This document shows, piece by piece, positions 1-64,000 of a stretch of 64,000 nucleotides of DNA (positions are counted from its first letter, which is position 1; each line of letters starts with the position of its first letter). The stretch comes from Escherichia phage alia. Below the pieces are notes generated by a model. It ran no database searches, was not told the DNA's origin, and saw only the letters and a list, made by a program, of their open reading frames with translations. The position numbers were made by a program, and so were the translations under genes. The stretch lies in sequence record NC_052655.1. One strand, written 5' to 3'.

Positions 1-49
1 TTGTATATAGTGACAATATAATCTCAATAAAACATATATGAGGCAAGAA

Positions 50-451
50 ATGAAAAAATTATTGATCGCTGGTTTAATCTCTTTTGGCATGGTTGGAACA
101 TCTAGCGCGGCGATATCCTCCACAGTAGCAGAATTAAGCGCCGTTGATGCAATGGAAAACGTCATGCTTATTAATAATGCGATCCCCGATGAAATCATGG
201 AGGATTCACACATGATCGCTTATGGTGCTGTTACACAACTAACGGCAAAAATAGATAAATCTATTGCTAATGGCTTAAATGAAGATGTACCATGTGAAAT
301 TATTACCAGTGTGCTAACGACTCAAAATTTTACGCCGTGGTTAAAAAGTATTCAAAAGGTACACAGCACCGCCGCAGATCGTAGCAATGAAAAACTGGTG
401 TCAGCACTTGCAACGTATACCCTAGCAAAATGCACCGAAATAAAAGATTGA
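50..451 (+). CDS. hypothetical secreted/periplasmic protein (N-terminal signal peptide)
   Basis: ORF track 38..451; start moved to ATG 50 (GAGG about 8 nt upstream). N-terminus MKKLLIAGLISFGMVGTSSAA has the charge/hydrophobic/AxA pattern of a Sec signal peptide. Confidence 0.5.
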   Translation: MKKLLIAGLISFGMVGTSSAAISSTVAELSAVDAMENVMLINNAIPDEIMEDSHMIAYGAVTQLTAKIDKSIANGLNEDVPCEIITSVLTTQNFTPWLKSIQKVHSTAADRSNEKLVSALATYTLAKCTEIKD

Positions 452-476
452 CAACATAGAAAGCACGTTATAAGAT
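448..476 (+). promoter_or_regulatory. sigma70-like promoter (TTGACA, 17 nt spacer, TAAGAT)
   Basis: TTGACA at 448-453, 17-nt spacer, TAAGAT at 471-476, followed by AAGGAG RBS and ATG 499. Confidence 0.5.
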
Positions 477-498
477 ACACACAACAAAGGAGAACTAC

Positions 499-801
499 AT
501 GAACGGCATAGCTAAAACGTTTTTTCTTTTTTCTGGTGTAAATAATCCATCAATAAAAGTCGATAGTGTAAAAGAAAACAATACTATCACCGCTAAATTG
601 TTTCAAGATGAAACAAATAACGTGCTAATCATTAATCTTAAAGAAATAACGAAAGGTTATTATACTATTGCTTACCATGCGATCTATCATGCGGGTACTA
701 GTGAGGAAGTGCAAACAAGCAACAACGAAAGCGCGGCGCTACCTGGTGATCTGGTGCTGGGTGTTATCAGTTTAATTGTCAATGATTTTTTTAAGGAGTA
801 A
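499..801 (+). CDS. hypothetical protein (100 aa)
   Basis: ORF track; AAGGAG RBS 7 nt upstream of ATG. Confidence 0.55.
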   Translation: MNGIAKTFFLFSGVNNPSIKVDSVKENNTITAKLFQDETNNVLIINLKEITKGYYTIAYHAIYHAGTSEEVQTSNNESAALPGDLVLGVISLIVNDFFKE

Positions 802-805
802 AACC

Positions 806-901
806 ATGCCCTATTTACATTTATTTTTCGGGATCTTATTGTCAGGATCTTTTTTCTTCTGTATACTTGTTTCTATTGTAAACCACGTTTTAAGACATTA
901 A
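806..901 (+). CDS. small hydrophobic peptide (31 aa), candidate membrane peptide
   Basis: Not in ORF track (too short). AAGGAG 7 nt upstream of ATG 806; translation MPYLHLFFGILLSGSFFFCILVSIVNHVLRH is a single predicted TM helix. Confidence 0.3.
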   Translation: MPYLHLFFGILLSGSFFFCILVSIVNHVLRH

Positions 902-910
902 GGAAACAGC

Positions 911-1030
911 ATGAAAATTATTCCCGTACAATATAGCGTAATAAATCCAGCATACGAGGAAGGAAGGAAAACAAGCATGGCTTTATGTTGTATTGCTACT
1001 ATAGCCATGTTGTTATGCATTGTGTTTTAA
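911..1030 (+). CDS. small hydrophobic peptide (39 aa)
   Basis: Not in ORF track. AAGGAAACAGC precedes ATG 911; translation MKIIPVQYSVINPAYEEGRKTSMALCCIATIAMLLCIVF has a hydrophobic C-terminus. Confidence 0.3.
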   Translation: MKIIPVQYSVINPAYEEGRKTSMALCCIATIAMLLCIVF

Positions 1031-1059
1031 TAGGTTTTATAGTTGTACGCTTTAAAGGC

Positions 1060-1088
1060 TTGACAATTTTTTGTTATGCTTTAAACTA
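1060..1088 (+). promoter_or_regulatory. sigma70-like promoter candidate
   Basis: TTGACA at 1060-1065; weak -10 (AAACTA/TATATC) 17-18 nt downstream. Confidence 0.35.
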
Positions 1089-1130
1089 TATCTTGAAAAC
1101 GGCAAAGGCCGCAAACAAAAGGGTAAAATT

Positions 1131-1454
1131 ATGAAATCTGTGATCGGTGTTTATTTGGATAACTCTGATTTTTTCTATCATCGTGCTCGTTTCCTTGATG
1201 CGATTGAAATGATAGAATCAGGCTTTAAAGAGTATCGCCTTGCACATGATGACCTGGAAGCATTACAGGGCAATAGTGTTTTTACATTGCAAGCTAAAGC
1301 ACTATGCAAAAGCCGGATCGACATTGCGAGCAAAAAGATAGAACGCGGCATGTCCTGGTTACGCACCGCAGAAATCAACATGGGGCAATGGTACGGCGAA
1401 AACTTAGAAAATAAACATGCTTTTGTCAATGTAGAAAATATTGAAGATTATTGA
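1131..1454 (+). CDS. hypothetical protein (107 aa)
   Basis: ORF track 1071..1454; start moved to ATG 1131 because the track start lies inside the promoter. Confidence 0.5.
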   Translation: MKSVIGVYLDNSDFFYHRARFLDAIEMIESGFKEYRLAHDDLEALQGNSVFTLQAKALCKSRIDIASKKIERGMSWLRTAEINMGQWYGENLENKHAFVNVENIEDY

Positions 1455-1516
1455 TTGACAGCACACCTGATAAGGAGTATATTGTATCTCATAGAGCGGG
1501 GAAATGGTTTCCCCGC
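1455..1516 (+). promoter_or_regulatory. promoter plus 5' stem-loop cassette
   Basis: TTGACA 1455-1460, 17-nt spacer, TATATT 1478-1483, then GC-rich hairpin GCGGGG-AAATGGTTT-CCCCGC (1497-1516) with no U-tract, then RBS and ATG 1537. Confidence 0.55.
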
Positions 1517-1536
1517 CTTAACAGAAGAGATAAGAT

Positions 1537-1821
1537 ATGAAGATCACAAAAGCACTTTCCAACTATGCAGCACGTCGCGGATTATGCTTATCCGTTGAAA
1601 ACTTAGGGAAAGAAGATTTTTTGTGCTTTTGGGAGCTTGAGAATGATAATGAGTGGATCTTCTCTTATTCTATCTGCGAAGATCAAAACGGTTGTTTATT
1701 AACCTGGCGCGGTAATATCTATCTACCGGAAGAAATCAAAGAAGAATTGCCAGGCACGATCATGACTGAGAAACAGCTTAAGGAAGTGATTAATTTTGTA
1801 GGGCAAAACATTAAAAAATAA
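1537..1821 (+). CDS. hypothetical protein (94 aa)
   Basis: ORF track; preceded by promoter/stem-loop cassette and purine-rich RBS. Confidence 0.55.
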   Translation: MKITKALSNYAARRGLCLSVENLGKEDFLCFWELENDNEWIFSYSICEDQNGCLLTWRGNIYLPEEIKEELPGTIMTEKQLKEVINFVGQNIKK

Positions 1822-1822
1822 T

Positions 1823-1882
1823 TTGACACTAGGCAAACAACGTAGTAAAGTTTATCACATAGGGCGGGAAATGGTTTCCCGC
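1823..1882 (+). promoter_or_regulatory. promoter plus 5' stem-loop cassette
   Basis: TTGACA 1823-1828, 17-nt spacer, TAAAGT; hairpin GCGGG-AAATGGTTT-CCCGC at 1864-1882, near-identical to the hairpins at 1497 and 3509. Confidence 0.55.
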
Positions 1883-1905
1883 TCACAACAGAAGAGAAAC
1901 ACATC

Positions 1906-2076
1906 ATGATCCCGACTATGTTTTACGTATCGCGCAAAGGTCACAATATTTTTTGGTCTGAAGATTTAAATGAAGCCATGACGTTTGCCCGTGATCGTGT
2001 TGCTATCGGTGGCGTTAACATTACCGTAACCGATGAAAACGGCATTGAATACTATAACGGCGACGATGAAGAGTAA
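1906..2076 (+). CDS. hypothetical protein (56 aa)
   Basis: Not in ORF track (<60 aa). ATG 1906 follows cassette and AGAAGAG RBS; translation MIPTMFYVSRKGHNIFWSEDLNEAMTFARDRVAIGGVNITVTDENGIEYYNGDDEE. Confidence 0.45.
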   Translation: MIPTMFYVSRKGHNIFWSEDLNEAMTFARDRVAIGGVNITVTDENGIEYYNGDDEE

Positions 2077-2084
2077 TTAATAAG

Positions 2085-2105
2085 GCGGGGGAGTATTCCC
2101 CGCCG
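2085..2105 (+). promoter_or_regulatory. intergenic GC-rich stem-loop without promoter (RNA processing/stability element or weak terminator)
   Basis: GGCGGGG-GAGTATT-CCCCGCC hairpin between stop 2076 and ATG 2124; no TTGACA upstream and no U-run downstream. Confidence 0.4.
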
Positions 2106-2123
2106 TCAATAAAGAGGTAAATC

Positions 2124-2393
2124 ATGAAAATATCTTTGGACGTTGCAATCAAGGCCATCGAATCCGGTTACACCCTGGTAAAAGATGATAAGGCTAAAAC
2201 CGTGCACCACGTTAACAAGGAAACAGGCGAAAGCATGATCACATATAAAGCCGCCTACTTTCTCCAATCAGTAGCAGATCCGCGCGTACAACGCCAGGTT
2301 ACAGCGGCTATTGCTAAAAAATTATGTGCTTTACAGGGCACAAGTTTTAACGAGATCGCCCCGTGTTTTGACTGGTCGAGCTTGAAAAAATAG
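2124..2393 (+). CDS. hypothetical protein (89 aa)
   Basis: ORF track; AAGAGG RBS upstream. Confidence 0.55.
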   Translation: MKISLDVAIKAIESGYTLVKDDKAKTVHHVNKETGESMITYKAAYFLQSVADPRVQRQVTAAIAKKLCALQGTSFNEIAPCFDWSSLKK

Positions 2394-2394
2394 T

Positions 2395-2452
2395 TTGACA
2401 ACAATTATAAATCGGGTAGAATGTATTTCGTAGGGCGGCAATAGTGCCGCTC
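2395..2452 (+). promoter_or_regulatory. promoter plus 5' stem-loop cassette
   Basis: TTGACA 2395-2400, TAGAAT -10 near 2417-2422, hairpin GGGCGGCA-ATAG-TGCCGCTC at 2433-2452. Confidence 0.5.
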
Positions 2453-2473
2453 ACAACTAAAAGAGAAATCAGC

Positions 2474-2668
2474 ATGGCGCTTAAAAAACTAACAAGCAAT
2501 ACTCGTTGGGATGAAATCGACGGAGAAGTTTACATTTTCGCCCGTAAACCAGGTGATCAAAAATGGTCAAAGGCTTTTACTTGCCACCCTGCAACAATAG
2601 ATCTAATAAAAAGTAAAGGTTTACGTGAAGCAGTAGCGAGAAGTTTACTGATCCCTTATAAAAAATAG
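2474..2668 (+). CDS. hypothetical protein (64 aa)
   Basis: ORF track 2444..2668 starts at GTG inside the hairpin; ATG 2474 (AAAGAG RBS upstream) chosen instead. Confidence 0.5.
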   Translation: MALKKLTSNTRWDEIDGEVYIFARKPGDQKWSKAFTCHPATIDLIKSKGLREAVARSLLIPYKK

Positions 2669-2669
2669 T

Positions 2670-2731
2670 TTGACAATATGCTGTTATCTGGTAAAGTGTA
2701 CGACATAGGGCGGGGCAATAAGGCAACGCCC
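2670..2731 (+). promoter_or_regulatory. promoter plus 5' stem-loop cassette
   Basis: TTGACA 2670-2675, -10 TAAAGT, imperfect hairpin GGGCGGGGCAATAAGGCAACGCCC at 2708-2731. Confidence 0.5.
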
Positions 2732-2749
2732 ATTAATGAGGGTAGAATC

Positions 2750-2854
2750 ATGTTAGAGAAAATTTTCACGGTTGTAATAGTGGGCCTGGCGTTATCGGTT
2801 GGATTGGTTGCAACTATGGCTAACATGATCCTATCTTCCCACGGTATTGGATAA
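2750..2854 (+). CDS. small membrane peptide (34 aa)
   Basis: Not in ORF track. GAGGGTAGAATC precedes ATG 2750; translation MLEKIFTVVIVGLALSVGLVATMANMILSSHGIG is one hydrophobic helix. Confidence 0.35.
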   Translation: MLEKIFTVVIVGLALSVGLVATMANMILSSHGIG

Positions 2855-2864
2855 GGTGAATCAA

Positions 2865-3080
2865 ATGATCACGAATAAGACAGGTAAAACAGAATTTTTA
2901 CGCGGCTTGCAAATAGGTAAACCTGAGATCTGGCATTGCACTAAATCCGCGCATAATGAAATGAAAGATTTTACCGCTACTTTACAACGTGTTAAAATAT
3001 CTATCACACAGAAAAAAGCCTTGTTAGTAGTAGAAAACGAGATCCCGCAAACCATTATTATTGTCGAGCGTACAGCATGA
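2865..3080 (+). CDS. hypothetical protein (71 aa)
   Basis: ORF track 2847..3080; start moved to ATG 2865 (AAGGTG 6 nt upstream) to avoid overlap with the small upstream ORF. Confidence 0.45.
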   Translation: MITNKTGKTEFLRGLQIGKPEIWHCTKSAHNEMKDFTATLQRVKISITQKKALLVVENEIPQTIIIVERTA

Positions 3081-3463
3081 AAACTGAAATCATTAACGAA
3101 ATGATCAACGGCTATAAAGAAGCCTTTATTTTTGCCGAACCAGCGACGGATCACAATGGGGAATATATTGAGAATCTAGACGATTATGATTTTTCTCCTA
3201 GCGCCCTGAAACGTATTACCAGCGATGTGACCGCCTTTTGTAGTGCCAATGTTGCCGCTATCTCTGAGGCAATGAGCGACGGCGCAACAGCAAACCAGAT
3301 CGGGAATGACTTACATTTCACCCGTAACGGTCACGGCGTAGGCTTTTGGGATCGCCCTGAAATATACACTACTAACACCGCCAACCGCCTAACAAATGCA
3401 GCTAAATTAATGCCATCGGTGCATGCTTACATTGGTGAAGATAATTTGATTTATATTGAATAA
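3077..3463 (+). CDS. hypothetical protein (128 aa)
   Basis: ORF track; start overlaps upstream stop (ATGA coupling). Confidence 0.55.
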   Translation: MKTEIINEMINGYKEAFIFAEPATDHNGEYIENLDDYDFSPSALKRITSDVTAFCSANVAAISEAMSDGATANQIGNDLHFTRNGHGVGFWDRPEIYTTNTANRLTNAAKLMPSVHAYIGEDNLIYIE

Positions 3464-3469
3464 AAAGTA

Positions 3470-3529
3470 TTGACACCGATCCCCAATATGGTATTATTTA
3501 CCACGTAGGCGGGAAATGGTTTCCCGCCA
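3470..3529 (+). promoter_or_regulatory. promoter plus 5' stem-loop cassette
   Basis: TTGACA 3470-3475, 17-nt spacer, ATTATT/TATTAT -10, hairpin GGCGGG-AAATGGTTT-CCCGCC at 3509-3529. Confidence 0.55.
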
Positions 3530-3551
3530 GGTAATCAAAAAGGTAAATACT

Positions 3552-3941
3552 ATGCGCAACCTGGTTTCTGTTTCTAACGTTGAAAAATTCCAATCTTTAC
3601 AGGGTATCGTTAACAACGTAGCGCCTTTTTTAGTAAACGGCTTGATTGCAAAGATGAAAAATAAACATCATGCGGCATGGTCTGCTTATTGCTTTGATAA
3701 TGATGAAAAAGCGGCTGAAATGATGTTAGATATGCTGTTAGATAGTGTAGAAACATCTTTACCGGAAAACATCGCAGAAGAGATCACCTATCGTTATAAT
3801 ATGGCGATCACTTACCAGGAGGTTGCGCAATTCAACATGATGGATGATGACGAACAACAGGATCAAGAAATGTTTTGGGAGTATGCAGATCGTCAATCGG
3901 CTTTTGATGAAAAGTTAGCGATGTATTATAACGAATATTAA
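3552..3941 (+). CDS. hypothetical protein (129 aa)
   Basis: ORF track 3516..3941 begins inside the hairpin; ATG 3552 with AAAAAGG RBS chosen. Confidence 0.55.
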   Translation: MRNLVSVSNVEKFQSLQGIVNNVAPFLVNGLIAKMKNKHHAAWSAYCFDNDEKAAEMMLDMLLDSVETSLPENIAEEITYRYNMAITYQEVAQFNMMDDDEQQDQEMFWEYADRQSAFDEKLAMYYNEY

Positions 3942-3955
3942 TACACGGTAAAAGA

Positions 3956-3982
3956 AAGGGGCGCACTAAGCGCCCTTTTTTG
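3956..3982 (+). terminator. rho-independent terminator
   Basis: GGGGCGC-ACTAA-GCGCCCC hairpin followed by TTTTTT. Confidence 0.6.
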
Positions 3983-4326
3983 TATTCTTTTTTCACGATG
4001 GAAACAACACGTAAAGAATAGGCGTAAAGGTGGCGTAAAACAGTCTAAAACCGATTATAACCGCTTAAACAAGGTAACAATGACTAATCACCTTGCCAGG
4101 ATGAAAAAGCTGTTAGAAAGCTGTTTAGAGCGTTTAAAGCACATAGGAAATAACTTGCTTTTTATCTTGCCTTTTATCCTGCTTTTGATTATTATTATGG
4201 AACGGGCGGCACCTGGGGACAGGGGAAGATAATCACCGGAAGATCTTATCATATATTGATAGCTTCCCCCTATCAAACAACAAAACATTAAAGAGATAAA
4301 CTATCAAATCTTTACAATCCTACCTA

Positions 4327-4361
4327 TTGACCGATAAATCACAACAGTTTAATATTGTTTT
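4327..4361 (+). promoter_or_regulatory. sigma70-like promoter (TTGACC, 17 nt spacer, TAATAT)
   Basis: TTGACC at 4327-4332, 17-nt spacer, TAATAT; about 40 nt upstream of ATG 4404. Confidence 0.45.
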
Positions 4362-4403
4362 TAGAGGTTAGAATATTCCCCAAACGAAAACAGGAAAAAG
4401 AAA

Positions 4404-4640
4404 ATGAAAGAAGTCATGATCCTCAAAAAATCACCTATTTTACGTGGCGGTTTTATCGCTTACTCTGATGATCTGTTAATTGCAACAGTTGCAAAAATAC
4501 TAAAATCAGAAGAGGATAGTAAAAACGGCGTTTATCGTATCTGTTTCACCCGTGGAAAATTACAAGGCAAGATCGCCTATGCCTTTGATTTACAAGATGT
4601 AAATGATAAAATCTGCGCTGTTATTGATTATGCAAAATAA
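4404..4640 (+). CDS. hypothetical protein (78 aa)
   Basis: ORF track; purine-rich leader (ACAGGAAAAAGAAA). Confidence 0.5.
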   Translation: MKEVMILKKSPILRGGFIAYSDDLLIATVAKILKSEEDSKNGVYRICFTRGKLQGKIAYAFDLQDVNDKICAVIDYAK

Positions 4641-4652
4641 TTAACTTTCTTA

Positions 4653-4681
4653 TTGACACCGGATCACGCTTACATTATTAT
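4653..4681 (+). promoter_or_regulatory. sigma70-like promoter (TTGACA, 17 nt spacer, TATTAT)
   Basis: TTGACA 4653-4658, 17-nt spacer, TATTAT 4676-4681. Confidence 0.5.
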
Positions 4682-4727
4682 TTATCACGTAGGGCAAATC
4701 ATTTTAAACGGTAAACGAGGAAACACC

Positions 4728-5111
4728 ATGAGCAATATCATCAACCTGGCGGCTACTGTAAACGGTAAAGATTTTAACGGCGCTGTAGATCGTGATCCTA
4801 TGTGGTGCTTATCAGTGTTTAAAGGCGATCTGGTTGAAGTTAGAACAACCGAAGGGTATAGCGATGATTATAAATGCGAGATCCATTTACATAACTGGTA
4901 CACGGGTAAAACTTATGCGCTGAATCATGCGTTTATCGGGAAAATTGAATATCGCGAGATGATCGACGAAGAAACGGGGCAAGATTTTAGCGAGCATGTT
5001 TATATTCGTTCAGAAACATTAGCCGAACGTTTGATCGAGAAAATGAAAGCAAAAAATAAAATTAATTTATCTCATTGGATTGATATAACAAACGATCCGG
5101 CTTATCAGTAA
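4728..5111 (+). CDS. hypothetical protein (127 aa)
   Basis: ORF track 4653..5111 begins inside the promoter; ATG 4728 with GAGGAAACACC RBS chosen. Confidence 0.55.
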   Translation: MSNIINLAATVNGKDFNGAVDRDPMWCLSVFKGDLVEVRTTEGYSDDYKCEIHLHNWYTGKTYALNHAFIGKIEYREMIDEETGQDFSEHVYIRSETLAERLIEKMKAKNKINLSHWIDITNDPAYQ

Positions 5112-5127
5112 ATAACATTTCATACAA

Positions 5128-5153
5128 GGGCGCTTATTGCGCCCTTTCTTTTT
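5128..5153 (+). terminator. rho-independent terminator
   Basis: GGGCGC-TTATT-GCGCCC hairpin followed by TTTCTTTTT. Confidence 0.6.
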
Positions 5154-5357
5154 ACCTAAATAAAGATGATAGCTTTTACCTATCAAAAACGTTCACCGAA
5201 AAAAGTGAATAGATCGCGGTATCGAGCTAATCAAGGAGCAGATGAACAACCATACCATGAAGATCATAAGGCGCTTACAGCGTGTTTTAGACCGCTTATT
5301 TTTAATTTCTTCATGTAACTATCTGGCAAAAACAGCCTTTTTCTTGTCTTTCCTCTT

Positions 5358-6488
5358 AAATGATAATCATTCTTATTTATAGCTGATTATTTATGCAATA
5401 AACTGCATAATGCAATAATGATAATCATTCTTAACTTAAGACCATCTAACTTATAAAATAATAAGTTATCTAACTAAATTAAAGCTAATTATCTTACTTT
5501 TATTTATAACATACTGTTACTATCTTATTGATAACCTTATATTAAACAACAATAATCAATGTAAATCATTACTAAGCTAACTATAATCTATCTAACCCTT
5601 AAAACTACAATTATAATCTATCAAATTGTTGCACAAAGTAACTATTAAATTGTTAGTAACATTGCTAAATAATTAATATCCTATCTATTTATGATCTAAT
5701 CTTTACCTCCCTATCTATTACCTAAATAACCATTTCATGTGGTAATCATTTCATACAATAACTATAACAAGAAATATAATTCGCAAGCGTATCATTAGCA
5801 GCCTATGCCGGACACATAGGCGGCTAATAATAACGCAACTACACACCCCACATAATAACCATCACCGATAGTTATTATTTGTGCTTATGTAGCTTGCAAC
5901 AATTGCAAGCGCAACAATATACATGGTATATTGTATCCCTTACATTGTTGCGGTGCGTTATTATTAGCTAATGTTTAGAACATTGGCTATAATATAAGCT
6001 AAGTAATAAGCTAGTCAATAATAAACATAATGAATAATGACATTAATGATCATAATGCGCCACCCTCCAGGGGGCGCTATGTGAACACAAAGAAATCATT
6101 CTTGTCAAGAAAAATATCACCCTATTGCGCAAAATTATTTATATCTGAATAGATGATTTTTCATACTATTGCCCCCTATAACATACCTCATTTGTTGAGC
6201 CTACTTTCTTAAAAGCGCAATAAAGTAGAATTATCTTGATTTTTAGTCGGTTTTATAGTACAGAAAGTATGCAAATGATAATCATTATCAGCTATCCTCC
6301 AGGGTGGCACTATTTCACGCCAGATCATTTCATTTGGCAAGGTGTATATAGATGTTTAGAAATGCCAAGCCATTGATTTACTTAGAATTTATCTGTTTTG
6401 TTGTGAGTAGTACCTTTCTTGCTTAGAAAATAATCAAAAGTCTTATAAGTCATTGAATGATAATGCAAATGATAATTATTCTCATTGA
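5358..6488. repeat. AT-rich non-coding region with iteron-like repeats (core AATGATAATCATT) and repeated CCTCCAGGG(G/T)G(C/G)CAC motif
   Basis: Copies of (A)AATGATAATCATT(C/A)T near 5358, 5415, 6269 and 6455 (degenerate copy near 5741); CCTCCAGGGGGCGCTAT at 6064 and CCTCCAGGGTGGCACTAT at 6297. No credible ORF. Confidence 0.55.
5803..5965. repeat. palindrome-rich segment (hairpin GCCTATG...CATAGGC; inverted TAATAATAACGCAAC / GCGTTATTATTAGC)
   Basis: Read directly from sequence: 7-bp inverted repeat at 5803-5826 and longer inverted repeat arms flanking 5830-5960 with the central TTGCAACAATTGCAA palindrome. Confidence 0.45.
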
Positions 6489-6604
6489 TATTTGAGGGGG
6501 ACGGTCGGCAGAAATCGGGGGGCGCTGAAAATCGCGTTAAGCACCTCTCGCAAGCGAGCAGTATTTTGCGGCAAGTTATTGATATTATTGACTTTACGCT
6601 TATG

Positions 6605-6711
6605 AAAAGGGGTGTGTCGAAATAAATCGGGTATACCGGAAAATTTTTTGTGGCATAGATATTTATTTGTCTATATTATGTACAAAGGGGTGTGTTAAAA
6701 ATAATAGGTAT
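6605..6711. repeat. direct repeat AAAGGGGTGTGT-(N)-AAATAA-(N)-GGTAT, two copies
   Basis: AAAAGGGGTGTGTCGAAATAAATCGGGTAT (6605-6634) and CAAAGGGGTGTGTTAAAAATAATAGGTAT (6683-6711). Confidence 0.5.
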
Positions 6712-6779
6712 ATATAGAATAATTGATAGGGAAATCCTATACTAAATCCTTCATTAATGATGTTCCTATGTTGCTGTTC

Positions 6780-6808
6780 TTGTAACAGATGAAAAGACGC
6801 TGTATGAT
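6780..6808 (+). promoter_or_regulatory. candidate promoter for the downstream plus-strand gene array
   Basis: TTGTAA 6780-6785, 17-nt spacer, TATGAT 6803-6808; lies upstream of the first gene of the array (ATG 6932). Confidence 0.35.
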
Positions 6809-6931
6809 GTGTAGCATGAGACGTAAATTTATAAGATGCAAATAATGCTTGCATTGAATAGAAATGTCTGTACACTGTGTTCCATAAGATATGCAATATC
6901 GCGCATAACAAACTACTAATGAGAGGTGTAA

Positions 6932-7249
6932 ATGAGAACCTTAGCTTTGTATATTGATCCTCACTCCATTCGAGAAATGCGAGATGTACAACAGGATTAT
7001 GAATTCTACCCAGAAATTTGTGAACGCTATGAAACTATTCTTAGTTCTGTAGAAGATCCAGATACTAGTGAAACAGGTGCTTCCCACTTACTGTGGATGT
7101 TGAATGAAATTCAGGATGGGTGTAATGATATGTCTGAAACCAAACGCCATCGTTGGCTAGGCTATATTCAGGGTGTTATGGTTATGAAAAACCTTATTAC
7201 AGTGAACGATGAACGTAACGCTACACGCCCCGTCTTTAATGGAGCATAA
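6932..7249 (+). CDS. hypothetical protein (105 aa)
   Basis: ORF track; GAGAGG RBS; first gene of a co-directional packed array. Confidence 0.55.
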   Translation: MRTLALYIDPHSIREMRDVQQDYEFYPEICERYETILSSVEDPDTSETGASHLLWMLNEIQDGCNDMSETKRHRWLGYIQGVMVMKNLITVNDERNATRPVFNGA

Positions 7250-7250
7250 C

Positions 7251-7466
7251 ATGAAAAGCATTCAGGTGTGTATTGAAAATAATTGTGGTTATCTGGGATT
7301 GACACACGTTGCTTTCCCTCTTATGTTAAATGCCGATATCGCTTACAGCGGAGTTGCTTATGTGTCATTCAAGACAATGAGCCAAGTACCTGGCTGGAAG
7401 TGGGAAGTAGTTGATGTTGTTGAAGGAGAAGACTATGTTTTCCTTCCACACGAATATACTGTTTAA
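7251..7466 (+). CDS. hypothetical protein (71 aa)
   Basis: ORF track 7209..7466; start moved to ATG 7251 immediately after the upstream stop (GGAG upstream). Confidence 0.5.
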   Translation: MKSIQVCIENNCGYLGLTHVAFPLMLNADIAYSGVAYVSFKTMSQVPGWKWEVVDVVEGEDYVFLPHEYTV

Positions 7467-7481
7467 AGAGAGGAAAAGCAG

Positions 7482-7664
7482 ATGGATAAACAAACTACTG
7501 TGTACTTAGTAACAAAGAATACCCTAGACTGGAACCAATGCAGCACTGTCCCTTACAAGATCTGTGCAACATTAGAACTAGCACAACGCGCAGAAGCAGA
7601 AGTGGATGCCATGCAAATGCAACACAGCTATGGTGAGATCATTCCTCTTACTCTTGAACAATAA
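7482..7664 (+). CDS. hypothetical protein (60 aa)
   Basis: ORF track; GAGAGGAAAAG leader. Confidence 0.45.
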   Translation: MDKQTTVYLVTKNTLDWNQCSTVPYKICATLELAQRAEAEVDAMQMQHSYGEIIPLTLEQ

Positions 7665-7675
7665 GGATTTGTGTA

Positions 7676-8128
7676 ATGTTTGAAATTGGTAAAGTGTATC
7701 GTTTTAAGAACCCATCTTATATCCGTAAGTTTGCTAACATGTCTGAGTGCAATAGCAGGATTGCTTCTTTTTTAGGTGATTCCTATTTTCGTGTATTAGA
7801 TGTGGATGATTGGTATGGTGTCACTGCTTTGCAATCCTTAGCAGGAGAACAAGAAATTATCGCTCAAAATGAAGGAGACTTTCTTCAGTGTTACACGTTG
7901 CTTGCAAAAAGTGAGTTTGAGTATTTTGTAGAAGTCTTAGAGGAAGCACCAAAAAGTAAACACGAAGAGAAATACCTGCTTGTAGTGGATGGAGTTCCGA
8001 TCATGGAAACCATCTCCCGTGAGGAAGTTGAAAAAGAGGCGAAACGTTACAAGCTGGATCGTACACAGAGTGTAGTTGAAATCTATTCTCTTATTGGTGT
8101 TGCAGATATTAGTGTGAACATCGTATAA
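7676..8128 (+). CDS. hypothetical protein (150 aa)
   Basis: ORF track; AAGGA leader; packed array. Confidence 0.55.
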   Translation: MFEIGKVYRFKNPSYIRKFANMSECNSRIASFLGDSYFRVLDVDDWYGVTALQSLAGEQEIIAQNEGDFLQCYTLLAKSEFEYFVEVLEEAPKSKHEEKYLLVVDGVPIMETISREEVEKEAKRYKLDRTQSVVEIYSLIGVADISVNIV

Positions 8129-8131
8129 TAT

Positions 8132-8344
8132 ATGTGTAATGACAGATACATTCTTCGTGTATCTGATAAGTCTCCTATGTTTGACTGGCGGGGCTGGTGG
8201 CTACTAGCTCCGATGCAAGGTCTGACAGACGTGGAAAAGGAGGCTTATGTGTATACAAAAGAAGAGATAGAAGATAGTCTTTATTTGACAGATAACATTA
8301 AGAATGGTATCTTTGAGTGTAAATTGAAAGGAGAGGAAGAATGA
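8132..8344 (+). CDS. hypothetical protein (70 aa)
   Basis: ORF track; abuts neighbours. Confidence 0.45.
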   Translation: MCNDRYILRVSDKSPMFDWRGWWLLAPMQGLTDVEKEAYVYTKEEIEDSLYLTDNIKNGIFECKLKGEEE

Positions 8345-8640
8345 CTGTTACAGAAAAACTGCGTTGTATTGCAAAGCAAAGTGGAGAAGGCTTATGGTTT
8401 CCTATTGATGAAGTTATTCAGGACTGTTATGATCAGGCTAAGACTGGCAAATATTCCAAAGCATTTAAACCATCTGTTTTCGGTTTGGATGACTATCCGA
8501 CAAATGAACAAGCAAAGAAACGCCAAGTTGATTTGATTGATCTTGCTATGGAAGCACTACGAGAGCGTGGACTTAGTAAGGTGTATGCTTTAAACACCAA
8601 AGAGGGTTTTGTAGATTCAGTGATCGTAGACTGGTATTAA
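8341..8640 (+). CDS. hypothetical protein (99 aa)
   Basis: ORF track; ATGA overlap with upstream stop; GGAGAGGAAG upstream. Confidence 0.55.
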   Translation: MTVTEKLRCIAKQSGEGLWFPIDEVIQDCYDQAKTGKYSKAFKPSVFGLDDYPTNEQAKKRQVDLIDLAMEALRERGLSKVYALNTKEGFVDSVIVDWY

Positions 8641-8649
8641 GGAGAAGTC

Positions 8650-9018
8650 ATGCAAGAAAATAATAAAGTGTGTAACATGAAAAGCAGCCCCTATTTGCTA
8701 CAATTTTATGAGTGGTGGTTAGAACAAGAAGATACAAACTTTAGCAAAAAGCATTATGGTCTTTGCACGTGTCTTGTAGACTTCTTATACAATATTGCTT
8801 GGATAAAAGATGTTGAGAGTGTATCAAAGCTCCAATCCTCTGTACGAGAGGAAATGAAGGAACAATTTAAGAAAGCGGGTTTGAACCATTTACATCCGTT
8901 TAATACGGATTTCTCGCACTACTTTACGGAAACAGAGCTAGGCATTGCACACCTTAATAAAGAACGTGTACAATGGGTGATTGATCGTATTCGTGATATG
9001 GAGGAATACAATGGTTAA
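8650..9018 (+). CDS. hypothetical protein, paralogue family A (122 aa)
   Basis: ORF track; shares LLQFYxxxL...LHPFN...HLNxxRxxWVxxRI pattern with the 9928..10512 product. Confidence 0.55.
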   Translation: MQENNKVCNMKSSPYLLQFYEWWLEQEDTNFSKKHYGLCTCLVDFLYNIAWIKDVESVSKLQSSVREEMKEQFKKAGLNHLHPFNTDFSHYFTETELGIAHLNKERVQWVIDRIRDMEEYNG

Positions 9019-9220
9019 GTTTAAAACTTTCTGTGCAATCACTGTTTGTCTTATTCTTGCATACGTGTTATTCTCTGGTATCGTTCGTTTAGGTGAGTAT
9101 ATGGCAAGAGAAGCTCGTGAAAGTGCAGCTAAAAAAGAACAGTGTATTGTGTTCAAGCATCAAAGAGATGCTGAAAAATTTCTTGAACAGGATTGTGGGC
9201 GCTATGTGAATTATAATTAG
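9011..9220 (+). CDS. hypothetical membrane-anchored protein, paralogue family B (69 aa)
   Basis: ORF track 8981..9220; start moved to ATG 9011 (GGAGG upstream). N-terminal TM helix plus C-terminal C-I-V-F-K-H...AE-F-L...C motif shared with 13379..13603. Confidence 0.5.
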   Translation: MVKFKTFCAITVCLILAYVLFSGIVRLGEYMAREARESAAKKEQCIVFKHQRDAEKFLEQDCGRYVNYN

Positions 9221-9229
9221 GAGGGAGAT

Positions 9230-9478
9230 ATGTTAGATATTTTTACCTTTGATCGTGTTGGTACACCGATTACCGAAGAAGAACGTACCAAAATTGAACA
9301 AGAATTGGATGCTTTACGTGCGTCTCTTACAGACACAGCCTCACTACAACGTGAAGCTGCACATCTCACAGAGATCACTGGTATTCAGTGGAGCACGGAG
9401 TGGGTTGTAATTACAATTGAAGCGGATATTTGGGGACATGAAGAGACGCTACGTACCGGAGTAGTAACGATTTGGTGA
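9230..9478 (+). CDS. hypothetical protein (82 aa)
   Basis: ORF track; GGAGGGAG RBS. Confidence 0.55.
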   Translation: MLDIFTFDRVGTPITEEERTKIEQELDALRASLTDTASLQREAAHLTEITGIQWSTEWVVITIEADIWGHEETLRTGVVTIW

Positions 9479-9524
9479 TAGATGTTATTCTTTTGTGTTT
9501 CTTGATATATAAATAGGAGGACTT

Positions 9525-9749
9525 ATGGTAAAACGTTTGGAATGGGATGCGTGTACTGCTCACGCTTGTCACTGCGATATTGTTGAAGATCCTAATGGAG
9601 AGATGGTGTATTATGAGGATTACGAAGCATTGCACAATGCTGTGATTGCTTTACTGGATGACATTAGCTCACGCTATCCAGGACAACAGTTTACGTGTCC
9701 ACATATCCAACTATTAGCCAAACTTACGGAGTATCCAAGTGTTCCATAA
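9525..9749 (+). CDS. hypothetical protein, paralogue family C (74 aa)
   Basis: ORF track; AGGAGG RBS; shares CDIVxDPxG...YV...DY motif with 14264..14527. Confidence 0.55.
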   Translation: MVKRLEWDACTAHACHCDIVEDPNGEMVYYEDYEALHNAVIALLDDISSRYPGQQFTCPHIQLLAKLTEYPSVP

Positions 9750-9750
9750 T

Positions 9751-9918
9751 ATGGGTGTCCCTGAACAACTGCTCTTTATTGTAGGATTAGTAGGCTTATT
9801 GGCGGCTGGCGCTAAAGCCGCTTCTCACACGCATCACATAATGTTAAGATTTCTATTCCTGCTCCCTTCTATCCTCGTACTACTAGTCATACTGATCGAT
9901 AACATTTTTCACAATTAA
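9751..9918 (+). CDS. small hydrophobic protein (55 aa), candidate membrane protein
   Basis: Not in ORF track. ATG 9751 directly after upstream stop; translation contains LLFIVGLVGLLAAGA and LFLLPSILVLLVILI hydrophobic stretches; no clear SD. Confidence 0.3.
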   Translation: MGVPEQLLFIVGLVGLLAAGAKAASHTHHIMLRFLFLLPSILVLLVILIDNIFHN

Positions 9919-9927
9919 GGAGAGGCT

Positions 9928-10512
9928 ATGAGTAAAATTATACCAAGCAGTTATGAATTATTGCAGTTTTATGTATATTACTTAGACTGGGTTAATAGAT
10001 CGAATGTTAAAGACAATGCGATGTTTAGTAAAAACATCTGTTTAACAGAAAGTATCTTCCGTTATTGGCACACAGGCAGAAAGTGTACACACAGTGAAGC
10101 TATGCGTATTGTAGGTGAATACCTGGAGCAATTGCAAAAAGCAGAACTTCCTGTCCTTCACCCATTCAATGAATCTAAAGAAGAATTAGAACAAGAGTGT
10201 AGAGAAGGTAAGTGCCATTTGAATGAAAAACGTATCGAATGGGTGAGGCAACGTTTAGCCGATGCAGGAAAGACTCCTAGTGACTCTGACTATACGTGGT
10301 ATGATGTAGAGGGTTTAGTTCAAGGTTTTGAGGCTTGTGCTATAGATAATACAAACTTTGCCAAAGTTTTATGCGAGGCGTATGACCTGGCAGATAAAAT
10401 CCGAAATCACGGATGGAAACAAGAGCATAAAGAATCATATGAACGCCTTGACAAGATTTTCAAACAGATCTATTCTAACCACAAGAAGATGTTCCAAATG
10501 GAGGATGTGTAA
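9928..10512 (+). CDS. hypothetical protein, paralogue family A (194 aa)
   Basis: ORF track; AAGGAGAGG RBS; paralogue of 8650..9018. Confidence 0.6.
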   Translation: MSKIIPSSYELLQFYVYYLDWVNRSNVKDNAMFSKNICLTESIFRYWHTGRKCTHSEAMRIVGEYLEQLQKAELPVLHPFNESKEELEQECREGKCHLNEKRIEWVRQRLADAGKTPSDSDYTWYDVEGLVQGFEACAIDNTNFAKVLCEAYDLADKIRNHGWKQEHKESYERLDKIFKQIYSNHKKMFQMEDV

Positions 10513-10578
10513 TGAAAGAGATTATGTTTGAAGGGCATCGCATTGAATTGCTAAAACACGTTAAATAAGGAGAGTAAT

Positions 10579-10983
10579 ATGTGGTCTGTTAAAATCAAAT
10601 ATAATGCGCAGTATTATGGTGGAAAGCCTTACGAAGTTGTTATTTGTGACTGTATCTCTAAAGAAGTTGCACAGCTTTGTGGTGCTGGTGTTAGTGAAGC
10701 TATGAACAAAATGCATAACTCGACTGTGCGTTACCTGGATCAAGATATTCCAGAAGATGTAAATGACTATGCTTACGAAGTTATTTACAGTGAAGGTAAG
10801 AAGCTCTCTATTGAAGATGCACTTAAAGCACTACCTGTTATGTGCAGCCCAACACCAGAAGCAGTTAAAGAGATTTTACCAGAATCCAACCCCGATGAAT
10901 ATGCTTCTATGGTTGCTTCAGATATGTGGAATCTCTGTCGAGAAACTATGATTAAAAATCTTGTGGAAATGGCGCATGAGTAA
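10579..10983 (+). CDS. hypothetical protein (134 aa)
   Basis: ORF track; AAGGAGAG RBS. Confidence 0.55.
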   Translation: MWSVKIKYNAQYYGGKPYEVVICDCISKEVAQLCGAGVSEAMNKMHNSTVRYLDQDIPEDVNDYAYEVIYSEGKKLSIEDALKALPVMCSPTPEAVKEILPESNPDEYASMVASDMWNLCRETMIKNLVEMAHE

Positions 10984-11194
10984 AACACACTTTATACATC
11001 CGTTTGATCCAAAGAACAAGGCGGTTATACACCGCCGTTGGACTGAAACGCGCATTACAAAATGTCCTGTGCCAGCAGCACAGGAATATAACAAAACATA
11101 TAAAGCAGAATTTGTGGAGTACACCTTTGTAAATAACAAAGGGAAGGAGGTTTATGTTCCAGAATACTGCCTTTGGATAAAATGGGAGGAATAA
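10976..11194 (+). CDS. hypothetical protein (72 aa)
   Basis: ORF track 10961..11194; start moved to ATG 10976 overlapping the upstream stop. Confidence 0.45.
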   Translation: MSKTHFIHPFDPKNKAVIHRRWTETRITKCPVPAAQEYNKTYKAEFVEYTFVNNKGKEVYVPEYCLWIKWEE

Positions 11195-11361
11195 TGCAAA
11201 CATTTTTTATCGACAAGTTCAATAAAAGTATGAACACGTGGATGGCAACATTCACTATGCAATTTGCGTCATTTAAAGAAGCTCAAGAATGGTGCGATCA
11301 ACACAAGGATTTTGATTTTTACTATCAAGTTAATGCAAACCTTTCTCCAGAGGAGAAATAA
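11194..11361 (+). CDS. hypothetical protein (55 aa)
   Basis: ORF track 11173..11361; start moved to ATG 11194 (GGGAGG 4-5 nt upstream). Confidence 0.45.
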   Translation: MQTFFIDKFNKSMNTWMATFTMQFASFKEAQEWCDQHKDFDFYYQVNANLSPEEK

Positions 11362-11362
11362 T

Positions 11363-11707
11363 ATGTTAGCTGATATTGAAATCCTTATGTACCGACAAGG
11401 TATGATCAAAATGTGGCTAGATTCTTTTAGCAACATATACTGCACAGTACGATCAGCAGACGAGCGTAAAACGCTTATTTTATCTGCTATTGTTGATAAA
11501 CAACGTTTCTTCAAAGAAATTTTGCAAACAGGCTTCTCCGATGCAGGAGTAGAGATTGCAACGCTTAGTCTTGGAGTGCTGTCTTACTTGGAATCCGTTG
11601 TTTTATATGTCTTCTCTTTAGAAGAACACTTGCAATTTGAAGCATTAAAACTTATCTTAGATGCTGCAATTGACATAGAACAAAATCGAATTGATTCTTT
11701 TGAATAA
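11363..11707 (+). CDS. hypothetical protein (114 aa)
   Basis: ORF track 11264..11707; start moved to ATG 11363 (AGAGGAGAAATAAT upstream), giving a non-overlapping chain. Confidence 0.5.
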   Translation: MLADIEILMYRQGMIKMWLDSFSNIYCTVRSADERKTLILSAIVDKQRFFKEILQTGFSDAGVEIATLSLGVLSYLESVVLYVFSLEEHLQFEALKLILDAAIDIEQNRIDSFE

Positions 11708-11723
11708 AAATAAGGAGGAAACT

Positions 11724-12182
11724 ATGCAAGAGGTTAAACATTATCCACATGGTCGTAGTTTTGTAGCTGTATGGCATGTTCCTGCTCGTAATGAACTATT
11801 TTGTGCATCTTTTCATTACAAAGATGGACAATATTTCACCTATGACGAAACGATGGATGATTTTATCCCAGAGTGCGATCATGGGTATACACCAATGTTC
11901 TTTAAACGTATGAAAGCTCGTTTCTTCGTTACAGATGTTGATGGTGAACCTACTTGGCACATCGAAGAAGATTGGCAAGATTCTGTGGATATTAAAGAAG
12001 CCCCAGAATGGGCTACATTACTGGTACACGTCAAAACCCCTACTCTTGACGTTATGGCGTGGGTTAATCATGATGATACCCATTACCAATACATAAATGG
12101 TAGCACAGAGATTTCTGGTGAGATTATTGGTCGTTGGAAGCCTACGAATCAGGTTGCTATTGTCGGGTATAAGACAGTATAA
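11724..12182 (+). CDS. hypothetical protein (152 aa)
   Basis: ORF track 11691..12182; start moved to ATG 11724 (AAGGAGGAAACT upstream). Confidence 0.55.
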   Translation: MQEVKHYPHGRSFVAVWHVPARNELFCASFHYKDGQYFTYDETMDDFIPECDHGYTPMFFKRMKARFFVTDVDGEPTWHIEEDWQDSVDIKEAPEWATLLVHVKTPTLDVMAWVNHDDTHYQYINGSTEISGEIIGRWKPTNQVAIVGYKTV

Positions 12183-12183
12183 T

Positions 12184-12378
12184 ATGAAAAATAATGTAGA
12201 TTGGGATGATTTATCCGATTTTGAAAAATGGTTCTTAGGTAGTGGTTGTTATGCAGACGGGGATCTCGAAAGAGATCCTTCTGGAAACTACACTATGCCA
12301 TTAACCCAAGGTTTTTATGAGTGCTGGTGCGCAGCACAAAACAACGTACTGAATAAGGAGACAACACAATGCAATTAA
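12184..12378 (+). CDS. hypothetical protein (64 aa)
   Basis: ORF track 12097..12378; start moved to ATG 12184 after the upstream stop; SD weak. Confidence 0.4.
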   Translation: MKNNVDWDDLSDFEKWFLGSGCYADGDLERDPSGNYTMPLTQGFYECWCAAQNNVLNKETTQCN

Positions 12379-12608
12379 ACATCGGACAACCAATTTTTGA
12401 TGCAGATACTGGTCAATATGCAGTGATTGTTGCTCGTATGAGCGGTGATGACCTTATTGTTTCAGAACTACTCGGATCAGATCCGCAACTGCGCGTAGTA
12501 TGTGACCTATATCTTCGAGACGAAAGTGATCGCATTGCACTGAAAGAAGATGGTATGCTCTACTACACCTGGACTAGAGATCCTGGAGTAACGGAGGTAG
12601 AGGTATAA
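12369..12608 (+). CDS. hypothetical protein (79 aa)
   Basis: ORF track; AAGGAGACAAC upstream. Confidence 0.5.
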   Translation: MQLNIGQPIFDADTGQYAVIVARMSGDDLIVSELLGSDPQLRVVCDLYLRDESDRIALKEDGMLYYTWTRDPGVTEVEV

Positions 12609-12907
12609 TGGTAAGGAATAGGGGTTTACATAAAAGAAGACACCTTACTTACTGGCATCGTAAAGTACATGAACCTGTATCAAAGAAAGAATGGCAATAT
12701 CTGCCTTATGGGAAGGAGCGAAGAAAGTATTTGTTAGCTCATTTAAGGGTACATGGTTCTCTTCCTGTTAACAGTAAGTGGCAATTGCAAACAGCTTATG
12801 ACGAAGATATGAAATATCTGTTAAAGAGAGGCATTATTTGCCTTGTTAAGATCGGACGATGGAAATCTCGTCAATCTTATATCGTACTTAAACAGGAGAA
12901 ACGATGA
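12608..12907 (+). CDS. hypothetical basic protein (99 aa)
   Basis: ORF track; GGAGGTAGAGG upstream; K/R-rich. Confidence 0.5.
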   Translation: MVRNRGLHKRRHLTYWHRKVHEPVSKKEWQYLPYGKERRKYLLAHLRVHGSLPVNSKWQLQTAYDEDMKYLLKRGIICLVKIGRWKSRQSYIVLKQEKR

Positions 12908-13155
12908 ATATCAAAGATGTTGTAGCATACGTAGAAGATGAAGTTAAAAACCATACAAGTTTACTGAAAGTAATGGTTGTGGTTAAAGATGGTATTGGAC
13001 AAGTAAACGTACAACATGTCTTATCTGACACTGTATATAATGTGTTTGAATGTAAAGAAACACCTCATGGAGTACGTGTGGTTTATATTGATAACAATTT
13101 CAAAGAATGTGTGAGACATACCTTAGAAAATGAACTAAGGATCACAATCTTATGA
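12904..13155 (+). CDS. hypothetical protein (83 aa)
   Basis: ORF track; ATGA overlap; CAGGAG upstream. Confidence 0.5.
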   Translation: MNIKDVVAYVEDEVKNHTSLLKVMVVVKDGIGQVNVQHVLSDTVYNVFECKETPHGVRVVYIDNNFKECVRHTLENELRITIL

Positions 13156-13325
13156 GTTATTATGTTGTACCTTATGCCAATAAGTGGAGAGTAAGAGAAA
13201 CTTGTTTTCTATTCTCCTGGTGGGCTACGTTCGGAGATGGTTGTGGAAATGATACAGGGAAGCCTGTAGAGTACGACACAAAAGAAGAATGTGAACAGTG
13301 GATAAAATTAACACAAAGATGTTGA
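13152..13325 (+). CDS. hypothetical Cys-containing small protein (57 aa)
   Basis: Not in ORF track. ATGA-coupled to upstream stop; translation MSYYVVPYANKWRVRETCFLFSWWATFGDGCGNDTGKPVEYDTKEECEQWIKLTQRC. Confidence 0.35.
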   Translation: MSYYVVPYANKWRVRETCFLFSWWATFGDGCGNDTGKPVEYDTKEECEQWIKLTQRC

Positions 13326-13378
13326 CACGATCTTAACTTCTTGTTAGTATCAATGTGTACTAACGATAAGGAGGGTTT

Positions 13379-13603
13379 ATGAAGTCTGTAAACAAGTTGC
13401 AACAATTTTTGTTATCAACAGCAATCTTTTTGCTTTTGTTAATTGGTATTCTGTATGGTGCATCTAATTTGTACAATCTACATAATGATGTAGAACAGAA
13501 CAAAGAGAAGTGCATCATTCTAAAACACAATAAACAAGCAGAAGATTTCTTAAAGAATAAGTGTTACAACTACATTGATTATGAGGAGACAAACAATGAT
13601 TAA
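13379..13603 (+). CDS. hypothetical membrane-anchored protein, paralogue family B (74 aa)
   Basis: ORF track; AAGGAGGG RBS; TM helix plus C-I-I-L-K-H...AE-F-L...C motif as in 9011..9220. Confidence 0.55.
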   Translation: MKSVNKLQQFLLSTAIFLLLLIGILYGASNLYNLHNDVEQNKEKCIILKHNKQAEDFLKNKCYNYIDYEETNND

Positions 13604-13838
13604 AGAATTAGGTATGCGAGTATACAGTGAGTGGACTCCAAGCAATGGCCCAGGAGTTGTTGCAGCTAAATGTATCAATGGTCGTATTGAGTACCTGGAA
13701 GGGTATGAAGATAATGAAGAGTTAGTAGATTATGCTAAATCTTTTATTGAAGATGATACAGACTTTATTGTATTATATGATACAGGAGAGTTAGAGTATG
13801 GATATGATGGAGATGGGGATATCTTTGAACTTCAATAA
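13596..13838 (+). CDS. hypothetical protein (80 aa)
   Basis: ORF track 13575..13838; start moved to ATG 13596 (GAGGAG upstream). Confidence 0.5.
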   Translation: MIKELGMRVYSEWTPSNGPGVVAAKCINGRIEYLEGYEDNEELVDYAKSFIEDDTDFIVLYDTGELEYGYDGDGDIFELQ

Positions 13839-14045
13839 GAGTAGTAAGTAAGGTATAAAGAGTATATAGTTAGTTATAGAGTTAGTAACATTACATATAC
13901 TCTTTCCATGTATAACATGGAATATTCTCTACCTCGCTATCGCTCGGTATATAAGATTAGGGTAGCATGTTTTTTACGAAAAGTAAAACTGTTTATACCG
14001 ATTGATAGCAGGTTTTTAATAGATTTTATCTATGAGGAGTAGAAA

Positions 14046-14264
14046 GTGTACAAATTATATAAAGCAAAAGATAAGTTTACGGGTAATACATCTGGTTTCT
14101 ATGTAACACCACGTGGTGTTGCTGTGTTTGATTGGATCTCTGGTACGCCAGATCGTGAAATGATCTCTCTTGTAAAACTGTCAGAACAAGATTATACTTA
14201 CGGTGACATTACAACGTTCTATTCTCGTGCAGAAAATCCAAAACTAATTGCGGAGTGGGAATAA
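14046..14264 (+). CDS. hypothetical protein (72 aa), GTG start
   Basis: ORF track; GAGGAG 7 nt upstream of GTG 14046; follows a 200-nt AT-rich spacer. Confidence 0.45.
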   Translation: MYKLYKAKDKFTGNTSGFYVTPRGVAVFDWISGTPDREMISLVKLSEQDYTYGDITTFYSRAENPKLIAEWE

Positions 14265-14527
14265 TGGTTACACGATATGGCTTAGAGGTGTACAGTCAAG
14301 GTGCTGCTGGTCAATGTGATATTGTACCAGATCCAGAAGGAGATTATGTTCTCCTTGCCGATTACAATAAGCTAGAAGAAAGACTTCTGGCTGTGTATGC
14401 TAAAGAGAACAAAACAATCTGTCCTTATTGCAGTGGCATGGGTTGGGTGGTTGCAGATGTTGGACAAATGTACGAATGTGTACCTTGTAAAACCACAGGC
14501 TTTATTGAAAAGGATACTAACAAATGA
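14264..14527 (+). CDS. hypothetical protein, paralogue family C (87 aa)
   Basis: ORF track 14255..14527 (GTG); ATG 14264 chosen. C-terminal CxxC...CxxC cysteine pairs; shares CDIVPDPEGDYV motif with 9525..9749. Confidence 0.5.
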   Translation: MVTRYGLEVYSQGAAGQCDIVPDPEGDYVLLADYNKLEERLLAVYAKENKTICPYCSGMGWVVADVGQMYECVPCKTTGFIEKDTNK

Positions 14528-14772
14528 CTGTAGCAGATAGAATGAGAGAACTAGCAGAAAACGCAGAACTTAACAAAGCAAAGGATAGTCTACAAAATAT
14601 CTACTCGTATATTGAGAGAGCAGCTAAAGATGGAGACAGAGAAGTTGCTATATACACGCTTTATCCAACTTTTGTAAAAGTTAACTTGGATGCTGAAGGT
14701 TTTTCAACTTTTATTGATACAGAAACATCTCATTACGACGAAAACTTTACTCGAATAGTTATTCGATGGTAA
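14524..14772 (+). CDS. hypothetical protein (82 aa)
   Basis: ORF track; ATGA overlap. Confidence 0.5.
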   Translation: MTVADRMRELAENAELNKAKDSLQNIYSYIERAAKDGDREVAIYTLYPTFVKVNLDAEGFSTFIDTETSHYDENFTRIVIRW

Positions 14773-14877
14773 ATTTCTGACATTTATGCGCCCTGGCTAC
14801 CTGGGCGTAATAAATTCAGCTTATATTTGATCCGCGCCTTCGGCGCTTAGGCAAAGCCACGCCACACAGGAGGGTTT

Positions 14878-15288
14878 ATGTTCAAATGGTTAAAAGGGTT
14901 TCTAACATCTTTGGCAGAACCTAAGCAAGATGTTATTAAAAGCTCTATCACAGGGAAACCGCTTGTTATAGTTACAGGCGGCTTTGGTCATGGGTTTTCT
15001 CTTAAACAAACAGATATAGGCTTACAGGGGTGTCTGATTAGTTTTAGAATCACTCAATTAGGAGATAATAGACAAACAATCTTAGATCTTTTCAATGGGG
15101 AGTTTGATGATTATTTATCTAAGAGTGATAAAGAACGTCTGATCGAGCATATAAAACACCGCTATGAGCGTGGTGGTTACTATTTAGAGACAAAACGTAA
15201 TTCACAAGGTGATCTTGACATAGTTAGCATAGCGTGGGATAATGAATTTAAAACTAAACTTGGTAAACTTCTGGAGGAGTTATGGTAA
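14878..15288 (+). CDS. hypothetical protein (136 aa)
   Basis: ORF track; AGGAGGG RBS; follows GC-rich hairpins at 14790-14850. Confidence 0.55.
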   Translation: MFKWLKGFLTSLAEPKQDVIKSSITGKPLVIVTGGFGHGFSLKQTDIGLQGCLISFRITQLGDNRQTILDLFNGEFDDYLSKSDKERLIEHIKHRYERGGYYLETKRNSQGDLDIVSIAWDNEFKTKLGKLLEELW

Positions 15289-15464
15289 ATATTAAAACAG
15301 GTGATATTGTACGTCTTGCCAGCGAAGAAATGTTAATGACTGTAATGGTATCTACTTACGATACTTGCGAAGTGGTGTGGTTTGATGTTAATGAGCAACT
15401 ACAGAAAGCTACATTTGATAAACGTATGCTTCGTAAAGTTGAAGAAGTGAAGGAGGAAGAATAA
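15282..15464 (+). CDS. hypothetical protein (60 aa)
   Basis: ORF track; GGAGGAG upstream. Confidence 0.45.
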   Translation: MVNIKTGDIVRLASEEMLMTVMVSTYDTCEVVWFDVNEQLQKATFDKRMLRKVEEVKEEE

Positions 15465-15465
15465 T

Positions 15466-15678
15466 ATGGGAATGTTGCTTCGTGTTTTTGTGTTTCTTAT
15501 GTTCTGGATTATCGTTGGTAACGGTATTGTATTTTTGATTTTTCCTGAAGTGATGACAGGTAATGAAAATAAGGCAGTGCCTTACATTATGCTTATCGGT
15601 TACGGTATTGGTACACTTGGACTACTGTTTGCTGATTGGTTAATCAATACTTTGTTCTCTAAGTACAGGAACAACTAA
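15466..15678 (+). CDS. hypothetical membrane protein (70 aa, two predicted TM helices)
   Basis: ORF track; translation has two hydrophobic stretches (VFVFLMFWIIVGNGIVFLIF and YIMLIGYGIGTLGLLFADWLI). Confidence 0.5.
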   Translation: MGMLLRVFVFLMFWIIVGNGIVFLIFPEVMTGNENKAVPYIMLIGYGIGTLGLLFADWLINTLFSKYRNN

Positions 15679-15679
15679 T

Positions 15680-15952
15680 ATGTCGGAAAACTTACCTAAT
15701 GTTTTCTTTTGTTTTGTAGATTGTGTTACACAAGAAATTATAGTTGACGAAGAAGGTATGTTTACTTATTTTGCATCTGAAGAAGAGGCAAAACTATCAG
15801 CTATGAAATGTATAAGCCAAATGTCAGTATCTGCTGTCAACAGGTTCGGTATTGCCCAGGTGTATAAAACAGTAACAGAGTTTACACCAGATCGAAAACT
15901 AACTTTTCTTAACGTTCACTTTGTTTGTAAGTTTAGTGAACTACGACATTAA
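15680..15952 (+). CDS. hypothetical protein (90 aa)
   Basis: ORF track. Confidence 0.5.
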   Translation: MSENLPNVFFCFVDCVTQEIIVDEEGMFTYFASEEEAKLSAMKCISQMSVSAVNRFGIAQVYKTVTEFTPDRKLTFLNVHFVCKFSELRH

Positions 15953-15966
15953 AAGCAGGAGTAAAA

Positions 15967-16566
15967 ATGAAAGAATATTGGAGTGGTGAGAAGGGCTTGC
16001 TAAAGCCAGGGATGCTTTTGCGAGTAAAGAACATGTTGATCACACAAGATTACATAATGCCTAATCCTGGAGCATTAGTAGAATTCCTTACTGCGCGAGA
16101 TCAACCTGGGGTTGGTGAAATGTGGATTGTAACGTGGATATCTCTCGATAGTAAATTGCGCGTTGCTCCTATTGACCCAAAACACTTGGAATCTCCTTAC
16201 GCCAGCATTGATTCTCGGATCATAGATTTGGCTAGAGTTTATAAGGCTAGGACTGGTGTAGAATTAGATGTAGAAATTTTAAATCAATGTATTGACTTCT
16301 TACCTGAAAAAGTGCATAATGCACAACAAGAAGATAGCAGTTTAGAAGTTATTCTTCTGAATGATGGGATGTTCTCTGGTTTGGCATCTGTAGATTTTCC
16401 AATAACATTAAGATTGTTACCTGGAGAATACGTACTAGATGAAGATACTATTGCTATATCCTCTAAAATTTTAGAACTCATTCCAGGTGCAAGGTGTGTT
16501 GGTGATACATCTTCCTTGCTGTTTACTCTGAATGAAGAAGCCGTTATAGTTAAAAAGGAGAAGTAA
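15967..16566 (+). CDS. hypothetical protein (199 aa)
   Basis: ORF track; AGCAGGAG RBS. Confidence 0.6.
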   Translation: MKEYWSGEKGLLKPGMLLRVKNMLITQDYIMPNPGALVEFLTARDQPGVGEMWIVTWISLDSKLRVAPIDPKHLESPYASIDSRIIDLARVYKARTGVELDVEILNQCIDFLPEKVHNAQQEDSSLEVILLNDGMFSGLASVDFPITLRLLPGEYVLDEDTIAISSKILELIPGARCVGDTSSLLFTLNEEAVIVKKEK

Positions 16567-16671
16567 ATGATGACGTTTATTGTTGGTGTTGTTGTTGGTT
16601 ATTTTGGTCACAAGTATCAGGATGTTATCATCGCTAAAGTTGACGAAGTAATCGAAAAATTTAAACACTAA
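16567..16671 (+). CDS. small membrane peptide (34 aa)
   Basis: Not in ORF track. ATG directly after upstream stop with AAGGAGAAG upstream; translation MMTFIVGVVVGYFGHKYQDVIIAKVDEVIEKFKH. Confidence 0.35.
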   Translation: MMTFIVGVVVGYFGHKYQDVIIAKVDEVIEKFKH

Positions 16672-16722
16672 TTTTCTAAAAGGCTGTACTATTGTGCAGC
16701 CTATCTTTCAAAGGAGAGTAAA

Positions 16723-16896
16723 ATGTTCAAAGATACCAATTATAAATGTGTACATTGTGGTAAATCTTTTGGTGATCACCAAGCTAAGACGTTCAATTGT
16801 CCACGAAAAGGGCGAGGTAGCTTTAAAGGTTTTAATCCATCCCACGTTTATTCTCCCAACTACGAGAAACCAGAAGAAGAAAAATTTGTAATCTGA
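16723..16896 (+). CDS. small Cys-pair protein (57 aa), possible zinc-ribbon
   Basis: AAGGAGAG 6 nt upstream of ATG 16723; translation MFKDTNYKCVHCGKSFGDHQAKTFNCPRKG... has CxxC plus a third Cys. Preferred over the overlapping track ORF 16694..16891 (different frame, no RBS). Confidence 0.45.
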   Translation: MFKDTNYKCVHCGKSFGDHQAKTFNCPRKGRGSFKGFNPSHVYSPNYEKPEEEKFVI

Positions 16897-16905
16897 GGAG
16901 GCAAT

Positions 16906-17193
16906 ATGGAACTAGTACAAGAAGTTTATGAAAAACTAAAAGAAGAGAATCTTGATTGGCCTGAACATGCTCTTATTGTCGTCAAAGATACTAATGGTGA
17001 AATAAAATTCTCAAGTGTAAGTGAAGACGATGTTGTTTTAAGTCCTACAGGATATTATATGAGAGGTGTTACGTGTCTATTCAACACCAAAGTGTATCCT
17101 GAAGTTAAACTTAGTTACGGTGAACCTGATCATCCAGAAATCGTTACACGTAATGAATATGAAAATTATTATTTTGCTCGTGAAAGCAAATAA
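16906..17193 (+). CDS. hypothetical protein (95 aa)
   Basis: ORF track; GAGGAGG RBS. Confidence 0.55.
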   Translation: MELVQEVYEKLKEENLDWPEHALIVVKDTNGEIKFSSVSEDDVVLSPTGYYMRGVTCLFNTKVYPEVKLSYGEPDHPEIVTRNEYENYYFARESK

Positions 17194-17201
17194 GGAAAAC
17201 T

Positions 17202-17525
17202 ATGCAAAAAATAAACACTGGTTCTCGTCCTAAACAGAAGCAAACAAAAGCAAGGGTATCTTATGTTGATAACTCTTGTTATAATTTTAAAAATGTTAAA
17301 GAAGTCATCATTGACGAAAAAGAAGGTTTGATTCACATTTCATCTGAACGTTTGAAAGGTAGTGTTACTCTTCGTGAGAATGTATCTATACCTATGAAAG
17401 TTGTGGTTACACTCTGTGTTGATAAGCCAGATGTTGTTAACTATTATGTGTTCCGTGATAGTTGTATTTCATCACATAATAAGATTTTTAAATCTTCGCA
17501 CGTTAAAACAAAACACATTGTATAA
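17202..17525 (+). CDS. hypothetical protein (107 aa)
   Basis: ORF track; AAGGAAAACT upstream; followed by terminator. Confidence 0.55.
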   Translation: MQKINTGSRPKQKQTKARVSYVDNSCYNFKNVKEVIIDEKEGLIHISSERLKGSVTLRENVSIPMKVVVTLCVDKPDVVNYYVFRDSCISSHNKIFKSSHVKTKHIV

Positions 17526-17531
17526 CACATA

Positions 17532-17553
17532 AACCCGCTTCGGCGGGTTTTCT
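17532..17553 (+). terminator. rho-independent terminator
   Basis: AACCCGC-TTCG-GCGGGTT hairpin followed by TTCTTG. Confidence 0.5.
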
Positions 17554-17610
17554 TGTATGTATGCTCTTTATCTGTTATAAACACTTTTAGCATAAACAAT
17601 AGGAGGTATT

Positions 17611-17832
17611 ATGTCTGTAGTTGTAGAAGGTAGTATTGGTTTCTTAGTAGATAATCCTCACCCTTTCGTGGTTAAGGTTCATATTCAAGAAAAGGTAAGC
17701 AACAATACGTGGCTGTGCTTGTTAGATAGTAAGATACACTCTTATACAGAGGTTTATCTTCACACTTGGCAAATTGGTACAATAACAGCAGAGGATGAAT
17801 TGATAATTGAACTATATGAACGAGATCTATAG
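17611..17832 (+). CDS. hypothetical protein (73 aa)
   Basis: ORF track; AGGAGG RBS. Confidence 0.5.
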   Translation: MSVVVEGSIGFLVDNPHPFVVKVHIQEKVSNNTWLCLLDSKIHSYTEVYLHTWQIGTITAEDELIIELYERDL

Positions 17833-17910
17833 ATGACTTTACTAGAGAGTATTGTAGTGTTAATCATCTTTATCATTATTGTCATAGGATATTTTACAGA
17901 AGACTAAAAT

Positions 17911-17946
17911 AAAGCCCCTAGAAGCGATTCTAGGGGCTTTTGTTTG
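17911..17946. terminator. bidirectional rho-independent terminator at the plus/minus strand switch
   Basis: GCCCCTAG-AAGCGATT-CTAGGGGC hairpin flanked by an A-run upstream and a T-run downstream; sits between convergent gene ends 17832(+) and 18008(-). Confidence 0.6.
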
Positions 17947-18007
17947 CATTAGGTAGGGAAACGTATTACTAGAATAAAAAGTGCGTTAGAATGCGTTACA
18001 GGAGGTT

Positions 18008-18265
18008 TTAAGAATGCATAAAATCTTCTTCAGGGCAGGTTGAGAGATAAGAGATGCACGTTGGGACAACAACAACATTATCTTTAAGGTTTTCAACCAA
18101 GCCTTTTGTAATCCCAGCCACTGCCCCGTTAATATCTGCTTGACGGATACCAAAGCCTTGTTGTGCGGATAGATAACAAAATCCCTCACCTTTCTGTTGA
18201 TTGTTATTGAAGTAATAAACGTAGTGCATCATAAAATGGTCTTTAACGATTTGCTCTGTGGTCAT
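18008..18265 (-). CDS. hypothetical protein (85 aa)
   Basis: ORF track; minus-strand AGGAG RBS upstream of ATG; last gene of the minus-strand block. Confidence 0.5.
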   Translation of the reverse strand: MTTEQIVKDHFMMHYVYYFNNNQQKGEGFCYLSAQQGFGIRQADINGAVAGITKGLVENLKDNVVVVPTCISYLSTCPEEDFMHS

Positions 18266-18282
18266 AATATTCTCCTATAAGA

Positions 18283-18300
18283 AAAGGGGCTTTCGCCCCC
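18283..18300 (-). terminator. rho-independent terminator (GGGGCTTTCGCCCC family)
   Basis: Minus-strand RNA would form GGGGGCGAAAGCCCC followed by UUUU; downstream of the Sir2-like gene. The same core recurs at 29567 and 42655. Confidence 0.5.
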
Positions 18301-18309
18301 TTGGTTAAG

Positions 18310-19122
18310 TTATTTAGTCAAATGATCTTCTATCATTTTTATGAAAGCAGGATTGCTAAAAGCATCTGCGGCTTTTTCTCGATAAACAAAGACTCCTCTA
18401 TCTTCGTAAAGAAGAGTTTCTTCGTAATTAATTCCTGGGTTAACAACAATCATTTTTGTACCCATATTAAGTGCAGGGAATAATTCCCAATTAAAATTAA
18501 TAACTTGGTTTGAACATCCTACTACAACAACCAAATCTTGCATGGTCAAAGTATCAAACAAGTGAGCCATATCTGCATACAAAGGTGCAGCCTCACCAAA
18601 AAATACAACATTAGGCTTCACCCAGTTATAATCATCTATGTTTATATTGTTGTAACCGATATCTACCAGTGTCTTGTAATCTCCAGGATGCATACGATAA
18701 ACTACTTCAGGAAGATATCCGTGCACGTGAATAACAGAATTTCTGTCTACACCTGCTCGCTCTAGTAGATCATCAACGTTTGTTGTCAAGTTTACTATTT
18801 GGTTAGGATATTCCTTAAACCACTTTGCTATTTGAATATGTGCAGCATTAGGTTGTACATCTTTAAGCTCAACACGTCTTTTGTTATAAAATTCGTGTGT
18901 TTTGGCATACAAATCCATACCGTTTTCGTCTACACCACCAACCACTGGAAGATCTGGAGATGTTCTCACACGATAACCTGCTTGGAAAGCTCCAATATCG
19001 CAGATCTCTTCTAAATCATATTCTTCCCATAAAGCACGACCACTATCTGTGTCTGTTCGGAATGTTCGAATCCCACTGTCTGCACTTAAACCTGCGCCAC
19101 TGACAAAAATTACTCTTCGCAT
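18310..19122 (-). CDS. Sir2-family NAD-dependent deacylase/ADP-ribosyltransferase-like protein
   Basis: N-terminus VIFVSGAGLSADSGIRTFR matches the Sir2 Rossmann signature GAGIS-x3-GIP-x-FR; 270 aa. Confidence 0.7.
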   Translation of the reverse strand: MRRVIFVSGAGLSADSGIRTFRTDTDSGRALWEEYDLEEICDIGAFQAGYRVRTSPDLPVVGGVDENGMDLYAKTHEFYNKRRVELKDVQPNAAHIQIAKWFKEYPNQIVNLTTNVDDLLERAGVDRNSVIHVHGYLPEVVYRMHPGDYKTLVDIGYNNINIDDYNWVKPNVVFFGEAAPLYADMAHLFDTLTMQDLVVVVGCSNQVINFNWELFPALNMGTKMIVVNPGINYEETLLYEDRGVFVYREKAADAFSNPAFIKMIEDHLTK

Positions 19123-19664
19123 TCAATATCCTCTTCGTAATCATCATACCAAGAAGATGCGTCGTAACGCTCTTCCTCTTCGAAATCCCAATTAATTTCT
19201 ACTCCAAAATCTAAAAACAATTTAACAATGTTTTCTGTAGAGTAGTATTTATCATAAGCATTAGCTAGTTCCCAATACTTATCACTCAATTTTTTATAAT
19301 TAGGATCATTGTAATCATGAGCTACTTTATCACCATAATCATACATCTCTTCTTCAGCTTTAAGCATAGCTTCTGGTGTAAGAAGATTAGGGAACGGACG
19401 ATTTCTTTCTTTTAACTTAGAAGCAATCCAGTTTGCAACATTCGCCACTTCACCATCTCGATTATCACCTAAACAACTTGCATAATCTCCATCTTCGTAA
19501 GTGCCTAAATCCCCACTGACTTCATGTACAATAGATGAATACGATCCACACGTTTCACAATCTGAAAAAGTGTCTACTGTTGTAATATCAATAGATAAAA
19601 CTGGTAAAGCCATAGCTTCTTTCACACAAGCCTCCTCATATAATAACATATCATCAAAACCCAT
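19110..19664 (-). CDS. hypothetical acidic protein (184 aa)
   Basis: ORF track 19110..19679 (TTG start); ATG 19664 with GGAGGA RBS chosen. Very acidic, Tyr/Asp/Glu-rich. Confidence 0.5.
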   Translation of the reverse strand: MGFDDMLLYEEACVKEAMALPVLSIDITTVDTFSDCETCGSYSSIVHEVSGDLGTYEDGDYASCLGDNRDGEVANVANWIASKLKERNRPFPNLLTPEAMLKAEEEMYDYGDKVAHDYNDPNYKKLSDKYWELANAYDKYYSTENIVKLFLDFGVEINWDFEEEERYDASSWYDDYEEDIECEE

Positions 19665-19682
19665 ATATCCTCCAGACAAATA

Positions 19683-19702
19683 AAGCCCCTGGTTGGGGCT
19701 TT
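19683..19702 (-). terminator. rho-independent terminator candidate
   Basis: AAGCCCC-TGGTT-GGGGCTT hairpin; minus-strand transcript has a U-rich tail; the RBS of the next gene follows. Confidence 0.4.
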
Positions 19703-19718
19703 GGTTAAGTTTTATGGA

Positions 19719-20330
19719 TTATACCAGACTTTTAAGGTACTTGTCAAGGGCTTCTTGATCACCTTGACAAACATAGCAACGGAAGTCTTGAGCAGAAGGT
19801 TCTTTATCCTCTTCCCAATCCCAATAGACAGTACCTTTATAGCGTGAGCCTGGGAACTCGAAGTATGCTACATGGGTAATATGGTGTGGGCCACCCCAAA
19901 ACTCTGTAAAAGTAAATTGAGGATACGCTGCTTTAACTGTATTTTCAAACCAAGTTTTACGATCTAATGCTTCGTTTATAAAATAAGCATGGCGTTCCAT
20001 TTCATCCCAATCTTTCCAAACGCATTTTTCATCCAGAGAAAAAACAAAATTCTCACTGTTAAAATCGTCTGTATCTGATTCCAAAATATCATAATCATGT
20101 GCGCTAGGTATCCACCATCCAGCTTCTAATAGGGCTTTCGCAGGTACAAAACCTTTTTCAGCGTATTGATCAAATTCTTTTACTCTACGTACAGTGCAGT
20201 ATTCATCTTCACCACCAATATCCAGTATACAAGCGCCTTTGCGTCTTGCTGCAAGACCATGTGTATCAAAAACTACAACACTACCTTCACCATCTTCACG
20301 ATCTACTTGATATGCAACTTTTTGAGTCAT
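19719..20330 (-). CDS. hypothetical protein (203 aa)
   Basis: ORF track. Confidence 0.55.
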   Translation of the reverse strand: MTQKVAYQVDREDGEGSVVVFDTHGLAARRKGACILDIGGEDEYCTVRRVKEFDQYAEKGFVPAKALLEAGWWIPSAHDYDILESDTDDFNSENFVFSLDEKCVWKDWDEMERHAYFINEALDRKTWFENTVKAAYPQFTFTEFWGGPHHITHVAYFEFPGSRYKGTVYWDWEEDKEPSAQDFRCYVCQGDQEALDKYLKSLV

Positions 20331-20453
20331 ATTACCCCCAATGTATATGGGAAATTAACCAAAAGATAAATTCCCAAAAACACCAACCAAGAAAAGTTAA
20401 TGGAATTATAAAAGCTATCAGAGCAGTCTTCCAGCCTTTCCACAATGTTTCCA

Positions 20454-21443
20454 TCATTCCTCCATACACTTAAGAATATGTGCAATGACAGGTATAGTCC
20501 AACCATTACCTAACATCTTATATGCTTGTGTGTTACTACTCACTTTAAAGTAATCATCAGGAACACCTTGCAAGCGGCAACACTCTTTAACCGTTAACTT
20601 TCTATAATGTACACCTTCACTCAATTTTTCAAAGGCATCCAGATATCTTCCAGGTGGAATGTAAGCTAATAGTACGTCTTTCGGCACAGTCGTGAGGCAA
20701 CGAGTTTTTTCACTGTCCTGAACTTCCAAGCAATGTACCAAACGATCAGTTTTAGATGTACTACGTTTGCCATTTTCATTAATTCTACGCCCATATATTG
20801 CTGCTGGATAAAAAACCAGTTGTCTGCGACTCTTTTCAAAATATTGTTCTATATTACCACCTTTGGCATAATTTGCATCTATGCAATAAGCCTTATCCCT
20901 GTCTACAATACTATCATCTTCAATGATATCTTGCAACACTTCATTGGTAATATCCCAAGGTTTTATTTCCCAATTGCACCAGTATAAACGTTGTCTATTC
21001 TGTGCAGTGAAATCTGCGGAGTTAATGAATACGGGATCAACACCTAAGTAACTTGTGATCACGTTTTCCCACTCCACCTTCATCTTAACGTTTTCAAGCA
21101 TGAACTTAACATTAGGGTTAAACTTTTTAATATGTTCAAGAATTTCAACATATTCAAAGAACAGTTTAGATCGCGGATCTTGAAAGTTCAAACCCTTACC
21201 AGAAGAAGAGAAGCCTTGGCACGGGCTACCACCTAACAAAAGATCAATTTCTCCCCACGGGATATCCCATTCTCTCCATTTTGTAACATCACCTAATTGA
21301 ATAATATCTGGAAAATTGGCTTGGCTTTCAGCTATGGCAAATTTATCCAATTCTGAGGCATAATACTTATCTACTTCAATACCTGCACTTTTTAGTGCAA
21401 GCATTCCTCCTGACATACCATCAAAAAGACTTAAAACTTTCAT
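20454..21443 (-). CDS. DNA cytosine-5 methyltransferase
   Basis: Motif I LSLFDGMSGG (FxGxG), motif IV GGSPCQGFSSSG (PCQ), motif VI ENV, motif VIII QNRQRLYW and motif X GNGWTIPV seen in order in the translation. Confidence 0.85.
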   Translation of the reverse strand: MKVLSLFDGMSGGMLALKSAGIEVDKYYASELDKFAIAESQANFPDIIQLGDVTKWREWDIPWGEIDLLLGGSPCQGFSSSGKGLNFQDPRSKLFFEYVEILEHIKKFNPNVKFMLENVKMKVEWENVITSYLGVDPVFINSADFTAQNRQRLYWCNWEIKPWDITNEVLQDIIEDDSIVDRDKAYCIDANYAKGGNIEQYFEKSRRQLVFYPAAIYGRRINENGKRSTSKTDRLVHCLEVQDSEKTRCLTTVPKDVLLAYIPPGRYLDAFEKLSEGVHYRKLTVKECCRLQGVPDDYFKVSSNTQAYKMLGNGWTIPVIAHILKCMEE

Positions 21444-21856
21444 TATTGCTTCTTCTCCTTAACACTAGCTGGTAATTCTGCCTTAAGGCAGAAGTTTAAA
21501 CGGTAAGCCTCATTTTCATTTAAAAGTACAGATTCACACGACAACCAGAACAAGAGATCCTCAATACTAGGACTGTGAAGCCAACAGTGCAGAAGAGAAT
21601 GTTGTTCTATATCAATGTAATTTAGCAACAAGCCTTGTAAGGCGTAACTAGTTCCTGTCGTTTTTGCTTTTTCAAGGATGATATTGTGTTTACTAACAAC
21701 CTTCTTTCTAAGACCAAACCATTTACTAACAACAACAGTTTCTTCTTGTAGTTGTTTTCTTATTTTCTCACATTCTTTAACTACAATCTGCATCTTATCC
21801 ACTGCTGATTGAAGTTGTTCTTTTGTTGGGTTTACAAAATAGTCACTATAATACAT
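21443..21856 (-). CDS. hypothetical protein (137 aa)
   Basis: ORF track; ATGA-type overlap with the MTase gene. Confidence 0.5.
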   Translation of the reverse strand: MYYSDYFVNPTKEQLQSAVDKMQIVVKECEKIRKQLQEETVVVSKWFGLRKKVVSKHNIILEKAKTTGTSYALQGLLLNYIDIEQHSLLHCWLHSPSIEDLLFWLSCESVLLNENEAYRLNFCLKAELPASVKEKKQ

Positions 21857-21879
21857 GCTAATCTCCTCTTCTGTTTTTG

Positions 21880-21935
21880 TGTAGTTTATTCGAAAAGACT
21901 GGTGTTGTCAACAAAAAACCCGCCGAAGCGGGTTT
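21880..21935 (-). promoter_or_regulatory. intrablock terminator hairpin followed by candidate minus-strand promoter
   Basis: Minus-strand AACCCGC-TTCG-GCGGGTT plus U-run (plus 21911-21935), then minus-strand TTGACA, 17-nt spacer, TAAACT within plus 21880-21910. Confidence 0.4.
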
Positions 21936-21938
21936 ATA

Positions 21939-22196
21939 TTATTCTACAGGAATTTCTTCACCAAGAGAAACTTCCAAACGGAATGCTTTACTTTCAATAC
22001 ATTCACTACCTTTTAAGAAATCGAATTGCACTATAGACTGACTTAATAGAATAGATAGAATCACATCGCAATCTTCACTAGGAGCCAGATGTTTGTATTC
22101 TTCCTTCAAGGTAACATCATAAAAACATAAATCCCCTACTCCTAGTTCATCCCATCCTTCCCACGCATCTACAAAGTTAAACTCTAAACCTTTCAT
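21939..22196 (-). CDS. hypothetical protein (85 aa)
   Basis: ORF track. Confidence 0.5.
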   Translation of the reverse strand: MKGLEFNFVDAWEGWDELGVGDLCFYDVTLKEEYKHLAPSEDCDVILSILLSQSIVQFDFLKGSECIESKAFRLEVSLGEEIPVE

Positions 22197-22717
22197 ACAA
22201 CCTCCTCGTAATTGTTATTGTGTTTTACTGTCTCAACATACAATAAAGATTCCATCTGTAAGACATTACCAGAAATAATAAACCCATAAGCCATTTCAGA
22301 TGTGTCTATATCATACGCCCCGTCTTCCGGTTTGGCAAAGTGTAAAACTATTTCATCTGGGTTTTCTTCATCCCATATTTTAGAAATTTTCCGAACCAGA
22401 ATATTAGCTAAAATAGTTGACATTCGGGATAAAGCTGTATCCTCGTATCTTTTAAAACCTAACCAATAGAGATTAAGAATTTCTACTTCTTCTTGTGTTA
22501 AGTTTTTGTCTAAAGTAATCAGATCTGTAGGATACATCGTTTTTGTTGAATCTACTATTACAAAACCTGGAGTGTTATGAAAAACAATCTTAACTTTATC
22601 ACGTATGAAGTTTAAACCTTGTGCCTCAACTATGTATTGTATTGTAGGTACAATATCGTTTGTTACATCAATAAAGCTATCTTTAATGACGCTTATATTA
22701 TTTCTGGACAAGACCAT
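22193..22717 (-). CDS. hypothetical protein (174 aa)
   Basis: ORF track. Confidence 0.55.
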   Translation of the reverse strand: MVLSRNNISVIKDSFIDVTNDIVPTIQYIVEAQGLNFIRDKVKIVFHNTPGFVIVDSTKTMYPTDLITLDKNLTQEEVEILNLYWLGFKRYEDTALSRMSTILANILVRKISKIWDEENPDEIVLHFAKPEDGAYDIDTSEMAYGFIISGNVLQMESLLYVETVKHNNNYEEVV

Positions 22718-23276
22718 TCTCCTCTAAAATAGGTTTAATAAATTCGAAGATTTGTTTTTTACTTTTACCTCGAATATTAAAACAAGGAACATTAAACTTT
22801 TTAGCCAACATCCAAGCTGTTCTTGTACCACCTAAAGGATCTCCATTTTTATCTGTATTTGCACAAGCTAAAAGAAAACAAGATGGTTTTGGATTCTCAA
22901 GATCTCTGCCAAGAACTTGGTGGATATTCCTTTGATGTAATTTTTTAGCACCTTGGGATAATCTGTCCCAAGCTGGATGCAATTCTTTTGCATATTGCAA
23001 AGTTAGAGCATAGTTCACACTGTCTGGTCTGTCAAGAACAATAACCTCTCCCTCTATCTCATTACCTTTAAACGAAGGCCAAGGAATGTATATTTCTTTC
23101 TTTGTATTGTTTCCACTATCATATACCCCGCATTCAAATGCGGAATCTGCACCTTCTGCTTTACCAGATCGCAAAATGAACCATGTAGATAACCATTTTG
23201 CAACAGCTACCATAGTGTCCCATTCTTCGTCTGTAATATCTCTGCTACCAACACCTGTGTAGAATAAATCGCTCAT
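22698..23276 (-). CDS. SLOG/DprA-like Rossmann-fold protein
   Basis: ORF track 22698..23393; start moved to the internal ATG (MSDLFYTGVGSRD...). GxGSR...SGxAxGADxA pattern resembles the DprA/Smf/LOG (SLOG) nucleotide-binding fold. Confidence 0.45.
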   Translation of the reverse strand: MSDLFYTGVGSRDITDEEWDTMVAVAKWLSTWFILRSGKAEGADSAFECGVYDSGNNTKKEIYIPWPSFKGNEIEGEVIVLDRPDSVNYALTLQYAKELHPAWDRLSQGAKKLHQRNIHQVLGRDLENPKPSCFLLACANTDKNGDPLGGTRTAWMLAKKFNVPCFNIRGKSKKQIFEFIKPILEENGLVQK

Positions 23277-23286
23277 GGTTTTCTCC

Positions 23287-23607
23287 TTAACAAGTAATAT
23301 TAGGAATAATACTGGGAGTAACAATTGGAGTAATAGGGTACGTAAACCAAGGGCTTCCAATTTCCCAAGGACTATAAGGTGTACGAGGATCAAATGGAGG
23401 CGTTACTTGAGGCTTTTTCCAAATCTCCGCTAGTTGTTTCTTCCATTTATCCCTTGCTGTATCGTTATCTTCATCCAACTGTTCGTCATTATCTTTTATT
23501 TCTGATTTTGGAAATAAAAGCTCTTTGACTAACTCAACGTCTTCCGTTTCAATAGTAGTTTCTTTCGTAATATTCCCTACCGTCTCTTTAATTGTGACTT
23601 TATACAT
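23287..23607 (-). CDS. hypothetical protein (106 aa)
   Basis: ORF track. Confidence 0.45.
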   Translation of the reverse strand: MYKVTIKETVGNITKETTIETEDVELVKELLFPKSEIKDNDEQLDEDNDTARDKWKKQLAEIWKKPQVTPPFDPRTPYSPWEIGSPWFTYPITPIVTPSIIPNITC

Positions 23608-24353
23608 TAGTCCTCCTCTAAAGTAGAATAAAATTGTAACGTATTTGAATCATCAAAATATGCAAAGGTTAAATTACCATTGAAGCAAGATCCTGTATCC
23701 ATATATACCCTATTACTGCTAATTACAGGTTTAGGAACATAAGAATGCCCGTGAAATACATAATCTACTCCTGAAACTCTAGGAAGAAGAATCCCTTCAA
23801 GGGCGCAATCTATCATATCACGATCCCACATTAAAGATTCTGTGAATCGAGATACTTGTTCTTTATTCATATTCGAACAAAATGGCAAAACTTCCGTCAC
23901 TGGTAGATGTTCCAAAACTGAAGGATATCCTCCGTGAATAAAGCCTAGTTTCATATTACGATAATTGACAACAAGTACAACAGGTAAGTCTTCTAGCATC
24001 AAAGCAAGAGCAGTTGCACCTTCTTCTCCACACTCGTTTAGAACTGTATGGCCTCCGTTCTGAAACCAACATTCGTAATATCGCCTATCACCTTCTAGCA
24101 ACCCTTTAATCATCATATCTTCGTGATTTCCACGAATAGCATAGCGATTTAGCTTTCTGGTGAATTCAACGGTACAACGAAAATTCTGCTTGCCGCGATC
24201 TGTAAGATCTCCTAAAGATACAACAACATCTTGATCTCGAATACCTAAAGTATTAACACCTTTCTGGTATAAATCAAAGCAACCATGTAAATCACCAATA
24301 ATAAACAGGTCTTGATCATCTTTTACACTAATTTCTTGATATACTAGCATCAA
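23607..24353 (-). CDS. Ser/Thr protein phosphatase (calcineurin-like metallophosphatase, PPP family)
   Basis: GDLHG, GDLTDRG and GNHE metal-binding motifs in canonical order and spacing. Confidence 0.8.
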   Translation of the reverse strand: MMLVYQEISVKDDQDLFIIGDLHGCFDLYQKGVNTLGIRDQDVVVSLGDLTDRGKQNFRCTVEFTRKLNRYAIRGNHEDMMIKGLLEGDRRYYECWFQNGGHTVLNECGEEGATALALMLEDLPVVLVVNYRNMKLGFIHGGYPSVLEHLPVTEVLPFCSNMNKEQVSRFTESLMWDRDMIDCALEGILLPRVSGVDYVFHGHSYVPKPVISSNRVYMDTGSCFNGNLTFAYFDDSNTLQFYSTLEED

Positions 24354-24676
24354 CTCTCCTCAAAATCCATAAGTATAAAGATATTAACTTTACCTTCTAT
24401 ATTATGTTCTACAACAAGATCTGCAAATTCTTTGTAGGCTTTTTCTTCTATTTGTTCAATGTGAGACGCTACATCTTTGTATATAGCGTCACCATCTACT
24501 TTAACAAGGAGGAATAGAGATCTTACCTCAATCTCTTTATTTTTGCGGGGTAGAAAATCGACGGCTTCTTGTATACGCCAGCCGAGATACCCTGGAGTCC
24601 TTTGAATATCCTCCAAATGACTTTCTAAGATTTCCCTTCCTTTGTCTATTAAAGCCTGTTCTGTCGTTATTTTCAT
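24350..24676 (-). CDS. hypothetical protein (108 aa)
   Basis: ORF track; ATGA overlap. Confidence 0.5.
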   Translation of the reverse strand: MKITTEQALIDKGREILESHLEDIQRTPGYLGWRIQEAVDFLPRKNKEIEVRSLFLLVKVDGDAIYKDVASHIEQIEEKAYKEFADLVVEHNIEGKVNIFILMDFEES

Positions 24677-24686
24677 CCCCTTCTCC

Positions 24687-25259
24687 TTAATGTGTTAATG
24701 AAACTGCGTAACTAAACACAGGTTCAGATATTACATCGGCTACAGTAATAAAAACGTCCTCATCTTGCGTTGTTTCTACACGACATACAGTTACACCATT
24801 TACTACAAATTCAACGCAATGTGGAATATCTTCACAAACGAATGTAGTGTAAGTAACACCCAAAGCATCATACAAAGATTTAACAGTATTTGCAAGTGCC
24901 GCAGTTTCTTCTTTTTCTGAGACAATGAATGCTGTAACAACAAGATTGTTTGCATAGTTTAGACTGTCCTCTATAGCCAATGATTTACAAGGTAGTAATG
25001 CAAAATATTTACCTGGTTTAATCAGACCTGCTTCCCATTGATTCAAAATTGCCTGGGATGGTTTAGTAATATAAAACAGATTTTCACTTGGGTTATCAAT
25101 ATTACTTCTGGCGATACAACGTGAAGGATTATTAATATCAAACACATGATCAAAATCTACACAAACTGGTAAACTGAAAGGTGTAAATTTTTTACCTAAT
25201 AATCCTACTGCTGACAATATGTTTGCTGTGCTTATCTTCCCGTTAAAAGCTAAACGCAT
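24687..25259 (-). CDS. hypothetical protein (190 aa)
   Basis: ORF track. Confidence 0.55.
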   Translation of the reverse strand: MRLAFNGKISTANILSAVGLLGKKFTPFSLPVCVDFDHVFDINNPSRCIARSNIDNPSENLFYITKPSQAILNQWEAGLIKPGKYFALLPCKSLAIEDSLNYANNLVVTAFIVSEKEETAALANTVKSLYDALGVTYTTFVCEDIPHCVEFVVNGVTVCRVETTQDEDVFITVADVISEPVFSYAVSLTH

Positions 25260-25270
25260 ATTTAACTCCT

Positions 25271-25474
25271 TTAACTAGCAACCGTAACTTCCGAACTTTC
25301 TTCTTTCGTACTGTCTACGATATGCCTGGTGGCAATATACGAGACTTGCCAGTTACCATCTGGTGTAGTCTCAATAAGTACCCTATCTACTTCGAGAAAA
25401 TGCAAAAATTCAACCATCGCTCGCTTCGATAGGAATTGTTTTTTAACAGTCTCCTCAAAAGATTGAACTGCCAT
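25271..25474 (-). CDS. hypothetical protein (67 aa)
   Basis: ORF track. Confidence 0.45.
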   Translation of the reverse strand: MAVQSFEETVKKQFLSKRAMVEFLHFLEVDRVLIETTPDGNWQVSYIATRHIVDSTKEESSEVTVAS

Positions 25475-25483
25475 GTTTCCTCC

Positions 25484-26146
25484 TTATTTAATATTCAATT
25501 TTGCACAAAGACGTTGTACCGCTTTGGCATCGAACAAACTCCCACGAATAGTTCTCTTTCCTGATTCATTCAGATGCTTTGCAATCGTCATATATGGCGT
25601 TTTACAAGCTCTGTATGCAACTAAAGAATCTTTTAAAGAAAGTGCAAACTCTTTTGAGCGTTTTGCTTCTTCCGTTTTCGTATAATCTGTTCTTTTGTAT
25701 TTAGGGTTTGCTGCACCAAGAAGCGTTCCCTTCGCTTTTGCTACCTTAAGGCTCTTCTTAACACGATCAGATATTGCACGAGCCTCTTCTTCTGCCAGAA
25801 CTGCTAAAATATTTATTATCATATTTTCAGCGGAGGGCATAGTGGCTATCCGTACATTAATCATCTCTAACAAGGTTGCAACAGAAGCTGTGTTACGTCC
25901 AAGACGGTCAACCTTAGCAACAACAAGTGTAGCACCTGTTTCTTTGCAAAGATTAACAGCTTTTACAAGCTCTCTACGTTGCTTCCAATCGCCTTTACCA
26001 GAATAAAACTCTGCAAAGCTACCTACAATAGTATAATTTTCTTGTGAATCCAGGAAGCGTTGGATATCTGCTTCCTGTGATTCTATACCATACTGGTTGC
26101 CTTGTTGTTTCTTCTTAGAAAGTCGATGATACAGTACAAACTTCAT
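25484..26146 (-). CDS. serine recombinase (resolvase/invertase family) with C-terminal HTH
   Basis: ORF track 25484..26200; start moved to ATG 26146 (AGGAGG upstream). Catalytic YHRLSKKKQ (Y-x-R-x-S) and ATLVVAKVDRLGRN motifs. Confidence 0.7.
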   Translation of the reverse strand: MKFVLYHRLSKKKQQGNQYGIESQEADIQRFLDSQENYTIVGSFAEFYSGKGDWKQRRELVKAVNLCKETGATLVVAKVDRLGRNTASVATLLEMINVRIATMPSAENMIINILAVLAEEEARAISDRVKKSLKVAKAKGTLLGAANPKYKRTDYTKTEEAKRSKEFALSLKDSLVAYRACKTPYMTIAKHLNESGKRTIRGSLFDAKAVQRLCAKLNIK

Positions 26147-26203
26147 AATACCCTCCTGTTCTGTTGCAGGAAGTATGCACGACCTTAACGCTAAAGTCAA
26201 CAG

Positions 26204-26407
26204 TTAAGTAGTGGTAATATCATCTTCTTGAATATCAGGGTCAACTTCTGCAAAGATAGCCTCTACAGGAATTTCTTCACCTGCTATTCTAGAAAGAAGC
26301 ACTGAACCAATAGCTTTTGCGTGTTCTTCGGATTCCGCATAAACATTAGTTCCTGTGTCTTTTTTCTTAGTTTCGTTAAAATATACCAGATAGTAATTGT
26401 ATGCCAT
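26204..26407 (-). CDS. hypothetical protein (67 aa)
   Basis: ORF track. Confidence 0.45.
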   Translation of the reverse strand: MAYNYYLVYFNETKKKDTGTNVYAESEEHAKAIGSVLLSRIAGEEIPVEAIFAEVDPDIQEDDITTT

Positions 26408-26658
26408 TATTCATCCCAATCGTTGTTGCGAGCACTTTCAAGAACCTTGACAACTTCTGCGTACTCTACAGCTAAACCAGCACACACTTCAGCTTGTTTT
26501 GCAATTGCTTGCTTAAAGAACATAGCGATTGCAACACTCTGTGTTGTGTGAATGTTATCTGCTTTAGTTGATACATGAAGATCAAAATCTTCTTCATCAA
26601 AGGTGAGTTCCATAGTAACAATAAATTTCTCGGTCATAAAAATGCTCCTCTTAAACAA
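26407..26658 (-). CDS. hypothetical protein (83 aa)
   Basis: ORF track. Confidence 0.45.
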   Translation of the reverse strand: MFKRSIFMTEKFIVTMELTFDEEDFDLHVSTKADNIHTTQSVAIAMFFKQAIAKQAEVCAGLAVEYAEVVKVLESARNNDWDE

Positions 26659-27160
26659 AATAGAAAGGTTGAGTTAAACCCAGCCTGTTTTTTGGGTCGT
26701 AGACGTACCAAGCATATGCTGTCTTATCAGTACCACCTGCAACAAAAGATGGTCGTTCAGAAAGAACAATCAAATTTGTTGGTGGGTTCTGTTTATGGAA
26801 TTCCCTTCGTTTAATAGACTCTAGGAATCCAAGACGCAACAAGTATATGCAAACGTCTGCTTCTTTTAAGCTCTTTTGCAAGAACTCAAGTGCAAGTCTG
26901 AATGGTGGATTTGTGATTATAATATCCGGCTTAGTATGCCATTCGTGGTTAAAATAATCCTTCCCCTCTTCTAACTCACAATATTCTGATCCTTCTGGAA
27001 AATGTTGATAAATTGCAGCAGCAGCGCCTTTACACGGTTCTGCAAAAATAAAACCTTCTTCTTTAAGGTTATTAAAATCTATTACACTAAATAATGCATT
27101 TATACATTTTTGTGGAGTAGGATAGTAATCAGTTGGTGGACGATCATACTTATTTGCCAC
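26651..27160 (-). CDS. DNA N6-adenine (or N4-cytosine) methyltransferase, small
   Basis: DYYPTP near N-terminus and TNPPF (D/NPPY/F catalytic motif IV) in a 169-aa protein. Confidence 0.65.
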   Translation of the reverse strand: MANKYDRPPTDYYPTPQKCINALFSVIDFNNLKEEGFIFAEPCKGAAAAIYQHFPEGSEYCELEEGKDYFNHEWHTKPDIIITNPPFRLALEFLQKSLKEADVCIYLLRLGFLESIKRREFHKQNPPTNLIVLSERPSFVAGGTDKTAYAWYVYDPKNRLGLTQPFYFV

Positions 27161-27578
27161 TACTTAAAATCTCCTCTTTTGTGATTTCAGGGTTTTCTTC
27201 AAAAACCATAATATCTCTTAAGAATGTTAATTCTTCCATAGATACTGGTATTGTATCTTCTTCTGTTTTTCGTTTACATAAGTCGTCAAGAAAGTTTTTA
27301 ACGCTTTCTGACACATCGTAAAATTTCAACAGTTGATAATCACAGGAGGAGATCCTATCTAGTTCTAACATTCTTTCTAAGATATTTTCTGTGTTGCCGT
27401 ACAACACACGAACTTCTCCGAAAGGGTTGACTAAATATTGTGAAGTTCTGAACCATCCCTTTTTAGATACAGTGTAACGCTGTTCTGCTAAACTTTCAAT
27501 AAAATTTTTAGCCCTTTTACAGTTTTGTTCTAAAGAGTAGTAGGCTTTTTCTACAAAGATTACAGGTACTGGTAACAT
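27150..27578 (-). CDS. hypothetical protein (142 aa)
   Basis: ORF track. Confidence 0.5.
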   Translation of the reverse strand: MLPVPVIFVEKAYYSLEQNCKRAKNFIESLAEQRYTVSKKGWFRTSQYLVNPFGEVRVLYGNTENILERMLELDRISSCDYQLLKFYDVSESVKNFLDDLCKRKTEEDTIPVSMEELTFLRDIMVFEENPEITKEEILSSGK

Positions 27579-27617
27579 ATCTCCTCCTAATAACCCCGTG
27601 AGGGGGTTTATGTTAGA

Positions 27618-28271
27618 TTAATTATCAGAGGATACTTTATCAAGTTTTTCAGAGACTGTCAATACTTTTTCTTGTGATTCTTTCATTTCTGCTAAAATAC
27701 TTTCAGCTTCATCACTATCAGGATCACCAGTCAACAGCATACTAATTAGTTGCTCCTTGCTGAAGTTCAGAATATCTTCCGCTGTTAGCTCCAGTTGTTC
27801 TTCGATCTCTTCGACAAAAGTTTCACCGCCTGAAAAAGCATCTCGTAGTTTTGCAACTTCCATCGCTTCTTCTGGGGTTGCCCCAGCGTCTAAAGCTGCT
27901 AAAGCAAAATCTGCCCCACTACCAACAGCATAGTAATCTTCAGTTAAAGGATATGCTCGCGTTGGATTATTACCCTCGTGCATATAAATTTTACCGTCTG
28001 GGTGAACAACCAATGCCACAAACTCTTCATCTTCTTTATCAGGATCTGACTGGATCACCAAACCTGGGATTGTCTCTTGTGCTGCCTGGCACTGTAAGTT
28101 TTGTTCGAACCAAGAAAAGAAAGTCAGGATAGAAGACAGACGTCCTGCACCACCAACAAGGTAATCCCCAATTTTACGCACTTTCTTGAAATTTAAAGTG
28201 TCTACTCGATTACCTACTGTTACTTTACCATCAGATAGAATTTTGTTATGTGTTGCAATAATTGTTGTCAT
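27618..28271 (-). CDS. HslV-like N-terminal-threonine peptidase with acidic C-terminal extension
   Basis: Begins MTTIIA (Thr2 as candidate nucleophile, as in HslV MTTIVSV); KKVRKIG and AVGSGADFALAA align by eye with HslV KKVRRL and AIGSGGPYAQAA; acidic tail of about 50 aa. Confidence 0.6.
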   Translation of the reverse strand: MTTIIATHNKILSDGKVTVGNRVDTLNFKKVRKIGDYLVGGAGRLSSILTFFSWFEQNLQCQAAQETIPGLVIQSDPDKEDEEFVALVVHPDGKIYMHEGNNPTRAYPLTEDYYAVGSGADFALAALDAGATPEEAMEVAKLRDAFSGGETFVEEIEEQLELTAEDILNFSKEQLISMLLTGDPDSDEAESILAEMKESQEKVLTVSEKLDKVSSDN

Positions 28272-28762
28272 TGTACTTCCTCCTGTAGTGTTTTAAGGAC
28301 TGCTTTACCACCGCTTACATACTTACGTAGGTAATCAATAGCTCTTAGTGTTTCTTTATCCACAAGAATCTTATTAGTTCTTGTCAATGGGTGATTCAGT
28401 AAGTCACTGCAATTTCTTACTAACATAGATTTCTTGTGAAAGATACTGCTAAGAAAAAGAAGTTTAGAATCTTCTTCATCAATCAGGAGTAGTTCTGAAT
28501 TAGACCCAGCTACATTTATTATACACTCAAACAAGCCTTCTTGACTATCAGATAATTCCTGGTAATATTTAGTTAGCCAATCCTCTCCTTTTAACCAACT
28601 AAAAAACATCTGAACTTTTTGCAAAGTTGTCATGTTCTCTAAACGAAGAGATATTTCTTTTTCAATCTTGTCAATATAAATCTGTCTAAACTCATTCGGC
28701 TTAACTAAGCCAGCTTGATAGCATTCATCAATACCATTGCGATCAATCTCAATTAGCGTCAT
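28268..28762 (-). CDS. hypothetical protein (164 aa)
   Basis: ORF track; ATGA overlap. Confidence 0.5.
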   Translation of the reverse strand: MTLIEIDRNGIDECYQAGLVKPNEFRQIYIDKIEKEISLRLENMTTLQKVQMFFSWLKGEDWLTKYYQELSDSQEGLFECIINVAGSNSELLLIDEEDSKLLFLSSIFHKKSMLVRNCSDLLNHPLTRTNKILVDKETLRAIDYLRKYVSGGKAVLKTLQEEVQ

Positions 28763-28798
28763 TTAACCTCCATAACAGGCATCCTTGCCTTGTAATTA

Positions 28799-29551
28799 TT
28801 AATATACTTCCGTGATGAACTGAGACAAACGGGAACGTTGGTTATCAGCAGTTGTCATTTCAACATAACCAATAAAATCTACAATAGCTTCCCTTTCTCC
28901 TTCTTCGTTAATAGGAACAACACGATCTAACAAATCACCTAACCCGTTAGCTCTTCGTTTAATTGCATATGTTTGATTAACATCACCCATAATGACAATA
29001 CGTGTATTAAGACCTGCTCGCTCAAGGAGAAGTTTTACTGTGTTTGGTGACATAAGTTGAACTTCATCAATAAGAATAATGCTGTTATCCCACGTAGCAC
29101 CTAGTGCATAGTTCGGAATATTAAGTTCAATTTTTCCACTTGCAATATCGTTTTCCAATTTATTTGCAGTCATAAACTGTTGGAAAATTCTTTTAGTTGA
29201 CTCGTAGTGTGCTGCTAGTTTATCAGTCTTATCTCCAGATAAGAAACCGATTTGGTCATCACCTACTTCTGTCGGGTTTTTAAGGAAAATCAACTTTCTG
29301 AAGTCACCAGCTTTAAGCATTTGCAATGCTTTCCATAGTGCTGTTGTCGTTTTTCCTGTTCCTGCTGGGGCATTAACAATGGTTAAATCATTCCAAACCA
29401 TGCTTCTTACAATAGCTTCTTGATTCCCAACAGGGGTAAATTCATCAAGACGGTAATCATCATTTCCTACTGCTTTAGCCGCATAACGACTGGCACGTTT
29501 GTCATCATTGGCTGCTGATTGACGACGAGCCTTTGCGGTTTTATTTCCCAT
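28799..29551 (-). CDS. phoH: PhoH-like ATPase
   Basis: Walker A NAPAGTGKTT, Walker B IILIDEVQ, and MGDVNQT motif typical of the PhoH family. Confidence 0.85.
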   Translation of the reverse strand: MGNKTAKARRQSAANDDKRASRYAAKAVGNDDYRLDEFTPVGNQEAIVRSMVWNDLTIVNAPAGTGKTTTALWKALQMLKAGDFRKLIFLKNPTEVGDDQIGFLSGDKTDKLAAHYESTKRIFQQFMTANKLENDIASGKIELNIPNYALGATWDNSIILIDEVQLMSPNTVKLLLERAGLNTRIVIMGDVNQTYAIKRRANGLGDLLDRVVPINEEGEREAIVDFIGYVEMTTADNQRSRLSQFITEVY

Positions 29552-29566
29552 GTTTGCACTCCTTAT

Positions 29567-29588
29567 AAAAGGGGCTTTCGCCCCTTTG
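29567..29588 (-). terminator. terminator hairpin (GGGGCTTTCGCCCC family) directly followed by RBS
   Basis: AAAGGGGC-TTTC-GCCCCTTT between lysozyme stop and phoH start; minus-strand U-run then AAGGAG RBS. Confidence 0.45.
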
Positions 29589-29589
29589 T

Positions 29590-30090
29590 TTAGTTATAAG
29601 CGTCTAATGTTCCAGTTTTAAGCACCTGAATTACACGCTCTGCGCGATTAGGCGTTTGGCGATACCATTTACTTTTACGTAAATTTATAGAGGCTTGAGT
29701 ATAATATGAATTACTCACTAAAGTCAAGCTATTTTTGAAAGATTCTGCACCTTTCAATCCCATTTGAAATACCATATTAATAATAGCCATTTTACGATTA
29801 GGACTTACTTTATCGTAAATAGGAGATAGTATGGTACTTGAATGGATTTGTTGTATCGCTTTCTTTACGTCACCCTCAAAGATTTTTCTAGCTTCCGCTT
29901 CAGTAATAACCCCATTAGTTTTTCTACCTACTAAGTTATCAAGAATGCGTATAGCTTCTGATTTATCTTTAAGTTTTGTCAGAAGGTGTCCAATACCAAC
30001 CGTCCAATACCCTTCGGTATCAGTATATACAGTTAGCTTTAGTCCTTCATCAAAACGTAACATATCAAACACATCAACTACTTTAGCCAT
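29590..30090 (-). CDS. T4-type lysozyme (GH24 endolysin)
   Basis: MLRFDEGLKLTVYTDTEGYWTVGIGHLLT and C-terminal KSKWYRQTPNRAERVI are near-identical in pattern to phage T4 lysozyme (catalytic Glu/Asp/Thr triad positions conserved). Confidence 0.9.
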   Translation of the reverse strand: MAKVVDVFDMLRFDEGLKLTVYTDTEGYWTVGIGHLLTKLKDKSEAIRILDNLVGRKTNGVITEAEARKIFEGDVKKAIQQIHSSTILSPIYDKVSPNRKMAIINMVFQMGLKGAESFKNSLTLVSNSYYTQASINLRKSKWYRQTPNRAERVIQVLKTGTLDAYN

Positions 30091-30102
30091 GTTTTCCTTA
30101 TA

Positions 30103-30246
30103 TTAGTCGCCCTCCCCATGATCTAGCTCTTGAAACAGTAGGTGTTCAGGAGACATTTCACGTTTAGGCTTCGTCTTTTTAGTTTGGGACTTAAGCTCTG
30201 TTGCCAAAGCACGAGAAAAGATCTTACGTTTCTGTTTACCTTTCAT
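30103..30246 (-). CDS. small basic protein (47 aa)
   Basis: Not in ORF track. Minus-strand GGAG RBS then ATG; translation MKGKQKRKIFSRALATELKSQTKKTKPKREMSPEHLLFQELDHGEGD. Confidence 0.35.
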   Translation of the reverse strand: MKGKQKRKIFSRALATELKSQTKKTKPKREMSPEHLLFQELDHGEGD

Positions 30247-30250
30247 ATTG

Positions 30251-30517
30251 TTACTCCGCAATCTGAGCCATGAATTCACGTAGTTCAGAAAAACCTCCTA
30301 CGTGGGTTAGCTGTTCACCATCTTCCACAAAAATCTGAGGGAATGTGCGTGGTAGAACACCTGTTTTCTCTAAAACCAGATTCTGAAGCTGATCTAAAGA
30401 ATAGTCTTCATCTAAGGTAAGATATTTAAAATCCTGTTCACGCTGTTCCAGTAGAATCTTAGCGTTAGTGCAGAAAGGACAATTTGGTTTACCGTAGATA
30501 ATAAAATTCATTTTCAC
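30251..30517 (-). CDS. glutaredoxin/NrdH-like redoxin
   Basis: Active-site CPFC at residues 13-16 in an 88-aa thioredoxin-fold-sized protein; located beside the nucleotide-metabolism genes. Confidence 0.8.
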   Translation of the reverse strand: MKMNFIIYGKPNCPFCTNAKILLEQREQDFKYLTLDEDYSLDQLQNLVLEKTGVLPRTFPQIFVEDGEQLTHVGGFSELREFMAQIAE

Positions 30518-31344
30518 TCCTTGTTTAAAAGTATAGTTAAAGTTCTTACAATACCGCTATCAACACTTCGCGGATTTAAAGTAGGATCTGTTTTTAAATA
30601 AGATGTTGCTGGTCTGACTGCTTTAGAATTATAGGTTGAAGCAGATACAGGATTAACTGTAACAGATAAATCTATAACAAGAAATATCTTACGTGCAAAA
30701 TCATACCAAGAAATATAATCTGCACCTGCATAGTGTACAATTTTACTATTTACACCATCTTTTACAAGTTTAAAAATTGTTTCTGCCAGATCAGGTGCAT
30801 AAGTAGGACATGATAAATGATCACATACTACATTAAATTCTTTTTGACCACCGTTGTAGCGTTCCAACATAGTTTTCAAAAAGTTATGTCCAAATTCACT
30901 ATAAACAGAAGCTGTTCTGATAATAAGTGCTGTAGGACAAACTGTTTGTACTAAAGTTTCACCTAATTGTTTACTGTAACCGTAGGTGTTCAAGGGGTTT
31001 GTTTCACTATCTTCTGTGCCAGCAACATGCCCATCAAAAACATAGTCTGTTGAAATATGTACAAACTGTATCAGTAAATCATTACATGCTTTGGCAATGT
31101 TTGTTGCACCGTATGCATTAACATTTATACAGGTGTTAACATCTTCTTCAGCTTTATCTACTGCTGTGTAAGCCGCACAATTCACAACAACATCAGGCAC
31201 ATGCTGTACAAGACTATTCATAACATCTTTAAAGTTGGTAATGTCTACATCACTTGCTTCAATCAAAATAACATCTTCGGGCGCAACTTTTGCCAAAGAC
31301 TGTCCTAATTGACCTTTTGAACCAAAGATTAAAAATTTTGTCAA
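30514..31344 (-). CDS. rmlD: dTDP-4-dehydrorhamnose reductase
   Basis: N-terminal FLIFGSKGQLGQ Rossmann motif, length 276 aa, last gene of the rmlB-A-C-D order. Confidence 0.8.
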   Translation of the reverse strand: MTKFLIFGSKGQLGQSLAKVAPEDVILIEASDVDITNFKDVMNSLVQHVPDVVVNCAAYTAVDKAEEDVNTCINVNAYGATNIAKACNDLLIQFVHISTDYVFDGHVAGTEDSETNPLNTYGYSKQLGETLVQTVCPTALIIRTASVYSEFGHNFLKTMLERYNGGQKEFNVVCDHLSCPTYAPDLAETIFKLVKDGVNSKIVHYAGADYISWYDFARKIFLVIDLSVTVNPVSASTYNSKAVRPATSYLKTDPTLNPRSVDSGIVRTLTILLNKE

Positions 31345-31895
31345 AATATGATCTCCTTTAGTGTTTTGGCTTGCTGATCTTTTTGTGACAAGATAGGTTT
31401 AAAATTAATATCATTAAAGATTAAATCAAAACCCCAATCTATATTGATATCTGGATCATTCCACGCAAGACTACACTCTGAAGTCGGATCGTAATATTCT
31501 GTACATTTATATTCAAAATCAGCAATGTCGCTAATCACAACAAAGCCATGAGCGAAACCAGGAGGAATCCAAAATTGTGTTTTATTCTTTTCAGATAAGA
31601 GAACACCTACCCATTCTCCAAATGTTGGACTACCAACCCTAATATCTACAGCAACATCATAAACTTCACCACGAACACAACGTACTAACTTCCCTTGTGG
31701 GTTTTTCTTTTGAAAATGAAGCCCACGTAGAACTCCTCGAATAGAACGTGAATGGTTATCTTGGACAAAGTTTTGTTTACCTATGTATTGATCATATAAA
31801 GCCTGATTAAAACTTTCTAAGAAAAAACCACGTTCATCTCCGTAAACGTCAGGTTGAATGATCAACAAATCTTCGATTTTTGTTGCTTGAATCAT
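31341..31895 (-). CDS. rmlC: dTDP-4-dehydrorhamnose 3,5-epimerase
   Basis: 184-aa cupin; ERGFFLESF and LRGLHFQ motifs characteristic of RmlC. Confidence 0.85.
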   Translation of the reverse strand: MIQATKIEDLLIIQPDVYGDERGFFLESFNQALYDQYIGKQNFVQDNHSRSIRGVLRGLHFQKKNPQGKLVRCVRGEVYDVAVDIRVGSPTFGEWVGVLLSEKNKTQFWIPPGFAHGFVVISDIADFEYKCTEYYDPTSECSLAWNDPDINIDWGFDLIFNDINFKPILSQKDQQAKTLKEIIF

Positions 31896-31906
31896 TTAAT
31901 TCCCCC

Positions 31907-32776
31907 TTATTTTAATTTAAGTAAATACTTACCGTAGTCTGTTTTACTTAAAACCTCTCCAGAACTTTTTACAGAGTCTAAAGTAATCCATTCATTTTTA
32001 AAAGCAATCTCTTCTAGGCATGCAACCTTCATACCTTGTTGCTTTTCTATTGCATGAACAAATTGAGATGCTTCCATAAGACTTTCATGTGTTCCTGTAT
32101 CCAGCCAAGTGAAACCTCTTCCTAGTTTACAGACACGTAAAGCCTTTTCTTTCCAGTACATCTCATTTATATCTGTAATCTCTAACTCCCCTCTAGCAGA
32201 AGGTTTAACGCTCTTAGCTTTCTGTATAACAGAATTATCGTAAAAGTACAAGCCTGTAATTGCATAGTTGCTTTTTGGTGCTTTTGGTTTTTCCTCAATA
32301 CTCACCACTGTACCTTCAGAATCAAACTCAACAACACCAAATCTTTCAGGATCATTTACGTGATACCCAAAAATATTAGCTCCACCATTCTTTTCAATAT
32401 GTTCTTTAGCAGAATCTAAAATGCTACCAAAACTCTGACCAAAGAATAAATTATCACCTAGCACAAGTGCTACAGAATCTTCACCAATAAAGTTCTCACC
32501 AATAATAAAGGCTTCTGCTAAACCTTTTGGACTGTTCTGTACTGCATACTGTAGGGAAACACCAAAAGAAGAACCATCACCTAAAAGATTTACAAAATTA
32601 ATTTGATCTTCTGGTGTTGTAATTATTAGTATTTCCCTAATTCCAGAAAGCATTAGGACAGAGAGTGGATAATAAATCATAGGCTTATCGTAAATTGGTA
32701 ATAGTTGTTTACTAACCCCTTTAGTAACTGGGTAAAGTCTTGTTCCGCTACCACCTGCTAAGATAATACCTTTCAT
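31907..32776 (-). CDS. rmlA: glucose-1-phosphate thymidylyltransferase
   Basis: N-terminal [18 protein letters not shown] (G-x-G-T-R-L nucleotidyltransferase signature), 289 aa. Confidence 0.9.
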
Positions 32777-32784
32777 ACTCCTCC

Positions 32785-33774
32785 TTAAACTTTATTTTCC
32801 CACCACTCTTTGTTATCTACATACCAATCAATGGTTGAATAAAGTTTTTCTTCAAATGTGCCTTTAGCTTTCCACCCTAATTCCTTTTCGATCTTATAAG
32901 GATTCACTTCATATCTCAGATCATGCCCAGGTCTATCTGTAACCATCTCAATTAGGCTACAAGCATCTGTTTCAGATGGATACACCGCATCCATATAATC
33001 ACAAATCATATAGATTACATCAATATTAGTTCTAGGGTTTCTGCTCCCAATATTATATGTTTCTCCAGATTTGCCTTTAGTTACTACTAGGTGTAATGCT
33101 TCTGCGTGATCGTCAACGTATAACCAGTCTCTTACTTGAAGACCATTGCCATAAACAGGGATTGGTTTATTCATCAAGATATTTGTTATCGTTTTAGGTA
33201 TTAGTTTTTCTGGATGATGATATGCTCCAAAATTATTTGAACAATTTGTTAGAACTGTCGGAATACCATAAGTACGATGCCACGCTCTTACCAAATGATC
33301 GCTTGCTGCCTTAGATGCAGCATATGGACTACTTGGCTTATAAGGATTCTGTTCTGTAAACGGATAATCCCCCTCTTCCATATCACCATATACTTCATCT
33401 GTTGAAATATGATGGAACATTTTAAGATTTGATTTATCTCCCATTAAACGAACAGCTTCTAGGAGATTAAATGTCCCAACAATATTTGAATTTATAAAAA
33501 CACTCGGTGATGCTATTGAATTATCTACGTGACTTTCTGCTGCAAGATGCATTATATAATCTGGATTAACATCTGCCACAATCTTAGCAGTTAACTGCGC
33601 ATTTGTCAAGTCAACACGACAAAACTTTACATTGGGTGTTTCTGATAAATTTCTAGGGTCTGAAGCGTAACCCCATTTATCTATAACGTAAATATCATTT
33701 TTAGTATTTTTAGCCAGGAAACGAACTACCGCACTTCCAATAAAGCCTAAACCACCTGTTACTAAGTATTTCAT
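32785..33774 (-). CDS. rmlB: dTDP-glucose 4,6-dehydratase
   Basis: N-terminal [12 protein letters not shown] Rossmann motif; SDR Tyr/Lys catalytic pair (YAASKAA); 329 aa. Confidence 0.85.
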
Positions 33775-33968
33775 TTAGTCTCCTTCCAATTATTCCCTTC
33801 AGTAAAAATAATACCTTCATAAAACAACCATCTGGAACCTTTTTCAACAGGAACAGGAATCTCTTCTTCAGTAAAGTTATAAACCTCTCTAGCATCTTCT
33901 AAAAGTGATGCAAATGTTTTTGGACTTACTGTTACGCGAGGAGCATTGATCAGTTGATCTAGCATCAT
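33771..33968 (-). CDS. hypothetical protein (65 aa)
   Basis: ORF track 33771..34061; start moved to the internal ATG-ATG preceded by minus-strand AAGGAGG. Confidence 0.4.
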   Translation of the reverse strand: MMLDQLINAPRVTVSPKTFASLLEDAREVYNFTEEEIPVPVEKGSRWLFYEGIIFTEGNNWKETK

Positions 33969-33981
33969 TCTACTATCCTCC

Positions 33982-34308
33982 TTACCAAACGTGTTGAGAA
34001 ATAATAGTTTCCGTTTCAATGTTATATTTTTCAAGAAGTTGTGCGTAGGCTTCTTTTGCATTCTTATTTAGTTGCTCAAGATCTACAGCTATACTTCCTT
34101 CGCCACCTTCTAAATAAATGCCATATATGCAATAAGATTCATCAGCATCATAGAAAGGAGAGATACGGCTTAAATCAAGACCTTCTTGTAAGAACCAATT
34201 AAGATCTCCATCAAATTCTTCTTCAATTCTAGGATCTTCTCCTACAGCCTCTTCCCATTTATTAAAAGGTGCACCCTGTAACATACGCCATGCAATATCA
34301 ACCCCCAC
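33982..34308 (-). CDS. hypothetical acidic protein (about 100-108 aa)
   Basis: ORF track (GTG start at 34308); the alternative in-frame ATG at 34284 would remove the overlap with the small upstream ORF. Confidence 0.45.
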   Translation of the reverse strand: MGVDIAWRMLQGAPFNKWEEAVGEDPRIEEEFDGDLNWFLQEGLDLSRISPFYDADESYCIYGIYLEGGEGSIAVDLEQLNKNAKEAYAQLLEKYNIETETIISQHVW

Positions 34309-34443
34309 TATCTTCCTCCTCTTCTTTTTCTTCTATATGAACGAAACCTAAACCGTTACAATTCCAACAAGGAATAAATTGTTCCATACTAACAATAAAA
34401 TTCCCAGTGCCGCCGCAGATAGGACAAATACTTACATCGTCCA
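34297..34443 (-). CDS. small zinc-ribbon protein (48 aa)
   Basis: Not in ORF track. Minus-strand GAGGAG RBS then ATG; translation MDDVSICPICGGTGNFIVSMEQFIPCWNCNGLGFVHIEEKEEEEDSGG has CxxC...CxxC. Confidence 0.4.
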
Positions 34444-34446
34444 TTA

Positions 34447-34629
34447 TTAAAGCTCCTCAATCTTTTCTAACATCTGTTTTAACTCATTCTCTGTTAACAG
34501 AATTTCTGTGATACCATCATAAGTTTCTACCATCAGAGTAAAACATTTCTCTCCATCTGAACACACAAAAGCACCACCTTCATCTTCTGTTAAGTCAGAA
34601 TTAATATCTACATCAACAAAATCAATCAT
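34447..34629 (-). CDS. hypothetical protein (60 aa)
   Basis: ORF track 34447..34653; start moved to the internal ATG preceded by AAGGAG. Confidence 0.45.
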   Translation of the reverse strand: MIDFVDVDINSDLTEDEGGAFVCSDGEKCFTLMVETYDGITEILLTENELKQMLEKIEEL

Positions 34630-34840
34630 CTTTTTCTCCTTTGATAATTTCAAACTTGGCTACACCATTAACTATAATATGACCGCAAGACATAACTCCT
34701 AGCCAATGATCACCATTCTTTTTTAAACGTTTGCCGTAAACATCACAGAAACCATTCTGTAATTCGGAAGCCTCATAAGAGGCTCCCTTTTCGAAAACGT
34801 CTTTGAAGTCAGAAATTAATCCAACACAAAGTAGTTTCAT
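34622..34840 (-). CDS. hypothetical protein (72 aa)
   Basis: ORF track; start abuts the nrdB stop. Confidence 0.45.
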   Translation of the reverse strand: MKLLCVGLISDFKDVFEKGASYEASELQNGFCDVYGKRLKKNGDHWLGVMSCGHIIVNGVAKFEIIKGEKDD

Positions 34841-35925
34841 TAGAAGTCTAACTCCTCGTCATCACTTACATCTTTATTTGCTGAATTCAGTTTGTAAGCT
34901 GTAATTTGGATCTCTTGTGCTGCTGCTTGAATTTGGTCTGGATTTAACCAAACATCCATCCAAGGCAGTGGACTTTTCTTCGGTGCACGGAATTTGTGTT
35001 TCATTTTCAGTCTGCGATAGATAGGCGCAGCATTGAAGTAAACCCAAAGTTTGAACAACTCTGCGTTACCACCAACGATAATCCTTCCTTCACTAAACAG
35101 ATAGTCACACCAATCTTCCTCTTGTCCAACTACCGTGTCAAGAATTTCTGTCAGAACGTCGATATTATCTTCGTATACTTTTCTCCAGACAGGATCTTTC
35201 AGCAGTGCATCAATAATAGCATAATCCATTTTAACGTGCAATAGTTCATCCAACATAATTTTTTGAATGAGTTTAGCTGCACCTACAAACAGTTGCTGCT
35301 CTGCTAAGGCAAATGTTGCAGCAAAAGATGATATGAATTGAATGCCTTCCAGACCGATAAGTGCAATCATTCCTTTCAGAATCAGTAGACGAAGGTTATC
35401 ATCCTTCTCAATCAGACCTAGAGCATATTTATGTCCTGCCTCTGCCAGATCACTCATTATCTCTTCAACTATACCCATCCTCTGGAAGATTCTTTCGTTC
35501 TCCATAATCTGATCGATAACTTCATTTGGATTAGGGATACACTGACGAATAATTTCAGAATATGTCAAAGCGTGTAAAACTTCCATTTCTGATTGCTTCA
35601 TCATCATTGCACATGCTTCGTTGTTGCTTAAAAATGGTGCAAACAAAGTGATGATTGATTTAGCAAGTGAATCATTTTCCCATTGGAAGGATAGGTTTTT
35701 GATCATAACATCATAGTTGCTTTTAGAACAAGCTACGAAATCTTTTCGTGTCTGATCTAAGTTTACTTCGTTTTCATCCCAATCTTGCTGTTTTTGTAGT
35801 TTGTACAGACGATGCATTTCTGGGTATGTTACATTAATAGAATCAAAAATACCTAACTGTTCTCCCAAAAATACAGGATAGAAACCTTCTTTGTAAGTGT
35901 CGTTGTATAAATTAATCGCTGCCAT
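34840..35925 (-). CDS. nrdB: ribonucleotide reductase class Ia small (beta) subunit
   Basis: 361 aa; di-iron ligand pattern (EVLHALTYSE...; ExxH motifs) and acidic C-terminal tail (DDEELDF) typical of NrdB; directly downstream of nrdA. Confidence 0.85.
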   Translation of the reverse strand: MAAINLYNDTYKEGFYPVFLGEQLGIFDSINVTYPEMHRLYKLQKQQDWDENEVNLDQTRKDFVACSKSNYDVMIKNLSFQWENDSLAKSIITLFAPFLSNNEACAMMMKQSEMEVLHALTYSEIIRQCIPNPNEVIDQIMENERIFQRMGIVEEIMSDLAEAGHKYALGLIEKDDNLRLLILKGMIALIGLEGIQFISSFAATFALAEQQLFVGAAKLIQKIMLDELLHVKMDYAIIDALLKDPVWRKVYEDNIDVLTEILDTVVGQEEDWCDYLFSEGRIIVGGNAELFKLWVYFNAAPIYRRLKMKHKFRAPKKSPLPWMDVWLNPDQIQAAAQEIQITAYKLNSANKDVSDDEELDF

Positions 35926-36247
35926 TTAAATCCTCCACAATATCACACATTGCTTTTATTGTATCAATGTGTTTTCTCTCCATACCATTCTCTATGTAAG
36001 CCTTCTCTAATGCGTTCCATACACTCTTTGTGAGTAGTACAGTAACCTCTCCATCATATCTTGCCCTGGTTAAAGCATACCAGGTAGCTTCTGGATCATT
36101 GGAAGCCCATATTTCAACACTGGAAAATTGAAAACCTGCAATATGATGACAACACCAATCGAATGTAAAATCTTTACTATCTACCAGTGTATAATTGCCC
36201 CAACGCCTTTGTGGTGTTGCCCCAGGTAATACAACTAATGTAGGCAT
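35912..36247 (-). CDS. hypothetical protein (111 aa)
   Basis: ORF track 35912..36289; start moved to the internal ATG preceded by AAGGAGG and located after the terminator-like hairpin GGGGGCTTTGTCCCCC. Confidence 0.5.
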   Translation of the reverse strand: MPTLVVLPGATPQRRWGNYTLVDSKDFTFDWCCHHIAGFQFSSVEIWASNDPEATWYALTRARYDGEVTVLLTKSVWNALEKAYIENGMERKHIDTIKAMCDIVEDLNGSD

Positions 36248-36288
36248 ATTCCTCCTTAAGAAATGGGGGACAAAGCCCCCTAGCTTCA

Positions 36289-38550
36289 TTACATCTTACA
36301 AGCCTCACAACCGGATTCTTCATCCTCTTGAGCGAGTGAGGTTGCTGATTTTGTTCGACTATTTAGATAGTACAAAGATTTACCACCAAGTTTTGCAAAC
36401 TGAAGGATATATTGCATTTCTGATTTAATGGATAAACGACCACCTTCCATCTTAGAATAGTCAATCCACTTGTCACATGATGCACCTTGATCTAAGAATT
36501 TAGTCAACAGTCCATATGCTTCAGCCATATCTTTATCTGGCGTATCCCAAGCCGATTGGTAAATATCTTTTAGTTTATCGTAATCTGGCACAATAAACAA
36601 GACATTACCTTTTTGGCTTTGTTTATAAACTATAGTATCACGTACAGGATACACAGAGTTAGTCGTATTACTTACAAGACTACTGGACTCATTCGGAGCA
36701 ATAGCTGCTAATACACTATTTCGGATACCACCTTGTGCAATTATATCTTGTCGTAAACCTTCCCAATCCATTTTAAGTTTAAAATTGCCAATATCGTCTA
36801 CAGCTTTAGCGTAGGTATCAATAGGCAACCATCCTTCAGGCCATTTGGTTTTATGCATCCATTCTGCATTACCTTTCTCTTTTGCCAAACGAAGAGAAGC
36901 TCTTGCTAACCAGTAATAATGTCTTTCTGCTAATTCGTGAATTAGTTTTTTGCCGTAAGGATCTGAATAAGTAACAAAATTACTTGCCAGATAATGTGCC
37001 AGGTTTGTAATACCTACACCGATAGACCTACGTGCTTTAGCAGTGATTTCGTTATGTTTGAACGGATACTGCATTGTTTCAATAACATTATCAATAGTTA
37101 GAACGGTATAATATGCAACATCTTCATATTCTTCTGGTGTAACACGACCAGCTACAATAGAAGACAGGAAGCATAATGCCAATTCTTGATCTTCTGTATT
37201 CTCACCTGTGAAAAGATCAGTCATACTGTGAAATGCTTTCGTAGGTAAGAAAATTTCTTGGCACAAGTTTGACTGATAAATAACATCCTTAAACGGAGTA
37301 TGCTTATTAGCATTATCCGCAAAGAACATATAAATACGTCCTGTCTCTGCTCTTTGTGTAATAATTTCTGCCAGAAGATCTCGTGCTTTTACAAACTTCT
37401 TCTTAATTCGTTTGCGACTAACTTTTTCATATACTTCTTCAAACTCTTCCTCGCTTTTATAAAGCGCCTCATAGAGTTCTGGTGCTTCGTCATAACTGAC
37501 TAGCATCCAATCTTTGCCTTTTGCTGCACGGCGCAGGAAAGCATTGTTTACTACAATAGAGTAATCAAGTTTATCTACTCGTTTTTCACTAACAGTAGTT
37601 GGGTTTTTCAAACGTACCAGATCTTCAAAATCAGGTTCTAATATTGTAAACGTTACTGTTGCACTTCCACCACGACTTGCTTGTTTTGATGCTCCAACAC
37701 TTGTTTCCATCCATTTCAGATATGGTAAAAGACCACCGTGAACGATACGGTTGTTCTTAACACCTTGTCCTGTAGCACGGGTTTGTAGGTTAACACCAAT
37801 ACCTGCATTATTCAAGGTATATTCATGAGCAAGATAGTTAGCAATTGCTAAAGATTCTGCTGTATCATCTGCTCTAAACAGACAACAAGAAGCACTACCT
37901 TTAATCTTAGTACGCAAAGTTGTTAAATAAGGTGATGGTAAATTAATCTTAAGATCACTTACGTAGGTATATAGACGTTTAATGTCTTCTACTCTGCGAT
38001 CTTTTGGTTGGATTTCCATTACCTTCATTGCTACACCAATGAATAAAAACTGTGGTGATTCAAAAACCACATCATTGATCGCATCTTTCACAAGATACTT
38101 ATCAACCATCTGACGCAGTACGGAATAACCATAAGTTAGGTTTTTATCATGATTGATAATTTTACCAATCTCAATAATTTCTTCTTCTGTATAATCCATT
38201 TTCCCCCAATAGCCTTTACTTACAGACATATTGTAGAAATCCAGGAGGGAGGGGATATTGTGATATCCCCCATGAGCCTGTTTATAGATCATACCAAGAA
38301 GTAACCGACCTGCCATATCACTATATGCCTGATCTTTCTTATCAATACATGCTGCTATCATAGCTTTATGTAAATCACGAGTAGGCACACCGTCGTAACA
38401 ACGTTTAACAGCTTCGAGTTCTATTTCAGACCAATTTAATTTACCAGCAGCAAACTCTGACCATTTACGAAGTTTTTCTGGATTAAATTCTTCTTTCTTG
38501 CCGTTTGTTTTTGTTACATAACGGATAGATTTGCTTAGATACTGAGTCAC
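36289..38550 (-). CDS. nrdA: ribonucleotide reductase class Ia large (alpha) subunit
   Basis: 753 aa; N-terminal ATP-cone-like region (VTKTNGKKEEFNPEKL), active-site Cys/Asn/Glu context (NLCQEIFLP) and C-terminal redox cysteine pair (SGCEACKM). Confidence 0.9.
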   Translation of the reverse strand: MTQYLSKSIRYVTKTNGKKEEFNPEKLRKWSEFAAGKLNWSEIELEAVKRCYDGVPTRDLHKAMIAACIDKKDQAYSDMAGRLLLGMIYKQAHGGYHNIPSLLDFYNMSVSKGYWGKMDYTEEEIIEIGKIINHDKNLTYGYSVLRQMVDKYLVKDAINDVVFESPQFLFIGVAMKVMEIQPKDRRVEDIKRLYTYVSDLKINLPSPYLTTLRTKIKGSASCCLFRADDTAESLAIANYLAHEYTLNNAGIGVNLQTRATGQGVKNNRIVHGGLLPYLKWMETSVGASKQASRGGSATVTFTILEPDFEDLVRLKNPTTVSEKRVDKLDYSIVVNNAFLRRAAKGKDWMLVSYDEAPELYEALYKSEEEFEEVYEKVSRKRIKKKFVKARDLLAEIITQRAETGRIYMFFADNANKHTPFKDVIYQSNLCQEIFLPTKAFHSMTDLFTGENTEDQELALCFLSSIVAGRVTPEEYEDVAYYTVLTIDNVIETMQYPFKHNEITAKARRSIGVGITNLAHYLASNFVTYSDPYGKKLIHELAERHYYWLARASLRLAKEKGNAEWMHKTKWPEGWLPIDTYAKAVDDIGNFKLKMDWEGLRQDIIAQGGIRNSVLAAIAPNESSSLVSNTTNSVYPVRDTIVYKQSQKGNVLFIVPDYDKLKDIYQSAWDTPDKDMAEAYGLLTKFLDQGASCDKWIDYSKMEGGRLSIKSEMQYILQFAKLGGKSLYYLNSRTKSATSLAQEDEESGCEACKM

Positions 38551-38561
38551 TTCCTCTCCTA

Positions 38562-38822
38562 TTAATTGTGCATGTTTAGAACATCTACATCATAACCGCC
38601 ACGCATCTCATTATATAAGCCATTTGCGTATAGAAAACCTTCAAAATGATCTATACCTTCAAAACCTTTTGCCTTTGCTTTGCGGTCTGCTTCTTGTCTT
38701 TTTGGGGATAATCTTTTAGATGTATCAAGGATAACTGTTACATTGCAACCTAATGTTTCATCAAAATAGACTTCAATTTCACAGCCTTCATATTTATTAC
38801 TTTCTGTCATTTGGCCTCTCAA
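38562..38822 (-). CDS. hypothetical protein (86 aa)
   Basis: ORF track. Confidence 0.5.
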   Translation of the reverse strand: MRGQMTESNKYEGCEIEVYFDETLGCNVTVILDTSKRLSPKRQEADRKAKAKGFEGIDHFEGFLYANGLYNEMRGGYDVDVLNMHN

Positions 38823-39233
38823 TTAGAATTCAGAATCATCATCTCGTGATGGATCATGTTCATTTCCGAAGTCTTCCATTTTGATATGAGAGCTACCCCA
38901 ACCTGTAAAATCTTCTTCTCCAAAGTGCAAAATATCTACACCTTGATAGATTCGCTTATATTTATAGTCTTGTCGAACTGGGAAAGTATACAATGTAGTA
39001 TTTGCAAACACCACACGTCGATTATTGTTACTACGAATATTAACACCACGTTCTACTGTATAATGTCCATCGGTAGACATACCAAGCATTACTAATGCTG
39101 CTCGCAATGTAGTGTTATGATACTCGTGAGGAATTTTTCCTCCGTGCTTTTTAGCCATTTCTTTCCAGATCGGTGTAGCCTTAATGGTAGACATACTTAC
39201 GGTCGCCCAAATGGTTGTATTAATTAGTGACAT
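38823..39233 (-). CDS. hypothetical protein (136 aa)
   Basis: ORF track. Confidence 0.5.
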   Translation of the reverse strand: MSLINTTIWATVSMSTIKATPIWKEMAKKHGGKIPHEYHNTTLRAALVMLGMSTDGHYTVERGVNIRSNNNRRVVFANTTLYTFPVRQDYKYKRIYQGVDILHFGEEDFTGWGSSHIKMEDFGNEHDPSRDDDSEF

Positions 39234-39330
39234 AAATTCTCCTTCTCTCTTTTAAGGAGAGCATAGCTCTCCTAACGTTAGCCTATACTACACGAATCTC
39301 AATTAAAAGTCAACTATAATTTTAAGTTGA

Positions 39331-40302
39331 TTACCATTTTGTATGGTTAGTCAAAAGTTGACGATGTTGAATCCAACCACAGAAGTTTCCACTCCACAAA
39401 CGATGTTTACGATCCATATGTGTAATACCTTCTTCCCAAGAAGTAGGGAACGGAGGAATATTAATACCACCTTTCTGTTGTTTTAATCCTGACAAATCCA
39501 TTTCTTTCATTGGCGTTGCCTGGTGTTCAAACGGAGATGCATGTACCTTTTGTCCAGACAGCAAACGAGAATAGATATCCAATGCTTTATCTTTAGTATC
39601 ATTCAATTTACGATAACTTACCTGAGCGCAACAAGAAGCTGAAATAGCTTTTGCTTCCTCTTCTGTCAACATTTTCTCGTTGGAGAAGGTTTCACCTAAG
39701 AAATAACGGATCATACCAGTTTCTGGATCTCGATCACGATTAACGTAAGGTGTATGCCATTCCCCTGGGAAAAGAAGATATGGTTCAGAAGATTCATACA
39801 GTTTTTTAATTTCTTTAGCAAGAGCCTCAATAGTAGGATCTGCATCAGCATCTACGCGCAACCACAAGAAGTTTTCTAGCTCTGTAGCGGTGACTACAGT
39901 CTTCATACGCTGGAATGGTTCTAGTAGGCGGTTTGCAACCTGTTTATGATAACCAGCAAGGGCAAACTCTTCTGCAAAACGTGCAGCACTTAGTGCAGCC
40001 AAGTCCCACCATTCTTTTGCAGTGTAACCTGCATCAATCAGGGCATCGTGATCTGTGCCTTTATCTTGCATACCTGGTTGGTTAGCACCAAAACGATAAG
40101 GACGTGCTGGAGATTGCCGTACCATTTCAATTAGAGTTTTAACAGGGATAGCTCGACTTGATGCAGCATTACGAGAAAACAAACGATGCGTCATCAATTC
40201 AGAGTGAATGATTCGGGGATATTCAAGTTCAAAGGTAACAATATCCTTACCTTCAGATGTTTGAGAGTGTGCAATAATTTTTGCTGAAATAGAGTTTGTC
40301 AT
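39331..40302 (-). CDS. ThyX-like flavin-dependent thymidylate synthase family protein
   Basis: THRLFSRNAASSR segment fits the ThyX signature (R/T)HR-x7-S-x-R; 323 aa, longer than typical ThyX; lies next to tdk and nrdAB. Confidence 0.6.
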   Translation of the reverse strand: MTNSISAKIIAHSQTSEGKDIVTFELEYPRIIHSELMTHRLFSRNAASSRAIPVKTLIEMVRQSPARPYRFGANQPGMQDKGTDHDALIDAGYTAKEWWDLAALSAARFAEEFALAGYHKQVANRLLEPFQRMKTVVTATELENFLWLRVDADADPTIEALAKEIKKLYESSEPYLLFPGEWHTPYVNRDRDPETGMIRYFLGETFSNEKMLTEEEAKAISASCCAQVSYRKLNDTKDKALDIYSRLLSGQKVHASPFEHQATPMKEMDLSGLKQQKGGINIPPFPTSWEEGITHMDRKHRLWSGNFCGWIQHRQLLTNHTKW

Positions 40303-40311
40303 TATTTCTCC

Positions 40312-40902
40312 TTAAGGTAGTAAAATACTTTCAATTTCTTCCCACTGATTATCTAAACCAGTGATAATTACATTAGGAAGTTTCTTTAACTCTTCCAAGT
40401 ATGGATCTTCGTAAATAGTGTTGAAATATATTTTCAACGTTTCATCTGGAAATAGGACAAGATTTTCAGCCCTATCGTCAATAGTTACGTCGCAAGGTAA
40501 TAAGTATTTTTCTTTTGTTGCGAAAAAGCCATTACCAGATGTTCTACTAAAGTCCACTTTATCTAAAGATCGTGTTACGTGTCTATATTTAGAACTAAGG
40601 TGTCCACCCTTAGTGTGGCTTGCTATAGATATATTAGCTCCATTTGCAATTATACGATGAACAACATCTGTACTATTAGGTACTACTCCCATAGTATCAT
40701 ATAGATGTTGGTTATCCCAAAAAGAGTAAGGATCTACACCAAATTGCTTTTTAAAATCAGGAAAATATTTCGTAATATCATAATGCACAGTCTTTTGTGC
40801 CTTATCAAACTTGATATTAGATCTACTTACCGCATTTAACCAACTCAACCATTCTATATCGGCAGGAGCTATTACTAAATCCCAATCACATACTAGACGC
40901 AT
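40312..40902 (-). CDS. putative 5'(3')-deoxyribonucleotidase-like HAD-family protein
   Basis: ORF track 40312..41016; start moved to ATG 40902 to limit overlap with tdk. N-terminal LVCDWDLVIAPAD resembles the DxD nucleophile motif of HAD-type deoxynucleotidases. Weak call. Confidence 0.4.
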   Translation of the reverse strand: MRLVCDWDLVIAPADIEWLSWLNAVSRSNIKFDKAQKTVHYDITKYFPDFKKQFGVDPYSFWDNQHLYDTMGVVPNSTDVVHRIIANGANISIASHTKGGHLSSKYRHVTRSLDKVDFSRTSGNGFFATKEKYLLPCDVTIDDRAENLVLFPDETLKIYFNTIYEDPYLEELKKLPNVIITGLDNQWEEIESILLP

Positions 40903-41449
40903 TATTTCTCCTGTTATAACATTTTCTACACATTGTTTCGTAAATGTCTTCTCCTCCAATAACAATCTGTTCTTTAGAGTCGATAAGTCTAGCATTGAAA
41001 ATAGCTTTTCTTCCACATTTACAAATGCTTTTCAATTCTGTAATTGAATCTGCTATGGCTAATAACCGTTCAGAACCTTCAAACAATTCTGTAGCAAAAT
41101 CTGTTTTAAGCCCATAACAGAATACAGGAATATCGTAATTATCTACCACATCTCCAAGAATGTCAACCATATCTTTAGTTAGGAATTGTGATTCGTCCAC
41201 AAATACTGCATCTACTGGATTTTCTTTAAGCTGTGTATAAATTTCCAGCATATCTTCTTTTGTTTTAACTGGTTTTGCTTCCTCTTTAATACCTATCCTA
41301 GAAGCAATAGCACAACCAGATCTGGTATCTAAAGCTGAAGTTAAAAGAAGAACTTTCATATTTCTTTCTTTATAGTTCCAAGCTGTTTGTAGCAGATGTG
41401 TGCTTTTACCACTGTTCATCGGACTATATCGGAAATAAAGTTTAGCCAT
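40886..41449 (-). CDS. tdk: thymidine kinase
   Basis: MAKLYFRYSPMNSGKSTHLLQ (P-loop), VFVDESQFL, and C-terminal zinc-ribbon cysteines (CxCG...C..C) align position by position with bacterial/T4 Tdk. Confidence 0.9.
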   Translation of the reverse strand: MAKLYFRYSPMNSGKSTHLLQTAWNYKERNMKVLLLTSALDTRSGCAIASRIGIKEEAKPVKTKEDMLEIYTQLKENPVDAVFVDESQFLTKDMVDILGDVVDNYDIPVFCYGLKTDFATELFEGSERLLAIADSITELKSICKCGRKAIFNARLIDSKEQIVIGGEDIYETMCRKCYNRRNNASSM

Positions 41450-41494
41450 ATTTTCTCCTCTAACGCTCCCATTTGTGGGAGCGATAATACTTTA

Positions 41495-42070
41495 TTATTT
41501 CTCTTCGTCAAGAAGAATTTTTACTATTTGTTTTCTTCGCTTACTTACTGTACTTTCTGGTGAAATTCCGCGCTTCGTTAGCCAATTTTTATCCTTTTTA
41601 GACTGGCATAAAGCTATCGCTTCCTTCTCCGCTTTTGCTTCCCTGAATGTCATATCGTGCTTGTCAGCATAAGCCAGGATAGCGTTACACTGCTTACAAA
41701 CTACACGCAGGTCGTCTTCTGTTACATACAATAGGCGTAAAACAAAACTTGGGATATCTTCATAACAGGTTAATGTACCTGCTGCATTGATATGGTCTAC
41801 TTGAAAGTCTTTCATACCTCCTGTGTGTCCACACAATTCACACTTACAATTCCAAACCTGTTTCGGTTTGCCTGTTTTCTTATCTAAAACTACATTGCCA
41901 TCTTTGTCCAACCTATCGGCTTTAAATCGTACAGATTGGATCTTTTTTATCTTATTCGGGTGTCTCACCCATGCTTTCCTTAAGCAACCCCTTAAATATG
42001 TATAAAAGGCTGCTTGAGTTTTCCAAGGTGTTCCATCTCCCCAAATAACTTTAGGTTCTTTATTTTCCAA
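41495..42070 (-). CDS. HNH endonuclease family protein
   Basis: CKCELCGHTG...QVDHINAAG...CKQCN: the Cys pairs and His-Asn-His spacing of an HNH nuclease. Confidence 0.65.
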   Translation of the reverse strand: MENKEPKVIWGDGTPWKTQAAFYTYLRGCLRKAWVRHPNKIKKIQSVRFKADRLDKDGNVVLDKKTGKPKQVWNCKCELCGHTGGMKDFQVDHINAAGTLTCYEDIPSFVLRLLYVTEDDLRVVCKQCNAILAYADKHDMTFREAKAEKEAIALCQSKKDKNWLTKRGISPESTVSKRRKQIVKILLDEEK

Positions 42071-42254
42071 TAGTGCTCACCTTTTTAGCTACATAATCTC
42101 CAGGTGGGATGTTATATTTAAAGAAAAGCATACGGTCTAAACCAGCCTTACACATGTTTTCTGGGATTGTGATTGTATATAGGAGTTTATCTCCACGTTT
42201 ATTGTATATTTTATATACTTCACCCTCTCCGTATTGTTTACCGTGAGAAGCCAT
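42060..42254 (-). CDS. hypothetical protein (64 aa)
   Basis: ORF track. Confidence 0.4.
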   Translation of the reverse strand: MASHGKQYGEGEVYKIYNKRGDKLLYTITIPENMCKAGLDRMLFFKYNIPPGDYVAKKVSTIGK

Positions 42255-42639
42255 CTACACTCTCCTTCAATTGTTCAATAGCATCTGCTGCTTCAATGTA
42301 CTTACCTTTATACATTGCTTTTAAAGCCTTACGAACAAGATCATCGTCTGTGTATAAATCAATTAGCTGATTAGCTAACTCAATTTTTACAGGGTTTTTT
42401 AGATTAGGGTAGGCTTCATACAACATATTGTAATACTTATCACTTAATTCTTTTTCAATATGAATAACGTGAATCGCTTTGTTTAGGTTGATCACACGAT
42501 CACCTTTGTTTCGACAAGCATACTTAGCTAACTTAGTGAAACAAGGAGTTGCACCAATTAGATATGCAAGTTCCAGAGGTTGCATACGCATACGTTTGTA
42601 GTGATCACCATCAATTTGAATATCCAGTGCTGTAGTCAT
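42238..42639 (-). CDS. hypothetical protein (133 aa)
   Basis: ORF track. Confidence 0.5.
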   Translation of the reverse strand: MTTALDIQIDGDHYKRMRMQPLELAYLIGATPCFTKLAKYACRNKGDRVINLNKAIHVIHIEKELSDKYYNMLYEAYPNLKNPVKIELANQLIDLYTDDDLVRKALKAMYKGKYIEAADAIEQLKESVDGFSR

Positions 42640-42654
42640 AAATCCTCCAAAAAT

Positions 42655-42675
42655 AAAGGGGCTTTCGCCCCTTTT
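42655..42675 (-). terminator. terminator hairpin (GGGGCTTTCGCCCC family)
   Basis: AAAGGGGC-TTTC-GCCCCTTTT; on the minus strand it follows the stop of the exonuclease gene and precedes the RBS of the next gene. Confidence 0.45.
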
Positions 42676-42677
42676 TA

Positions 42678-43640
42678 TTAAATTCCAATAACAGTATTTA
42701 CACGCTTCTCTTTGCTACGCAAATTAACACGTCCACGAGACAGGCTATTACATGATGTGCATCTTAGCACTTGGAATGTACTAACCGCTGTTGTGTAAAC
42801 CTTACCAGGAACAACTTCAAGGTGCTCTTTACCGCAACGAGGACAACGAAGTTTTTCATCGTCATAGAATGCAGATACGTTAGGATGTTGTGGAATCCAT
42901 GCACGAAGTTTGATGTAAAGATCTCTAAGAGAAACAACATCACCATCATTGTATGTTTGCATACGGAAGAAGGCATGTCTATCTCCTTCACAACATGCTT
43001 TCCACAAAGGAAAACCTTCATTATCAAGTTTAAAGTTTTCTGTATCAAAATACAAACACATTTCTTTAAGCGCATTAGAAGGTAGTGCAAACTGCTTCTT
43101 AGCTGCCTTGAGTGTATCAATTACAACATAATGTGATGGTGGCTCCATACCGTGAAAAGCAAAACGTTGGTTAATATAAGCCTTATCAAACTTAATACCG
43201 TTGTGCGCGATCACAATATCTGCATCGTCAAGCAAGTGCCAGAGATCTTGACATAATTCCCAATCATCTGTATGATCTATGTCAAACAAAGGGTAATTAC
43301 TAAGGTTCTTACCTTCTACTTCCCCTGTTTCTAAATCAGCAGATGAATAGGAAAGCAAGTAACCTCGACGAATAACTTGTTCAGGCGCAATAAAGGCTTT
43401 GAAACGTGAGAAGCTATACACAATCTCCGGTGCTGTCTCTACGTCAATAATTTTAATTACTGGCCCACCTTTATCTTGCGGAGCACCTCGATGTGGTGAA
43501 TTTACACGAGCTAAGTAATCATTTACTGTGCTCTTCTTAGTAGAACTTCCCAACACCTCTTGTGCAATCTTACGCGAAGAATAACCTTGTGCTTTCATAG
43601 ATACAATCAAGGCTTTCTGTTCGTCTGTTAATTTACTCAA
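42678..43640 (-). CDS. DnaQ-like (DEDD) 3'-5' exonuclease with N-terminal HTH
   Basis: N-terminal HTH-like segment (GYSSRKIAQEV); Exo I IIDVETAP (DxE), Exo II IVIAHNGIKFD; C-terminal Cys cluster (CPRCG...CTSC). Confidence 0.6.
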   Translation of the reverse strand: MSKLTDEQKALIVSMKAQGYSSRKIAQEVLGSSTKKSTVNDYLARVNSPHRGAPQDKGGPVIKIIDVETAPEIVYSFSRFKAFIAPEQVIRRGYLLSYSSADLETGEVEGKNLSNYPLFDIDHTDDWELCQDLWHLLDDADIVIAHNGIKFDKAYINQRFAFHGMEPPSHYVVIDTLKAAKKQFALPSNALKEMCLYFDTENFKLDNEGFPLWKACCEGDRHAFFRMQTYNDGDVVSLRDLYIKLRAWIPQHPNVSAFYDDEKLRCPRCGKEHLEVVPGKVYTTAVSTFQVLRCTSCNSLSRGRVNLRSKEKRVNTVIGI

Positions 43641-44671
43641 TGTTCCTCCTGCTCTGAAATATATGCTTGTAGCATACTTTCAAAAGTTGTTTCATCATTC
43701 GCCCAACGTTTCATATATACCAACTGAAAAATTGTCTCTATCCATTCATCAGTTGTCATTTCTACTTCTTCACCATCCCAAGAAGTAAATTTAACGCCAT
43801 CTGGGAACCATTCATAATACTGATCTTTAACTGTCTGAAAAAGTTCAGCCTGTGTTTTACATTTGGAAATAAGATTAAAGCAAGTAATATCTCCAAACTT
43901 AACATCGAAATCTTGGTAAGGTCGAATACTATCTGTCTTATCGCCCATTAGCATTTGATAAGCTAACCAGTAACTACCCCAACCCTTAACTTCTTTTTTC
44001 TTACCTTTTTCTACGATCCAGATATCACCGATAGATTCATCAATCAGAATAACACAAGGATTTTTATAAACACCATCCTCTTTATAAAAGTTAAAGAGTA
44101 AACTTGGTGTGTGTAAGCTATCTTTGTCGATAGATGCTACAATATGAGAAAACTTACCAGTTTCCTTGTAGGCTTTATACCCTGCATATCCATAGATTTC
44201 TAAAGCATCATCTGCCTCAATACCAGTAACAACGTCACCGTTATGTTTTTCAACTAGATAATCTTTAGTATCTGATAATTGGATTGGTCTTAAATCTGAT
44301 CGTTCTGATTTATATTCTTTTGGCATTTTGAAAGAATGCCGGAAGGTTTTTCCTACCCCGATGACACCGCAATACTTTTGAAGTTTTAGGTGATCCACCA
44401 TCTGGGTTATTTTTGTCTTTGCAGCTTGAAACGTAAAAGAAATATTCTCTGGGACTATTTGAACATCTTTTATTTCAAAATCTTCCTTGGAGAACAACTT
44501 CTTACCAGCAGCTTCGCGTTGCGCGTTAAGTGCTCCTAACCATCCCCCAATATTTTTTGAAGATTTACCCCAAAAATCTGTTCTTGTTTCAAACTCTTTT
44601 ACATTACCGGAAGCCTTGTGTACAGCGTGGATTTTTCTTTGTTCTAAAGCTGAAGATGCTTGGAACGCCAC
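43637..44671 (-). CDS. 5'-3' exonuclease / flap endonuclease (FEN/RNase H-like)
   Basis: VTGIEADDALEIYGYAG matches the G-x-EADD motif of Pol I-type 5' nucleases and phage RNase H/FEN; 344 aa. Confidence 0.65.
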   Translation of the reverse strand: MAFQASSALEQRKIHAVHKASGNVKEFETRTDFWGKSSKNIGGWLGALNAQREAAGKKLFSKEDFEIKDVQIVPENISFTFQAAKTKITQMVDHLKLQKYCGVIGVGKTFRHSFKMPKEYKSERSDLRPIQLSDTKDYLVEKHNGDVVTGIEADDALEIYGYAGYKAYKETGKFSHIVASIDKDSLHTPSLLFNFYKEDGVYKNPCVILIDESIGDIWIVEKGKKKEVKGWGSYWLAYQMLMGDKTDSIRPYQDFDVKFGDITCFNLISKCKTQAELFQTVKDQYYEWFPDGVKFTSWDGEEVEMTTDEWIETIFQLVYMKRWANDETTFESMLQAYISEQEEH

Positions 44672-44763
44672 TTGATCGTAGTCTATTGCAAGAATTGTGT
44701 TCTCGTCAACATATTTGTGCAGGTCTTCCGGTTGGATTAAAATGTAACCGCTAATATTACCTC

Positions 44764-44976
44764 CTATTCATCATCTGAACTCTCTGTTGAGAATGTTCGT
44801 GTGTAGGGACACTGACGACTTGCAGAAACCTCTATAACCTTGTCGTACATACCGTTAGAGTAAAAACAGTATTTTGTACTTCCAGAAACTTGTTCTCTAG
44901 AATTAATTAAAGTTATTTGACCAGCATAAGAATAAGAACTGATTACTAAAAGTAAACCGACAAGAAGTTTTTTCAT
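44764..44976 (-). CDS. small secreted protein (signal peptide)
   Basis: MKKLLVGLLLVISSYSYAGQ N-terminus; no Cys at the cleavage region, so probably not a lipoprotein. Confidence 0.5.
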   Translation of the reverse strand: MKKLLVGLLLVISSYSYAGQITLINSREQVSGSTKYCFYSNGMYDKVIEVSASRQCPYTRTFSTESSDDE

Positions 44977-45051
44977 TGGTGTGTCTCCTTAAAAGCCCAC
45001 CTAACTAAGTAGGTAGGCATATTAACACATATTAAATTAGTAAGTCAAGTA

Positions 45052-45936
45052 TTATTTTTGAATAGTTGACTTAATAAGGTCTTGCATAATACCACGGATT
45101 TCATTAAAGCACAGAAGGACAGATGCTTCAAAAGATCCTTCTTCATCGTTAAAGTATTTAGGGAATTTAATACCACTCAACTTAAATTCTTTATCAACAA
45201 TAAAGTTAACGAAACCGTCATATTCCAGGCCAATGGCAACAACGTGCTTACCATCTTCCATAAGTTCTACTGCACGAGATTCATAAAGGGATTCTTTACT
45301 CCATACAACCACACCTTCAGAATCTTCAAGTTTAATATAGTTACCAAGGGTCAGTCGTTCAGCCTCATGTTCTTCTAAGATGGTATCAAAACCTTTAATA
45401 ATGGCTTCTTCGTGTACACTAAACGGCAGGACTGGGAAAGTACCCAACACCTCACGAAGAAACACAGCAATATCTTCACTAATTTTCTTAGTACCATTAA
45501 GAACGTAGGTAATACTGTTTTCAGTGTCTACAACAACATAGTTATAGAAATCATCTGCCTCTGTTTCTGGGAGCAGAGAAAACACGATATCAGCCTCAAT
45601 TGCTTTTTTACTTTCTTTGTCCAAGAAGAACTCTTTAGTAGGATTTGCAGCAATAAACTCTTGTTCCATCTCTTGGAGTTTTTCATTAAGAATGCGTTTA
45701 ACTTTTTTCTTGTTAACTTTCTTAACAGATTGCCCTACTTTAATAACCTCTAAACCAGAGAACACTTTTACATAGGAACCATCATCTTCAAAACGAACAA
45801 GACCAATGGTATGTGCTTGTTGACCCTGTGCCACAACAAAATCCAGCGGTTTGTCTGTTACTGTGTTCAGTGCGGAAATAGACAGACCATCACCAGAAAT
45901 CAGGGTTACGCAAGATTTGAAATTTTTAGCAAACAT
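45052..45936 (-). CDS. rdgC: RdgC-like recombination-associated protein
   Basis: 294 aa; MFAKNF N-terminus and central LPETEADDFY...VVDTENS...GTFPVLPFSVHEE region parallel E. coli RdgC (MLWFKNL...IDTVNG...GSLPVVPLSMENP). Confidence 0.65.
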   Translation of the reverse strand: MFAKNFKSCVTLISGDGLSISALNTVTDKPLDFVVAQGQQAHTIGLVRFEDDGSYVKVFSGLEVIKVGQSVKKVNKKKVKRILNEKLQEMEQEFIAANPTKEFFLDKESKKAIEADIVFSLLPETEADDFYNYVVVDTENSITYVLNGTKKISEDIAVFLREVLGTFPVLPFSVHEEAIIKGFDTILEEHEAERLTLGNYIKLEDSEGVVVWSKESLYESRAVELMEDGKHVVAIGLEYDGFVNFIVDKEFKLSGIKFPKYFNDEEGSFEASVLLCFNEIRGIMQDLIKSTIQK

Positions 45937-45946
45937 AGTTTTCTCC

Positions 45947-46225
45947 TCAAATAATAACTACAAAATATTTTACACCATCATATTCGACAATATGATCAGG
46001 ATATTTAAATCCTTTATAAGATTTACCAAACAGACTAACAGCCTCATTAGCTTTGTTTTGCGGATTACTCAGCCACTGTTCTTCTGTGTAAAACTTAAAC
46101 TCTGTTCTCTTACCTTCTTTTTCTAAACCAACAATTTCCTGTGTGATATCTTCAATACCTGCATTCTTCAAGGATTTGATTACCTGACGCAAACCGTGTT
46201 TAAAGATATCTTCTGCTGTTAACAT
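45947..46225 (-). CDS. hypothetical protein (92 aa)
   Basis: ORF track; preceded on the minus strand by hairpin and GGAGG RBS. Confidence 0.5.
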   Translation of the reverse strand: MLTAEDIFKHGLRQVIKSLKNAGIEDITQEIVGLEKEGKRTEFKFYTEEQWLSNPQNKANEAVSLFGKSYKGFKYPDHIVEYDGVKYFVVII

Positions 46226-46261
46226 AATACCTCCAATAAGCCCCCGAAGGGGCTTTATTTC

Positions 46262-46984
46262 TTAAGCAATGATTGCTGCGATATTAGGTTTAACAAAGGT
46301 AGATGGTTTCATAATTTTACCTTTGTCATCAAAGAATACGTACACCTTTTGAACTTCGTTATATACAGCATGTACCCCAGTATAAGAACCTTCTGCACGA
46401 TCTTTGCTTCGCATCTCGATAGCATCGCACTCTTTTTCAAGAGCTTCAATAATATCCTTAGTTTCCCAAATAGCCAGGAGTTGCTTCTTGGTAGGATACT
46501 TGGACTCATTGCTATTCAACACTTCACGCATAACCTTCTTCTCGTTATAAACAGAACGCACCAAAGTATCTCGTGCCATACGGGTAAGTGTAAGAGACAT
46601 TAAGGCAAATTGCAAGTCATTTTCTACCATTTTATCAAATTCAATGATAACATCGTAAATGTTCTCTGCCAGAACATCTCCTGTCGGCATTTCCAGAGCT
46701 TTATCAACACCTTCTTTACCAAAGAACATAAACGCCAGGTAGGATGCTACCACAAAAATATCTGCTGCTGCATCAAGTAATTCAACGTGATCATTTTCCT
46801 GTGCTGCTGCTTGAAACTCTTTAAGTTCTTCTCGTACAAAAGAAAGTTGAGCTTCAAACATCTCTTGAGTAAATTCTGGAGTTACTCCACCACGCGCCTT
46901 AGCATTCCAAGCAACAATTTGATCGGCAGCTTTGATAAAGAAGCTATTGTCCACTTTTACTTGTTTGAAAAAATTCTCGATCAT
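46262..46984 (-). CDS. MazG-like nucleoside triphosphate pyrophosphohydrolase
   Basis: REELKEF...ELLDAAADIFVVA fits the EExxE-x(n)-ExxD metal-binding pattern of all-alpha MazG/dUTPase-like NTP pyrophosphatases. Confidence 0.5.
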   Translation of the reverse strand: MIENFFKQVKVDNSFFIKAADQIVAWNAKARGGVTPEFTQEMFEAQLSFVREELKEFQAAAQENDHVELLDAAADIFVVASYLAFMFFGKEGVDKALEMPTGDVLAENIYDVIIEFDKMVENDLQFALMSLTLTRMARDTLVRSVYNEKKVMREVLNSNESKYPTKKQLLAIWETKDIIEALEKECDAIEMRSKDRAEGSYTGVHAVYNEVQKVYVFFDDKGKIMKPSTFVKPNIAAIIA

Positions 46985-46993
46985 TGTTTCTCC

Positions 46994-47200
46994 TTATTTA
47001 AAATATTGTTCTAACAAAACACTAATGCGAACTACCGATTCGCCCATATACGCCCCAGCACAAAGGAAAACAACAAATCTACAAAAATTGCAGTACCATT
47101 TGTCCACTGGAAACGAGGCTAACATTATAATTGCAATAGCAATTAACATCATAAGAACTGTTACTAATACCATATTACCTCTTACTCTGCTGGTTCCCAA
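46994..47200 (-). CDS. hypothetical membrane protein (68 aa)
   Basis: ORF track; hydrophobic stretch VLVTVLMMLIAIAIIMLASF. Confidence 0.4.
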   Translation of the reverse strand: MGTSRVRGNMVLVTVLMMLIAIAIIMLASFPVDKWYCNFCRFVVFLCAGAYMGESVVRISVLLEQYFK

Positions 47201-48297
47201 GTACCTGGAATCATCTTACGTACACGTACCCCAACAGGTTTGGTAGGAATACCTTCGTCTGAAAATTCTTCGTACTCAATTTCAACAAATTGACCAATAA
47301 GTGTCAAAGCATTTTCTTCTTTACGATAGTTAATGGTTTCATCTGAATCCTTACGCATCAGGAATTCGACTACTTTACCATTTTCCATCTCTCCTGTCAA
47401 TACCCCGTCACCATTTTTATCACGCTTTGCACTTACCACTTTAACTTCAAGCGTCTGACGTGGTTTACGTTTAATAACATCATAAGAACGTTTATCGAAT
47501 TCGTAAACACCTTTTGCGTTACGATACACCACACCTTCCGCTTTCTCATGTAGGGCTTTTGCATAGAAAGCATCAAACTGTTCTTGGTTTTCAATGTACT
47601 CTGTATGTACTACACAAATAAGTTCATCTAAACCTTTATCTTCAACAACTTCTTTTAGAGCAGCCAAAACTTGAACCCTCTTCTCAAATGGTACAGATGC
47701 CACAGGAACATCATATACATAGTATTTAAGAAGCGGTGTGTTAGCATTATGCTTTTTCCACGCACTATTAATTTGTTGAAGGCTAAGGACACCCAAGCCA
47801 GCAAAAACTTCACCGTCAAGAGGATGACCAACTACTTCTTTAATGAAGGTTGGAATTTCTTCCCAGTGAGGTGGAAGTTTATATACCTCCCCAGCTTTAG
47901 ATAAACATTCACCTTGCATGTTAATCATTGAACGTAGACCATTCAATTTATATTGTGCATAACCTGGGAACAAAACACGATCAGCATAATCTTTATAATC
48001 CTGACATTTCATGGGTGTGGAAGGAACATGGTTTTCAGCTTCCTCTTTTGTTTTATAATACCCATTCTTAAGTTGCTTTGTCCATTTGGCAAGAGCTTCT
48101 ATTTCAGCTTGTTCTTCTGCTGTTGTTTCATTTGAGCGACCAATATTTTTAGGTTCTGCTGTATAAGATTTGCTAGTAATTTTTCCACCTAATTGACCAT
48201 GAGCAACAGTTACAACACTACCTTCGGTATAGACTGACCACTGTTTAATTTTACCTGTAGAAGTTTTACCATATAATGTAGGATTAGTTTGTTTCAT
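47182..48297 (-). CDS. ATP-dependent nucleic acid ligase (likely DNA ligase)
   Basis: ORF track 47182..48345; start moved to ATG 48297 (GGAGG upstream). Nucleotidyltransferase motif I KLNGLR (KxNGxR), motif IV EGVVYRN, motif V-like VIKRK. Confidence 0.6.
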   Translation of the reverse strand: MKQTNPTLYGKTSTGKIKQWSVYTEGSVVTVAHGQLGGKITSKSYTAEPKNIGRSNETTAEEQAEIEALAKWTKQLKNGYYKTKEEAENHVPSTPMKCQDYKDYADRVLFPGYAQYKLNGLRSMINMQGECLSKAGEVYKLPPHWEEIPTFIKEVVGHPLDGEVFAGLGVLSLQQINSAWKKHNANTPLLKYYVYDVPVASVPFEKRVQVLAALKEVVEDKGLDELICVVHTEYIENQEQFDAFYAKALHEKAEGVVYRNAKGVYEFDKRSYDVIKRKPRQTLEVKVVSAKRDKNGDGVLTGEMENGKVVEFLMRKDSDETINYRKEENALTLIGQFVEIEYEEFSDEGIPTKPVGVRVRKMIPGTWEPAE

Positions 48298-48487
48298 CTT
48301 TAACCTCCAGTTGCGAAAGAACCCATTTAGCCATTTCAATTTCACCGTGCAGTCTGCCTAGTTCATAGGCATCATCAATATTACCACCAGTGTAATCATC
48401 CACCATAAAGTAAGGATCTTCGCTACTGTTAGGTGCGTTTGCAATTCTCGTTAGTTCTTCAATAAATGTCATAGTTACCCTTACCAA
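48284..48487 (-). CDS. hypothetical protein (67 aa)
   Basis: ORF track. Confidence 0.4.
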   Translation of the reverse strand: MVRVTMTFIEELTRIANAPNSSEDPYFMVDDYTGGNIDDAYELGRLHGEIEMAKWVLSQLEVKDETN

Positions 48488-48705
48488 TTATACACAAGAG
48501 TTTGAATCTCTTCCATCAAGTCTTCAAGATCTGTATCAACGTATTCAGAAGATGTTGCCATAAAGTATGTAATCATTGTGAACCCTTCCGAAGAAAGGGC
48601 ATCAAGGATATCATTAAACATATCTTCCATTTCAGTATTCTCACCAAATGAGAATAACATTTGTTGATCTTCGCTTACACCTTTAACATAGATAGCTGTA
48701 CTCAT
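48481..48705 (-). CDS. hypothetical acidic protein (74 aa)
   Basis: ORF track. Confidence 0.45.
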   Translation of the reverse strand: MSTAIYVKGVSEDQQMLFSFGENTEMEDMFNDILDALSSEGFTMITYFMATSSEYVDTDLEDLMEEIQTLVYNW

Positions 48706-48708
48706 ATA

Positions 48709-49029
48709 TTAATCCTTAAGACGTTCATTTAAATCTGCAATAACATCACCTAAATCTTCACATTCCAGTGTTAACTCTGAAACTTGTTCATTCAAACAAG
48801 AAACTTCTTCGTTTAGATCTGAAATAATATTTTCTAATGAATCTACTTGGTCATCATATGCACGTTTTGTTTCTTCAAGTTCTTCCGTAAGATCATTAAT
48901 CAAACGGAGCAAAGATAAGATATAGCCGTCTCCTGTCTCGTTCCTCCACTCACTTCCGTAGCGATAAATAATAATTTCACCATCATCGACTACTGTAAAA
49001 TACTTACCTTCACCAGAATAAATTTCCAT
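48709..49029 (-). CDS. hypothetical coiled-coil protein (106 aa)
   Basis: ORF track; C-terminal heptad-like acidic repeats (LEETKRAYDDQVDSLENIISDLNEEVSCLNEQVSELTLE). Confidence 0.5.
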   Translation of the reverse strand: MEIYSGEGKYFTVVDDGEIIIYRYGSEWRNETGDGYILSLLRLINDLTEELEETKRAYDDQVDSLENIISDLNEEVSCLNEQVSELTLECEDLGDVIADLNERLKD

Positions 49030-49038
49030 ACACTCTCC

Positions 49039-49443
49039 TTATTGTAGCTTAAGTGAACTGCGAAGACGTTTCTCTTGCTGATCACGAATATGTTGTGGAA
49101 CATCATGAATTGAGTCGTTACCGTGCCTATTTTCAACAACTAAAGAGATAACTTGATAACCAAACTCTTCAGCAAGAGTTAAATAAGGTTTAAGTTCTTT
49201 CTCTGTGGTTGAAGTGTTAGAGACAATAATCTTTTCAACACCATACTGCATATATTTTTGTACTTTGACACGACACCATTGGTGTGCTTTATGGATATTC
49301 TCTTCCTTCCACTCATACACACCATCTTCAGTGTAGTGGTATTGATCTGCCTCACAAATAGGCCAATGATTTTCAGAAATAATTTCTGCTACTGTAGATT
49401 TACCTGCACCTGAAACACCACGTAAAATGATAAGTTGTTTCAT
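49039..49443 (-). CDS. P-loop kinase, polynucleotide 5'-kinase-like
   Basis: ILRGVSGAGKSTVAE Walker A and IIVSNTSTT parallel the T4 Pnk kinase domain (ILTIGCPGSGKSTWA...VIISDTNL); 134 aa, kinase only. Confidence 0.65.
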   Translation of the reverse strand: MKQLIILRGVSGAGKSTVAEIISENHWPICEADQYHYTEDGVYEWKEENIHKAHQWCRVKVQKYMQYGVEKIIVSNTSTTEKELKPYLTLAEEFGYQVISLVVENRHGNDSIHDVPQHIRDQQEKRLRSSLKLQ

Positions 49444-50376
49444 TTAGCCTCCAAAGAAGTTTTCTATTTCTTTACGTCGCTCTTGTGGATCTAGAGCAGC
49501 CCATTGAACCTTCGTAAAGTTATTTCGAAGCCATTCTAGCAAAGTATAATATTCTTCGTCAACAATTTGTTTAGCATTGTTTGGGTTGTCCCAAATCATA
49601 TCCCACTTCTTATTGCCACCACGCATAAGGAATTTCTTAGCAAGATAGTATGGTGACTTAATCTTTAAGAGTAAGTTAAACGGATAGTTTGTTTCACGAA
49701 CAACAAAGCCTTCGTGTCTACAATGTTTAGACATTTCAACAACATCTGAAAATTTAATCATCGGATAAACTTCAGGACGTTTAAACTTTGTAACAGATGC
49801 AATCCCATCAAGAACACCTTCAGGTAACATGAAACTTGTCCCATCAAGATTTTGAATTCTTGCTCCAATTAAGTATGCGCCTGGTTCTTCTTCGACAATA
49901 TGTGGATCAGAAGGATCACAGATTTCAAAAAGGAAAGTTGCTTTTGCACTTTCTGTCCACTTAATGAAATACTCTATGTCGTCACACTCGGAAACAATAC
50001 GGTTCTTTGCCATAATTGCAAAATCTGATTCTAGGCTCCCTGTTGTTGATACAACAAGTTTCCCTTTGTACACACCTACAGATGCCATAAAACCGTTTAC
50101 TTTACGGACAGCATCTACAAGTTCATCTGCTGGAAGATCTGTACCATTCTCAAAACGATTAAAGATTTTAGTAAAAGGCCAAACAACAACATTGTCTTCT
50201 GAGTCAACAACCAACCCACGACAATCTAGAAGTCGTTTGTCAACGTTCCACAAATTATCCCAGAATACATTGTTTTTGTATTTAAGTACAGCAAGACCAG
50301 CATACTCTCCAGATTTAACTTCTTTTTTATGCACTAAACCTTTTGCAATCAGGTCATCACAATTGAACTTAGCCAC
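49444..50376 (-). CDS. RNA ligase (Rnl-type nucleotidyltransferase)
   Basis: Motif I RKVNGF (KxNG), motif IV EGFVVRE, motif V LLLKIK; 310 aa; immediately between the kinase and phosphoesterase genes. Confidence 0.65.
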   Translation of the reverse strand: MAKFNCDDLIAKGLVHKKEVKSGEYAGLAVLKYKNNVFWDNLWNVDKRLLDCRGLVVDSEDNVVVWPFTKIFNRFENGTDLPADELVDAVRKVNGFMASVGVYKGKLVVSTTGSLESDFAIMAKNRIVSECDDIEYFIKWTESAKATFLFEICDPSDPHIVEEEPGAYLIGARIQNLDGTSFMLPEGVLDGIASVTKFKRPEVYPMIKFSDVVEMSKHCRHEGFVVRETNYPFNLLLKIKSPYYLAKKFLMRGGNKKWDMIWDNPNNAKQIVDEEYYTLLEWLRNNFTKVQWAALDPQERRKEIENFFGG

Positions 50377-50377
50377 C

Positions 50378-50929
50378 TTAATCTCCTTTGATTATCTTAT
50401 GATGGTCTACAACAACAATATCACGTTTATCCATAATAGAGATGATTTCGTCAAAATGCAAGATTTTTCCGTGTGCATCCCAACCAACATCCAACATTTT
50501 CCCATACAAATGATCAGGGAATGATCCGTGAGAGTGTCCGTGTAGCATGATTGATCCATGCCCTTGTTTATTCCAGGCAGCCATAGGGTAATGGCTTAAG
50601 ACGAAAAACAGCTTCTGATATTTCACTTCGTCATAATAAATCACTTCTCCATACTCTGCAAGCACTTTTCTGTGTTTACTGTAATCATGATTCCCAACAC
50701 AGTAAGTAATATCCCCTTGGAGACGGGAAGCAATCTTACGGGTATCTTCTTCAGTCCCGAAACAGAAGTCCCCAAGATGGTACATCTTTACTCCTGGTGT
50801 TGTGGCACATTTATTCCATGCTTCGATCAGTGCTTCTGTCATATGTTCCATATCTTCCCACGGGCGATATTCAGGAGCAAACTCTCGAATACGTTTGTGC
50901 ATAAAATGCAAATCACTTGTAATAAACAT
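50378..50929 (-). CDS. calcineurin-like metallophosphoesterase
   Basis: DLHFMH...GDFCFG...GNHD...GHSH metal-ligand motifs; 183 aa. Confidence 0.75.
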   Translation of the reverse strand: MFITSDLHFMHKRIREFAPEYRPWEDMEHMTEALIEAWNKCATTPGVKMYHLGDFCFGTEEDTRKIASRLQGDITYCVGNHDYSKHRKVLAEYGEVIYYDEVKYQKLFFVLSHYPMAAWNKQGHGSIMLHGHSHGSFPDHLYGKMLDVGWDAHGKILHFDEIISIMDKRDIVVVDHHKIIKGD

Positions 50930-51288
50930 TAGTATAATCCCTCGCTGAATAGTTCACTGTCGTGACCATTTCTTTCATAGTTAATTTGTTTGGCGTTATC
51001 TGCAATGATATAAGCATCTTTGCGACTCCACCAATTATAATACTGATCAATAAACCCTTGATTATCAGGTAAGCAAAACAGTTTATCGATCAATCCTGCA
51101 TCTTTTAAAACATTAAGTTGTGCAGATAGTACAGGATTTGCATGCCTAACACAAGGAATAATTAACTCTTCGCCATTGTTGAGAATATACTTATTCGCAG
51201 CGCAGACTATAACACGTTGAGCATAGTGATCCTCACCAATCCAAGTAAGAGGTTGGTAACAAATATCATGTTGATTAGTAGCGCACAT
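50929..51288 (-). CDS. hypothetical protein (119 aa)
   Basis: ORF track 50929..51291 (alternative start); ATG 51288 chosen. Confidence 0.5.
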   Translation of the reverse strand: MCATNQHDICYQPLTWIGEDHYAQRVIVCAANKYILNNGEELIIPCVRHANPVLSAQLNVLKDAGLIDKLFCLPDNQGFIDQYYNWWSRKDAYIIADNAKQINYERNGHDSELFSEGLY

Positions 51289-51446
51289 CAATTTTCTCCA
51301 TACTCTTTTAATTTATCAGCGAAAAAACTGTAATCAGGAAGTAAAAGATCATTACTCGTATCGCTCCAGTTTTCTTCCTCTCTATAGATAAAATGCCCTT
51401 CATCCTCTTCTTGCTCTGACCAAACTGAGTAATGCATAACACCTAC

Positions 51447-51821
51447 TTAGTAGTTAACACGTTTAATTTCAACACCATAGGATGAAATAAAATTTTCCTT
51501 GGCTAACATATATTTACCAGCAGCAGAAGGATTTGATGTATGAACATAGATAGTTTTAAGAGCATCCCATTCACCCGCGTACAACATACATTCTACGTCT
51601 AAGAACGCATGATATCCTTCTTGATCTTCTCCAAGATCATTATCGAAGTGTATCTCTGAGATATTATTGAAATTATCTTCATCTGAAACAAAAGATGACC
51701 AATCCCCAAAAGATTTTAACCAAATGGCATCCTCATAACCATAATCTTTAGGATCTCTTAAATCGTCTAACCAAAGAATTTTAGCCACTATCAACCCCCT
51801 TCCTGTTTCTCTTCTTTCCAA
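51447..51821 (-). CDS. hypothetical protein (124 aa)
   Basis: ORF track. Confidence 0.5.
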   Translation of the reverse strand: MERRETGRGLIVAKILWLDDLRDPKDYGYEDAIWLKSFGDWSSFVSDEDNFNNISEIHFDNDLGEDQEGYHAFLDVECMLYAGEWDALKTIYVHTSNPSAAGKYMLAKENFISSYGVEIKRVNY

Positions 51822-51982
51822 GTTTTACCTTTATCTACCAATTGCTTAGAAACAGCAAATCTTTCTCCATTGACATAAAACAGATAAAGAATAAAGGATT
51901 TTCCTATAGTTACAGTATCTACTACTTCTACACGCTTTACACCTTGCATGTATTTGGCTTTACCTGAATAAATAAGGAACAT
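51791..51982 (-). CDS. hypothetical protein (63 aa)
   Basis: ORF track; overlaps downstream start by 31 nt. Confidence 0.4.
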   Translation of the reverse strand: MFLIYSGKAKYMQGVKRVEVVDTVTIGKSFILYLFYVNGERFAVSKQLVDKGKTWKEEKQEGG

Positions 51983-52260
51983 TATTTATTCCTTTTGTTG
52001 TTGATTACATCTAAAGCTGTGTAAGGTTTGTTTGTACCGCTGTATTCAAGAATAATTGGTGCATGTTCATAGACAAACTCAAAAGTACCATACACAGAAT
52101 CTGCAACTGAAATAAGCATTTCAGTGTCTTCATCGTTCTTAATTAATGAAAACCTTGCCCCTGGTTTATTGAGCACTTCATATTTCTTACCTGCTGTCAG
52201 CAAACCTGAATACCATTCATTTTGCACAACAGACAAACACTTCAGATAGGTTTTTCTCAT
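51982..52260 (-). CDS. hypothetical protein (92 aa)
   Basis: ORF track. Confidence 0.5.
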   Translation of the reverse strand: MRKTYLKCLSVVQNEWYSGLLTAGKKYEVLNKPGARFSLIKNDEDTEMLISVADSVYGTFEFVYEHAPIILEYSGTNKPYTALDVINNKRNK

Positions 52261-52598
52261 TTCTTTTTGCTCCTTCTTTTAGGCTTCTCGTATAAACCTA
52301 ACACAGCAGACTCTTTTGCACAGATAGGAACTGACTTCATTCCTCGTTTTTTGGCTTCTGGTAGATTCAAAACCCACCAGCCAAACCAATACAATTCATC
52401 TTCTGTGAAAGGATCTGCCATAGGATCTGCATCACGTTCTTCAAATTTAGCAAGAGCTTCTTCTATCTTTTCTATTGGAGTGTCAAAGACAAAAGCCTCT
52501 GTGTCAAATTTTTGTTTCTTAGGAGCGGCCTTTGCCGCCCCATCTTTAGATGCGTGCTTTGTTACGGATCGCTTCTTCGGTGTTTTCGCCATCAACAA
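52257..52598 (-). CDS. hypothetical basic protein (113 aa)
   Basis: ORF track; Lys-rich N- and C-termini. Confidence 0.45.
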   Translation of the reverse strand: MLMAKTPKKRSVTKHASKDGAAKAAPKKQKFDTEAFVFDTPIEKIEEALAKFEERDADPMADPFTEDELYWFGWWVLNLPEAKKRGMKSVPICAKESAVLGLYEKPKRRSKKK

Positions 52599-52785
52599 CC
52601 TCCATACGGTGTAAGAAATCTTGCTGGAATCGCCAATACTGTTGACCAGTCCTTACATCTTCGTAGATCACAACAGGATCAAACACTTTAGATACACCCG
52701 CTGGTTTAGGAAAACCAACTACACGATATAAACCACCTTTACTAATACAAGAATATGTTACATCAGTTAAAATTTCTTTTTTCAT
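52546..52785 (-). CDS. hypothetical protein (79 aa)
   Basis: ORF track. Confidence 0.45.
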   Translation of the reverse strand: MKKEILTDVTYSCISKGGLYRVVGFPKPAGVSKVFDPVVIYEDVRTGQQYWRFQQDFLHRMEVVDGENTEEAIRNKARI

Positions 52786-52979
52786 TTTTTAATAAACTCC
52801 AAAACAGGTACGTGATCAGCAGTCAAAGTTACACAATTGTAACTTACCTTTTCAACTTCAGAGAATGCTTCAACCCAAAGCAAGAAATTCTCTTTAGCTT
52901 CTTCATAATTCAATGTTGACTTAACAACATGGAACTCACCAAGAATTACTCTATAGATTGTTTGCATAGTTTGATTCAT
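52782..52979 (-). CDS. hypothetical protein (65 aa)
   Basis: ORF track. Confidence 0.45.
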   Translation of the reverse strand: MNQTMQTIYRVILGEFHVVKSTLNYEEAKENFLLWVEAFSEVEKVSYNCVTLTADHVPVLEFIKK

Positions 52980-53045
52980 TTATTTTTCCTTTGTTTAAAA
53001 TGTGTTAAACAATCGCAAATGCTTGTGACGCACTTTGTGATCCCA

Positions 53046-53414
53046 CTAATTAACGTCAGCACTATGATTGTTGAGAGTATAGGATACTCCATCGCCCAAG
53101 TCAACATGAATCTCAACTCCTAACTGTCTGTCTAATGGTAAACGTTTTGAGAATTGATAATTACAAAGTTTGCAATCTAAGTCAAGCAACTCATGTTTGC
53201 TTAGGCCTGGAATGATAACTTTGCTTCCCACTGTCCACTCAATACCTTCAAAGTTATCTCTTCTTTTCAAAATGTCAAGTAAGAAGATGATTTGTTGCCA
53301 TTCCGTAGACAAGTCTTCTTCATAGAATGCTGAACAAAAAGTTTTATCATCGTAGAAAGCATACATTATGCCTCCATCTATTGTTTCACTTCTAACGTAA
53401 CGTGTGACCCTCAT
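53046..53414 (-). CDS. hypothetical protein (122 aa)
   Basis: ORF track; first gene of the minus-strand block. Confidence 0.5.
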   Translation of the reverse strand: MRVTRYVRSETIDGGIMYAFYDDKTFCSAFYEEDLSTEWQQIIFLLDILKRRDNFEGIEWTVGSKVIIPGLSKHELLDLDCKLCNYQFSKRLPLDRQLGVEIHVDLGDGVSYTLNNHSADVN

Positions 53415-53545
53415 TATTCCCTCCTGTATGGCTCTGTAACGAGCTAATAGCCTCTAAGATATGCAATCACCTTACCTCACAGTAAAACTCGTTACAATCG
53501 TTTTTAGGAGGTTTAGGTTGTACTTAAAAATAATCCAAAAAGGTG

Positions 53546-53606
53546 TTGACAAACGCAAAAAAGTATGCTACCCTAACCCCCGAAAAACGCCGAGCGCAGC
53601 GAGGGG
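53546..53606 (+). promoter_or_regulatory. promoter plus 5' stem-loop with no downstream ORF
   Basis: TTGACA 53546-53551, 17-nt spacer, TACCCT; hairpin CCCCC-GAAAAACGCCGAGCGCAGCGA-GGGGG at 53576-53606; the next 150 nt are AT-rich with no ORF before the promoter at 53756. Confidence 0.35.
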
Positions 53607-53755
53607 GTGTTATCTAATCTTGTGATACATGATCTAACAGACAACTGAGTAGTCTACATATAGCACTATGTTATGTCTATAATACTAACATACGTACTCT
53701 ATACTAACAATAGATTCTTTATTAATTTTATTATTAATTAAATAATAAATATCTA

Positions 53756-53784
53756 TTGACTTTAGATCTATCTGTATGTAGAGT
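53756..53784 (+). promoter_or_regulatory. sigma70-like promoter (TTGACT, 17 nt spacer, TAGAGT)
   Basis: TTGACT 53756-53761, 17-nt spacer, TAGAGT; AAGGAG RBS then ATG 53824. Confidence 0.5.
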
Positions 53785-53823
53785 AGAGAACATAAAGTCC
53801 TAACTCAACTAAGGAGATAAACA

Positions 53824-54717
53824 ATGAAAGTTAGTATTCTACATGGTGTTGACTGTTATGTTACTGATGTAGACGTTAAAGTCTTTACATTCTCTGGTGG
53901 AGAACAACATGTTCAACTAGACACGAATCTATCAGGTTTCAATCATGCTACAGACAGAATCTTACTCTCTTTAGAAGTAAGATCTGCTAAAGACTTGATG
54001 ACTTTGGTTATGACTAAGAATGCATTGGACAATATGCTATATCATAAACCATATTGTGTTGATTTGCTCATGTTGTATGTGCCATATGCACGACAAGACA
54101 GAGTGTGTGAACCTGGGGAAGCATTCGGAGTTAAAGCATTTGCTTCTATAATTAATTCATTAAATTTCTCACGTGTTATCGTTGCTGATCCACATAGTGA
54201 TGTTACTCCAGCGGTGTTTGACAGACTCTGTGTAATACCTCAAGAAGAGATTGCTTACGAAACTTTAAAGTGGAAGTTACGTATGGAGAATTTTGCTCTT
54301 GTTAGTCCTGATGGTGGTGCTCTTAAGAAAATATTTAAATTATCTAAGAAAATGTCTTTAGATGTGTTCTGTGCAGAGAAGGTTAGAGATACTGCAACAG
54401 GTGCTATTGTTCGTACAGACATTTCTGTACAGGATTTCAATAAGCGTAACCTGATGATCGTAGATGATATCTGTGACGGCGGTAGAACTTTTATTGAATT
54501 GGCTAAAGTGCTACGTGCTCGTAACGCAGGTAAGATTGAGTTATATGTTACACACGGTATCTTTTCTAAAGGTCTTAAAGAGTTAAGTGAGCACTTTGAC
54601 TGCATTCATTCTCTTAATGTGTGGGAAGATAACATCCAAGAAGATTCCGGTGTTCTTGTTAAGAATCAGTCAGATTTGCAACAACAAATTGTATCTCCAT
54701 ACGTGTGGAATTTTTAA
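53824..54717 (+). CDS. ribose-phosphate pyrophosphokinase (PRPP synthetase)-like protein
   Basis: 297 aa; phosphoribosyl-binding loop MIVDDICDGGRT (compare Prs VDD-x-x-DTGGT); N-terminal half parallels Prs. Confidence 0.7.
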   Translation: MKVSILHGVDCYVTDVDVKVFTFSGGEQHVQLDTNLSGFNHATDRILLSLEVRSAKDLMTLVMTKNALDNMLYHKPYCVDLLMLYVPYARQDRVCEPGEAFGVKAFASIINSLNFSRVIVADPHSDVTPAVFDRLCVIPQEEIAYETLKWKLRMENFALVSPDGGALKKIFKLSKKMSLDVFCAEKVRDTATGAIVRTDISVQDFNKRNLMIVDDICDGGRTFIELAKVLRARNAGKIELYVTHGIFSKGLKELSEHFDCIHSLNVWEDNIQEDSGVLVKNQSDLQQQIVSPYVWNF

Positions 54718-54727
54718 ATAATAAGTG

Positions 54728-54762
54728 TTGACAATAGGGAGTATGCTTAGTAAGATACTCCC
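54728..54762 (+). promoter_or_regulatory. promoter overlapping a stem-loop
   Basis: TTGACA 54728-54733, 17-nt spacer, TAAGAT 54751-54756; inverted repeat GGGAGTAT...ATACTCCC (54737-54762) encloses the -10. Confidence 0.45.
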
Positions 54763-54788
54763 ACACTAACAAACAAGGAGACATAACT

Positions 54789-56522
54789 ATGAATATTTTT
54801 GCACCTTTTGCTACTGATTGGTATAAACCTGGTCACAAGCAGATGTACAACCAAAATACAAAACTTATTTTCTCTAATTTAACTCCTCGTAATGATAAAA
54901 ACTTTGCACACTATGCAGATCGTGAAGCACGTGGTGTAATTGTTTTAGGTATTCGTCGAGCAGTTACTGATGCTCTTGTAACTATGTGGGATAGCTTCTT
55001 TAAAATGTCTCGTAGTGCAGCAGTAAATAAGTTTTATCGTATGTCTAAAAATGCATTAGGTGCTTCTGCTCCTTCTGCTGAATGTTGGGGAGAATTGCAC
55101 GATTTAGGTTATCTTCCGCTGGAAGTTCGATCTCTGCCAGAAGGTGTTTTGTGTCCTATTGGTGTTCCTGTGTTTACTGTGCATAATACTTTAGAAAAAT
55201 TCTTTTGGTTAACTAACTATGTGGAAACACTATTGTCAGATGAAACTTGGAAGACAATGACTAATGCTACAGCAGCTTTTCAGTATAAGCGTATTGCTAT
55301 GGCATATGCGATGGCAACGTGTGATAATATTGATCACGTTAACTTCCAGTGTCATGATTTTAGCCTACGTGGTTTAAGTAATATCGAAGATGGTTATAAG
55401 AGTGGTATCGCTCATTTGGCATCTTTCACAGGAACAGATAACATTCTGGCTATTGAGACTGTGCATGATTATTATGGTATTGATTATGATCAGTTTGTTG
55501 CAGGTTCTATTCCGGCAACAGAACATTCAGTAGCAACGACTAACATTGGAGCTATTGTTGAAGATCTGAAGAAACATTTCCCACATCTTAAAGATGATGT
55601 TGATGGGCTTCGTTATGTAGCAGAGAAAGAGTTTCTTCGCCGCTATATCGAAGAAATTGTTCCAGAAGGTTTTTGTTCATATGTAGCAGATTCTTATGAC
55701 TACTGGGCTGTCTTGACTCGCATTCTGGTAGAATTGAAAGAATCCATTATGTCACGAAATGGTCGTCTTGTTATTCGTCCAGATTCAGGAGATCCGGTTA
55801 AAGTTGTTGCAGGATACAATGTTGAATCTTTTGATAACTATGAAGACCTTTTAAATAATGGTATTGCTACAGCCACTGAAGTAGTTCATTTGGCTGATGT
55901 TAATAAGTATTACAATGTTCTTCAGGATTGCAGTGTTGCTGATTGTATTGATGAAACTTATGAGATTCCTTATTGTGAAGCAGTAGGTTCTATTCAAATC
56001 CTTTGGGAAGTGTTTGGTGGTACTATCAACCGAAAAGGCTACAAGGTTCTTGATCAGCACATCGGTATGATTTATGGTGATTCTATTACTGTTGAACGAG
56101 AACACGAGATCTTACGCCGACTGAAGAAGAAAGGTTTTGCAGCTTCCAATATTGTATTTGGTGTTGGTAGTTATACTTATCAGTTCAATACACGAGATAC
56201 TTTTGGTTTTGCTGTTAAAGCAACAGGTAGTATCATCGGTGAACACGAAATTTTGGTAAGTAAGGAGCCTAAAACTGATCCTGGTAAACGTTCTGCAAAA
56301 GGTTTTATTAAGGTTGTTAAGGATACAAACGGTAAACTTTCTCTCGTGGATAATCTTTCTTTTAAAGATATTCAAGATGAAGACAATGAGTTAAAAGTTA
56401 TCTTCAGGGATGGTACGGTTATTACACCACAAGTAGAAGGACGTGATGAAACATTTACGGATATCCGCAACCGTGTTGATGTAGAGGTTCTTCGTACTAT
56501 GGGAACCATCCAGGTTGACTAA
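54789..56522 (+). CDS. nicotinamide phosphoribosyltransferase (NAMPT/NadV)-like protein
   Basis: 577 aa; N-terminal FATDWYKPGHKQMY parallels the NAMPT TDSYK-x-x-H motif; size and glycine-rich central segments are consistent with the type II phosphoribosyltransferase fold. Confidence 0.7.
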   Translation: MNIFAPFATDWYKPGHKQMYNQNTKLIFSNLTPRNDKNFAHYADREARGVIVLGIRRAVTDALVTMWDSFFKMSRSAAVNKFYRMSKNALGASAPSAECWGELHDLGYLPLEVRSLPEGVLCPIGVPVFTVHNTLEKFFWLTNYVETLLSDETWKTMTNATAAFQYKRIAMAYAMATCDNIDHVNFQCHDFSLRGLSNIEDGYKSGIAHLASFTGTDNILAIETVHDYYGIDYDQFVAGSIPATEHSVATTNIGAIVEDLKKHFPHLKDDVDGLRYVAEKEFLRRYIEEIVPEGFCSYVADSYDYWAVLTRILVELKESIMSRNGRLVIRPDSGDPVKVVAGYNVESFDNYEDLLNNGIATATEVVHLADVNKYYNVLQDCSVADCIDETYEIPYCEAVGSIQILWEVFGGTINRKGYKVLDQHIGMIYGDSITVEREHEILRRLKKKGFAASNIVFGVGSYTYQFNTRDTFGFAVKATGSIIGEHEILVSKEPKTDPGKRSAKGFIKVVKDTNGKLSLVDNLSFKDIQDEDNELKVIFRDGTVITPQVEGRDETFTDIRNRVDVEVLRTMGTIQVD

Positions 56523-56593
56523 ATAAAAACTTCGTGATAAGATTAAGGTAAGGAGAGCCTGCAACTGCCCTGGATGGGCTTCACGAAGGATTT

Positions 56594-56815
56594 ATGAAAC
56601 AACATAATTTTTATTTTCGTTGCCGAGCCTGTAACAGACACTTGACTAATCATTCCCGTAGAGACAGGAATGGTAATATTCAAGAGTCGGATCTATGCTC
56701 GATTTGTACAAGTTTGGCATTCGACGACAGTCCCGAAAGGGTTTATCAACATCAAAGTGTAACTGATCTTCTTCTAAATTACACAGCACCAGAGGAGGAA
56801 TTAGATTTCACATAA
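56594..56815 (+). CDS. small zinc-finger-like protein (73 aa)
   Basis: ORF track; CRACNRH...CSICTS Cys pairs. Confidence 0.45.
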   Translation: MKQHNFYFRCRACNRHLTNHSRRDRNGNIQESDLCSICTSLAFDDSPERVYQHQSVTDLLLNYTAPEEELDFT

Positions 56816-56828
56816 TTAAGGAAACAGT

Positions 56829-56936
56829 ATGTCTACAGAAATTATTTTTGGCTTATCTGTTTTTATTGCTATTGTATCTTTTGTATGCGGTTATACACTA
56901 GGTTACAGATCAAGAAAAAATATTGTAAAAAACTAG
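56829..56936 (+). CDS. small membrane peptide (35 aa)
   Basis: Not in ORF track. AAGGAAACAGT precedes ATG; translation MSTEIIFGLSVFIAIVSFVCGYTLGYRSRKNIVKN. Confidence 0.3.
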   Translation: MSTEIIFGLSVFIAIVSFVCGYTLGYRSRKNIVKN

Positions 56937-56966
56937 TTGACAACATAGCTAGTTATTTGCTAAGAT
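56937..56966 (+). promoter_or_regulatory. sigma70-like promoter (TTGACA, 18 nt spacer, TAAGAT)
   Basis: TTGACA 56937-56942; TAAGAT -10; AAAGGAG RBS then ATG 56997. Confidence 0.45.
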
Positions 56967-56996
56967 AAGCACAAGTTAAACAAAAAGGAGAAAACT

Positions 56997-57263
56997 ATGA
57001 CAGAAAAGACTTATGGTAAAGAATTGATTGAGAAGCACGTATTGATTGATAATAAAGGTGGAGCAATCTTTATTTTTGAACCTGAATCAGTTCTTACTGA
57101 AAACGAAAATGGTAGCGTTAGCCTTAAAACAGAAAGTTTGGTAATTGACTTCCTTGCTCTTCTGGATGAAATGGGGCTTCCTCACGAAGAAGAAGCAGCT
57201 ATTGCTTTGATTGCAGTTCTTCTGGAGAAACGCGAAGCTGGTGAAATGACCCAGTATGCTTAA
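56997..57263 (+). CDS. hypothetical acidic protein (88 aa)
   Basis: ORF track; AAGGAG RBS. Confidence 0.55.
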   Translation: MTEKTYGKELIEKHVLIDNKGGAIFIFEPESVLTENENGSVSLKTESLVIDFLALLDEMGLPHEEEAAIALIAVLLEKREAGEMTQYA

Positions 57264-57271
57264 TATTCAAG

Positions 57272-57347
57272 GTTCCATAGCTCACTGACGAGAGCGCACA
57301 CCTCATAAGTGTCGAGGGCAGGGATTGTAACCCTGGGGAACCACCAT
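57272..57347 (+). tRNA. tRNA-Met/Ile2 (anticodon CAT)
   Basis: Hand-folded cloverleaf: acceptor GGTTCCA/GGGAACC (one mismatch), anticodon loop CTCATAA, 3' CCA encoded. Confidence 0.55.
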
Positions 57348-57377
57348 TTAAAAGGAGGTGCTATGCATCTCCTATAT

Positions 57378-57463
57378 GCAAGTGTGGTGGAATTGGTGAT
57401 ACACATTGTGCTTAAAACGCAACGCTTAAATGCTTGAGGGTTCGAATCCCTCCACTTGCACCA
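57378..57463 (+). tRNA. tRNA-Leu (anticodon TAA)
   Basis: Acceptor GCAAGTG/CACTTGC, anticodon stem TTGTG/CGCAA with loop CTTAAAA, long variable arm, T-loop GGTTCGAATCC, CCA encoded. Confidence 0.7.
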
Positions 57464-57478
57464 ACACCTAAAAATATC

Positions 57479-57507
57479 TTGACATTTACTTAGTTTTTTG
57501 TTATAGT
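57479..57507 (+). promoter_or_regulatory. sigma70-like promoter inside the tRNA cluster
   Basis: TTGACA 57479-57484, 17-nt spacer, TATAGT. Confidence 0.5.
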
Positions 57508-57518
57508 CGTTATGAAAA

Positions 57519-57600
57519 CGGGGTGTATCTCACCTGACTTCTAATCAGGCGTTAACCGAGTAATTGGAGTATGCAGGTTCGAATCCTGTCACCCCGGCCA
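57519..57600 (+). tRNA. atypical tRNA-like gene (possible anticodon TCT)
   Basis: Perfect acceptor CGGGGTG/CACCCCG and T-arm GCAGG-TTCGAAT-CCTGT with CCA, but only one internal hairpin (CCTGA-CTTCTAA-TCAGG) and no recognisable D-arm; isotype uncertain. Confidence 0.4.
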
Positions 57601-57618
57601 AAAAGTTTTAAAAACTAC

Positions 57619-57647
57619 TTGACAAGCAAGATAGTTTTATGTTAGAT
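57619..57647 (+). promoter_or_regulatory. sigma70-like promoter inside the tRNA cluster
   Basis: TTGACA 57619-57624, 17-nt spacer, TTAGAT. Confidence 0.45.
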
Positions 57648-57663
57648 TTAAAGTATGATAACG

Positions 57664-57753
57664 GGAAGGTAGGGCGCAGCGGTGCGCAACCAGGTTTGAA
57701 CCCTGGCCCATTGTAGCGATACGGTGATGGTTCGACTCCATTATCTTCCTCCA
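57664..57753 (+). tRNA. tRNA-Ser (anticodon TGA)
   Basis: Acceptor GGAAGGT/ATCTTCC (G-U at pair 6), anticodon stem CCAGG/CCTGG with loop TTTGAAC, long variable arm, T-loop GGTTCGACTCC, CCA encoded. Confidence 0.65.
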
Positions 57754-57798
57754 AATTCAATTAGTAACAGATTCAGGTTGTTTTGAATAATTAAAAAT

Positions 57799-57884
57799 GG
57801 TAGATTGGTGAAATGGTAGCCACAACAGTTTGCTAAACTGTCGTCGGAAACGGCGTGTAGGTTCAAGTCCTACATCTACCGCCA
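57799..57884 (+). tRNA. tRNA-Ser (anticodon GCT)
   Basis: Acceptor GGTAGAT/ATCTACC, anticodon stem ACAGT/ACTGT with loop TTGCTAA, long variable arm, T-loop GGTTCAAGTCC, CCA encoded. Confidence 0.7.
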
Positions 57885-58054
57885 AGTTATCTTTAATGTA
57901 GCTTGTTGCTCTTAGTTGCTTGGTGTAACTTTTTGGAAGAATGGCTGCAACCATCTTACTTTAATAGAGTAAACTTTCGGCAGATGGCCCCCACCATCTT
58001 ACCGATACCTCATAGTCAGTGGTGCGAACACTGGCTATTTTAAAGATAATTTAT

Positions 58055-58129
58055 ACATCGTTAGCCAAGCGGTAAGGCACTTGACTTTTAATCAAGGGAG
58101 CGAAGGTTCGAATCCTTCACGATGTACCA
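58055..58129 (+). tRNA. tRNA-Lys (anticodon TTT)
   Basis: Acceptor ACATCGT/ACGATGT, anticodon stem CTTGA/TCAAG with loop CTTTTAA, T-loop GGTTCGAATCC, CCA encoded. Confidence 0.65.
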
Positions 58130-58134
58130 AACAC

Positions 58135-58221
58135 GTAGGTATCGCATAGCGGCAATTGCTGGAGACTGTAAATCTCCTGCCCTTCGGGGCTTCGTTGGTT
58201 CGAGTCCAACTACCTGCACCA
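58135..58221 (+). tRNA. tRNA-Tyr (anticodon GTA)
   Basis: Acceptor GTAGGTA/TACCTGC (one G-U), anticodon stem GGAGA/TCTCC with loop CTGTAAA, long variable arm, T-loop GGTTCGAGTCC, CCA encoded. Confidence 0.65.
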
Positions 58222-58228
58222 AATTAAA

Positions 58229-58313
58229 GATGGATTGGCCTAGTGGTTGGGCGACGGACTGTTAATCCGTGAACGAAAGTTCTAGCAAGGTTCAAATCCT
58301 TGATCCATCGCCA
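58229..58313 (+). tRNA. tRNA-Asn (anticodon GTT) with unusually long variable region
   Basis: Acceptor GATGGAT/ATCCATC, anticodon stem ACGGA/TCCGT with loop CTGTTAA, extra hairpin GAAC-GAAA-GTTC in the variable region, T-loop GGTTCAAATCC, CCA encoded. Confidence 0.55.
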
Positions 58314-58392
58314 AATAGTGCTTGTAGAGTTAATAGAAACCTCTAGAATTTTCTAGAATTGTAGGTATCAAACCCTACCAAGCAAATATTTT

Positions 58393-58467
58393 GCTCCTAT
58401 CGTATAACGGCTATTACGGTTGCCTTGTAAGCAACTTATCAGGGTTCGAGTCCTTGTGGGAGCACCA
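58393..58467 (+). tRNA. tRNA-Thr (anticodon TGT)
   Basis: Acceptor GCTCCTA/TGGGAGC (one G-U), anticodon stem GTTGC/GCAAC with loop CTTGTAA, T-loop GGTTCGAGTCC, CCA encoded. Confidence 0.7.
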
Positions 58468-58489
58468 ATTTAACTCTAAAGGAGTGTAT

Positions 58490-58813
58490 GTGACAGAAAA
58501 AGAGTTAGAGAAATATTTTAATATCAATGTTTTCGATGGTTTTGATGCTATTGAAGATGTTGAAAGATATTATGAAGTAGAGTTAGATAAGGATAACATT
58601 GTAATTCTTTCTGCCACTTATGATTGTGCATATTATGAAGGCGAATCTCACGTTTATTTCTATGATATGAAAACATCTTTGTTTTATGAAGTACACGCAT
58701 ATCATTGTTCTTGTTATGGCTTAGAAGGTCAGTGGGAACCTGAAGAAATAGGTGATTTGAGCTTTACGGTTGCATATCTAAACAGACGTGGCGCATCTAC
58801 TATTTTAAAATAA
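58490..58813 (+). CDS. hypothetical Cys-rich protein embedded in the tRNA cluster (107 aa, GTG start)
   Basis: ORF track 58391..58813 overlaps tRNA-Thr; start moved to GTG 58490, 5 nt after AAGGAG. C-terminal YHCSCYG cysteines. Confidence 0.5.
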   Translation: MTEKELEKYFNINVFDGFDAIEDVERYYEVELDKDNIVILSATYDCAYYEGESHVYFYDMKTSLFYEVHAYHCSCYGLEGQWEPEEIGDLSFTVAYLNRRGASTILK

Positions 58814-58827
58814 ATATTAAAAGCCTC

Positions 58828-58856
58828 TTGACAAAGGGGCTAATAATATGTTAGAG
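58828..58856 (+). promoter_or_regulatory. sigma70-like promoter inside the tRNA cluster
   Basis: TTGACA 58828-58833, 17-nt spacer, TTAGAG (TAATAT alternative). Confidence 0.45.
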
Positions 58857-58868
58857 TAATATTGTTAA

Positions 58869-58943
58869 GCGGGTATAGTGTTAATGGTAGCATATGAGGT
58901 TTCCACCCTCCAGGTGCAGGTTCAAGTCCTGTTACTCGCTCCA
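58869..58943 (+). tRNA. tRNA-Gly (anticodon TCC)
   Basis: Acceptor GCGGGTA/TACTCGC (one G-U), anticodon loop TTTCCAC, T-loop GGTTCAAGTCC, CCA encoded. Confidence 0.6.
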
Positions 58944-59042
58944 AGATTATTTAAATGGAATCGCTAGAGAAAATTTCTCTTTTCGCTCATGGTTTTCTCC
59001 TTCAAACTCTAGCGGTTCTTTTTAAGTGATTTTTAGTTTTAT

Positions 59043-59117
59043 TGGAGATTAGCCTAGTGGGAAGGCAACGGCCTTTGAAGTCGTGATGACTAGGTTCGAT
59101 TCCTAGATCTCCAGCCA
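59043..59117 (+). tRNA. tRNA-Gln (anticodon TTG)
   Basis: Acceptor TGGAGAT/ATCTCCA, anticodon stem ACGGC/GTCGT with loop CTTTGAA, T-loop GGTTCGATTCC, CCA encoded. Confidence 0.65.
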
Positions 59118-59124
59118 ATATTTA

Positions 59125-59200
59125 CAGTGCGTAGCGCAGTTGGTAGCGTGGGAGCTTTGGATGCTTCGGGTCGCAGGTTCGAGTCCTGCCGCACTGACCA
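59125..59200 (+). tRNA. tRNA-Pro (anticodon TGG)
   Basis: Acceptor CAGTGCG/CGCACTG, anticodon stem GGAGC/GCTTC with loop TTTGGAT, T-loop GGTTCGAGTCC, CCA encoded. Confidence 0.7.
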
Positions 59201-59205
59201 AATTT

Positions 59206-59280
59206 GCAGAGATAGCTGAGACGGATTAGTGCTACCCTGAAAAGGTAGAAAGGATGGATCGTTACCATCTCTCTGCACCA
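59206..59280 (+). tRNA. tRNA-Phe (anticodon GAA) with non-canonical T-loop
   Basis: Acceptor GCAGAGA/TCTCTGC, anticodon stem CTACC/GGTAG with loop CTGAAAA, T-arm GATGG-ATCGTTA-CCATC (not the usual TTCGAAT), CCA encoded. Confidence 0.55.
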
Positions 59281-59357
59281 AATAACACCATCCAAGGAGT
59301 AGACTTGGTTAACTGTCAATAGCACATTGAGGCTTCTTACAGTGGTGTACTTATTAT

Positions 59358-59442
59358 GGCTAAGTGGTGGAATGGTATACACGATACGCTTAGAACGTAT
59401 TGCCCCAAGGGATTGTGAGTTCGAGTCTCACCTTAGCTACCA
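59358..59442 (+). tRNA. tRNA-Leu (anticodon TAG)
   Basis: Acceptor GGCTAAG/CTTAGCT (G1-U72), anticodon stem ATACG/CGTAT with loop CTTAGAA, long variable arm, T-loop GAGTTCGAGTCTC, CCA encoded. Confidence 0.65.
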
Positions 59443-59457
59443 AATTATTACAGGTTT

Positions 59458-59536
59458 CGCGGGATAGAGGAGTCTGGTCGTCCTCGCCAGTTTCATATGC
59501 TGGAGATCATCGGTTCGAATCCGATTTCCGCCTCCA
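59458..59536 (+). tRNA. tRNA-Met/Ile (anticodon CAT), C1/C72 mismatch
   Basis: Anticodon stem CCAGT/GCTGG with loop TTCATAT, T-arm ATCGG-TTCGAAT-CCGAT, CCA encoded; first acceptor pair is C-C, and D-loop is long. Confidence 0.5.
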
Positions 59537-59613
59537 ATAAATACCTCCATTCTGGTGTAATGATTAAATTACATTGACACTTCAAGGAACTCATAGCCGG
59601 GTAGATTTAAAAG

Positions 59614-59680
59614 AGTATGGTACTCAATATGGCTCCAAACCATAGATCAGGGGGTTCGATTCCTCACCTTGCTGCCAATT
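59614..59680 (+). tRNA. degenerate or D-arm-less tRNA-like element (possible anticodon CCA, Trp)
   Basis: Canonical T-loop GGTTCGATTCC and 3' GCCA, internal hairpin TATGG-CTCCAAA-CCATA, but acceptor pairing is imperfect and no D-arm fits; only about 64 nt before CCA. Confidence 0.3.
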
Positions 59681-59682
59681 AT

Positions 59683-59758
59683 TGTGGTATCGTACAGATG
59701 GTTAGTACACTCGACCGATAATCGAGAAACAACGGTTCGACTCCGTTTACCACGACCA
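59683..59758 (+). tRNA. tRNA-Ile (anticodon GAT)
   Basis: Acceptor TGTGGTA/TACCACG (T1-G72), anticodon stem CTCGA/TCGAG with loop CCGATAA, T-loop GGTTCGACTCC, CCA encoded. Confidence 0.6.
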
Positions 59759-59869
59759 AACTCCGTGCCAGCGGTGTCTTCGAAGAACAAGCCTAGTTCC
59801 TTCTGAGATGGAGGGGTGCGACTCCTTAACGCACAACATACTACTACTAAATACTTATCAGGAGATATC

Positions 59870-60139
59870 ATGTATACTTTAAAAGTAATTCGCAAGTTTC
59901 CTCAAGAAGAGGAAGTAAGAATTTATAACACTGTACCATTCGTAGTAAATGAAGAAGAATTCTTTTATTGCTTAGAAGATGAAGTAATTATTCAATATCA
60001 TTGGGAAGGTTACGACAGACAAGATGGTGTTGTAGCTTCTGTGCTTGCTGGTGACAGAGTGTTATTCATTCACAAAACTGAATCAGCATATTTAATGAAT
60101 GATAAAGGACAAACTGTTAAAGTAATTAACAGACCATAA
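59870..60139 (+). CDS. hypothetical protein (89 aa)
   Basis: ORF track 59816..60139; start moved to ATG 59870 (CAGGAG upstream) to clear the tRNA region. Confidence 0.5.
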   Translation: MYTLKVIRKFPQEEEVRIYNTVPFVVNEEEFFYCLEDEVIIQYHWEGYDRQDGVVASVLAGDRVLFIHKTESAYLMNDKGQTVKVINRP

Positions 60140-60149
60140 AGAATTTTAT

Positions 60150-60176
60150 AAAAGCCTCCTTTTTGGAGGTTTTTTA
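60150..60176 (+). terminator. rho-independent terminator
   Basis: AAAGCCTCC-TTTTT-GGAGGTTTTTT. Confidence 0.6.
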
Positions 60177-60245
60177 TTATCTATAAAATAAAGATCTTTA
60201 CAAAACGTATAAAATATGTTATCCTTAAGTAAGGAGGTGCATATT

Positions 60246-60536
60246 ATGCCTAAATTGAAAAGAGGTCGAGGTAGACCTACAGCCGAAATGCAACAGATTT
60301 ATGCTATGGATGCTGCACAGGCGCAAGTAAAAGAAATTTTTGCTGGTCGTTATTTAGATGCTATGCGTTACATTGCAGATCTTGTTGTAGATGAAAAGGC
60401 TTCTGCTAATATTAAGTTGACTGCTTCTAAGATCATCAAAGAACAAGTAGAAGAATGGCTGGAAGAACATTATGAATCTATGGAAGAAGAAGATATTCTT
60501 CCAGAAAATTCTCCCCCTCAAAAAATCGTTATCTAA
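60246..60536 (+). CDS. hypothetical protein with AT-hook-like basic N-terminus (96 aa)
   Basis: ORF track 60216..60536; start moved to ATG 60246 (AAGGAGG 8 nt upstream). N-terminal PKLKRGRGRPT resembles an AT-hook. Confidence 0.5.
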   Translation: MPKLKRGRGRPTAEMQQIYAMDAAQAQVKEIFAGRYLDAMRYIADLVVDEKASANIKLTASKIIKEQVEEWLEEHYESMEEEDILPENSPPQKIVI

Positions 60537-60584
60537 TTCTCCTCTCTTGGGAACTTTGTTCCCCCTCTCCTTGTTAATTAACAC

Positions 60585-60612
60585 CCCTTTCCGAAAGGTT
60601 AGGGGGTTTTTT
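60585..60612 (+). terminator. rho-independent terminator candidate
   Basis: CCTTT-CCG-AAAGG hairpin then TTAGGGGGTTTTTTATTTT. Confidence 0.45.
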
Positions 60613-60674
60613 ATTTTATACCTATTGCTTTTATATATGTTTTTATGATATGATTAATACAGGAGGACTATAAA

Positions 60675-60848
60675 ATGAGAAACTATGTAGCTAAACACGA
60701 TTTTAATAGGGCTTCTTATCACAGAGATAAGAAGAACAGTTATTCGCGTAAATGGGATCTGGAGGAAGAGTTAGATTATGATTACAGAAGAACAATGGAA
60801 GGAGATTTTGGAGAATGCACAACCGATGGTAGTGAAGAAGATAGTTAA
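60675..60848 (+). CDS. hypothetical protein (57 aa)
   Basis: Not in ORF track. AGGAGGA 8 nt upstream of ATG 60675; translation MRNYVAKHDFNRASYHRDKKNSYSRKWDLEEELDYDYRRTMEGDFGECTTDGSEEDS. Confidence 0.4.
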   Translation: MRNYVAKHDFNRASYHRDKKNSYSRKWDLEEELDYDYRRTMEGDFGECTTDGSEEDS

Positions 60849-60883
60849 TAATTCACCAAATCTGCCTAAAGTAAAATTTAAAG

Positions 60884-61315
60884 ATGATGATACTGACTAT
60901 GTTAATAAACCTACTGAAGAATAAATGGGTTAGGTATTTTGTTCTTATTATAGCACTGTTTGGTGGTTTGTATGTTGGTTTAAACAAATTACACGATGAC
61001 GTGTATGCACAAGGCTACAACGCAGGTATTGCTAAACAAGAACAAATATTACAACAAAACCAAATTAAAGCAAAACAGCAATTCGATATCTTACAAGCAA
61101 AAGCAGATTCAGAAAGATCTAAATTGAATGAAAAAATTCATTCACTAACGAAAGAAAGAAATGATCTTCTTACACAACTGGATAAGAAGAGTAATAACAT
61201 AACACAAGAGAGAATAGATTATGCGAAAACATCTTCTGGCGCTATGTCTTGTTTTAGCCCTAATGATGACGGGTTGCGCATCATCAACAACAGCTTCCCA
61301 GCCTCTACTGATTGA
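60884..61315 (+). CDS. i-spanin-like (Rz-like) inner-membrane-anchored coiled-coil protein
   Basis: N-terminal TM segment (WVRYFVLIIALFGGLYVGL), then Q/K-rich coiled-coil region; the downstream lipoprotein ORF is embedded in its 3' end in another frame. Confidence 0.55.
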   Translation: MMILTMLINLLKNKWVRYFVLIIALFGGLYVGLNKLHDDVYAQGYNAGIAKQEQILQQNQIKAKQQFDILQAKADSERSKLNEKIHSLTKERNDLLTQLDKKSNNITQERIDYAKTSSGAMSCFSPNDDGLRIINNSFPASTD

Positions 61316-61550
61316 GCAGTGTAAAGCTGTAGCAACACAACAAATAAAAGCCCCTGATTCTGTCAGTATGGAAAAACCATCTACCCCTGTTTTATATACC
61401 CCTAATCAAATAAAGAAAGGAGTTACAAGATCAGAGGTAGTTGATAATCAAACTTTAAACAACGCTTTGTGGGAAAAAGATAGGATAAAACTTATCAGTT
61501 TACAAAACTATATTAAAACATTACAAAGTGAAGGAATAATTTCTAATTAG
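61221..61550 (+). CDS. o-spanin-like (Rz1-like) outer-membrane lipoprotein
   Basis: Lipobox LALMMTGC in MRKHLLALCLVLALMMTGCASS; starts 95 nt inside the i-spanin gene in a different frame. Confidence 0.6.
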   Translation: MRKHLLALCLVLALMMTGCASSTTASQPLLIEQCKAVATQQIKAPDSVSMEKPSTPVLYTPNQIKKGVTRSEVVDNQTLNNALWEKDRIKLISLQNYIKTLQSEGIISN

Positions 61551-61558
61551 GAGGAGAT

Positions 61559-63643
61559 GTGGCAAGGAAACCTGTCAAACAATCTTTTGAAAATGTAGAT
61601 ATTGAAGTTAAAGCCCAACCTGGCAAACAAACACTAGCTATGGATCTTATGCCTGAAGTAATGATTTATGGTGGTGCGGCAGGTTGTGTTTCAGCAGAAA
61701 CAGAATACCTAACAAGAGACGGTTGGAAACAAATAAGTGAATATGATGGTGAGGATATTTATCAATACAATCCAAGAAATAAACGTCTTGAATTAGTTAC
61801 ACCATCTTTTGTAGAATACGATGCTAAAGATAATCTGTATTGTATCACAAACGGAGTAGGTGTCTTCCAAGAATTAAGTATGGAACATCGCTTTGTTTTC
61901 TACAAGAAGAAAAAATCCAAAAAACATTTTGAAATTCTTGTTGGGGATCTTATTGCACTACAGCAAGCAGGACACCCATTACGAGGATATATTGAAAATC
62001 CTTTTGGTAAACGTGTTCCGTTTAACATTCAAGGTAAACCTAACACATACCTAAAAATTCATGAGGTAATGACAAGTGATGATAAGAAATATTGCTTTGA
62101 AACTCCAAGCAGTTATGTCGTGTTTAGACGTGGCGATCACATCTTCGTTACTGGGAATAGCGGCAAAAGCCGTCTGCTACTTCTAAAGGCACTTAAATAC
62201 GCATATAAAGATCCCCTGTTTGGTGGTATTCTTTTCCGTAAAAATACAACAGCTTTGCGTAAATCTGGTGGTTTGTTTACTGAAGCTAAAAAACTTTATC
62301 TACCATTAAAGCCTCACGTAAGAGAACAAGCTATGGAGATGGAGTTCAGAGCCACAAAAGGTGGTACACTTAAATTTGACCATCTTGAAAATGATAACGT
62401 AACTGCTGAAACTAACCATCAAGGTACACAGTATTCGATGGTGGGGTTTGACGAACTTACACATTTTACACAATATGAAATGCTATATCTGTTAGGGCGT
62501 ATGCGTTCCGAATCAGAAACGTCTTTTATGCTGTGTACTTGTAACCCTGATGCGGATAGTTGGGTGTTAAAGTGGGTACTTCCTTATTTGGATGAAGCTG
62601 GTTATCCACGAGAAGATATGTGTGGCAAACAGTTATACTTCCTTATTGTGCAAGATGAACCAGTATTTGCTGAAACAGCAGAAGAGTTGAAAGAAAAGTA
62701 TCCTGAAAACTGTTTTATGCAAAACCCAAACACAGGTGAAACAGTGGTTATTGAACCACAAACATTTGTGTTCATTGGTGGTACTATCTTTGATAACCCT
62801 GAACTAATAAGACTTAACCCTAAATACTTAGCTTCTTTGAAGGCTCAAACCGCCGTTAAGAGAGCACAGCTTTTAGATGGTTGTTGGTTTGCTCGTGCAC
62901 AAGAAGAGAGTTTCTTTAATAGAGAATGGTTACACGTTATCAAGTTTAAAGATTTACCAAACAATCTTAAATATATGCGAGCGTGGGATAAAGCAGTATC
63001 TGTTCCAACAGAATCTTATCGTTATCCTGACTACACAACATCTGTTAAAATGGCTAAAGACTCTGATGGAAATTATTACATTTTTGGTGATTATGATTAT
63101 GATGCTCACGATGAAGGTAGTAAAATTTTTGGTAGATTCAGAAGACTACCAGGTGATCGAGATAATTTAATTCTAAACCAATGTAAGATTGATGGAGATG
63201 AAGTTACAGTTGTATTGCCAAAAGATCCTTCTGGTGCTGGTTTGATTGAATATACAGAATCAGCTAAAAAACTAATTGCTGAAGGGTTTGTTGTTAAACC
63301 AGATGCTATGCCTGGTAACAAGAAAAAATTACAACGCTTTATGCCATTTAGTAGTGCTTGTCAAAATGGTTTTGTTTATATTGTAGAAGAATCTTTCCCT
63401 AACAAAGAAACTCTTGATCATTTCTATAAAGAGATGGAGTCATTTAATGGAGAAAGATCTACGGCAACATTAAAAGATGATATTCCAGATGCTGCTGCAT
63501 CTTGCTTTAATACTTTGTCAAAAGAACAGATGTTTAAAGCAGTAGCAATACCTTCTGCAACAAATGCATTAACAGGGTACGGTAAGATGGGTGGAAGATC
63601 AAGAAACTCTTTATCTTCTCCATATAGTATCAGAGGAAGATAA
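61559..63643 (+). CDS. terL: terminase large subunit (ATPase + nuclease), interrupted by a putative mini-intein
   Basis: Walker A split as YGGAAG | (158-aa insert) | SGKSRLLL; Walker B MVGFDELTHF; C-terminal acidic nuclease-like motifs. GGAGGAG RBS upstream. Confidence 0.75.
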   Translation: MARKPVKQSFENVDIEVKAQPGKQTLAMDLMPEVMIYGGAAGCVSAETEYLTRDGWKQISEYDGEDIYQYNPRNKRLELVTPSFVEYDAKDNLYCITNGVGVFQELSMEHRFVFYKKKKSKKHFEILVGDLIALQQAGHPLRGYIENPFGKRVPFNIQGKPNTYLKIHEVMTSDDKKYCFETPSSYVVFRRGDHIFVTGNSGKSRLLLLKALKYAYKDPLFGGILFRKNTTALRKSGGLFTEAKKLYLPLKPHVREQAMEMEFRATKGGTLKFDHLENDNVTAETNHQGTQYSMVGFDELTHFTQYEMLYLLGRMRSESETSFMLCTCNPDADSWVLKWVLPYLDEAGYPREDMCGKQLYFLIVQDEPVFAETAEELKEKYPENCFMQNPNTGETVVIEPQTFVFIGGTIFDNPELIRLNPKYLASLKAQTAVKRAQLLDGCWFARAQEESFFNREWLHVIKFKDLPNNLKYMRAWDKAVSVPTESYRYPDYTTSVKMAKDSDGNYYIFGDYDYDAHDEGSKIFGRFRRLPGDRDNLILNQCKIDGDEVTVVLPKDPSGAGLIEYTESAKKLIAEGFVVKPDAMPGNKKKLQRFMPFSSACQNGFVYIVEESFPNKETLDHFYKEMESFNGERSTATLKDDIPDAAASCFNTLSKEQMFKAVAIPSATNALTGYGKMGGRSRNSLSSPYSIRGR
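61685..62158 (+). other. putative mini-intein within the terminase P-loop
   Basis: Insert begins with Cys (CVSAETEYLTRDG, block-A-like), contains SMEH (block-B-like T/S-x-x-H), ends ...DHIFVTGN with Ser as the +1 residue; removing it restores GGAAGSGKS. No homing-endonuclease domain (158 aa). Confidence 0.5.
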
Positions 63644-63646
63644 ATC

Positions 63647-63708
63647 TTGACAAAACTATTTAAAATATGTTAAAGTAGCATTATATGTCTACCCCTTCAA
63701 TGGGGTAG
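63647..63708 (+). promoter_or_regulatory. promoter plus 5' stem-loop cassette
   Basis: TTGACA 63647-63652, 17-nt spacer, TTAAAG/TAAAGT; hairpin TCTACCCC-TTCAA-TGGGGTAGA at 63687-63708; then GGAGG RBS. Confidence 0.5.
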
Positions 63709-63740
63709 AGTCATTTGTCCAGCATTAGCGGAGGTTCTGA

Positions 63741-64000
63741 GTGTCTACAGGTAAGCGTAAGTACACTAAAAGATCGGATTACTGGAACAAAGGCTCAACT
63801 GAAAAAGCTGCACTGTCTCCAACACAAAGTGCAACTAAAGAGAAGAACTTGGTACTTTCACCAGAAATAGGTACTATTGGTCTTAATTCGATTAAAGCCT
63901 TTACGAACTTCATGCAACCGTATGAAACTCGCTTCCCAGAAAACATCCGAACATACAAAGAAATGGGTGAAGACCCTGACGTAGCTACTGCTCTTGATGC
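63741..64000 (+). CDS. hypothetical protein, 3'-truncated by window end (position after terminase suggests portal)
   Basis: GTG 63741 seven nt after GGAGG; open to the end of the window (86 codons). Functional guess is positional only. Confidence 0.4.
   Translation, partial: MSTGKRKYTKRSDYWNKGSTEKAALSPTQSATKEKNLVLSPEIGTIGLNSIKAFTNFMQPYETRFPENIRTYKEMGEDPDVATALD

Follow-up and report, generated by a model that had tools for sequence, protein, structure and literature searches.

Five small hydrophobic open reading frames in early-type units of a phi92-like coliphage: three probable membrane-peptide genes and two genus-restricted frames

Some small early phage membrane proteins disable functions of the host envelope. 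Among them are the T4 proteins Imm and Sp, which act in superinfection exclusion and are 83-97 residues long. Another, PhiNM1 Gp11, targets MurG and DivIC (PMC11237401), and the small inner-membrane regulators AcrZ, MgrB, MgtS, KdpF and CydX (29-49 residues) act by binding a larger membrane protein (PMC12648545). Here, we propose that five short open reading frames (sORFs, O1 to O5) of a phi92-like coliphage (Justusliebigvirus), a myophage with collinear relatives, form a mixed set in early regions driven by host promoters: O2, O3 and O4 are genes under selection whose conserved peptides would act on the inner membrane, and O1 and O5 occur in this genus only. We hold this reading to be probable rather than assured.

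The sORF peptides share with AcrZ, MgrB, MgtS, KdpF and CydX the combination of a single hydrophobic helix with a short conserved soluble segment, and O4, in which an amphipathic helix comes after an N-terminal anchor, is laid out much like AcrZ. They differ from these regulators in being phage-encoded, in lacking sequence similarity to them and in having no known partner. As with PhiNM1 Gp11 and T4 Imm and Sp, the predicted peptides would be early, small, membrane-located and encoded among genes of unknown function, but they are not homologous to these proteins, come from unrelated phages with unrelated hosts, and are shorter than Imm and Sp. The PHROG families phrog_10979, phrog_14631 and phrog_11666 match O2, O3 and O4, respectively, over essentially their full length; these are families without an experimentally tested function.

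An initial annotation of the window (the whole stretch of DNA analysed, 64 kb) had listed the five sORFs as unannotated genes, each encoding a single hydrophobic helix behind a Shine-Dalgarno (SD) sequence at proper spacing. Its coordinates and lengths (31, 39, 34, 34 and 35 codons for O1 to O5) proved exact throughout, and all five SDs were found 6-7 nt upstream of the start. The single helix holds for O1, O2, O3 and O5, each of which has an uninterrupted apolar stretch of 19-22 residues with a negative summed energy on the Hessa scale and hence a predicted transmembrane (TM) helix; a generic criterion for small inner-membrane proteins, one apolar stretch no shorter than about 18 residues and predicted to insert, separates the same four from O4. 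There, the apolar run spans just 14 residues (MMTFIVGVVVGYFG), a charged amphipathic segment comes next and the summed insertion energy is positive, so that the single hydrophobic helix is the wrong description for O4, whose hydrophobic stretch is too short for a classical TM helix. The term unannotated applies only to the ORF track used initially, since O1, O3, O4 and O5 are already hypothetical proteins in related GenBank records; annotated orthologues of O2, O3 and O4 include phAPEC8_004, Phi92_gp032, FV3_00160 and bas62_0133, and related annotations include phi92 gp032, gp109 and those of BASEL phages.

As a set, the five sORFs exceed chance. Frames of 25-45 codons that start with ATG, contain a TM-like segment and follow an SD of at least 5 nt number five in the window, whereas 30 block shuffles gave 0.47 on average and 2 at most, an enrichment of about tenfold; with the SD threshold relaxed to at least 4 nt, six were found on the coding strand and none antisense. 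The long genes of the window were used to train a 3-periodic Markov coding score, but this failed for hydrophobic peptides: it placed the clearly real O3 within the null distribution and is for this reason not used as evidence.

All five sORFs lie in what are, by their promoter sequences, early-type units under strong TTGACA-type sigma-70 promoters on the plus strand. One such promoter (TTGACA-17-TAAGAT, 448..476) heads a unit consisting of a gp240 homologue (499..801), O1 and O2, and the next (TTGACA-16-TAAACT, 1060..1087) serves the following gene (1131..1454) and bounds the O1-O2 unit. O3 has a dedicated promoter with a TG extension (TTGACA-16-TAAAGT, 2670..2697) and a stem-loop, GGGCG...CGCCC (2708..2731), forming a conserved 5' leader of its transcript; the leader motif TAGGGCGG also occurs downstream of promoters at 1860 and 2431. 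A further promoter (TTGACA-18-TAAGAT, 56937..56966) begins directly after the O5 stop codon. The neighbours of the five sORFs are all genes without known function, so the genomic context gives no functional clue, and IMG/VR scans with the neighbouring proteins as queries returned only 2-5 loci. Searches of Pfam, NCBIfam, Rfam and PDB sequences with the sORFs or the window found nothing relevant, and the literature searched yielded neither functional nor expression data for the five peptides.

O3 (2750..2854, plus strand; SD GAGGGT at 2738-2743, 6 nt spacing) encodes a predicted single-pass peptide of 34 residues that matches phrog_14631 from residue 1 to 34 of 34 (E=1e-22). It is conserved in Justusliebigvirus, Phapecoctavirus and Vequintavirus with a dN/dS of 0.11-0.19, its region (2600-2950 of the window) matches 240 phage records, and it is intact in 10 of 10 relatives checked, with KP13-26 having no copy. 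All homologues examined are 34 residues long, including that of JES2013, which is 59% identical between unrelated flanks, and the C-terminal half is conserved as GxVATMANxILSSxGIG. O3 is an intact 34-residue ORF in both the rV5-like and the phi92-like genera, and the promoter and leader that belong to it alone make it well suited to functional work on early host takeover.

O2 (911..1030, plus strand; SD TAAGGA at 899-904, overlapping the O1 stop codon, 6 nt spacing) encodes a putative tail-anchored peptide of 39 residues, of which residues 6-39 align with positions 6-39 of 39 of phrog_10979 (E=2.3e-9), a family labelled "membrane protein" in the moron/host-takeover category. Phapecoctavirus, Rosemountvirus and Pseudomonas phage PsgM04F have homologues of 39-41 residues that are 42-50% identical and carry the annotation membrane protein. 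Conservation falls on the N-terminal motif VxYSVxNPAYxEGR, while the C-terminal TM segment varies; the homologues of phAPEC8_ev052, PsgM04F and SE13 read V-[EQ]-Y-[ST]-V-x-N-P-A-[YV]-x-E-G-[RK] and then end in 16-19 apolar residues. Members of the genus differ in O2 at 6 synonymous and 8 nonsynonymous sites; the latter all fall in the TM half, and the first 22 codons are free of them. The strictly conserved N-terminal motif of about 20 residues is probably cytoplasmic, with a TM anchor that varies freely.

Only O2 among the five is routinely missed in annotations of the genus, being absent from all 16 records inspected. The sole annotated feature under an O2 match (in pEC-M2929-1AR.1) may be a rival 49-codon ORF (985..1134, plus strand) that is annotated in some relatives. 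We judge this ORF to be spurious, since it runs across the promoter at 1060-1087, has a frameshift in one sequence (L007) and lacks a PHROG match. For annotation, the value lies in O2 as a conserved 39-residue gene where some Justusliebigvirus records carry the spurious ORF instead.

O4 (16567..16671, plus strand; SD AAGGAG at 16555-16560, 6 nt spacing) encodes a 34-residue peptide identical to Phi92_gp032 and starts against the stop of the upstream gene. Its layout is a short hydrophobic N-terminus, an HKYQD motif and an amphipathic helix, and it matches phrog_11666 (E=7.9e-13, profile search). O4 was found in 132 records; the Phapecoctavirus version is 60% identical, and that of a Klebsiella phage, where another gene lies upstream, 45%; the GY..xKYQD core is conserved in both, dN/dS is 0.18-0.24, and a downstream 57-residue zinc-finger-like gene always accompanies it. 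With dN/dS between 0.1 and 0.4 over O2, O3 and O4, and a profile match to a PHROG family for each, sequence conservation marks these three as real genes maintained by selection. The suggestion that the sORFs encode small membrane peptides is in this way supported for O2, O3 and, as a membrane-associated peptide, O4, which are kept across genera under purifying selection; the genus-restricted O1 and O5 are doubtful.

What might the role of the conserved peptides be? Made early from sigma-70-type promoters, they would enter the inner membrane or associate with it, O2 as a tail-anchored peptide, O3 as a single-pass peptide and O4 through a short N-terminal anchor and an amphipathic helix. Placed there, they may bind a host or phage membrane-associated protein, and the resulting action would be of the host-takeover or superinfection-exclusion type rather than the timing of lysis. 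Early modulation of the host inner membrane would be the likeliest role, and a modulator of membrane proteins is our best guess for the peptides. The finding is an ordinary one, with annotation as its main use, and implies no new kind of system.

O1 and O5 pose a different question, namely whether they are genes at all. O1 (806..901, plus strand; SD AAGGAG at 793-798, 7 nt from the ATG; 31 residues, MPYLHLFFGILLSGSFFFCILVSIVNHVLRH) and O5 (56829..56936, plus strand; SD TAAGGA at 56817-56822, 6 nt spacing; 35 residues, a Phi92_gp109 homologue) both occupy T-rich space from the end of a gene to the next promoter. Because T-rich codons specify Phe, Leu and Ile, chance frames in such spacers come to resemble TM helices, and we put it at close to an even chance that both are nonfunctional open frames of this kind, any translation being incidental. 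O1 and O5 are found only in the 54 members of the genus, with no O1 homologue found outside it, and neither has a significant match in Pfam, PHROGs or NCBIfam, the best PHROG match of O5 (phrog_19198) being partial and sub-threshold (E=4e-4). Variable sites of O1 within the genus comprise 5 nonsynonymous and 2 synonymous, and one metagenomic copy (L046) is frameshifted; its coding score was also the most null-like, though the same score put the clearly real O3 in the null. O5 is a genus-specific insertion between two conserved genes. It is missing from Phapecoctavirus-like relatives, the flanking genes abut in two sequences that lack it (L014 and L015), and at least 6 of the 54 genomes carry a 41-nt internal duplication or 1-nt indels; the frame is broken in AV123, EmilieFrey, PHB05, ESCO32 and probably phiWec187, and the window itself has one extra A near the 3' end. 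Against chance stand the strong, ideally spaced SDs and the exact filling of the gaps by both frames, the intactness of O1 in 54 of 54 isolate genomes despite a T6 run, the survival of the first 23-24 residues of O5 in the duplication variants, and the enrichment of the sORF class over shuffles and its absence from the antisense strand; the numbers of substitutions in O1 and O5 are, moreover, too small for a real test. Both are probably translated, yet show no measurable constraint, and even their functionality is doubtful.

A bolder view, which we consider improbable, though less so than those that follow, is that O1 and O5 arose de novo as very young, lineage-specific genes in T-rich spacers behind early genes, each gaining a strong SD and a frame able to form a TM segment, and that the invariant cytoplasmic motif of O2, common to three unrelated groups of enterobacterial phages, marks a specific host target. 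If so, the genus would offer a natural series in which to follow the birth of membrane-peptide genes, since alleles that are intact, duplicated or frameshifted co-circulate.

Could the peptides instead be membrane-depolarising toxins that shut down the host by collapsing its proton motive force? Type I toxins such as Hok, TisB, Ldr and Ibs do resemble the sORFs in length and hydrophobicity, and early expression would suit a role in host shut-off. The sORFs nevertheless have no similarity to toxin families in Pfam or NCBIfam, and their strong, exposed SDs, constitutive-type promoters and lack of an antisense RNA architecture are unlike type I loci, which combine an overlapping antisense RNA with a translationally repressed mRNA; an Rfam search of the whole window gave no antitoxin RNA. 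The most conserved parts are the non-membrane N-terminal motif of O2 and the specific C-terminal motif of O3, which argues for binding of a specific partner over bulk membrane damage, and an early collapse of the proton motive force would presumably harm phage replication. We regard toxins as unlikely.

Less likely still is the leading suggestion of the initial annotation, that the peptides are holins or antiholins timing lysis. Like the sORFs, holins and antiholins (lambda S105/S107, T4 T/RI, the S21 pinholin) are hydrophobic phage-encoded membrane proteins, and small size with single TM helices could be read in this way. Holins are late genes, usually beside the endolysin, of at least about 60-70 residues and often with 2-3 TM helices, and to our knowledge 31-39 residues with one TM segment is smaller than any characterised holin. 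Here, all five sORFs sit on the plus strand in early sigma-70-type units, and the T4-lysozyme-like endolysin (29590..30090), encoded on the minus strand, lies 13 kb or more from the closest of them, which together argue that they are not holins. Searched against Pfam, PHROGs and NCBIfam, O1 to O5 match no family of holins, spanins or toxins, the similarity of O5 to an Rz-like spanin PHROG being very weak (E=0.14). A 68-residue ORF of phAPEC8_ev052 labelled "bifunctional anti-holin/holin" lies three genes upstream of the O2 homologue, but has no counterpart among the five.

That O1 extends the upstream 100-residue protein (499..801) at its C-terminus as a membrane anchor, whether through a +1 frame change or because transcription slips on the T7 run, is highly improbable: the O1 frame is open from 776 through the T run (786-792), whose length differs among isolates (T8 in Bas62) and where one T less would join the two frames, but O1 has a strong SD and ATG of its own, the fused form occurs in none of 20 sampled sequences, no stimulatory structure was identified, and a T7 run is short for efficient slippage.

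Two other accounts of the O1 stretch were rejected. For a degenerate copy of the promoter spacer preceding the phAPEC8 O2 homologue, the homology is not convincing: the score is 70.5, and shuffles reach 71. The other account takes the true function of the stretch to be a promoter-like site that O1 contains (TTGTCA-17-TATACT); its hexamers vary without consistent compensation, and with 3 of the 7 variable sites of O1 falling in the two hexamers it is unlike a conserved promoter.

Finally, two similar SD-preceded hydrophobic sORFs, missing from the initial list, lie on the minus strand: one of 40 residues (20332..20454) is tightly packed between two minus-strand genes, and one of 43 residues (52976..53107) overlaps the end of an ORF at 53046..53414.

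Three of the five small plus-strand ORFs of the window, O2, O3 and O4, are true, conserved genes whose families are already on record as hypothetical, whereas O1 and O5 are lineage-specific ORFs in which constraint is not detectable. Conservation in relatives reaches beyond the genus for the first three but not for the other two. The initial annotation had the coordinates and lengths of all five exactly right: O1 at 806..901 (31 aa; SD AAGGAG), O2 at 911..1030 (39 aa; SD TAAGGA), O3 at 2750..2854 (34 aa; SD GAGGGT), O4 at 16567..16671 (34 aa; SD AAGGAG) and O5 at 56829..56936 (35 aa; SD TAAGGA), each with the properly spaced SD that was claimed for it, 6-7 nt before the ATG. The description as a single hydrophobic helix holds for O1, O2, O3 and O5, in which 19-22 apolar residues are unbroken and the summed insertion energy is negative, but not for O4, which does not qualify as a classical single TM helix because its apolar run is just 14 residues long and is followed by a charged amphipathic segment. 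As a class, O1-O5 are not a product of chance: 5 hydrophobic ORFs that start with ATG, span 25-45 codons and have an SD of 5 nt or longer were observed, whereas 30 shuffles gave 0.47 on average and 2 at most; lowering the SD threshold to 4 nt gives 6 on the coding strand and 0 antisense. In addition, O2 (899-913) and O5 (56817-56831) share an identical 15-nt initiation region, TAAGGAAACAG[C/T]ATG, and a search of the window allowing up to 2 mismatches returns these two sites alone (0.48 expected).

The five ORFs had been called unannotated, which is correct only for the ORF track on which that reading was based, since relatives annotate O1 (Nernie, Bas60, Bas62, ZYD), O3 (Bas62, naswa, PMBT16, JES2013, FV3, VEcB), O4 (identical to Phi92_gp032) and O5 (Phi92_gp109, the window's exact 35-aa form being alia JR320_gp233). 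PHROG matches were obtained for O2 (phrog_10979, “membrane protein”), O3 (phrog_14631) and O4 (phrog_11666). O2 is the exception: almost no genus record has an annotation covering it, and its exact sequence was found only among unnamed metagenomic gene calls. We grade the overall finding as ordinary; its practical yield is a corrected annotation of O2 and a shortlist of O2, O3 and O4 for functional work.

By Megablast, the window belongs with the phi92-like coliphages, genus Justusliebigvirus, subfamily Stephanstirmvirinae (best record 97.4% identical over 1-4000; ECGD1 99.6% over 15900-17300; phage inny 99.8% over 56300-57400), with each small ORF locus covered by 54 genus records. The coding strand is plus to ~17.9 kb, minus to ~53.4 kb and then plus again, and a tRNA array comes after that. 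Short genes are strung along the left arm, and most of them have a TTGACA-N16/17-TAnnnT promoter to themselves (448, 1060, 1455, 1823, 2395, 2670, 3470), a layout from which we infer early, host-RNA-polymerase-driven expression; the PHROG category of all neighbouring genes is unknown function. Downstream of three of these promoters lies a GC-rich stem-loop whose 5' arm, TAGGGCGG, occurs at 1860-1885, 2431-2452 and 2706-2731, ~8-10 nt past strong promoters of the TTGACA type. This looks like a conserved 5' stem-loop opening early transcripts, perhaps stabilising the mRNA. The motif likewise stands upstream of early genes in phAPEC8_ev052 and PsgM04F. The longest frame of ORF 2444..2668 begins at a GTG within the leader stem-loop, and the ATG at 2474, matching Nernie's annotated start, is the more plausible start.

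O3 is a real gene. Its peptide keeps 91-100% identity throughout Justusliebigvirus and Phapecoctavirus and in several phages of Vequintavirus, its dN/dS is 0.11-0.19, and 240 phage records, rV5-like Vequintavirus included, match the surrounding window 2600-2950. JES2013 carries a homologue of equal length, 59% identical, in completely different flanking DNA; elsewhere O3 moves as a module that comprises a TTGACA-type promoter (2670-2697), a conserved and stable leader stem-loop (2708-2731; -16.8 kcal/mol, z = -4.3) and the SD, and in several genomes homology ends precisely at the O3 stop codon. Some records annotate a longer O3, with starts that lie outside the transcript because they are at or upstream of the -10 element.

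O4 is likewise a real gene, being 100% identical in 52 genus records, about 60% in Phapecoctavirus and 45% in a Klebsiella phage, with a dN/dS of 0.18-0.24. Its ATG directly adjoins the stop of the upstream 199-aa gene; at the Klebsiella phage locus the upstream gene is unrelated and the downstream 57-aa Cys-rich gene is conserved.

Comparative evidence also shows O2 to be a real gene. By tblastn, homologues of 39-41 aa with 42-50% identity, many labelled “membrane protein”, occur in Phapecoctavirus, in Rosemountvirus Salmonella phages (52-kb) and in Pseudomonas phage PsgM04F, and in their alignment the N-terminus carries the conserved motif V-[EQ]-Y-[ST]-V-x-N-P-A-[YV]-x-E-G-[RK], and the C-terminal tail after it is apolar, conserved in hydrophobicity only. 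Among 20 sequences from the genus (16 unique), 6 variable sites are synonymous and 8 nonsynonymous, the latter confined to codons 24-37, while the first 22 codons vary synonymously only; between phAPEC8 and PsgM04F dN/dS is 0.38. By the positive-inside rule, R19 and K20 would place the motif in the cytoplasm. A 49-codon frame at 985..1134 (+), which overlaps the end of O2 and contains the next gene's SD, appears as a hypothetical protein in the records of Nernie, Bas60, Bas62, ZYD, KMB37 and pEC-M2929-1AR.1. It is probably a mis-annotation, because a strong promoter (1060-1087) lies inside it, one extra T frameshifts it in an IMG/VR contig (L007) and a PHROG search gave no match.

O1 is doubtful as a gene. 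It is found in the genus only, no family was returned by the PHROG search, its variable sites, too few to be decisive, comprise 5 nonsynonymous (P2S, P2H, S13T, I20M, R30K) and 2 synonymous changes, and a 1-nt deletion truncates it in a metagenomic contig (L046). In its favour, it is intact in 54/54 isolates, has the best SD of the five, starts 4 nt past the upstream stop and ends inside O2's SD. A lesser possibility is entry into O1 from the upstream gene by way of the T7 run (786-792), consistent with a frame open from 776 through that run, which is T8 in Bas62. The run lies at the 3' end of a 100-aa gene (499..801): loss of one T would fuse that gene in frame with O1, and the T8 of Bas62 makes its protein two residues shorter.

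O5, also genus-specific, is similarly doubtful. Its flanking genes, of 73 and 88 aa, adjoin in the two Phapecoctavirus-like contigs with no ORF at its position, and frame-breaking changes are frequent among genus members: a 41-nt internal duplication (AV123, EmilieFrey and, by match pattern, phiWec187) whose variants keep the first 23-24 residues, a -1 change in a T run (PHB05) and another in an A run (ESCO32). Compared with nearly all relatives the window has +1 in the A run (56925-56931), so that ...VKN replaces ...VKTS and the stop codon shifts off the -35 hexamer of the promoter that follows (56937-56966), which begins exactly at O5's end. The sole match to the ...VKN form is the phage alia RefSeq protein, and the extra A may be either a genuine allele or a sequencing error in the homopolymer; some of the 1-nt changes could be such errors, but the 41-nt duplication cannot.

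What might these peptides do? The suggestion that they are holins or antiholins is unlikely, given a T4-lysozyme-like endolysin at 29590..30090 on the minus strand and Pfam, NCBIfam, PDB and Rfam searches in which no family matched, whether of holins, spanins, type I toxins or anything else. Most likely, O2, O3 and O4 are small peptides made early that sit in the membrane or associate with it and bind a specific partner; selection on them acts on short specific motifs, not bulk hydrophobicity. Early membrane proteins with which phages block host envelope functions (PMC11237401) and the small membrane regulators of bacteria (PMC12648545) offer precedents; a literature search on the peptides themselves found no expression or functional data.

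The scan used for the comparison with shuffles also added two SD-preceded minus-strand candidates, both on the coding strand, that were missing from the initial list, neither with a PHROG match. One (20332..20454; 40 aa, METLWKGWKTALIAFIIPLTFLGWCFWEFIFWLISHIHWG) is squeezed between a cytosine-methyltransferase-like gene and the gene that follows, its stop and start codons overlapping theirs, and the other (52976..53107; 43 aa) extends over the end of ORF 53046..53414. Klebsiella phage phi1_175008 encodes a very hydrophobic 40-aa ORF, MSIIVIIIAVLVIFGAAKYSLIAVLIAGMVLGLILPRLMK, two genes downstream of its O4 homologue (1804..1926 of sampled sequence L019), which makes small membrane peptides a recurrent feature of this early region across the subfamily.

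Follow-up and report, generated by a model that had tools for sequence, protein, structure and literature searches.

The first 5.2 kb of the analysed stretch of Escherichia phage alia DNA (record NC_052655.1, 64,000 nucleotides, hereafter the window) probably consist of modular early-gene expression cassettes, in which a 5' RNA hairpin would stabilise the mRNA and the shared sequence would provide homology for recombination. The phage is a Justusliebigvirus, i.e. a phi92-like myovirus, and this region shares 96.5% identity with VEcB. Six genes have a TTGACA-16/17-TAnnnT promoter upstream, followed by a GC-rich hairpin that starts 9-12 nt past the -10 box (Table 1). Five of these promoter-linked hairpins are strong and one is weak, and a further strong copy (2084-2104) has no promoter. 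Near-consensus sigma-70 promoters begin on the + strand at 1060, 1455, 1823, 2395, 2670, 3470 and 4653; the cassette at 4653 has kept its promoter and lost its hairpin, and another hairpin-less promoter is located at 448. An AAAAAATAR-T tract lies upstream of the -35 box at 1811-1822, 2384-2394 and 2658-2669.

Table 1. Cassettes, hairpins and terminators of the alia early region (window positions; leader start in brackets, with folding energy and z-score).
Feature	Position	Strand	-35, spacer, -10	Predicted +1	Start codon	Remarks
Cassette C1	1060-1133	+	TTGACA 1060-1065, 16, TAAACT 1082-1087		ATG 1131	SD
C1 hairpin CGGCaaagGCCG	1100-1111	+				weak, 4 bp, marginal member; leader (1095) -6 kcal/mol, z -1.7
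Cassette C2	1455-1539	+	TTGACA 1455, 17, TATATT 1478-1483	A1491	ATG 1537	SD
C2 hairpin GCGGGGAAAtggTTTCCCCGC	1496-1516	+				covariance-model match 34.2 bits; leader (1491) -15.7 kcal/mol, z -3.6
Cassette C3	1823-1908	+	TTGACA 1823, 17, TAAAGT 1846-1851	A1859	ATG 1906	
C3 hairpin, core GCGGGAAATGGTTTCCCGC 1864-1882	1862-1884	+				covariance-model match 35.1 bits; leader (1859) -15.8 kcal/mol, z -3.9
H4, promoter-less intergenic hairpin GGCGGGGGAgtaTTCCCCGCC	2084-2104 (unit 2084-2126)	+			ATG 2124	covariance-model match 20.6 bits; leader (2077) -17.3 kcal/mol, z -3.4
Cassette C5	2395-2476	+	TTGACA 2395, 16, TAGAAT 2417-2422	G2430	ATG 2474	
C5 hairpin GGGCGGCAatagTGCCGCTC	2433-2452	+				leader (2430) -15.1 kcal/mol, z -3.3
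Cassette C6	2670-2752	+	TTGACA 2670, 16, TAAAGT 2692-2697	A2705	ATG 2750	
C6 interrupted hairpin GGGCG..GC......GC..CGCCC	2708-2731	+				leader (2705) -16.8 kcal/mol, z -4.5
Cassette C7	3470-3554	+	TTGACA 3470, 16, TATTAT 3492-3497	G3505	ATG 3552	
C7 hairpin GGCGGGAAAtggTTTCCCGCC	3508-3528	+				covariance-model match 35.8 bits; leader (3505) -16.1 kcal/mol, z -3.6
Terminator	3953-3981	+				canonical intrinsic, GC stem and T-run (terminator scan)
C8	4327-4406	+	TTGACC, 17, TAATAT		ATG 4404	weaker promoter, no hairpin
Cassette C9	4653-4730	+	TTGACA 4653, 17, TATTAT 4676-4681		ATG 4728	conserved CACGTAGGGC; no hairpin; leader (4689) without structure on folding
Terminator	5126-5146	+				canonical intrinsic, ends the + strand small-ORF block (terminator scan)

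A preliminary description of this DNA had proposed at least five early genes preceded by a promoter-hairpin-SD unit, three near-identical hairpins without a U-tract and a promoter-less copy near 2085. All of these features were confirmed, whereas the distance between -10 box and hairpin, given there as 10-20 nt, had to be shortened. The exact 19-mer GCGGGAAATGGTTTCCCGC occurs twice (1864-1882 and 3509-3527), against an expectation of 0 from shuffles, and the copy at 1496-1516, GCGGGGAAATGGTTTCCCCGC, is longer by one G:C pair. The promoter-less hairpin lies between two genes, past the stop codon of the first (2074-2076) and ahead of the SD and start codon of the second, and a promoter scan found no -35/-10 elements upstream of it. 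Across the 64-kb window, + strand matches to a covariance model of the hairpin were limited to four sites (1491, 1858, 2079 and 3503), and the weaker - strand matches coincide with these same palindromic sites. A unit at 63647 had also been counted as a copy. It follows a long ORF, presumably a terminase-type structural gene, and has the same layout as the early cassettes, but its hairpin, TCTACCCCttcaatGGGGTAGA, is unrelated and the unit is not a member of the early cassette hairpin family.

The early region is composed of small ORFs (34-129 aa), and its homology to more distant relatives is patchy. T4 gp30.8, to which the gene downstream of the 4653 cassette belongs, was the sole Pfam family to exceed the gathering threshold among the ORFs of this region. 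The GC content, described previously as elevated, is indeed raised at 2001-4000 (0.41 versus ∼0.37 for the whole window), albeit modestly, being equalled by the tRNA region at 58-60 kb. The two canonical intrinsic terminators found by the terminator scan contrast with the cassette hairpins, none of which was flagged on the + strand; the scan revealed no canonical terminators between cassettes in 1000-3900.

The position of the hairpin relative to the promoter was examined in leaders from relatives also. A hairpin of -9 kcal/mol or better is present in 89 of 149 distinct strong-promoter leaders (60%; 20 sources), compared with 11% of random 40-nt windows. In 54 of the 89 the stem starts 10-11 nt past the -10 box, and positions 7 and 8 past the box are occupied by a pyrimidine (75/89) and a purine (79/89), respectively. 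Since this dinucleotide corresponds to the usual -1/+1 preference, the hairpin is predicted to begin ∼3 nt into the transcript, that is, at its very 5' end. With the conserved purine as predicted +1, the number of unpaired 5' nucleotides would be three in C3, C6 and C7, five in C2 and 0-2 in C5. The 8 nt after the stem contain a mean of 1.2 T residues, never four or more, and a short conserved tract, CUCACAAC, lies behind many hairpins. The earlier proposal that the hairpin marks the mRNA 5' end as opposed to a terminator is thus supported by its fixed position past the -10 box and its T-poor flank, with the 5' end itself being a prediction; no transcription start, half-life or 3'-end data for phages of these subfamilies were found in the searchable literature. 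The layout is present across Stephanstirmvirinae and Vequintavirinae, and is retained in Seunavirus, Avunavirus and a Klebsiella phage despite otherwise different cassette sequences.

Free-energy calculations, suggested in the preliminary description, revealed that the six predicted leaders starting at 1491, 1859, 2077, 2430, 2705 and 3505 fold with -15.1 to -17.3 kcal/mol (z -3.3 to -4.5), and that none of 200 shuffles was as stable. Stems are 8-10 bp in length. A covariance-model alignment of 80 distinct rows, itself fitted to the structure, has 98.4% of its cells paired, with both-side changes in 8/8 pairs, although cassette copies are often related by descent or conversion and these counts are not independent events. 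The pairing of the alignment was matched by 0/500 shuffles, and slid controls pair at 41-70%. The model was seeded with 10 equal-length sequences; a MAFFT alignment of 21 diverse leaders was discarded as not structure-consistent. Compensatory stem changes are also evident between orthologues, namely GGGGCAAG/CTTGCCTC in TH18 versus GGGGAGAG/CTCTCCCC in Av-05, and, in a second pair, GGCGGGGA/TCCCCGCC versus GACGGGGA/TCCCCGTC; a G-C stem pair in one of the C7-orthologous cassettes of TH18 and Av-05 corresponds, through compensatory change, to A-U in the other. Judged from the sequence comparisons, stem pairing is kept by selection. Rows read on the + strand contain 23 G.U as against 5 A.C pairings, and the + strand gives the more stable fold in 57 of 76 hairpin cores and the - strand in 16, which points to the hairpin acting as sense RNA rather than as a DNA operator. 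There are 47 distinct hairpin tops. The apical loop is semi-conserved as A-RYRG-U, comprising a closing A-U pair and a tetraloop (AUGG, AUAG, GCGG, GUGG or AUGA), although within one genome both stem length and loop vary, the latter from 3 to 6 nt or, as in C6, with an interrupted stem. This apex hints at sequence-specific recognition, for which a pure stabiliser has no need. Rfam returned 0 matches at E up to 1 for window positions 1-6500.

Direct evidence, at the sequence level, that genes are lost, gained or placed behind a new promoter, and hairpins swapped, by recombination between cassettes comes from hybrid cassettes in relatives. In 536P1, a junction within TAGGGCGG fuses the C5 promoter to the hairpin and gene of C6, and the gene at 2474-2668 has been removed. 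C9 of alia is itself a recombinant: its promoter is that of the ESCO8/muut upstream cassette, with GTAGG as the junction to the leader of the following gene. Among relatives, at least six distinct promoter spacers precede the same C6 hairpin and gene, and one promoter carries four different hairpins. The -35 box of C8 is a frequent indel junction, with a breakpoint at 4331 in seven relatives. The comparison with related phages called for in the preliminary description thus revealed hybrid cassettes, gene indels and promoter swaps, in keeping with the recombination hotspot for modular gene shuffling envisaged there. Cassettes cover 20% of the sequence and contain 21 of 34 distinct homology breakpoints. 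The enrichment is highly significant when the whole sequence serves as background, yet disappears against a non-genic null (21/32 versus 55%, p 0.15). Taken by itself, this statistic does not distinguish crossover mediated by cassettes from selection against disrupted genes, and the claim for crossover therefore rests on the junction alignments instead. Crossovers map not only to the hairpin but also to its flanks (TAGGGCGG and the -35/A-tract).

Orthologues of C3 in five phages have kept the flanks and differ in their hairpin tops. The promoter-less hairpin is retained in ESCO8, BME3, ECGD1, PD06 and 536P1; WPEC4, tuntematon and WPEC1 have another hairpin, GGCGGGAttaaTCCCGCC, in its place. 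Most of 22 covariance-model matches initially classed as promoter-less were discounted, having -35 variants (TTGCAA or TTGACT) that were missed by the filter, and truly promoter-less hairpins are confined to ∼4 orthologous loci. Nevertheless, these conserved copies mean that use solely at primary 5' ends is insufficient, and an intercistronic role was added to the proposed function because a minority of conserved hairpins lack a promoter. Hairpin-less cassettes of the 4653 type persist in at least five phages. An exact-pattern scan of IMG/VR for TAGGGCGGGAAATGGTTTCCCGC retrieved one contig, from a PD06-like genome, and is uninformative on distribution.

Stabilisation of mRNA is the most likely role for the hairpin. 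Each unit starts with an A-rich tract, often overlapping the Lys-Lys-stop end of the upstream gene, followed by the near-consensus sigma-70 promoter, which would be read by unmodified host RNA polymerase. The conserved initially transcribed sequence, C-R-U-A-G-G-G-C..., leads into a GC-rich 8-10-bp hairpin ∼3 nt from the predicted 5' end; ∼20 unstructured nucleotides with the SD then separate the hairpin from the small ORF and its start codon. Placed at the 5' terminus, the hairpin would limit access of RppH and of the 5'-end-dependent RNase E/G pathway. In transcripts that run through from cassettes upstream, it would have an intercistronic position and might block 3' exonucleases acting on upstream segments. 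Each small early gene would consequently be expressed strongly and independently of context, while 17-45 nt of shared cassette sequence would offer homology to the phage recombination system and permit modular shuffling.

The model draws on the stem-loop stabilisers of the ompA 5' UTR, reportedly characterised by Emory, Bouvet and Belasco (1992) and by Arnold, Yu and Belasco (1998). The former reportedly found that E. coli mRNAs are stabilised by a stem-loop with no more than 2-4 nt between it and the 5' end. Stabilisers of the ompA type prolong mRNA half-life in a manner that depends on RNase E and RppH. The predicted overhang of 3-5 nt lies at the upper edge of the protective range in the ompA work. 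The alia cassettes resemble the ompA type, and synthetic 5' hairpins used in expression engineering, in having a simple hairpin a few nucleotides from the (here predicted) 5' end with an unstructured SD region after it, and in that structure counts rather than sequence, as judged by covariation and the diversity of hairpin tops. Unlike these, they are multi-copy, mobile, phage-encoded and tied to one promoter class, and their stabilising effect is inferred. Recurrent hairpins between early genes that shape early mRNA stability are also a feature of T7-like early operons. However, the RNase III sites of T7 are long irregular duplexes of roughly 20 bp, or two turns, and a few left-end promoters serve the whole operon, whereas here nearly every gene has its own promoter and stems are shorter; an RNase III site was rejected on the grounds that 8-10 bp is too short.

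The closest known system is that of the PeSLs (promoter-early stem-loops) of the T4-like phages RB49/phi1, PST/T4 and nt-1/KVP40 (Arbiol et al. 2010, PMC2839356; Comeau et al. 2014, PMC4122927). These too are repeated intergenic cassettes of ∼65-100 bp among the small, non-essential ORFs of plastic early regions, comprising an AT-rich tract, a near-consensus sigma-70 promoter and a G/C-rich stem-loop, with the SD and start codon at the cassette 3' end, and genes are likewise lost, gained or exchanged when neighbouring cassettes recombine. The RB49 promoters are very strong, and PeSL-PeSL recombination excises genes (PMC2839356), the excised mini-circles being detectable by inverse PCR. The PeSL stem-loop, however, is located between or over the -35/-10 elements, upstream of the -35 box or just before +1, and has been read and assayed as a terminator or attenuator, whereas the alia hairpin lies past the predicted +1 at a fixed position, is predicted to be part of its own mRNA and has a T-poor tail. 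The phages that carry the present cassettes also belong to unrelated subfamilies, Stephanstirmvirinae and Vequintavirinae. Repeated sigma-70-like early promoters of the same class, concentrated among short hypothetical ORFs, have been reported for rV5, PVP-SE1 and Certrevirus phages (PMC3606486; PMC7344957; promoter features of NC_016071), although those reports, in the parts available, list promoters and rho-independent terminators only, with no mention of a downstream hairpin or cassette recombination. No earlier description of the hairpin in either subfamily was found in the searchable literature.

The PeSL precedent raises the prospect that the hairpin is an insulating attenuator or terminator, dampening read-through from upstream while polymerase from the adjacent promoter passes. 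Placed between a promoter and lacZ, an RB49 PeSL stem-loop cut expression about as much as rrnB T1 (PMC2839356), canonical terminators are lacking between the alia cassettes, and the promoter-less copies lie exactly between two genes. However, the hairpin is predicted to lie inside its own transcription unit, at ∼+4 to +25, where it would stop its own transcripts too; the nucleotides after the stem are depleted of T, whereas the real terminators of the region have T-runs; and PeSL stem-loops, being in or upstream of the promoter, represent a different geometry. An attenuator is accordingly considered improbable, and a plain intrinsic terminator was rejected for lack of a U-tract. It is similarly doubtful, though slightly less so, that the hairpin, as RNA, is bound by a protein of phage or host origin with simultaneous control over the entire early regulon, for instance through boxB/N-type antitermination, by recruiting a processing nuclease or by a timed translational or decay shut-off. 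Hairpins recognised by proteins typically combine covarying stems with a semi-conserved apex, as seen here; the hairpin also occupies a fixed place near the start of each transcript, and a short conserved tract lies behind many copies. In one version, given an equally small chance, the A-RYRG-U apex would be a 5' recognition tag through which a phage-encoded or host RNA-binding factor coordinates the early gene set, for example by antitermination, by protection from phage-stimulated RNase E or by timed shut-off, with the tag travelling with gene cassettes as they shuffle between phage subfamilies. Conversely, no candidate binding protein was identified, the likeness of the loops is explicable by common descent and gene conversion among cassettes, stem and loop vary within one genome, and there are neither inter-cassette terminators that would call for antitermination nor an Rfam match. 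A lambda-type nut site combines a short hairpin of conserved loop with a boxA element and is served by an N-like ARM protein; here the hairpin apex is semi-conserved, and no boxA-like CGCUCUU was noticed on inspection of the sequence by eye. Near the divergent promoters at 53-57 kb, a Pfam scan for RNA-decay factors, Srd-like ones included, returned only PRPP-synthetase-like and NAPRTase genes; the link to Srd comes solely from a remark about rV5 gp11.

Less probable still is an element acting purely as DNA, either a palindromic operator for a dimeric repressor of the early promoters, or a cruciform or hairpin recognised by a recombinase or nuclease that would actively mobilise the cassettes. 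The hairpin is a perfect or near-perfect palindrome at an operator-like place (+5 to +25), the cassettes clearly recombine, and the PeSL authors speculated on a protein targeting a GGGG...CCCC motif. Yet half-sites and spacings differ within one genome (GCGGGAAA-3-TTTCCCGC, GCGGCA-4-TGCCGC and GGGCG-14-CGCCC), so that a single dimeric protein is unlikely to read them, and an operator of that kind was rejected. Moreover, the excess of G.U over A.C and the greater stability of + strand folds favour a sense RNA, and crossovers in the flanks as well as the hairpin are as expected for plain homologous recombination. Finally, the many near-identical copies, clearly spread by conversion, and the fact that the 4653 cassette works, or at least persists, without a hairpin might suggest that the hairpin has no function of its own and hitch-hikes as duplication and gene conversion copy a successful promoter. 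This appears very unlikely given the compensatory double substitutions in diverged orthologues, pairing of 98% over the 80 distinct sequences, and persistence of the layout where cassettes are otherwise different.

Phages of the phi92-, phAPEC8- and rV5-like groups are widely isolated and are therapeutic candidates, and no transcript map for them was found in the searchable literature. If the cassettes work as proposed, as promoters coupled to a 5'-terminal RNA stabiliser, they would provide a simple sequence rule for recognising early transcription units, ∼10 per genome, in two subfamilies, and might be used in engineering as compact, portable promoter-5'UTR parts. Dense GC-rich palindromes may also be a liability, since Lamassu-type defences sense phage palindromes and the intercistronic hairpin sites of T7-like phages can, as DNA palindromes, be sensed by Lamassu DdmABC (PMC11707656). 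The cassettes offer a concrete mechanism, with mapped junctions, for gene-by-gene mosaicism. Mosaic regions of this kind are the usual residence of anti-defence and host-takeover genes. The PeSL concept is extended beyond T4-like phages, with a second geometry in which the hairpin is predicted to lie inside the mRNA, and in which the likely role of the stem-loop consequently shifts from termination to RNA protection.

The region between positions 1000 and 5200, in which small ORFs (34-129 aa) follow one another in series on the + strand, constitutes the phage's plastic early region. A database sequence search with this region returned matches in 180 phage records; Escherichia phage VEcB (Justusliebigvirus, Stephanstirmvirinae, ~148 kb) is 96.5% identical over the full length, and similarity in more distant relatives (Phapecoctavirus, then Vequintavirinae) is confined to gene-sized patches. 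The sole Pfam family above the gathering threshold among the small ORFs is T4 gp30.8 (PF06019), encoded at 4728-5108. In VEcB the array of cassette units, each comprising a promoter, a hairpin and the start of a small gene, begins ~4.5 kb ahead of window base 1 and stops at the terminator at 5126-5146. The segment had been described as more GC-rich than the rest of the window, and the direction of that difference is right (0.41 in 2001-4000, compared with ~0.37 for the whole window), but the difference is small. Eleven records of 'Campylobacter phages' with C. jejuni as host (MG065639, MG065645, MG065689 and others) are ~95.5% identical, full length, to this E. coli phage region, and their host labels look doubtful.

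A promoter scan bore out the preliminary description of several early genes that each lie behind a promoter unit, with seven TTGACA-16/17-TAnnnT sites close 5' of gene starts. The three near-identical hairpins described there were also recovered, the 19-mer GCGGGAAATGGTTTCCCGC being present as exact copies at 1864 and 3509 (0 expected by chance) and the hairpin at 1496-1516 being one G:C pair longer, as was the single strong copy that lacks a promoter. Strong folding of the leaders was found for most cassettes, with predicted energies of -15 to -17 kcal/mol (z -3.3 to -4.5; 0/200 equally stable shuffles), but the leader of the 1060 cassette is marginal and that of the 4653 cassette unstructured. 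A covariance model trained on ten diverse hairpins matched the + strand of the 64-kb window at four positions only (1491, 1858, 2079 and 3503). Three cassettes have a common A-rich 5' edge, AAAAAATAR-T-TTGACA (1811-1828, 2384-2400 and 2658-2675), the A-tract of which at the same time encodes the terminal Lys-Lys-stop of the gene upstream, an unrelated gene in each of the three cases, so that the regulatory repeat reaches into coding sequence.

Promoters, hairpins and terminators located in the window
Feature	Position	Strand	Remarks
TTGACA-16/17-TAnnnT promoters	1060, 1455, 1823, 2395, 2670, 3470, 4653	+	Promoter scan; each immediately 5' of a gene start
Promoter without hairpin	448	+	Promoter scan
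Weaker promoter	4327	+	Promoter scan
Hairpin of 4 bp only	3' of promoter 1060	+	
Strong hairpin without promoter	2084-2104	+	
Hairpin GGGCGGCAatagTGCCGCTC	3' of promoter 2395	+	Related to the 1864/3509 hairpin
Interrupted stem GGGCG...CGCCC	3' of promoter 2670	+	Related hairpin
Canonical terminators with T-runs	3953-3981, 5126-5146		Same region
Near-consensus sigma-70 promoters, second class	8285, 10448, 11670, 13322, 15215, 54728, 56937	+	Leaders of 20-35 nt, without hairpin
Strong promoter-like site, CGCTCCCacaaaTGGGAGCG	41511	-	Unrelated GC-rich hairpin 0-25 nt on
Strong promoter-like site, AGGAGAGCtatGCTCTCCT	39313	-	Unrelated GC-rich hairpin 0-25 nt on
Strong promoter-like site, AACCCCctcacGGGGTT	27662	-	Unrelated GC-rich hairpin 0-25 nt on
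Strong promoter-like site, AAAGCCCCaaccaGGGGCTTT	19747	-	Unrelated GC-rich hairpin 0-25 nt on; T-run present, perhaps a bidirectional terminator

The existence of a second promoter class without hairpins indicates that the 5' hairpin is specific to the plastic region of small ORFs, as opposed to being a property of every host-type promoter of the phage. The gene at 63647 had been assigned the same unit as the early genes. The site (63647-63744) does have a similar layout, with an 8-bp hairpin, TCTACCCCttcaatGGGGTAGA (leader -20 kcal/mol, z -2.4), which may be a terminator or a 5' hairpin, 3' of a promoter-like TTGACA-18-TAAAGT; however, since the hairpin sequence is unrelated and the site follows a long ORF, a putative terminase-type structural gene, with a GTG-started gene beyond, it is not regarded as a member of the family. 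Elsewhere, an array of 15 tRNA genes on the + strand (57271-59758) has strong promoter-like sites before and within it (57479, 57619 and 58828), and the segment at 53824-56522, beside divergent promoters at ~53.1-53.8 kb, encodes a PRPP-synthetase-like protein (Pribosyltran / Pribosyl_synth) and an NAPRTase-family protein, and looks like an NAD-salvage module.

To see whether the layout recurs, homologous regions were taken from 18 relatives (19 loci), which represent six recognised genera and unclassified phages. The first 46 nt contain a hairpin of -9 kcal/mol or lower in 60% of the 149 distinct sequences that lie 3' of strong promoters, and 54% reach -12 or lower; for 40-nt windows drawn at random from these loci the corresponding figures are 11% and 4.8%. 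The stem begins 10-11 nt past the -10 hexamer in 54 of the 89 hairpin leaders, for which the consensus 3' of the -10 box is G-T-A-T-C-A-C-R-T-A-G-G-G-C, with a pyrimidine at position 7 in 75/89 and a purine at position 8 in 79/89. Since a Y-R step at this location is the usual place of sigma-70 transcription start, the predicted mRNA would begin R-U-A and then enter the stem, leaving a 5' overhang of ~3 nt. The same layout is found with different stems in Seunavirus (PVP-SE1 and GAP31), Avunavirus (Av-05) and one Klebsiella phage; the PVP-SE1 GenBank record has the promoters annotated and the hairpins not.

Model-based alignment of 113 hits gave 80 distinct rows, in which standard pairs occupy 98.4% of cells and 8/8 pairs are changed on both sides; none of 500 shuffles matched this pairing, which fell to 41-70% when the partner column was slid. 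Because the model guided the alignment, and the aligned rows share descent, orthologues were also compared directly. The stem of TH18 (GGGGCAAG/CTTGCCTC) differs from that of Av-05 (GGGGAGAG/CTCTCCCC) by two compensatory double changes and one G.U to G-C change, and the same two phages provide a second orthologous stem pair (GGCGGGGA/TCCCCGCC and GACGGGGA/TCCCCGTC). G.U wobbles outnumber A.C mismatches by 23 to 5 in the + strand rows, and, of 76 distinct hairpin cores, 57 have the more stable RNA fold on the + strand and 16 on the - strand (Wilcoxon p = 5e-6). The absence of a U-tract, recognised at the outset, is general: T averages 1.2 in the 8 nt 3' of the stem, against an expectation of 2.25, and no case has 4 or more. 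Taken with the T-run terminators nearby, the pairing, strand bias and T-poor tail indicate that the element behaves as a structured segment of the sense-strand transcript. A search of Rfam gave no match for the hairpin.

Other functions for the hairpin were considered. An intrinsic terminator is ruled against by the T-poor flank, as compared with the T-runs at 3953-3981 and 5126-5146, and a single dimeric DNA operator is disfavoured by stems, loop sizes and arm spacings that vary inside one genome. An element acting purely at the DNA level seems very unlikely given the strand asymmetry and compensatory changes, and these same observations make a functionless hitch-hiker the most improbable reading. 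An insulating attenuator, as proposed for the promoter-early stem-loops (PeSLs) of T4-like phages, is rather unlikely, the hairpin being situated inside its own transcript and having a T-poor tail. Binding of the hairpin by an RNA-binding factor is likewise unlikely, if conceivable: in 47 distinct hairpin tops the lower stem is variable and the apex semi-conserved, with a closing A-U pair around AUGG, AUAG, GCGG, GUGG or AUGA (e.g. 1503-1509, 1870-1876, 2440-2445 and 3515-3521 in the window), which may reflect recognition by a factor, yet is equally explicable by common descent and conversion.

That cassettes might be recombination hotspots, and vary as units among related genomes, is supported by the deletions, swaps and whole-unit replacements mapped here. 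A cassette of 536P1 (Phapecoctavirus) matches the 2395 cassette, upstream gene and promoter included, as far as GTATTTCGTAGGGCGG, bar two positions in the tail of that gene, and is identical to the 2670 cassette thereafter; the gene at 2474-2668 is absent, which indicates a crossover within the common TAGGGCGG. ESCO8 and muut have an additional gene (MIEQIK...), preceded by a complete promoter-hairpin cassette and followed by a leader that lacks a promoter; the 4653 cassette is a hybrid in which the promoter of that cassette is fused at GTAGG to that leader. In different phages at least six promoter spacers occur in front of the membrane-peptide gene at 2750, whose hairpin is retained; for the gene at 1906 the promoter and leader are constant, and the hairpin top is exchanged among four forms, all present in other cassettes too. 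The promoter and hairpin of the gene at 1537 have been exchanged together, with the junction (1523) directly 3' of the stem; junctions 2387, 2401 and 2659 lie at the A-rich cassette edge. Cassettes (+/-10 nt) occupy 20% of the sequence and contain 21 of 34 distinct homology breakpoints (p about 1e-7), although the enrichment is not significant against non-genic sequence alone (21/32 vs 55%, p 0.15); two breakpoints only lie deep within a gene. The breakpoint statistic thus demonstrates modularity at the level of genes; the crossovers from cassette to cassette are seen in the junction sequences.

The terminators at 3947-3993 and 5110-5156 are inverted copies (47-nt arms, 79% complementary), and several relatives lack the 1.1-kb segment between them or have other sequence in its place (breakpoints 4313/4331 to 5139/5147). 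Beyond lies ~1.6 kb of AT-rich sequence (5320-6930; largest ORF no more than 46 aa) in which three 17-nt repeats recur at intervals of 30-31 nt (5548-5625) and a 15-nt sequence is repeated perfectly in inverse orientation (5823-5837 / 5954-5968). It is the counterpart of the 'non-coding' box drawn for rV5, is near 'repeat_region' features of the muut, arall and naswa records, and contains the beginning or finish of several linear records; it could be an origin or genome-end region.

Among described systems, the PeSL of T4-like phages comes closest, and it resembles the cassettes in its parts, genomic setting and evolutionary consequence. However, the PeSL stem-loop lies in or before the promoter and is a proposed terminator, whereas here it is 3' of the predicted start with a T-poor tail; these differences, and the fact that the PeSL-bearing phages are unrelated to those studied here, lead us to class the cassettes as PeSL-like, not as PeSLs. 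Early promoters of a repeated, sigma-70-like type are on record for rV5, PVP-SE1 and Certrevirus; the texts consulted mention neither a downstream hairpin nor cassette recombination, and no transcriptome for Stephanstirmvirinae or Vequintavirinae was found in the literature searched.

The element is real, conserved and mechanistically interpretable. Comparison across genomes shows a fixed promoter-hairpin-SD layout, pairing that is under selection in the sense strand, an absence of terminator features, and cassettes that recombine. In the most likely mechanism, host RNA polymerase would initiate at the conserved purine, and the nascent RNA would fold at once into a 5'-terminal hairpin. The 5' stem-loop of ompA impedes attack by RppH and by the 5'-end-dependent RNase E/G pathway, and the phage hairpin may, by analogy, do likewise. 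As terminators are lacking between cassettes, transcripts that read through would bear the same hairpins between cistrons, where they could block 3' exonucleases after cleavage. Such an intercistronic role would also explain the few conserved promoter-less copies, i.e. that at 2084-2104, its orthologues, and the different hairpin that occupies this position in WPEC4, tuntematon and WPEC1. Infection by T4 speeds RNase E/G-dependent decay of host mRNAs (PMC3014915), and gp11 of rV5 has been called a probable Srd homologue (PMC3606486). A phage that boosts RNase E would gain by shielding its own early mRNAs.
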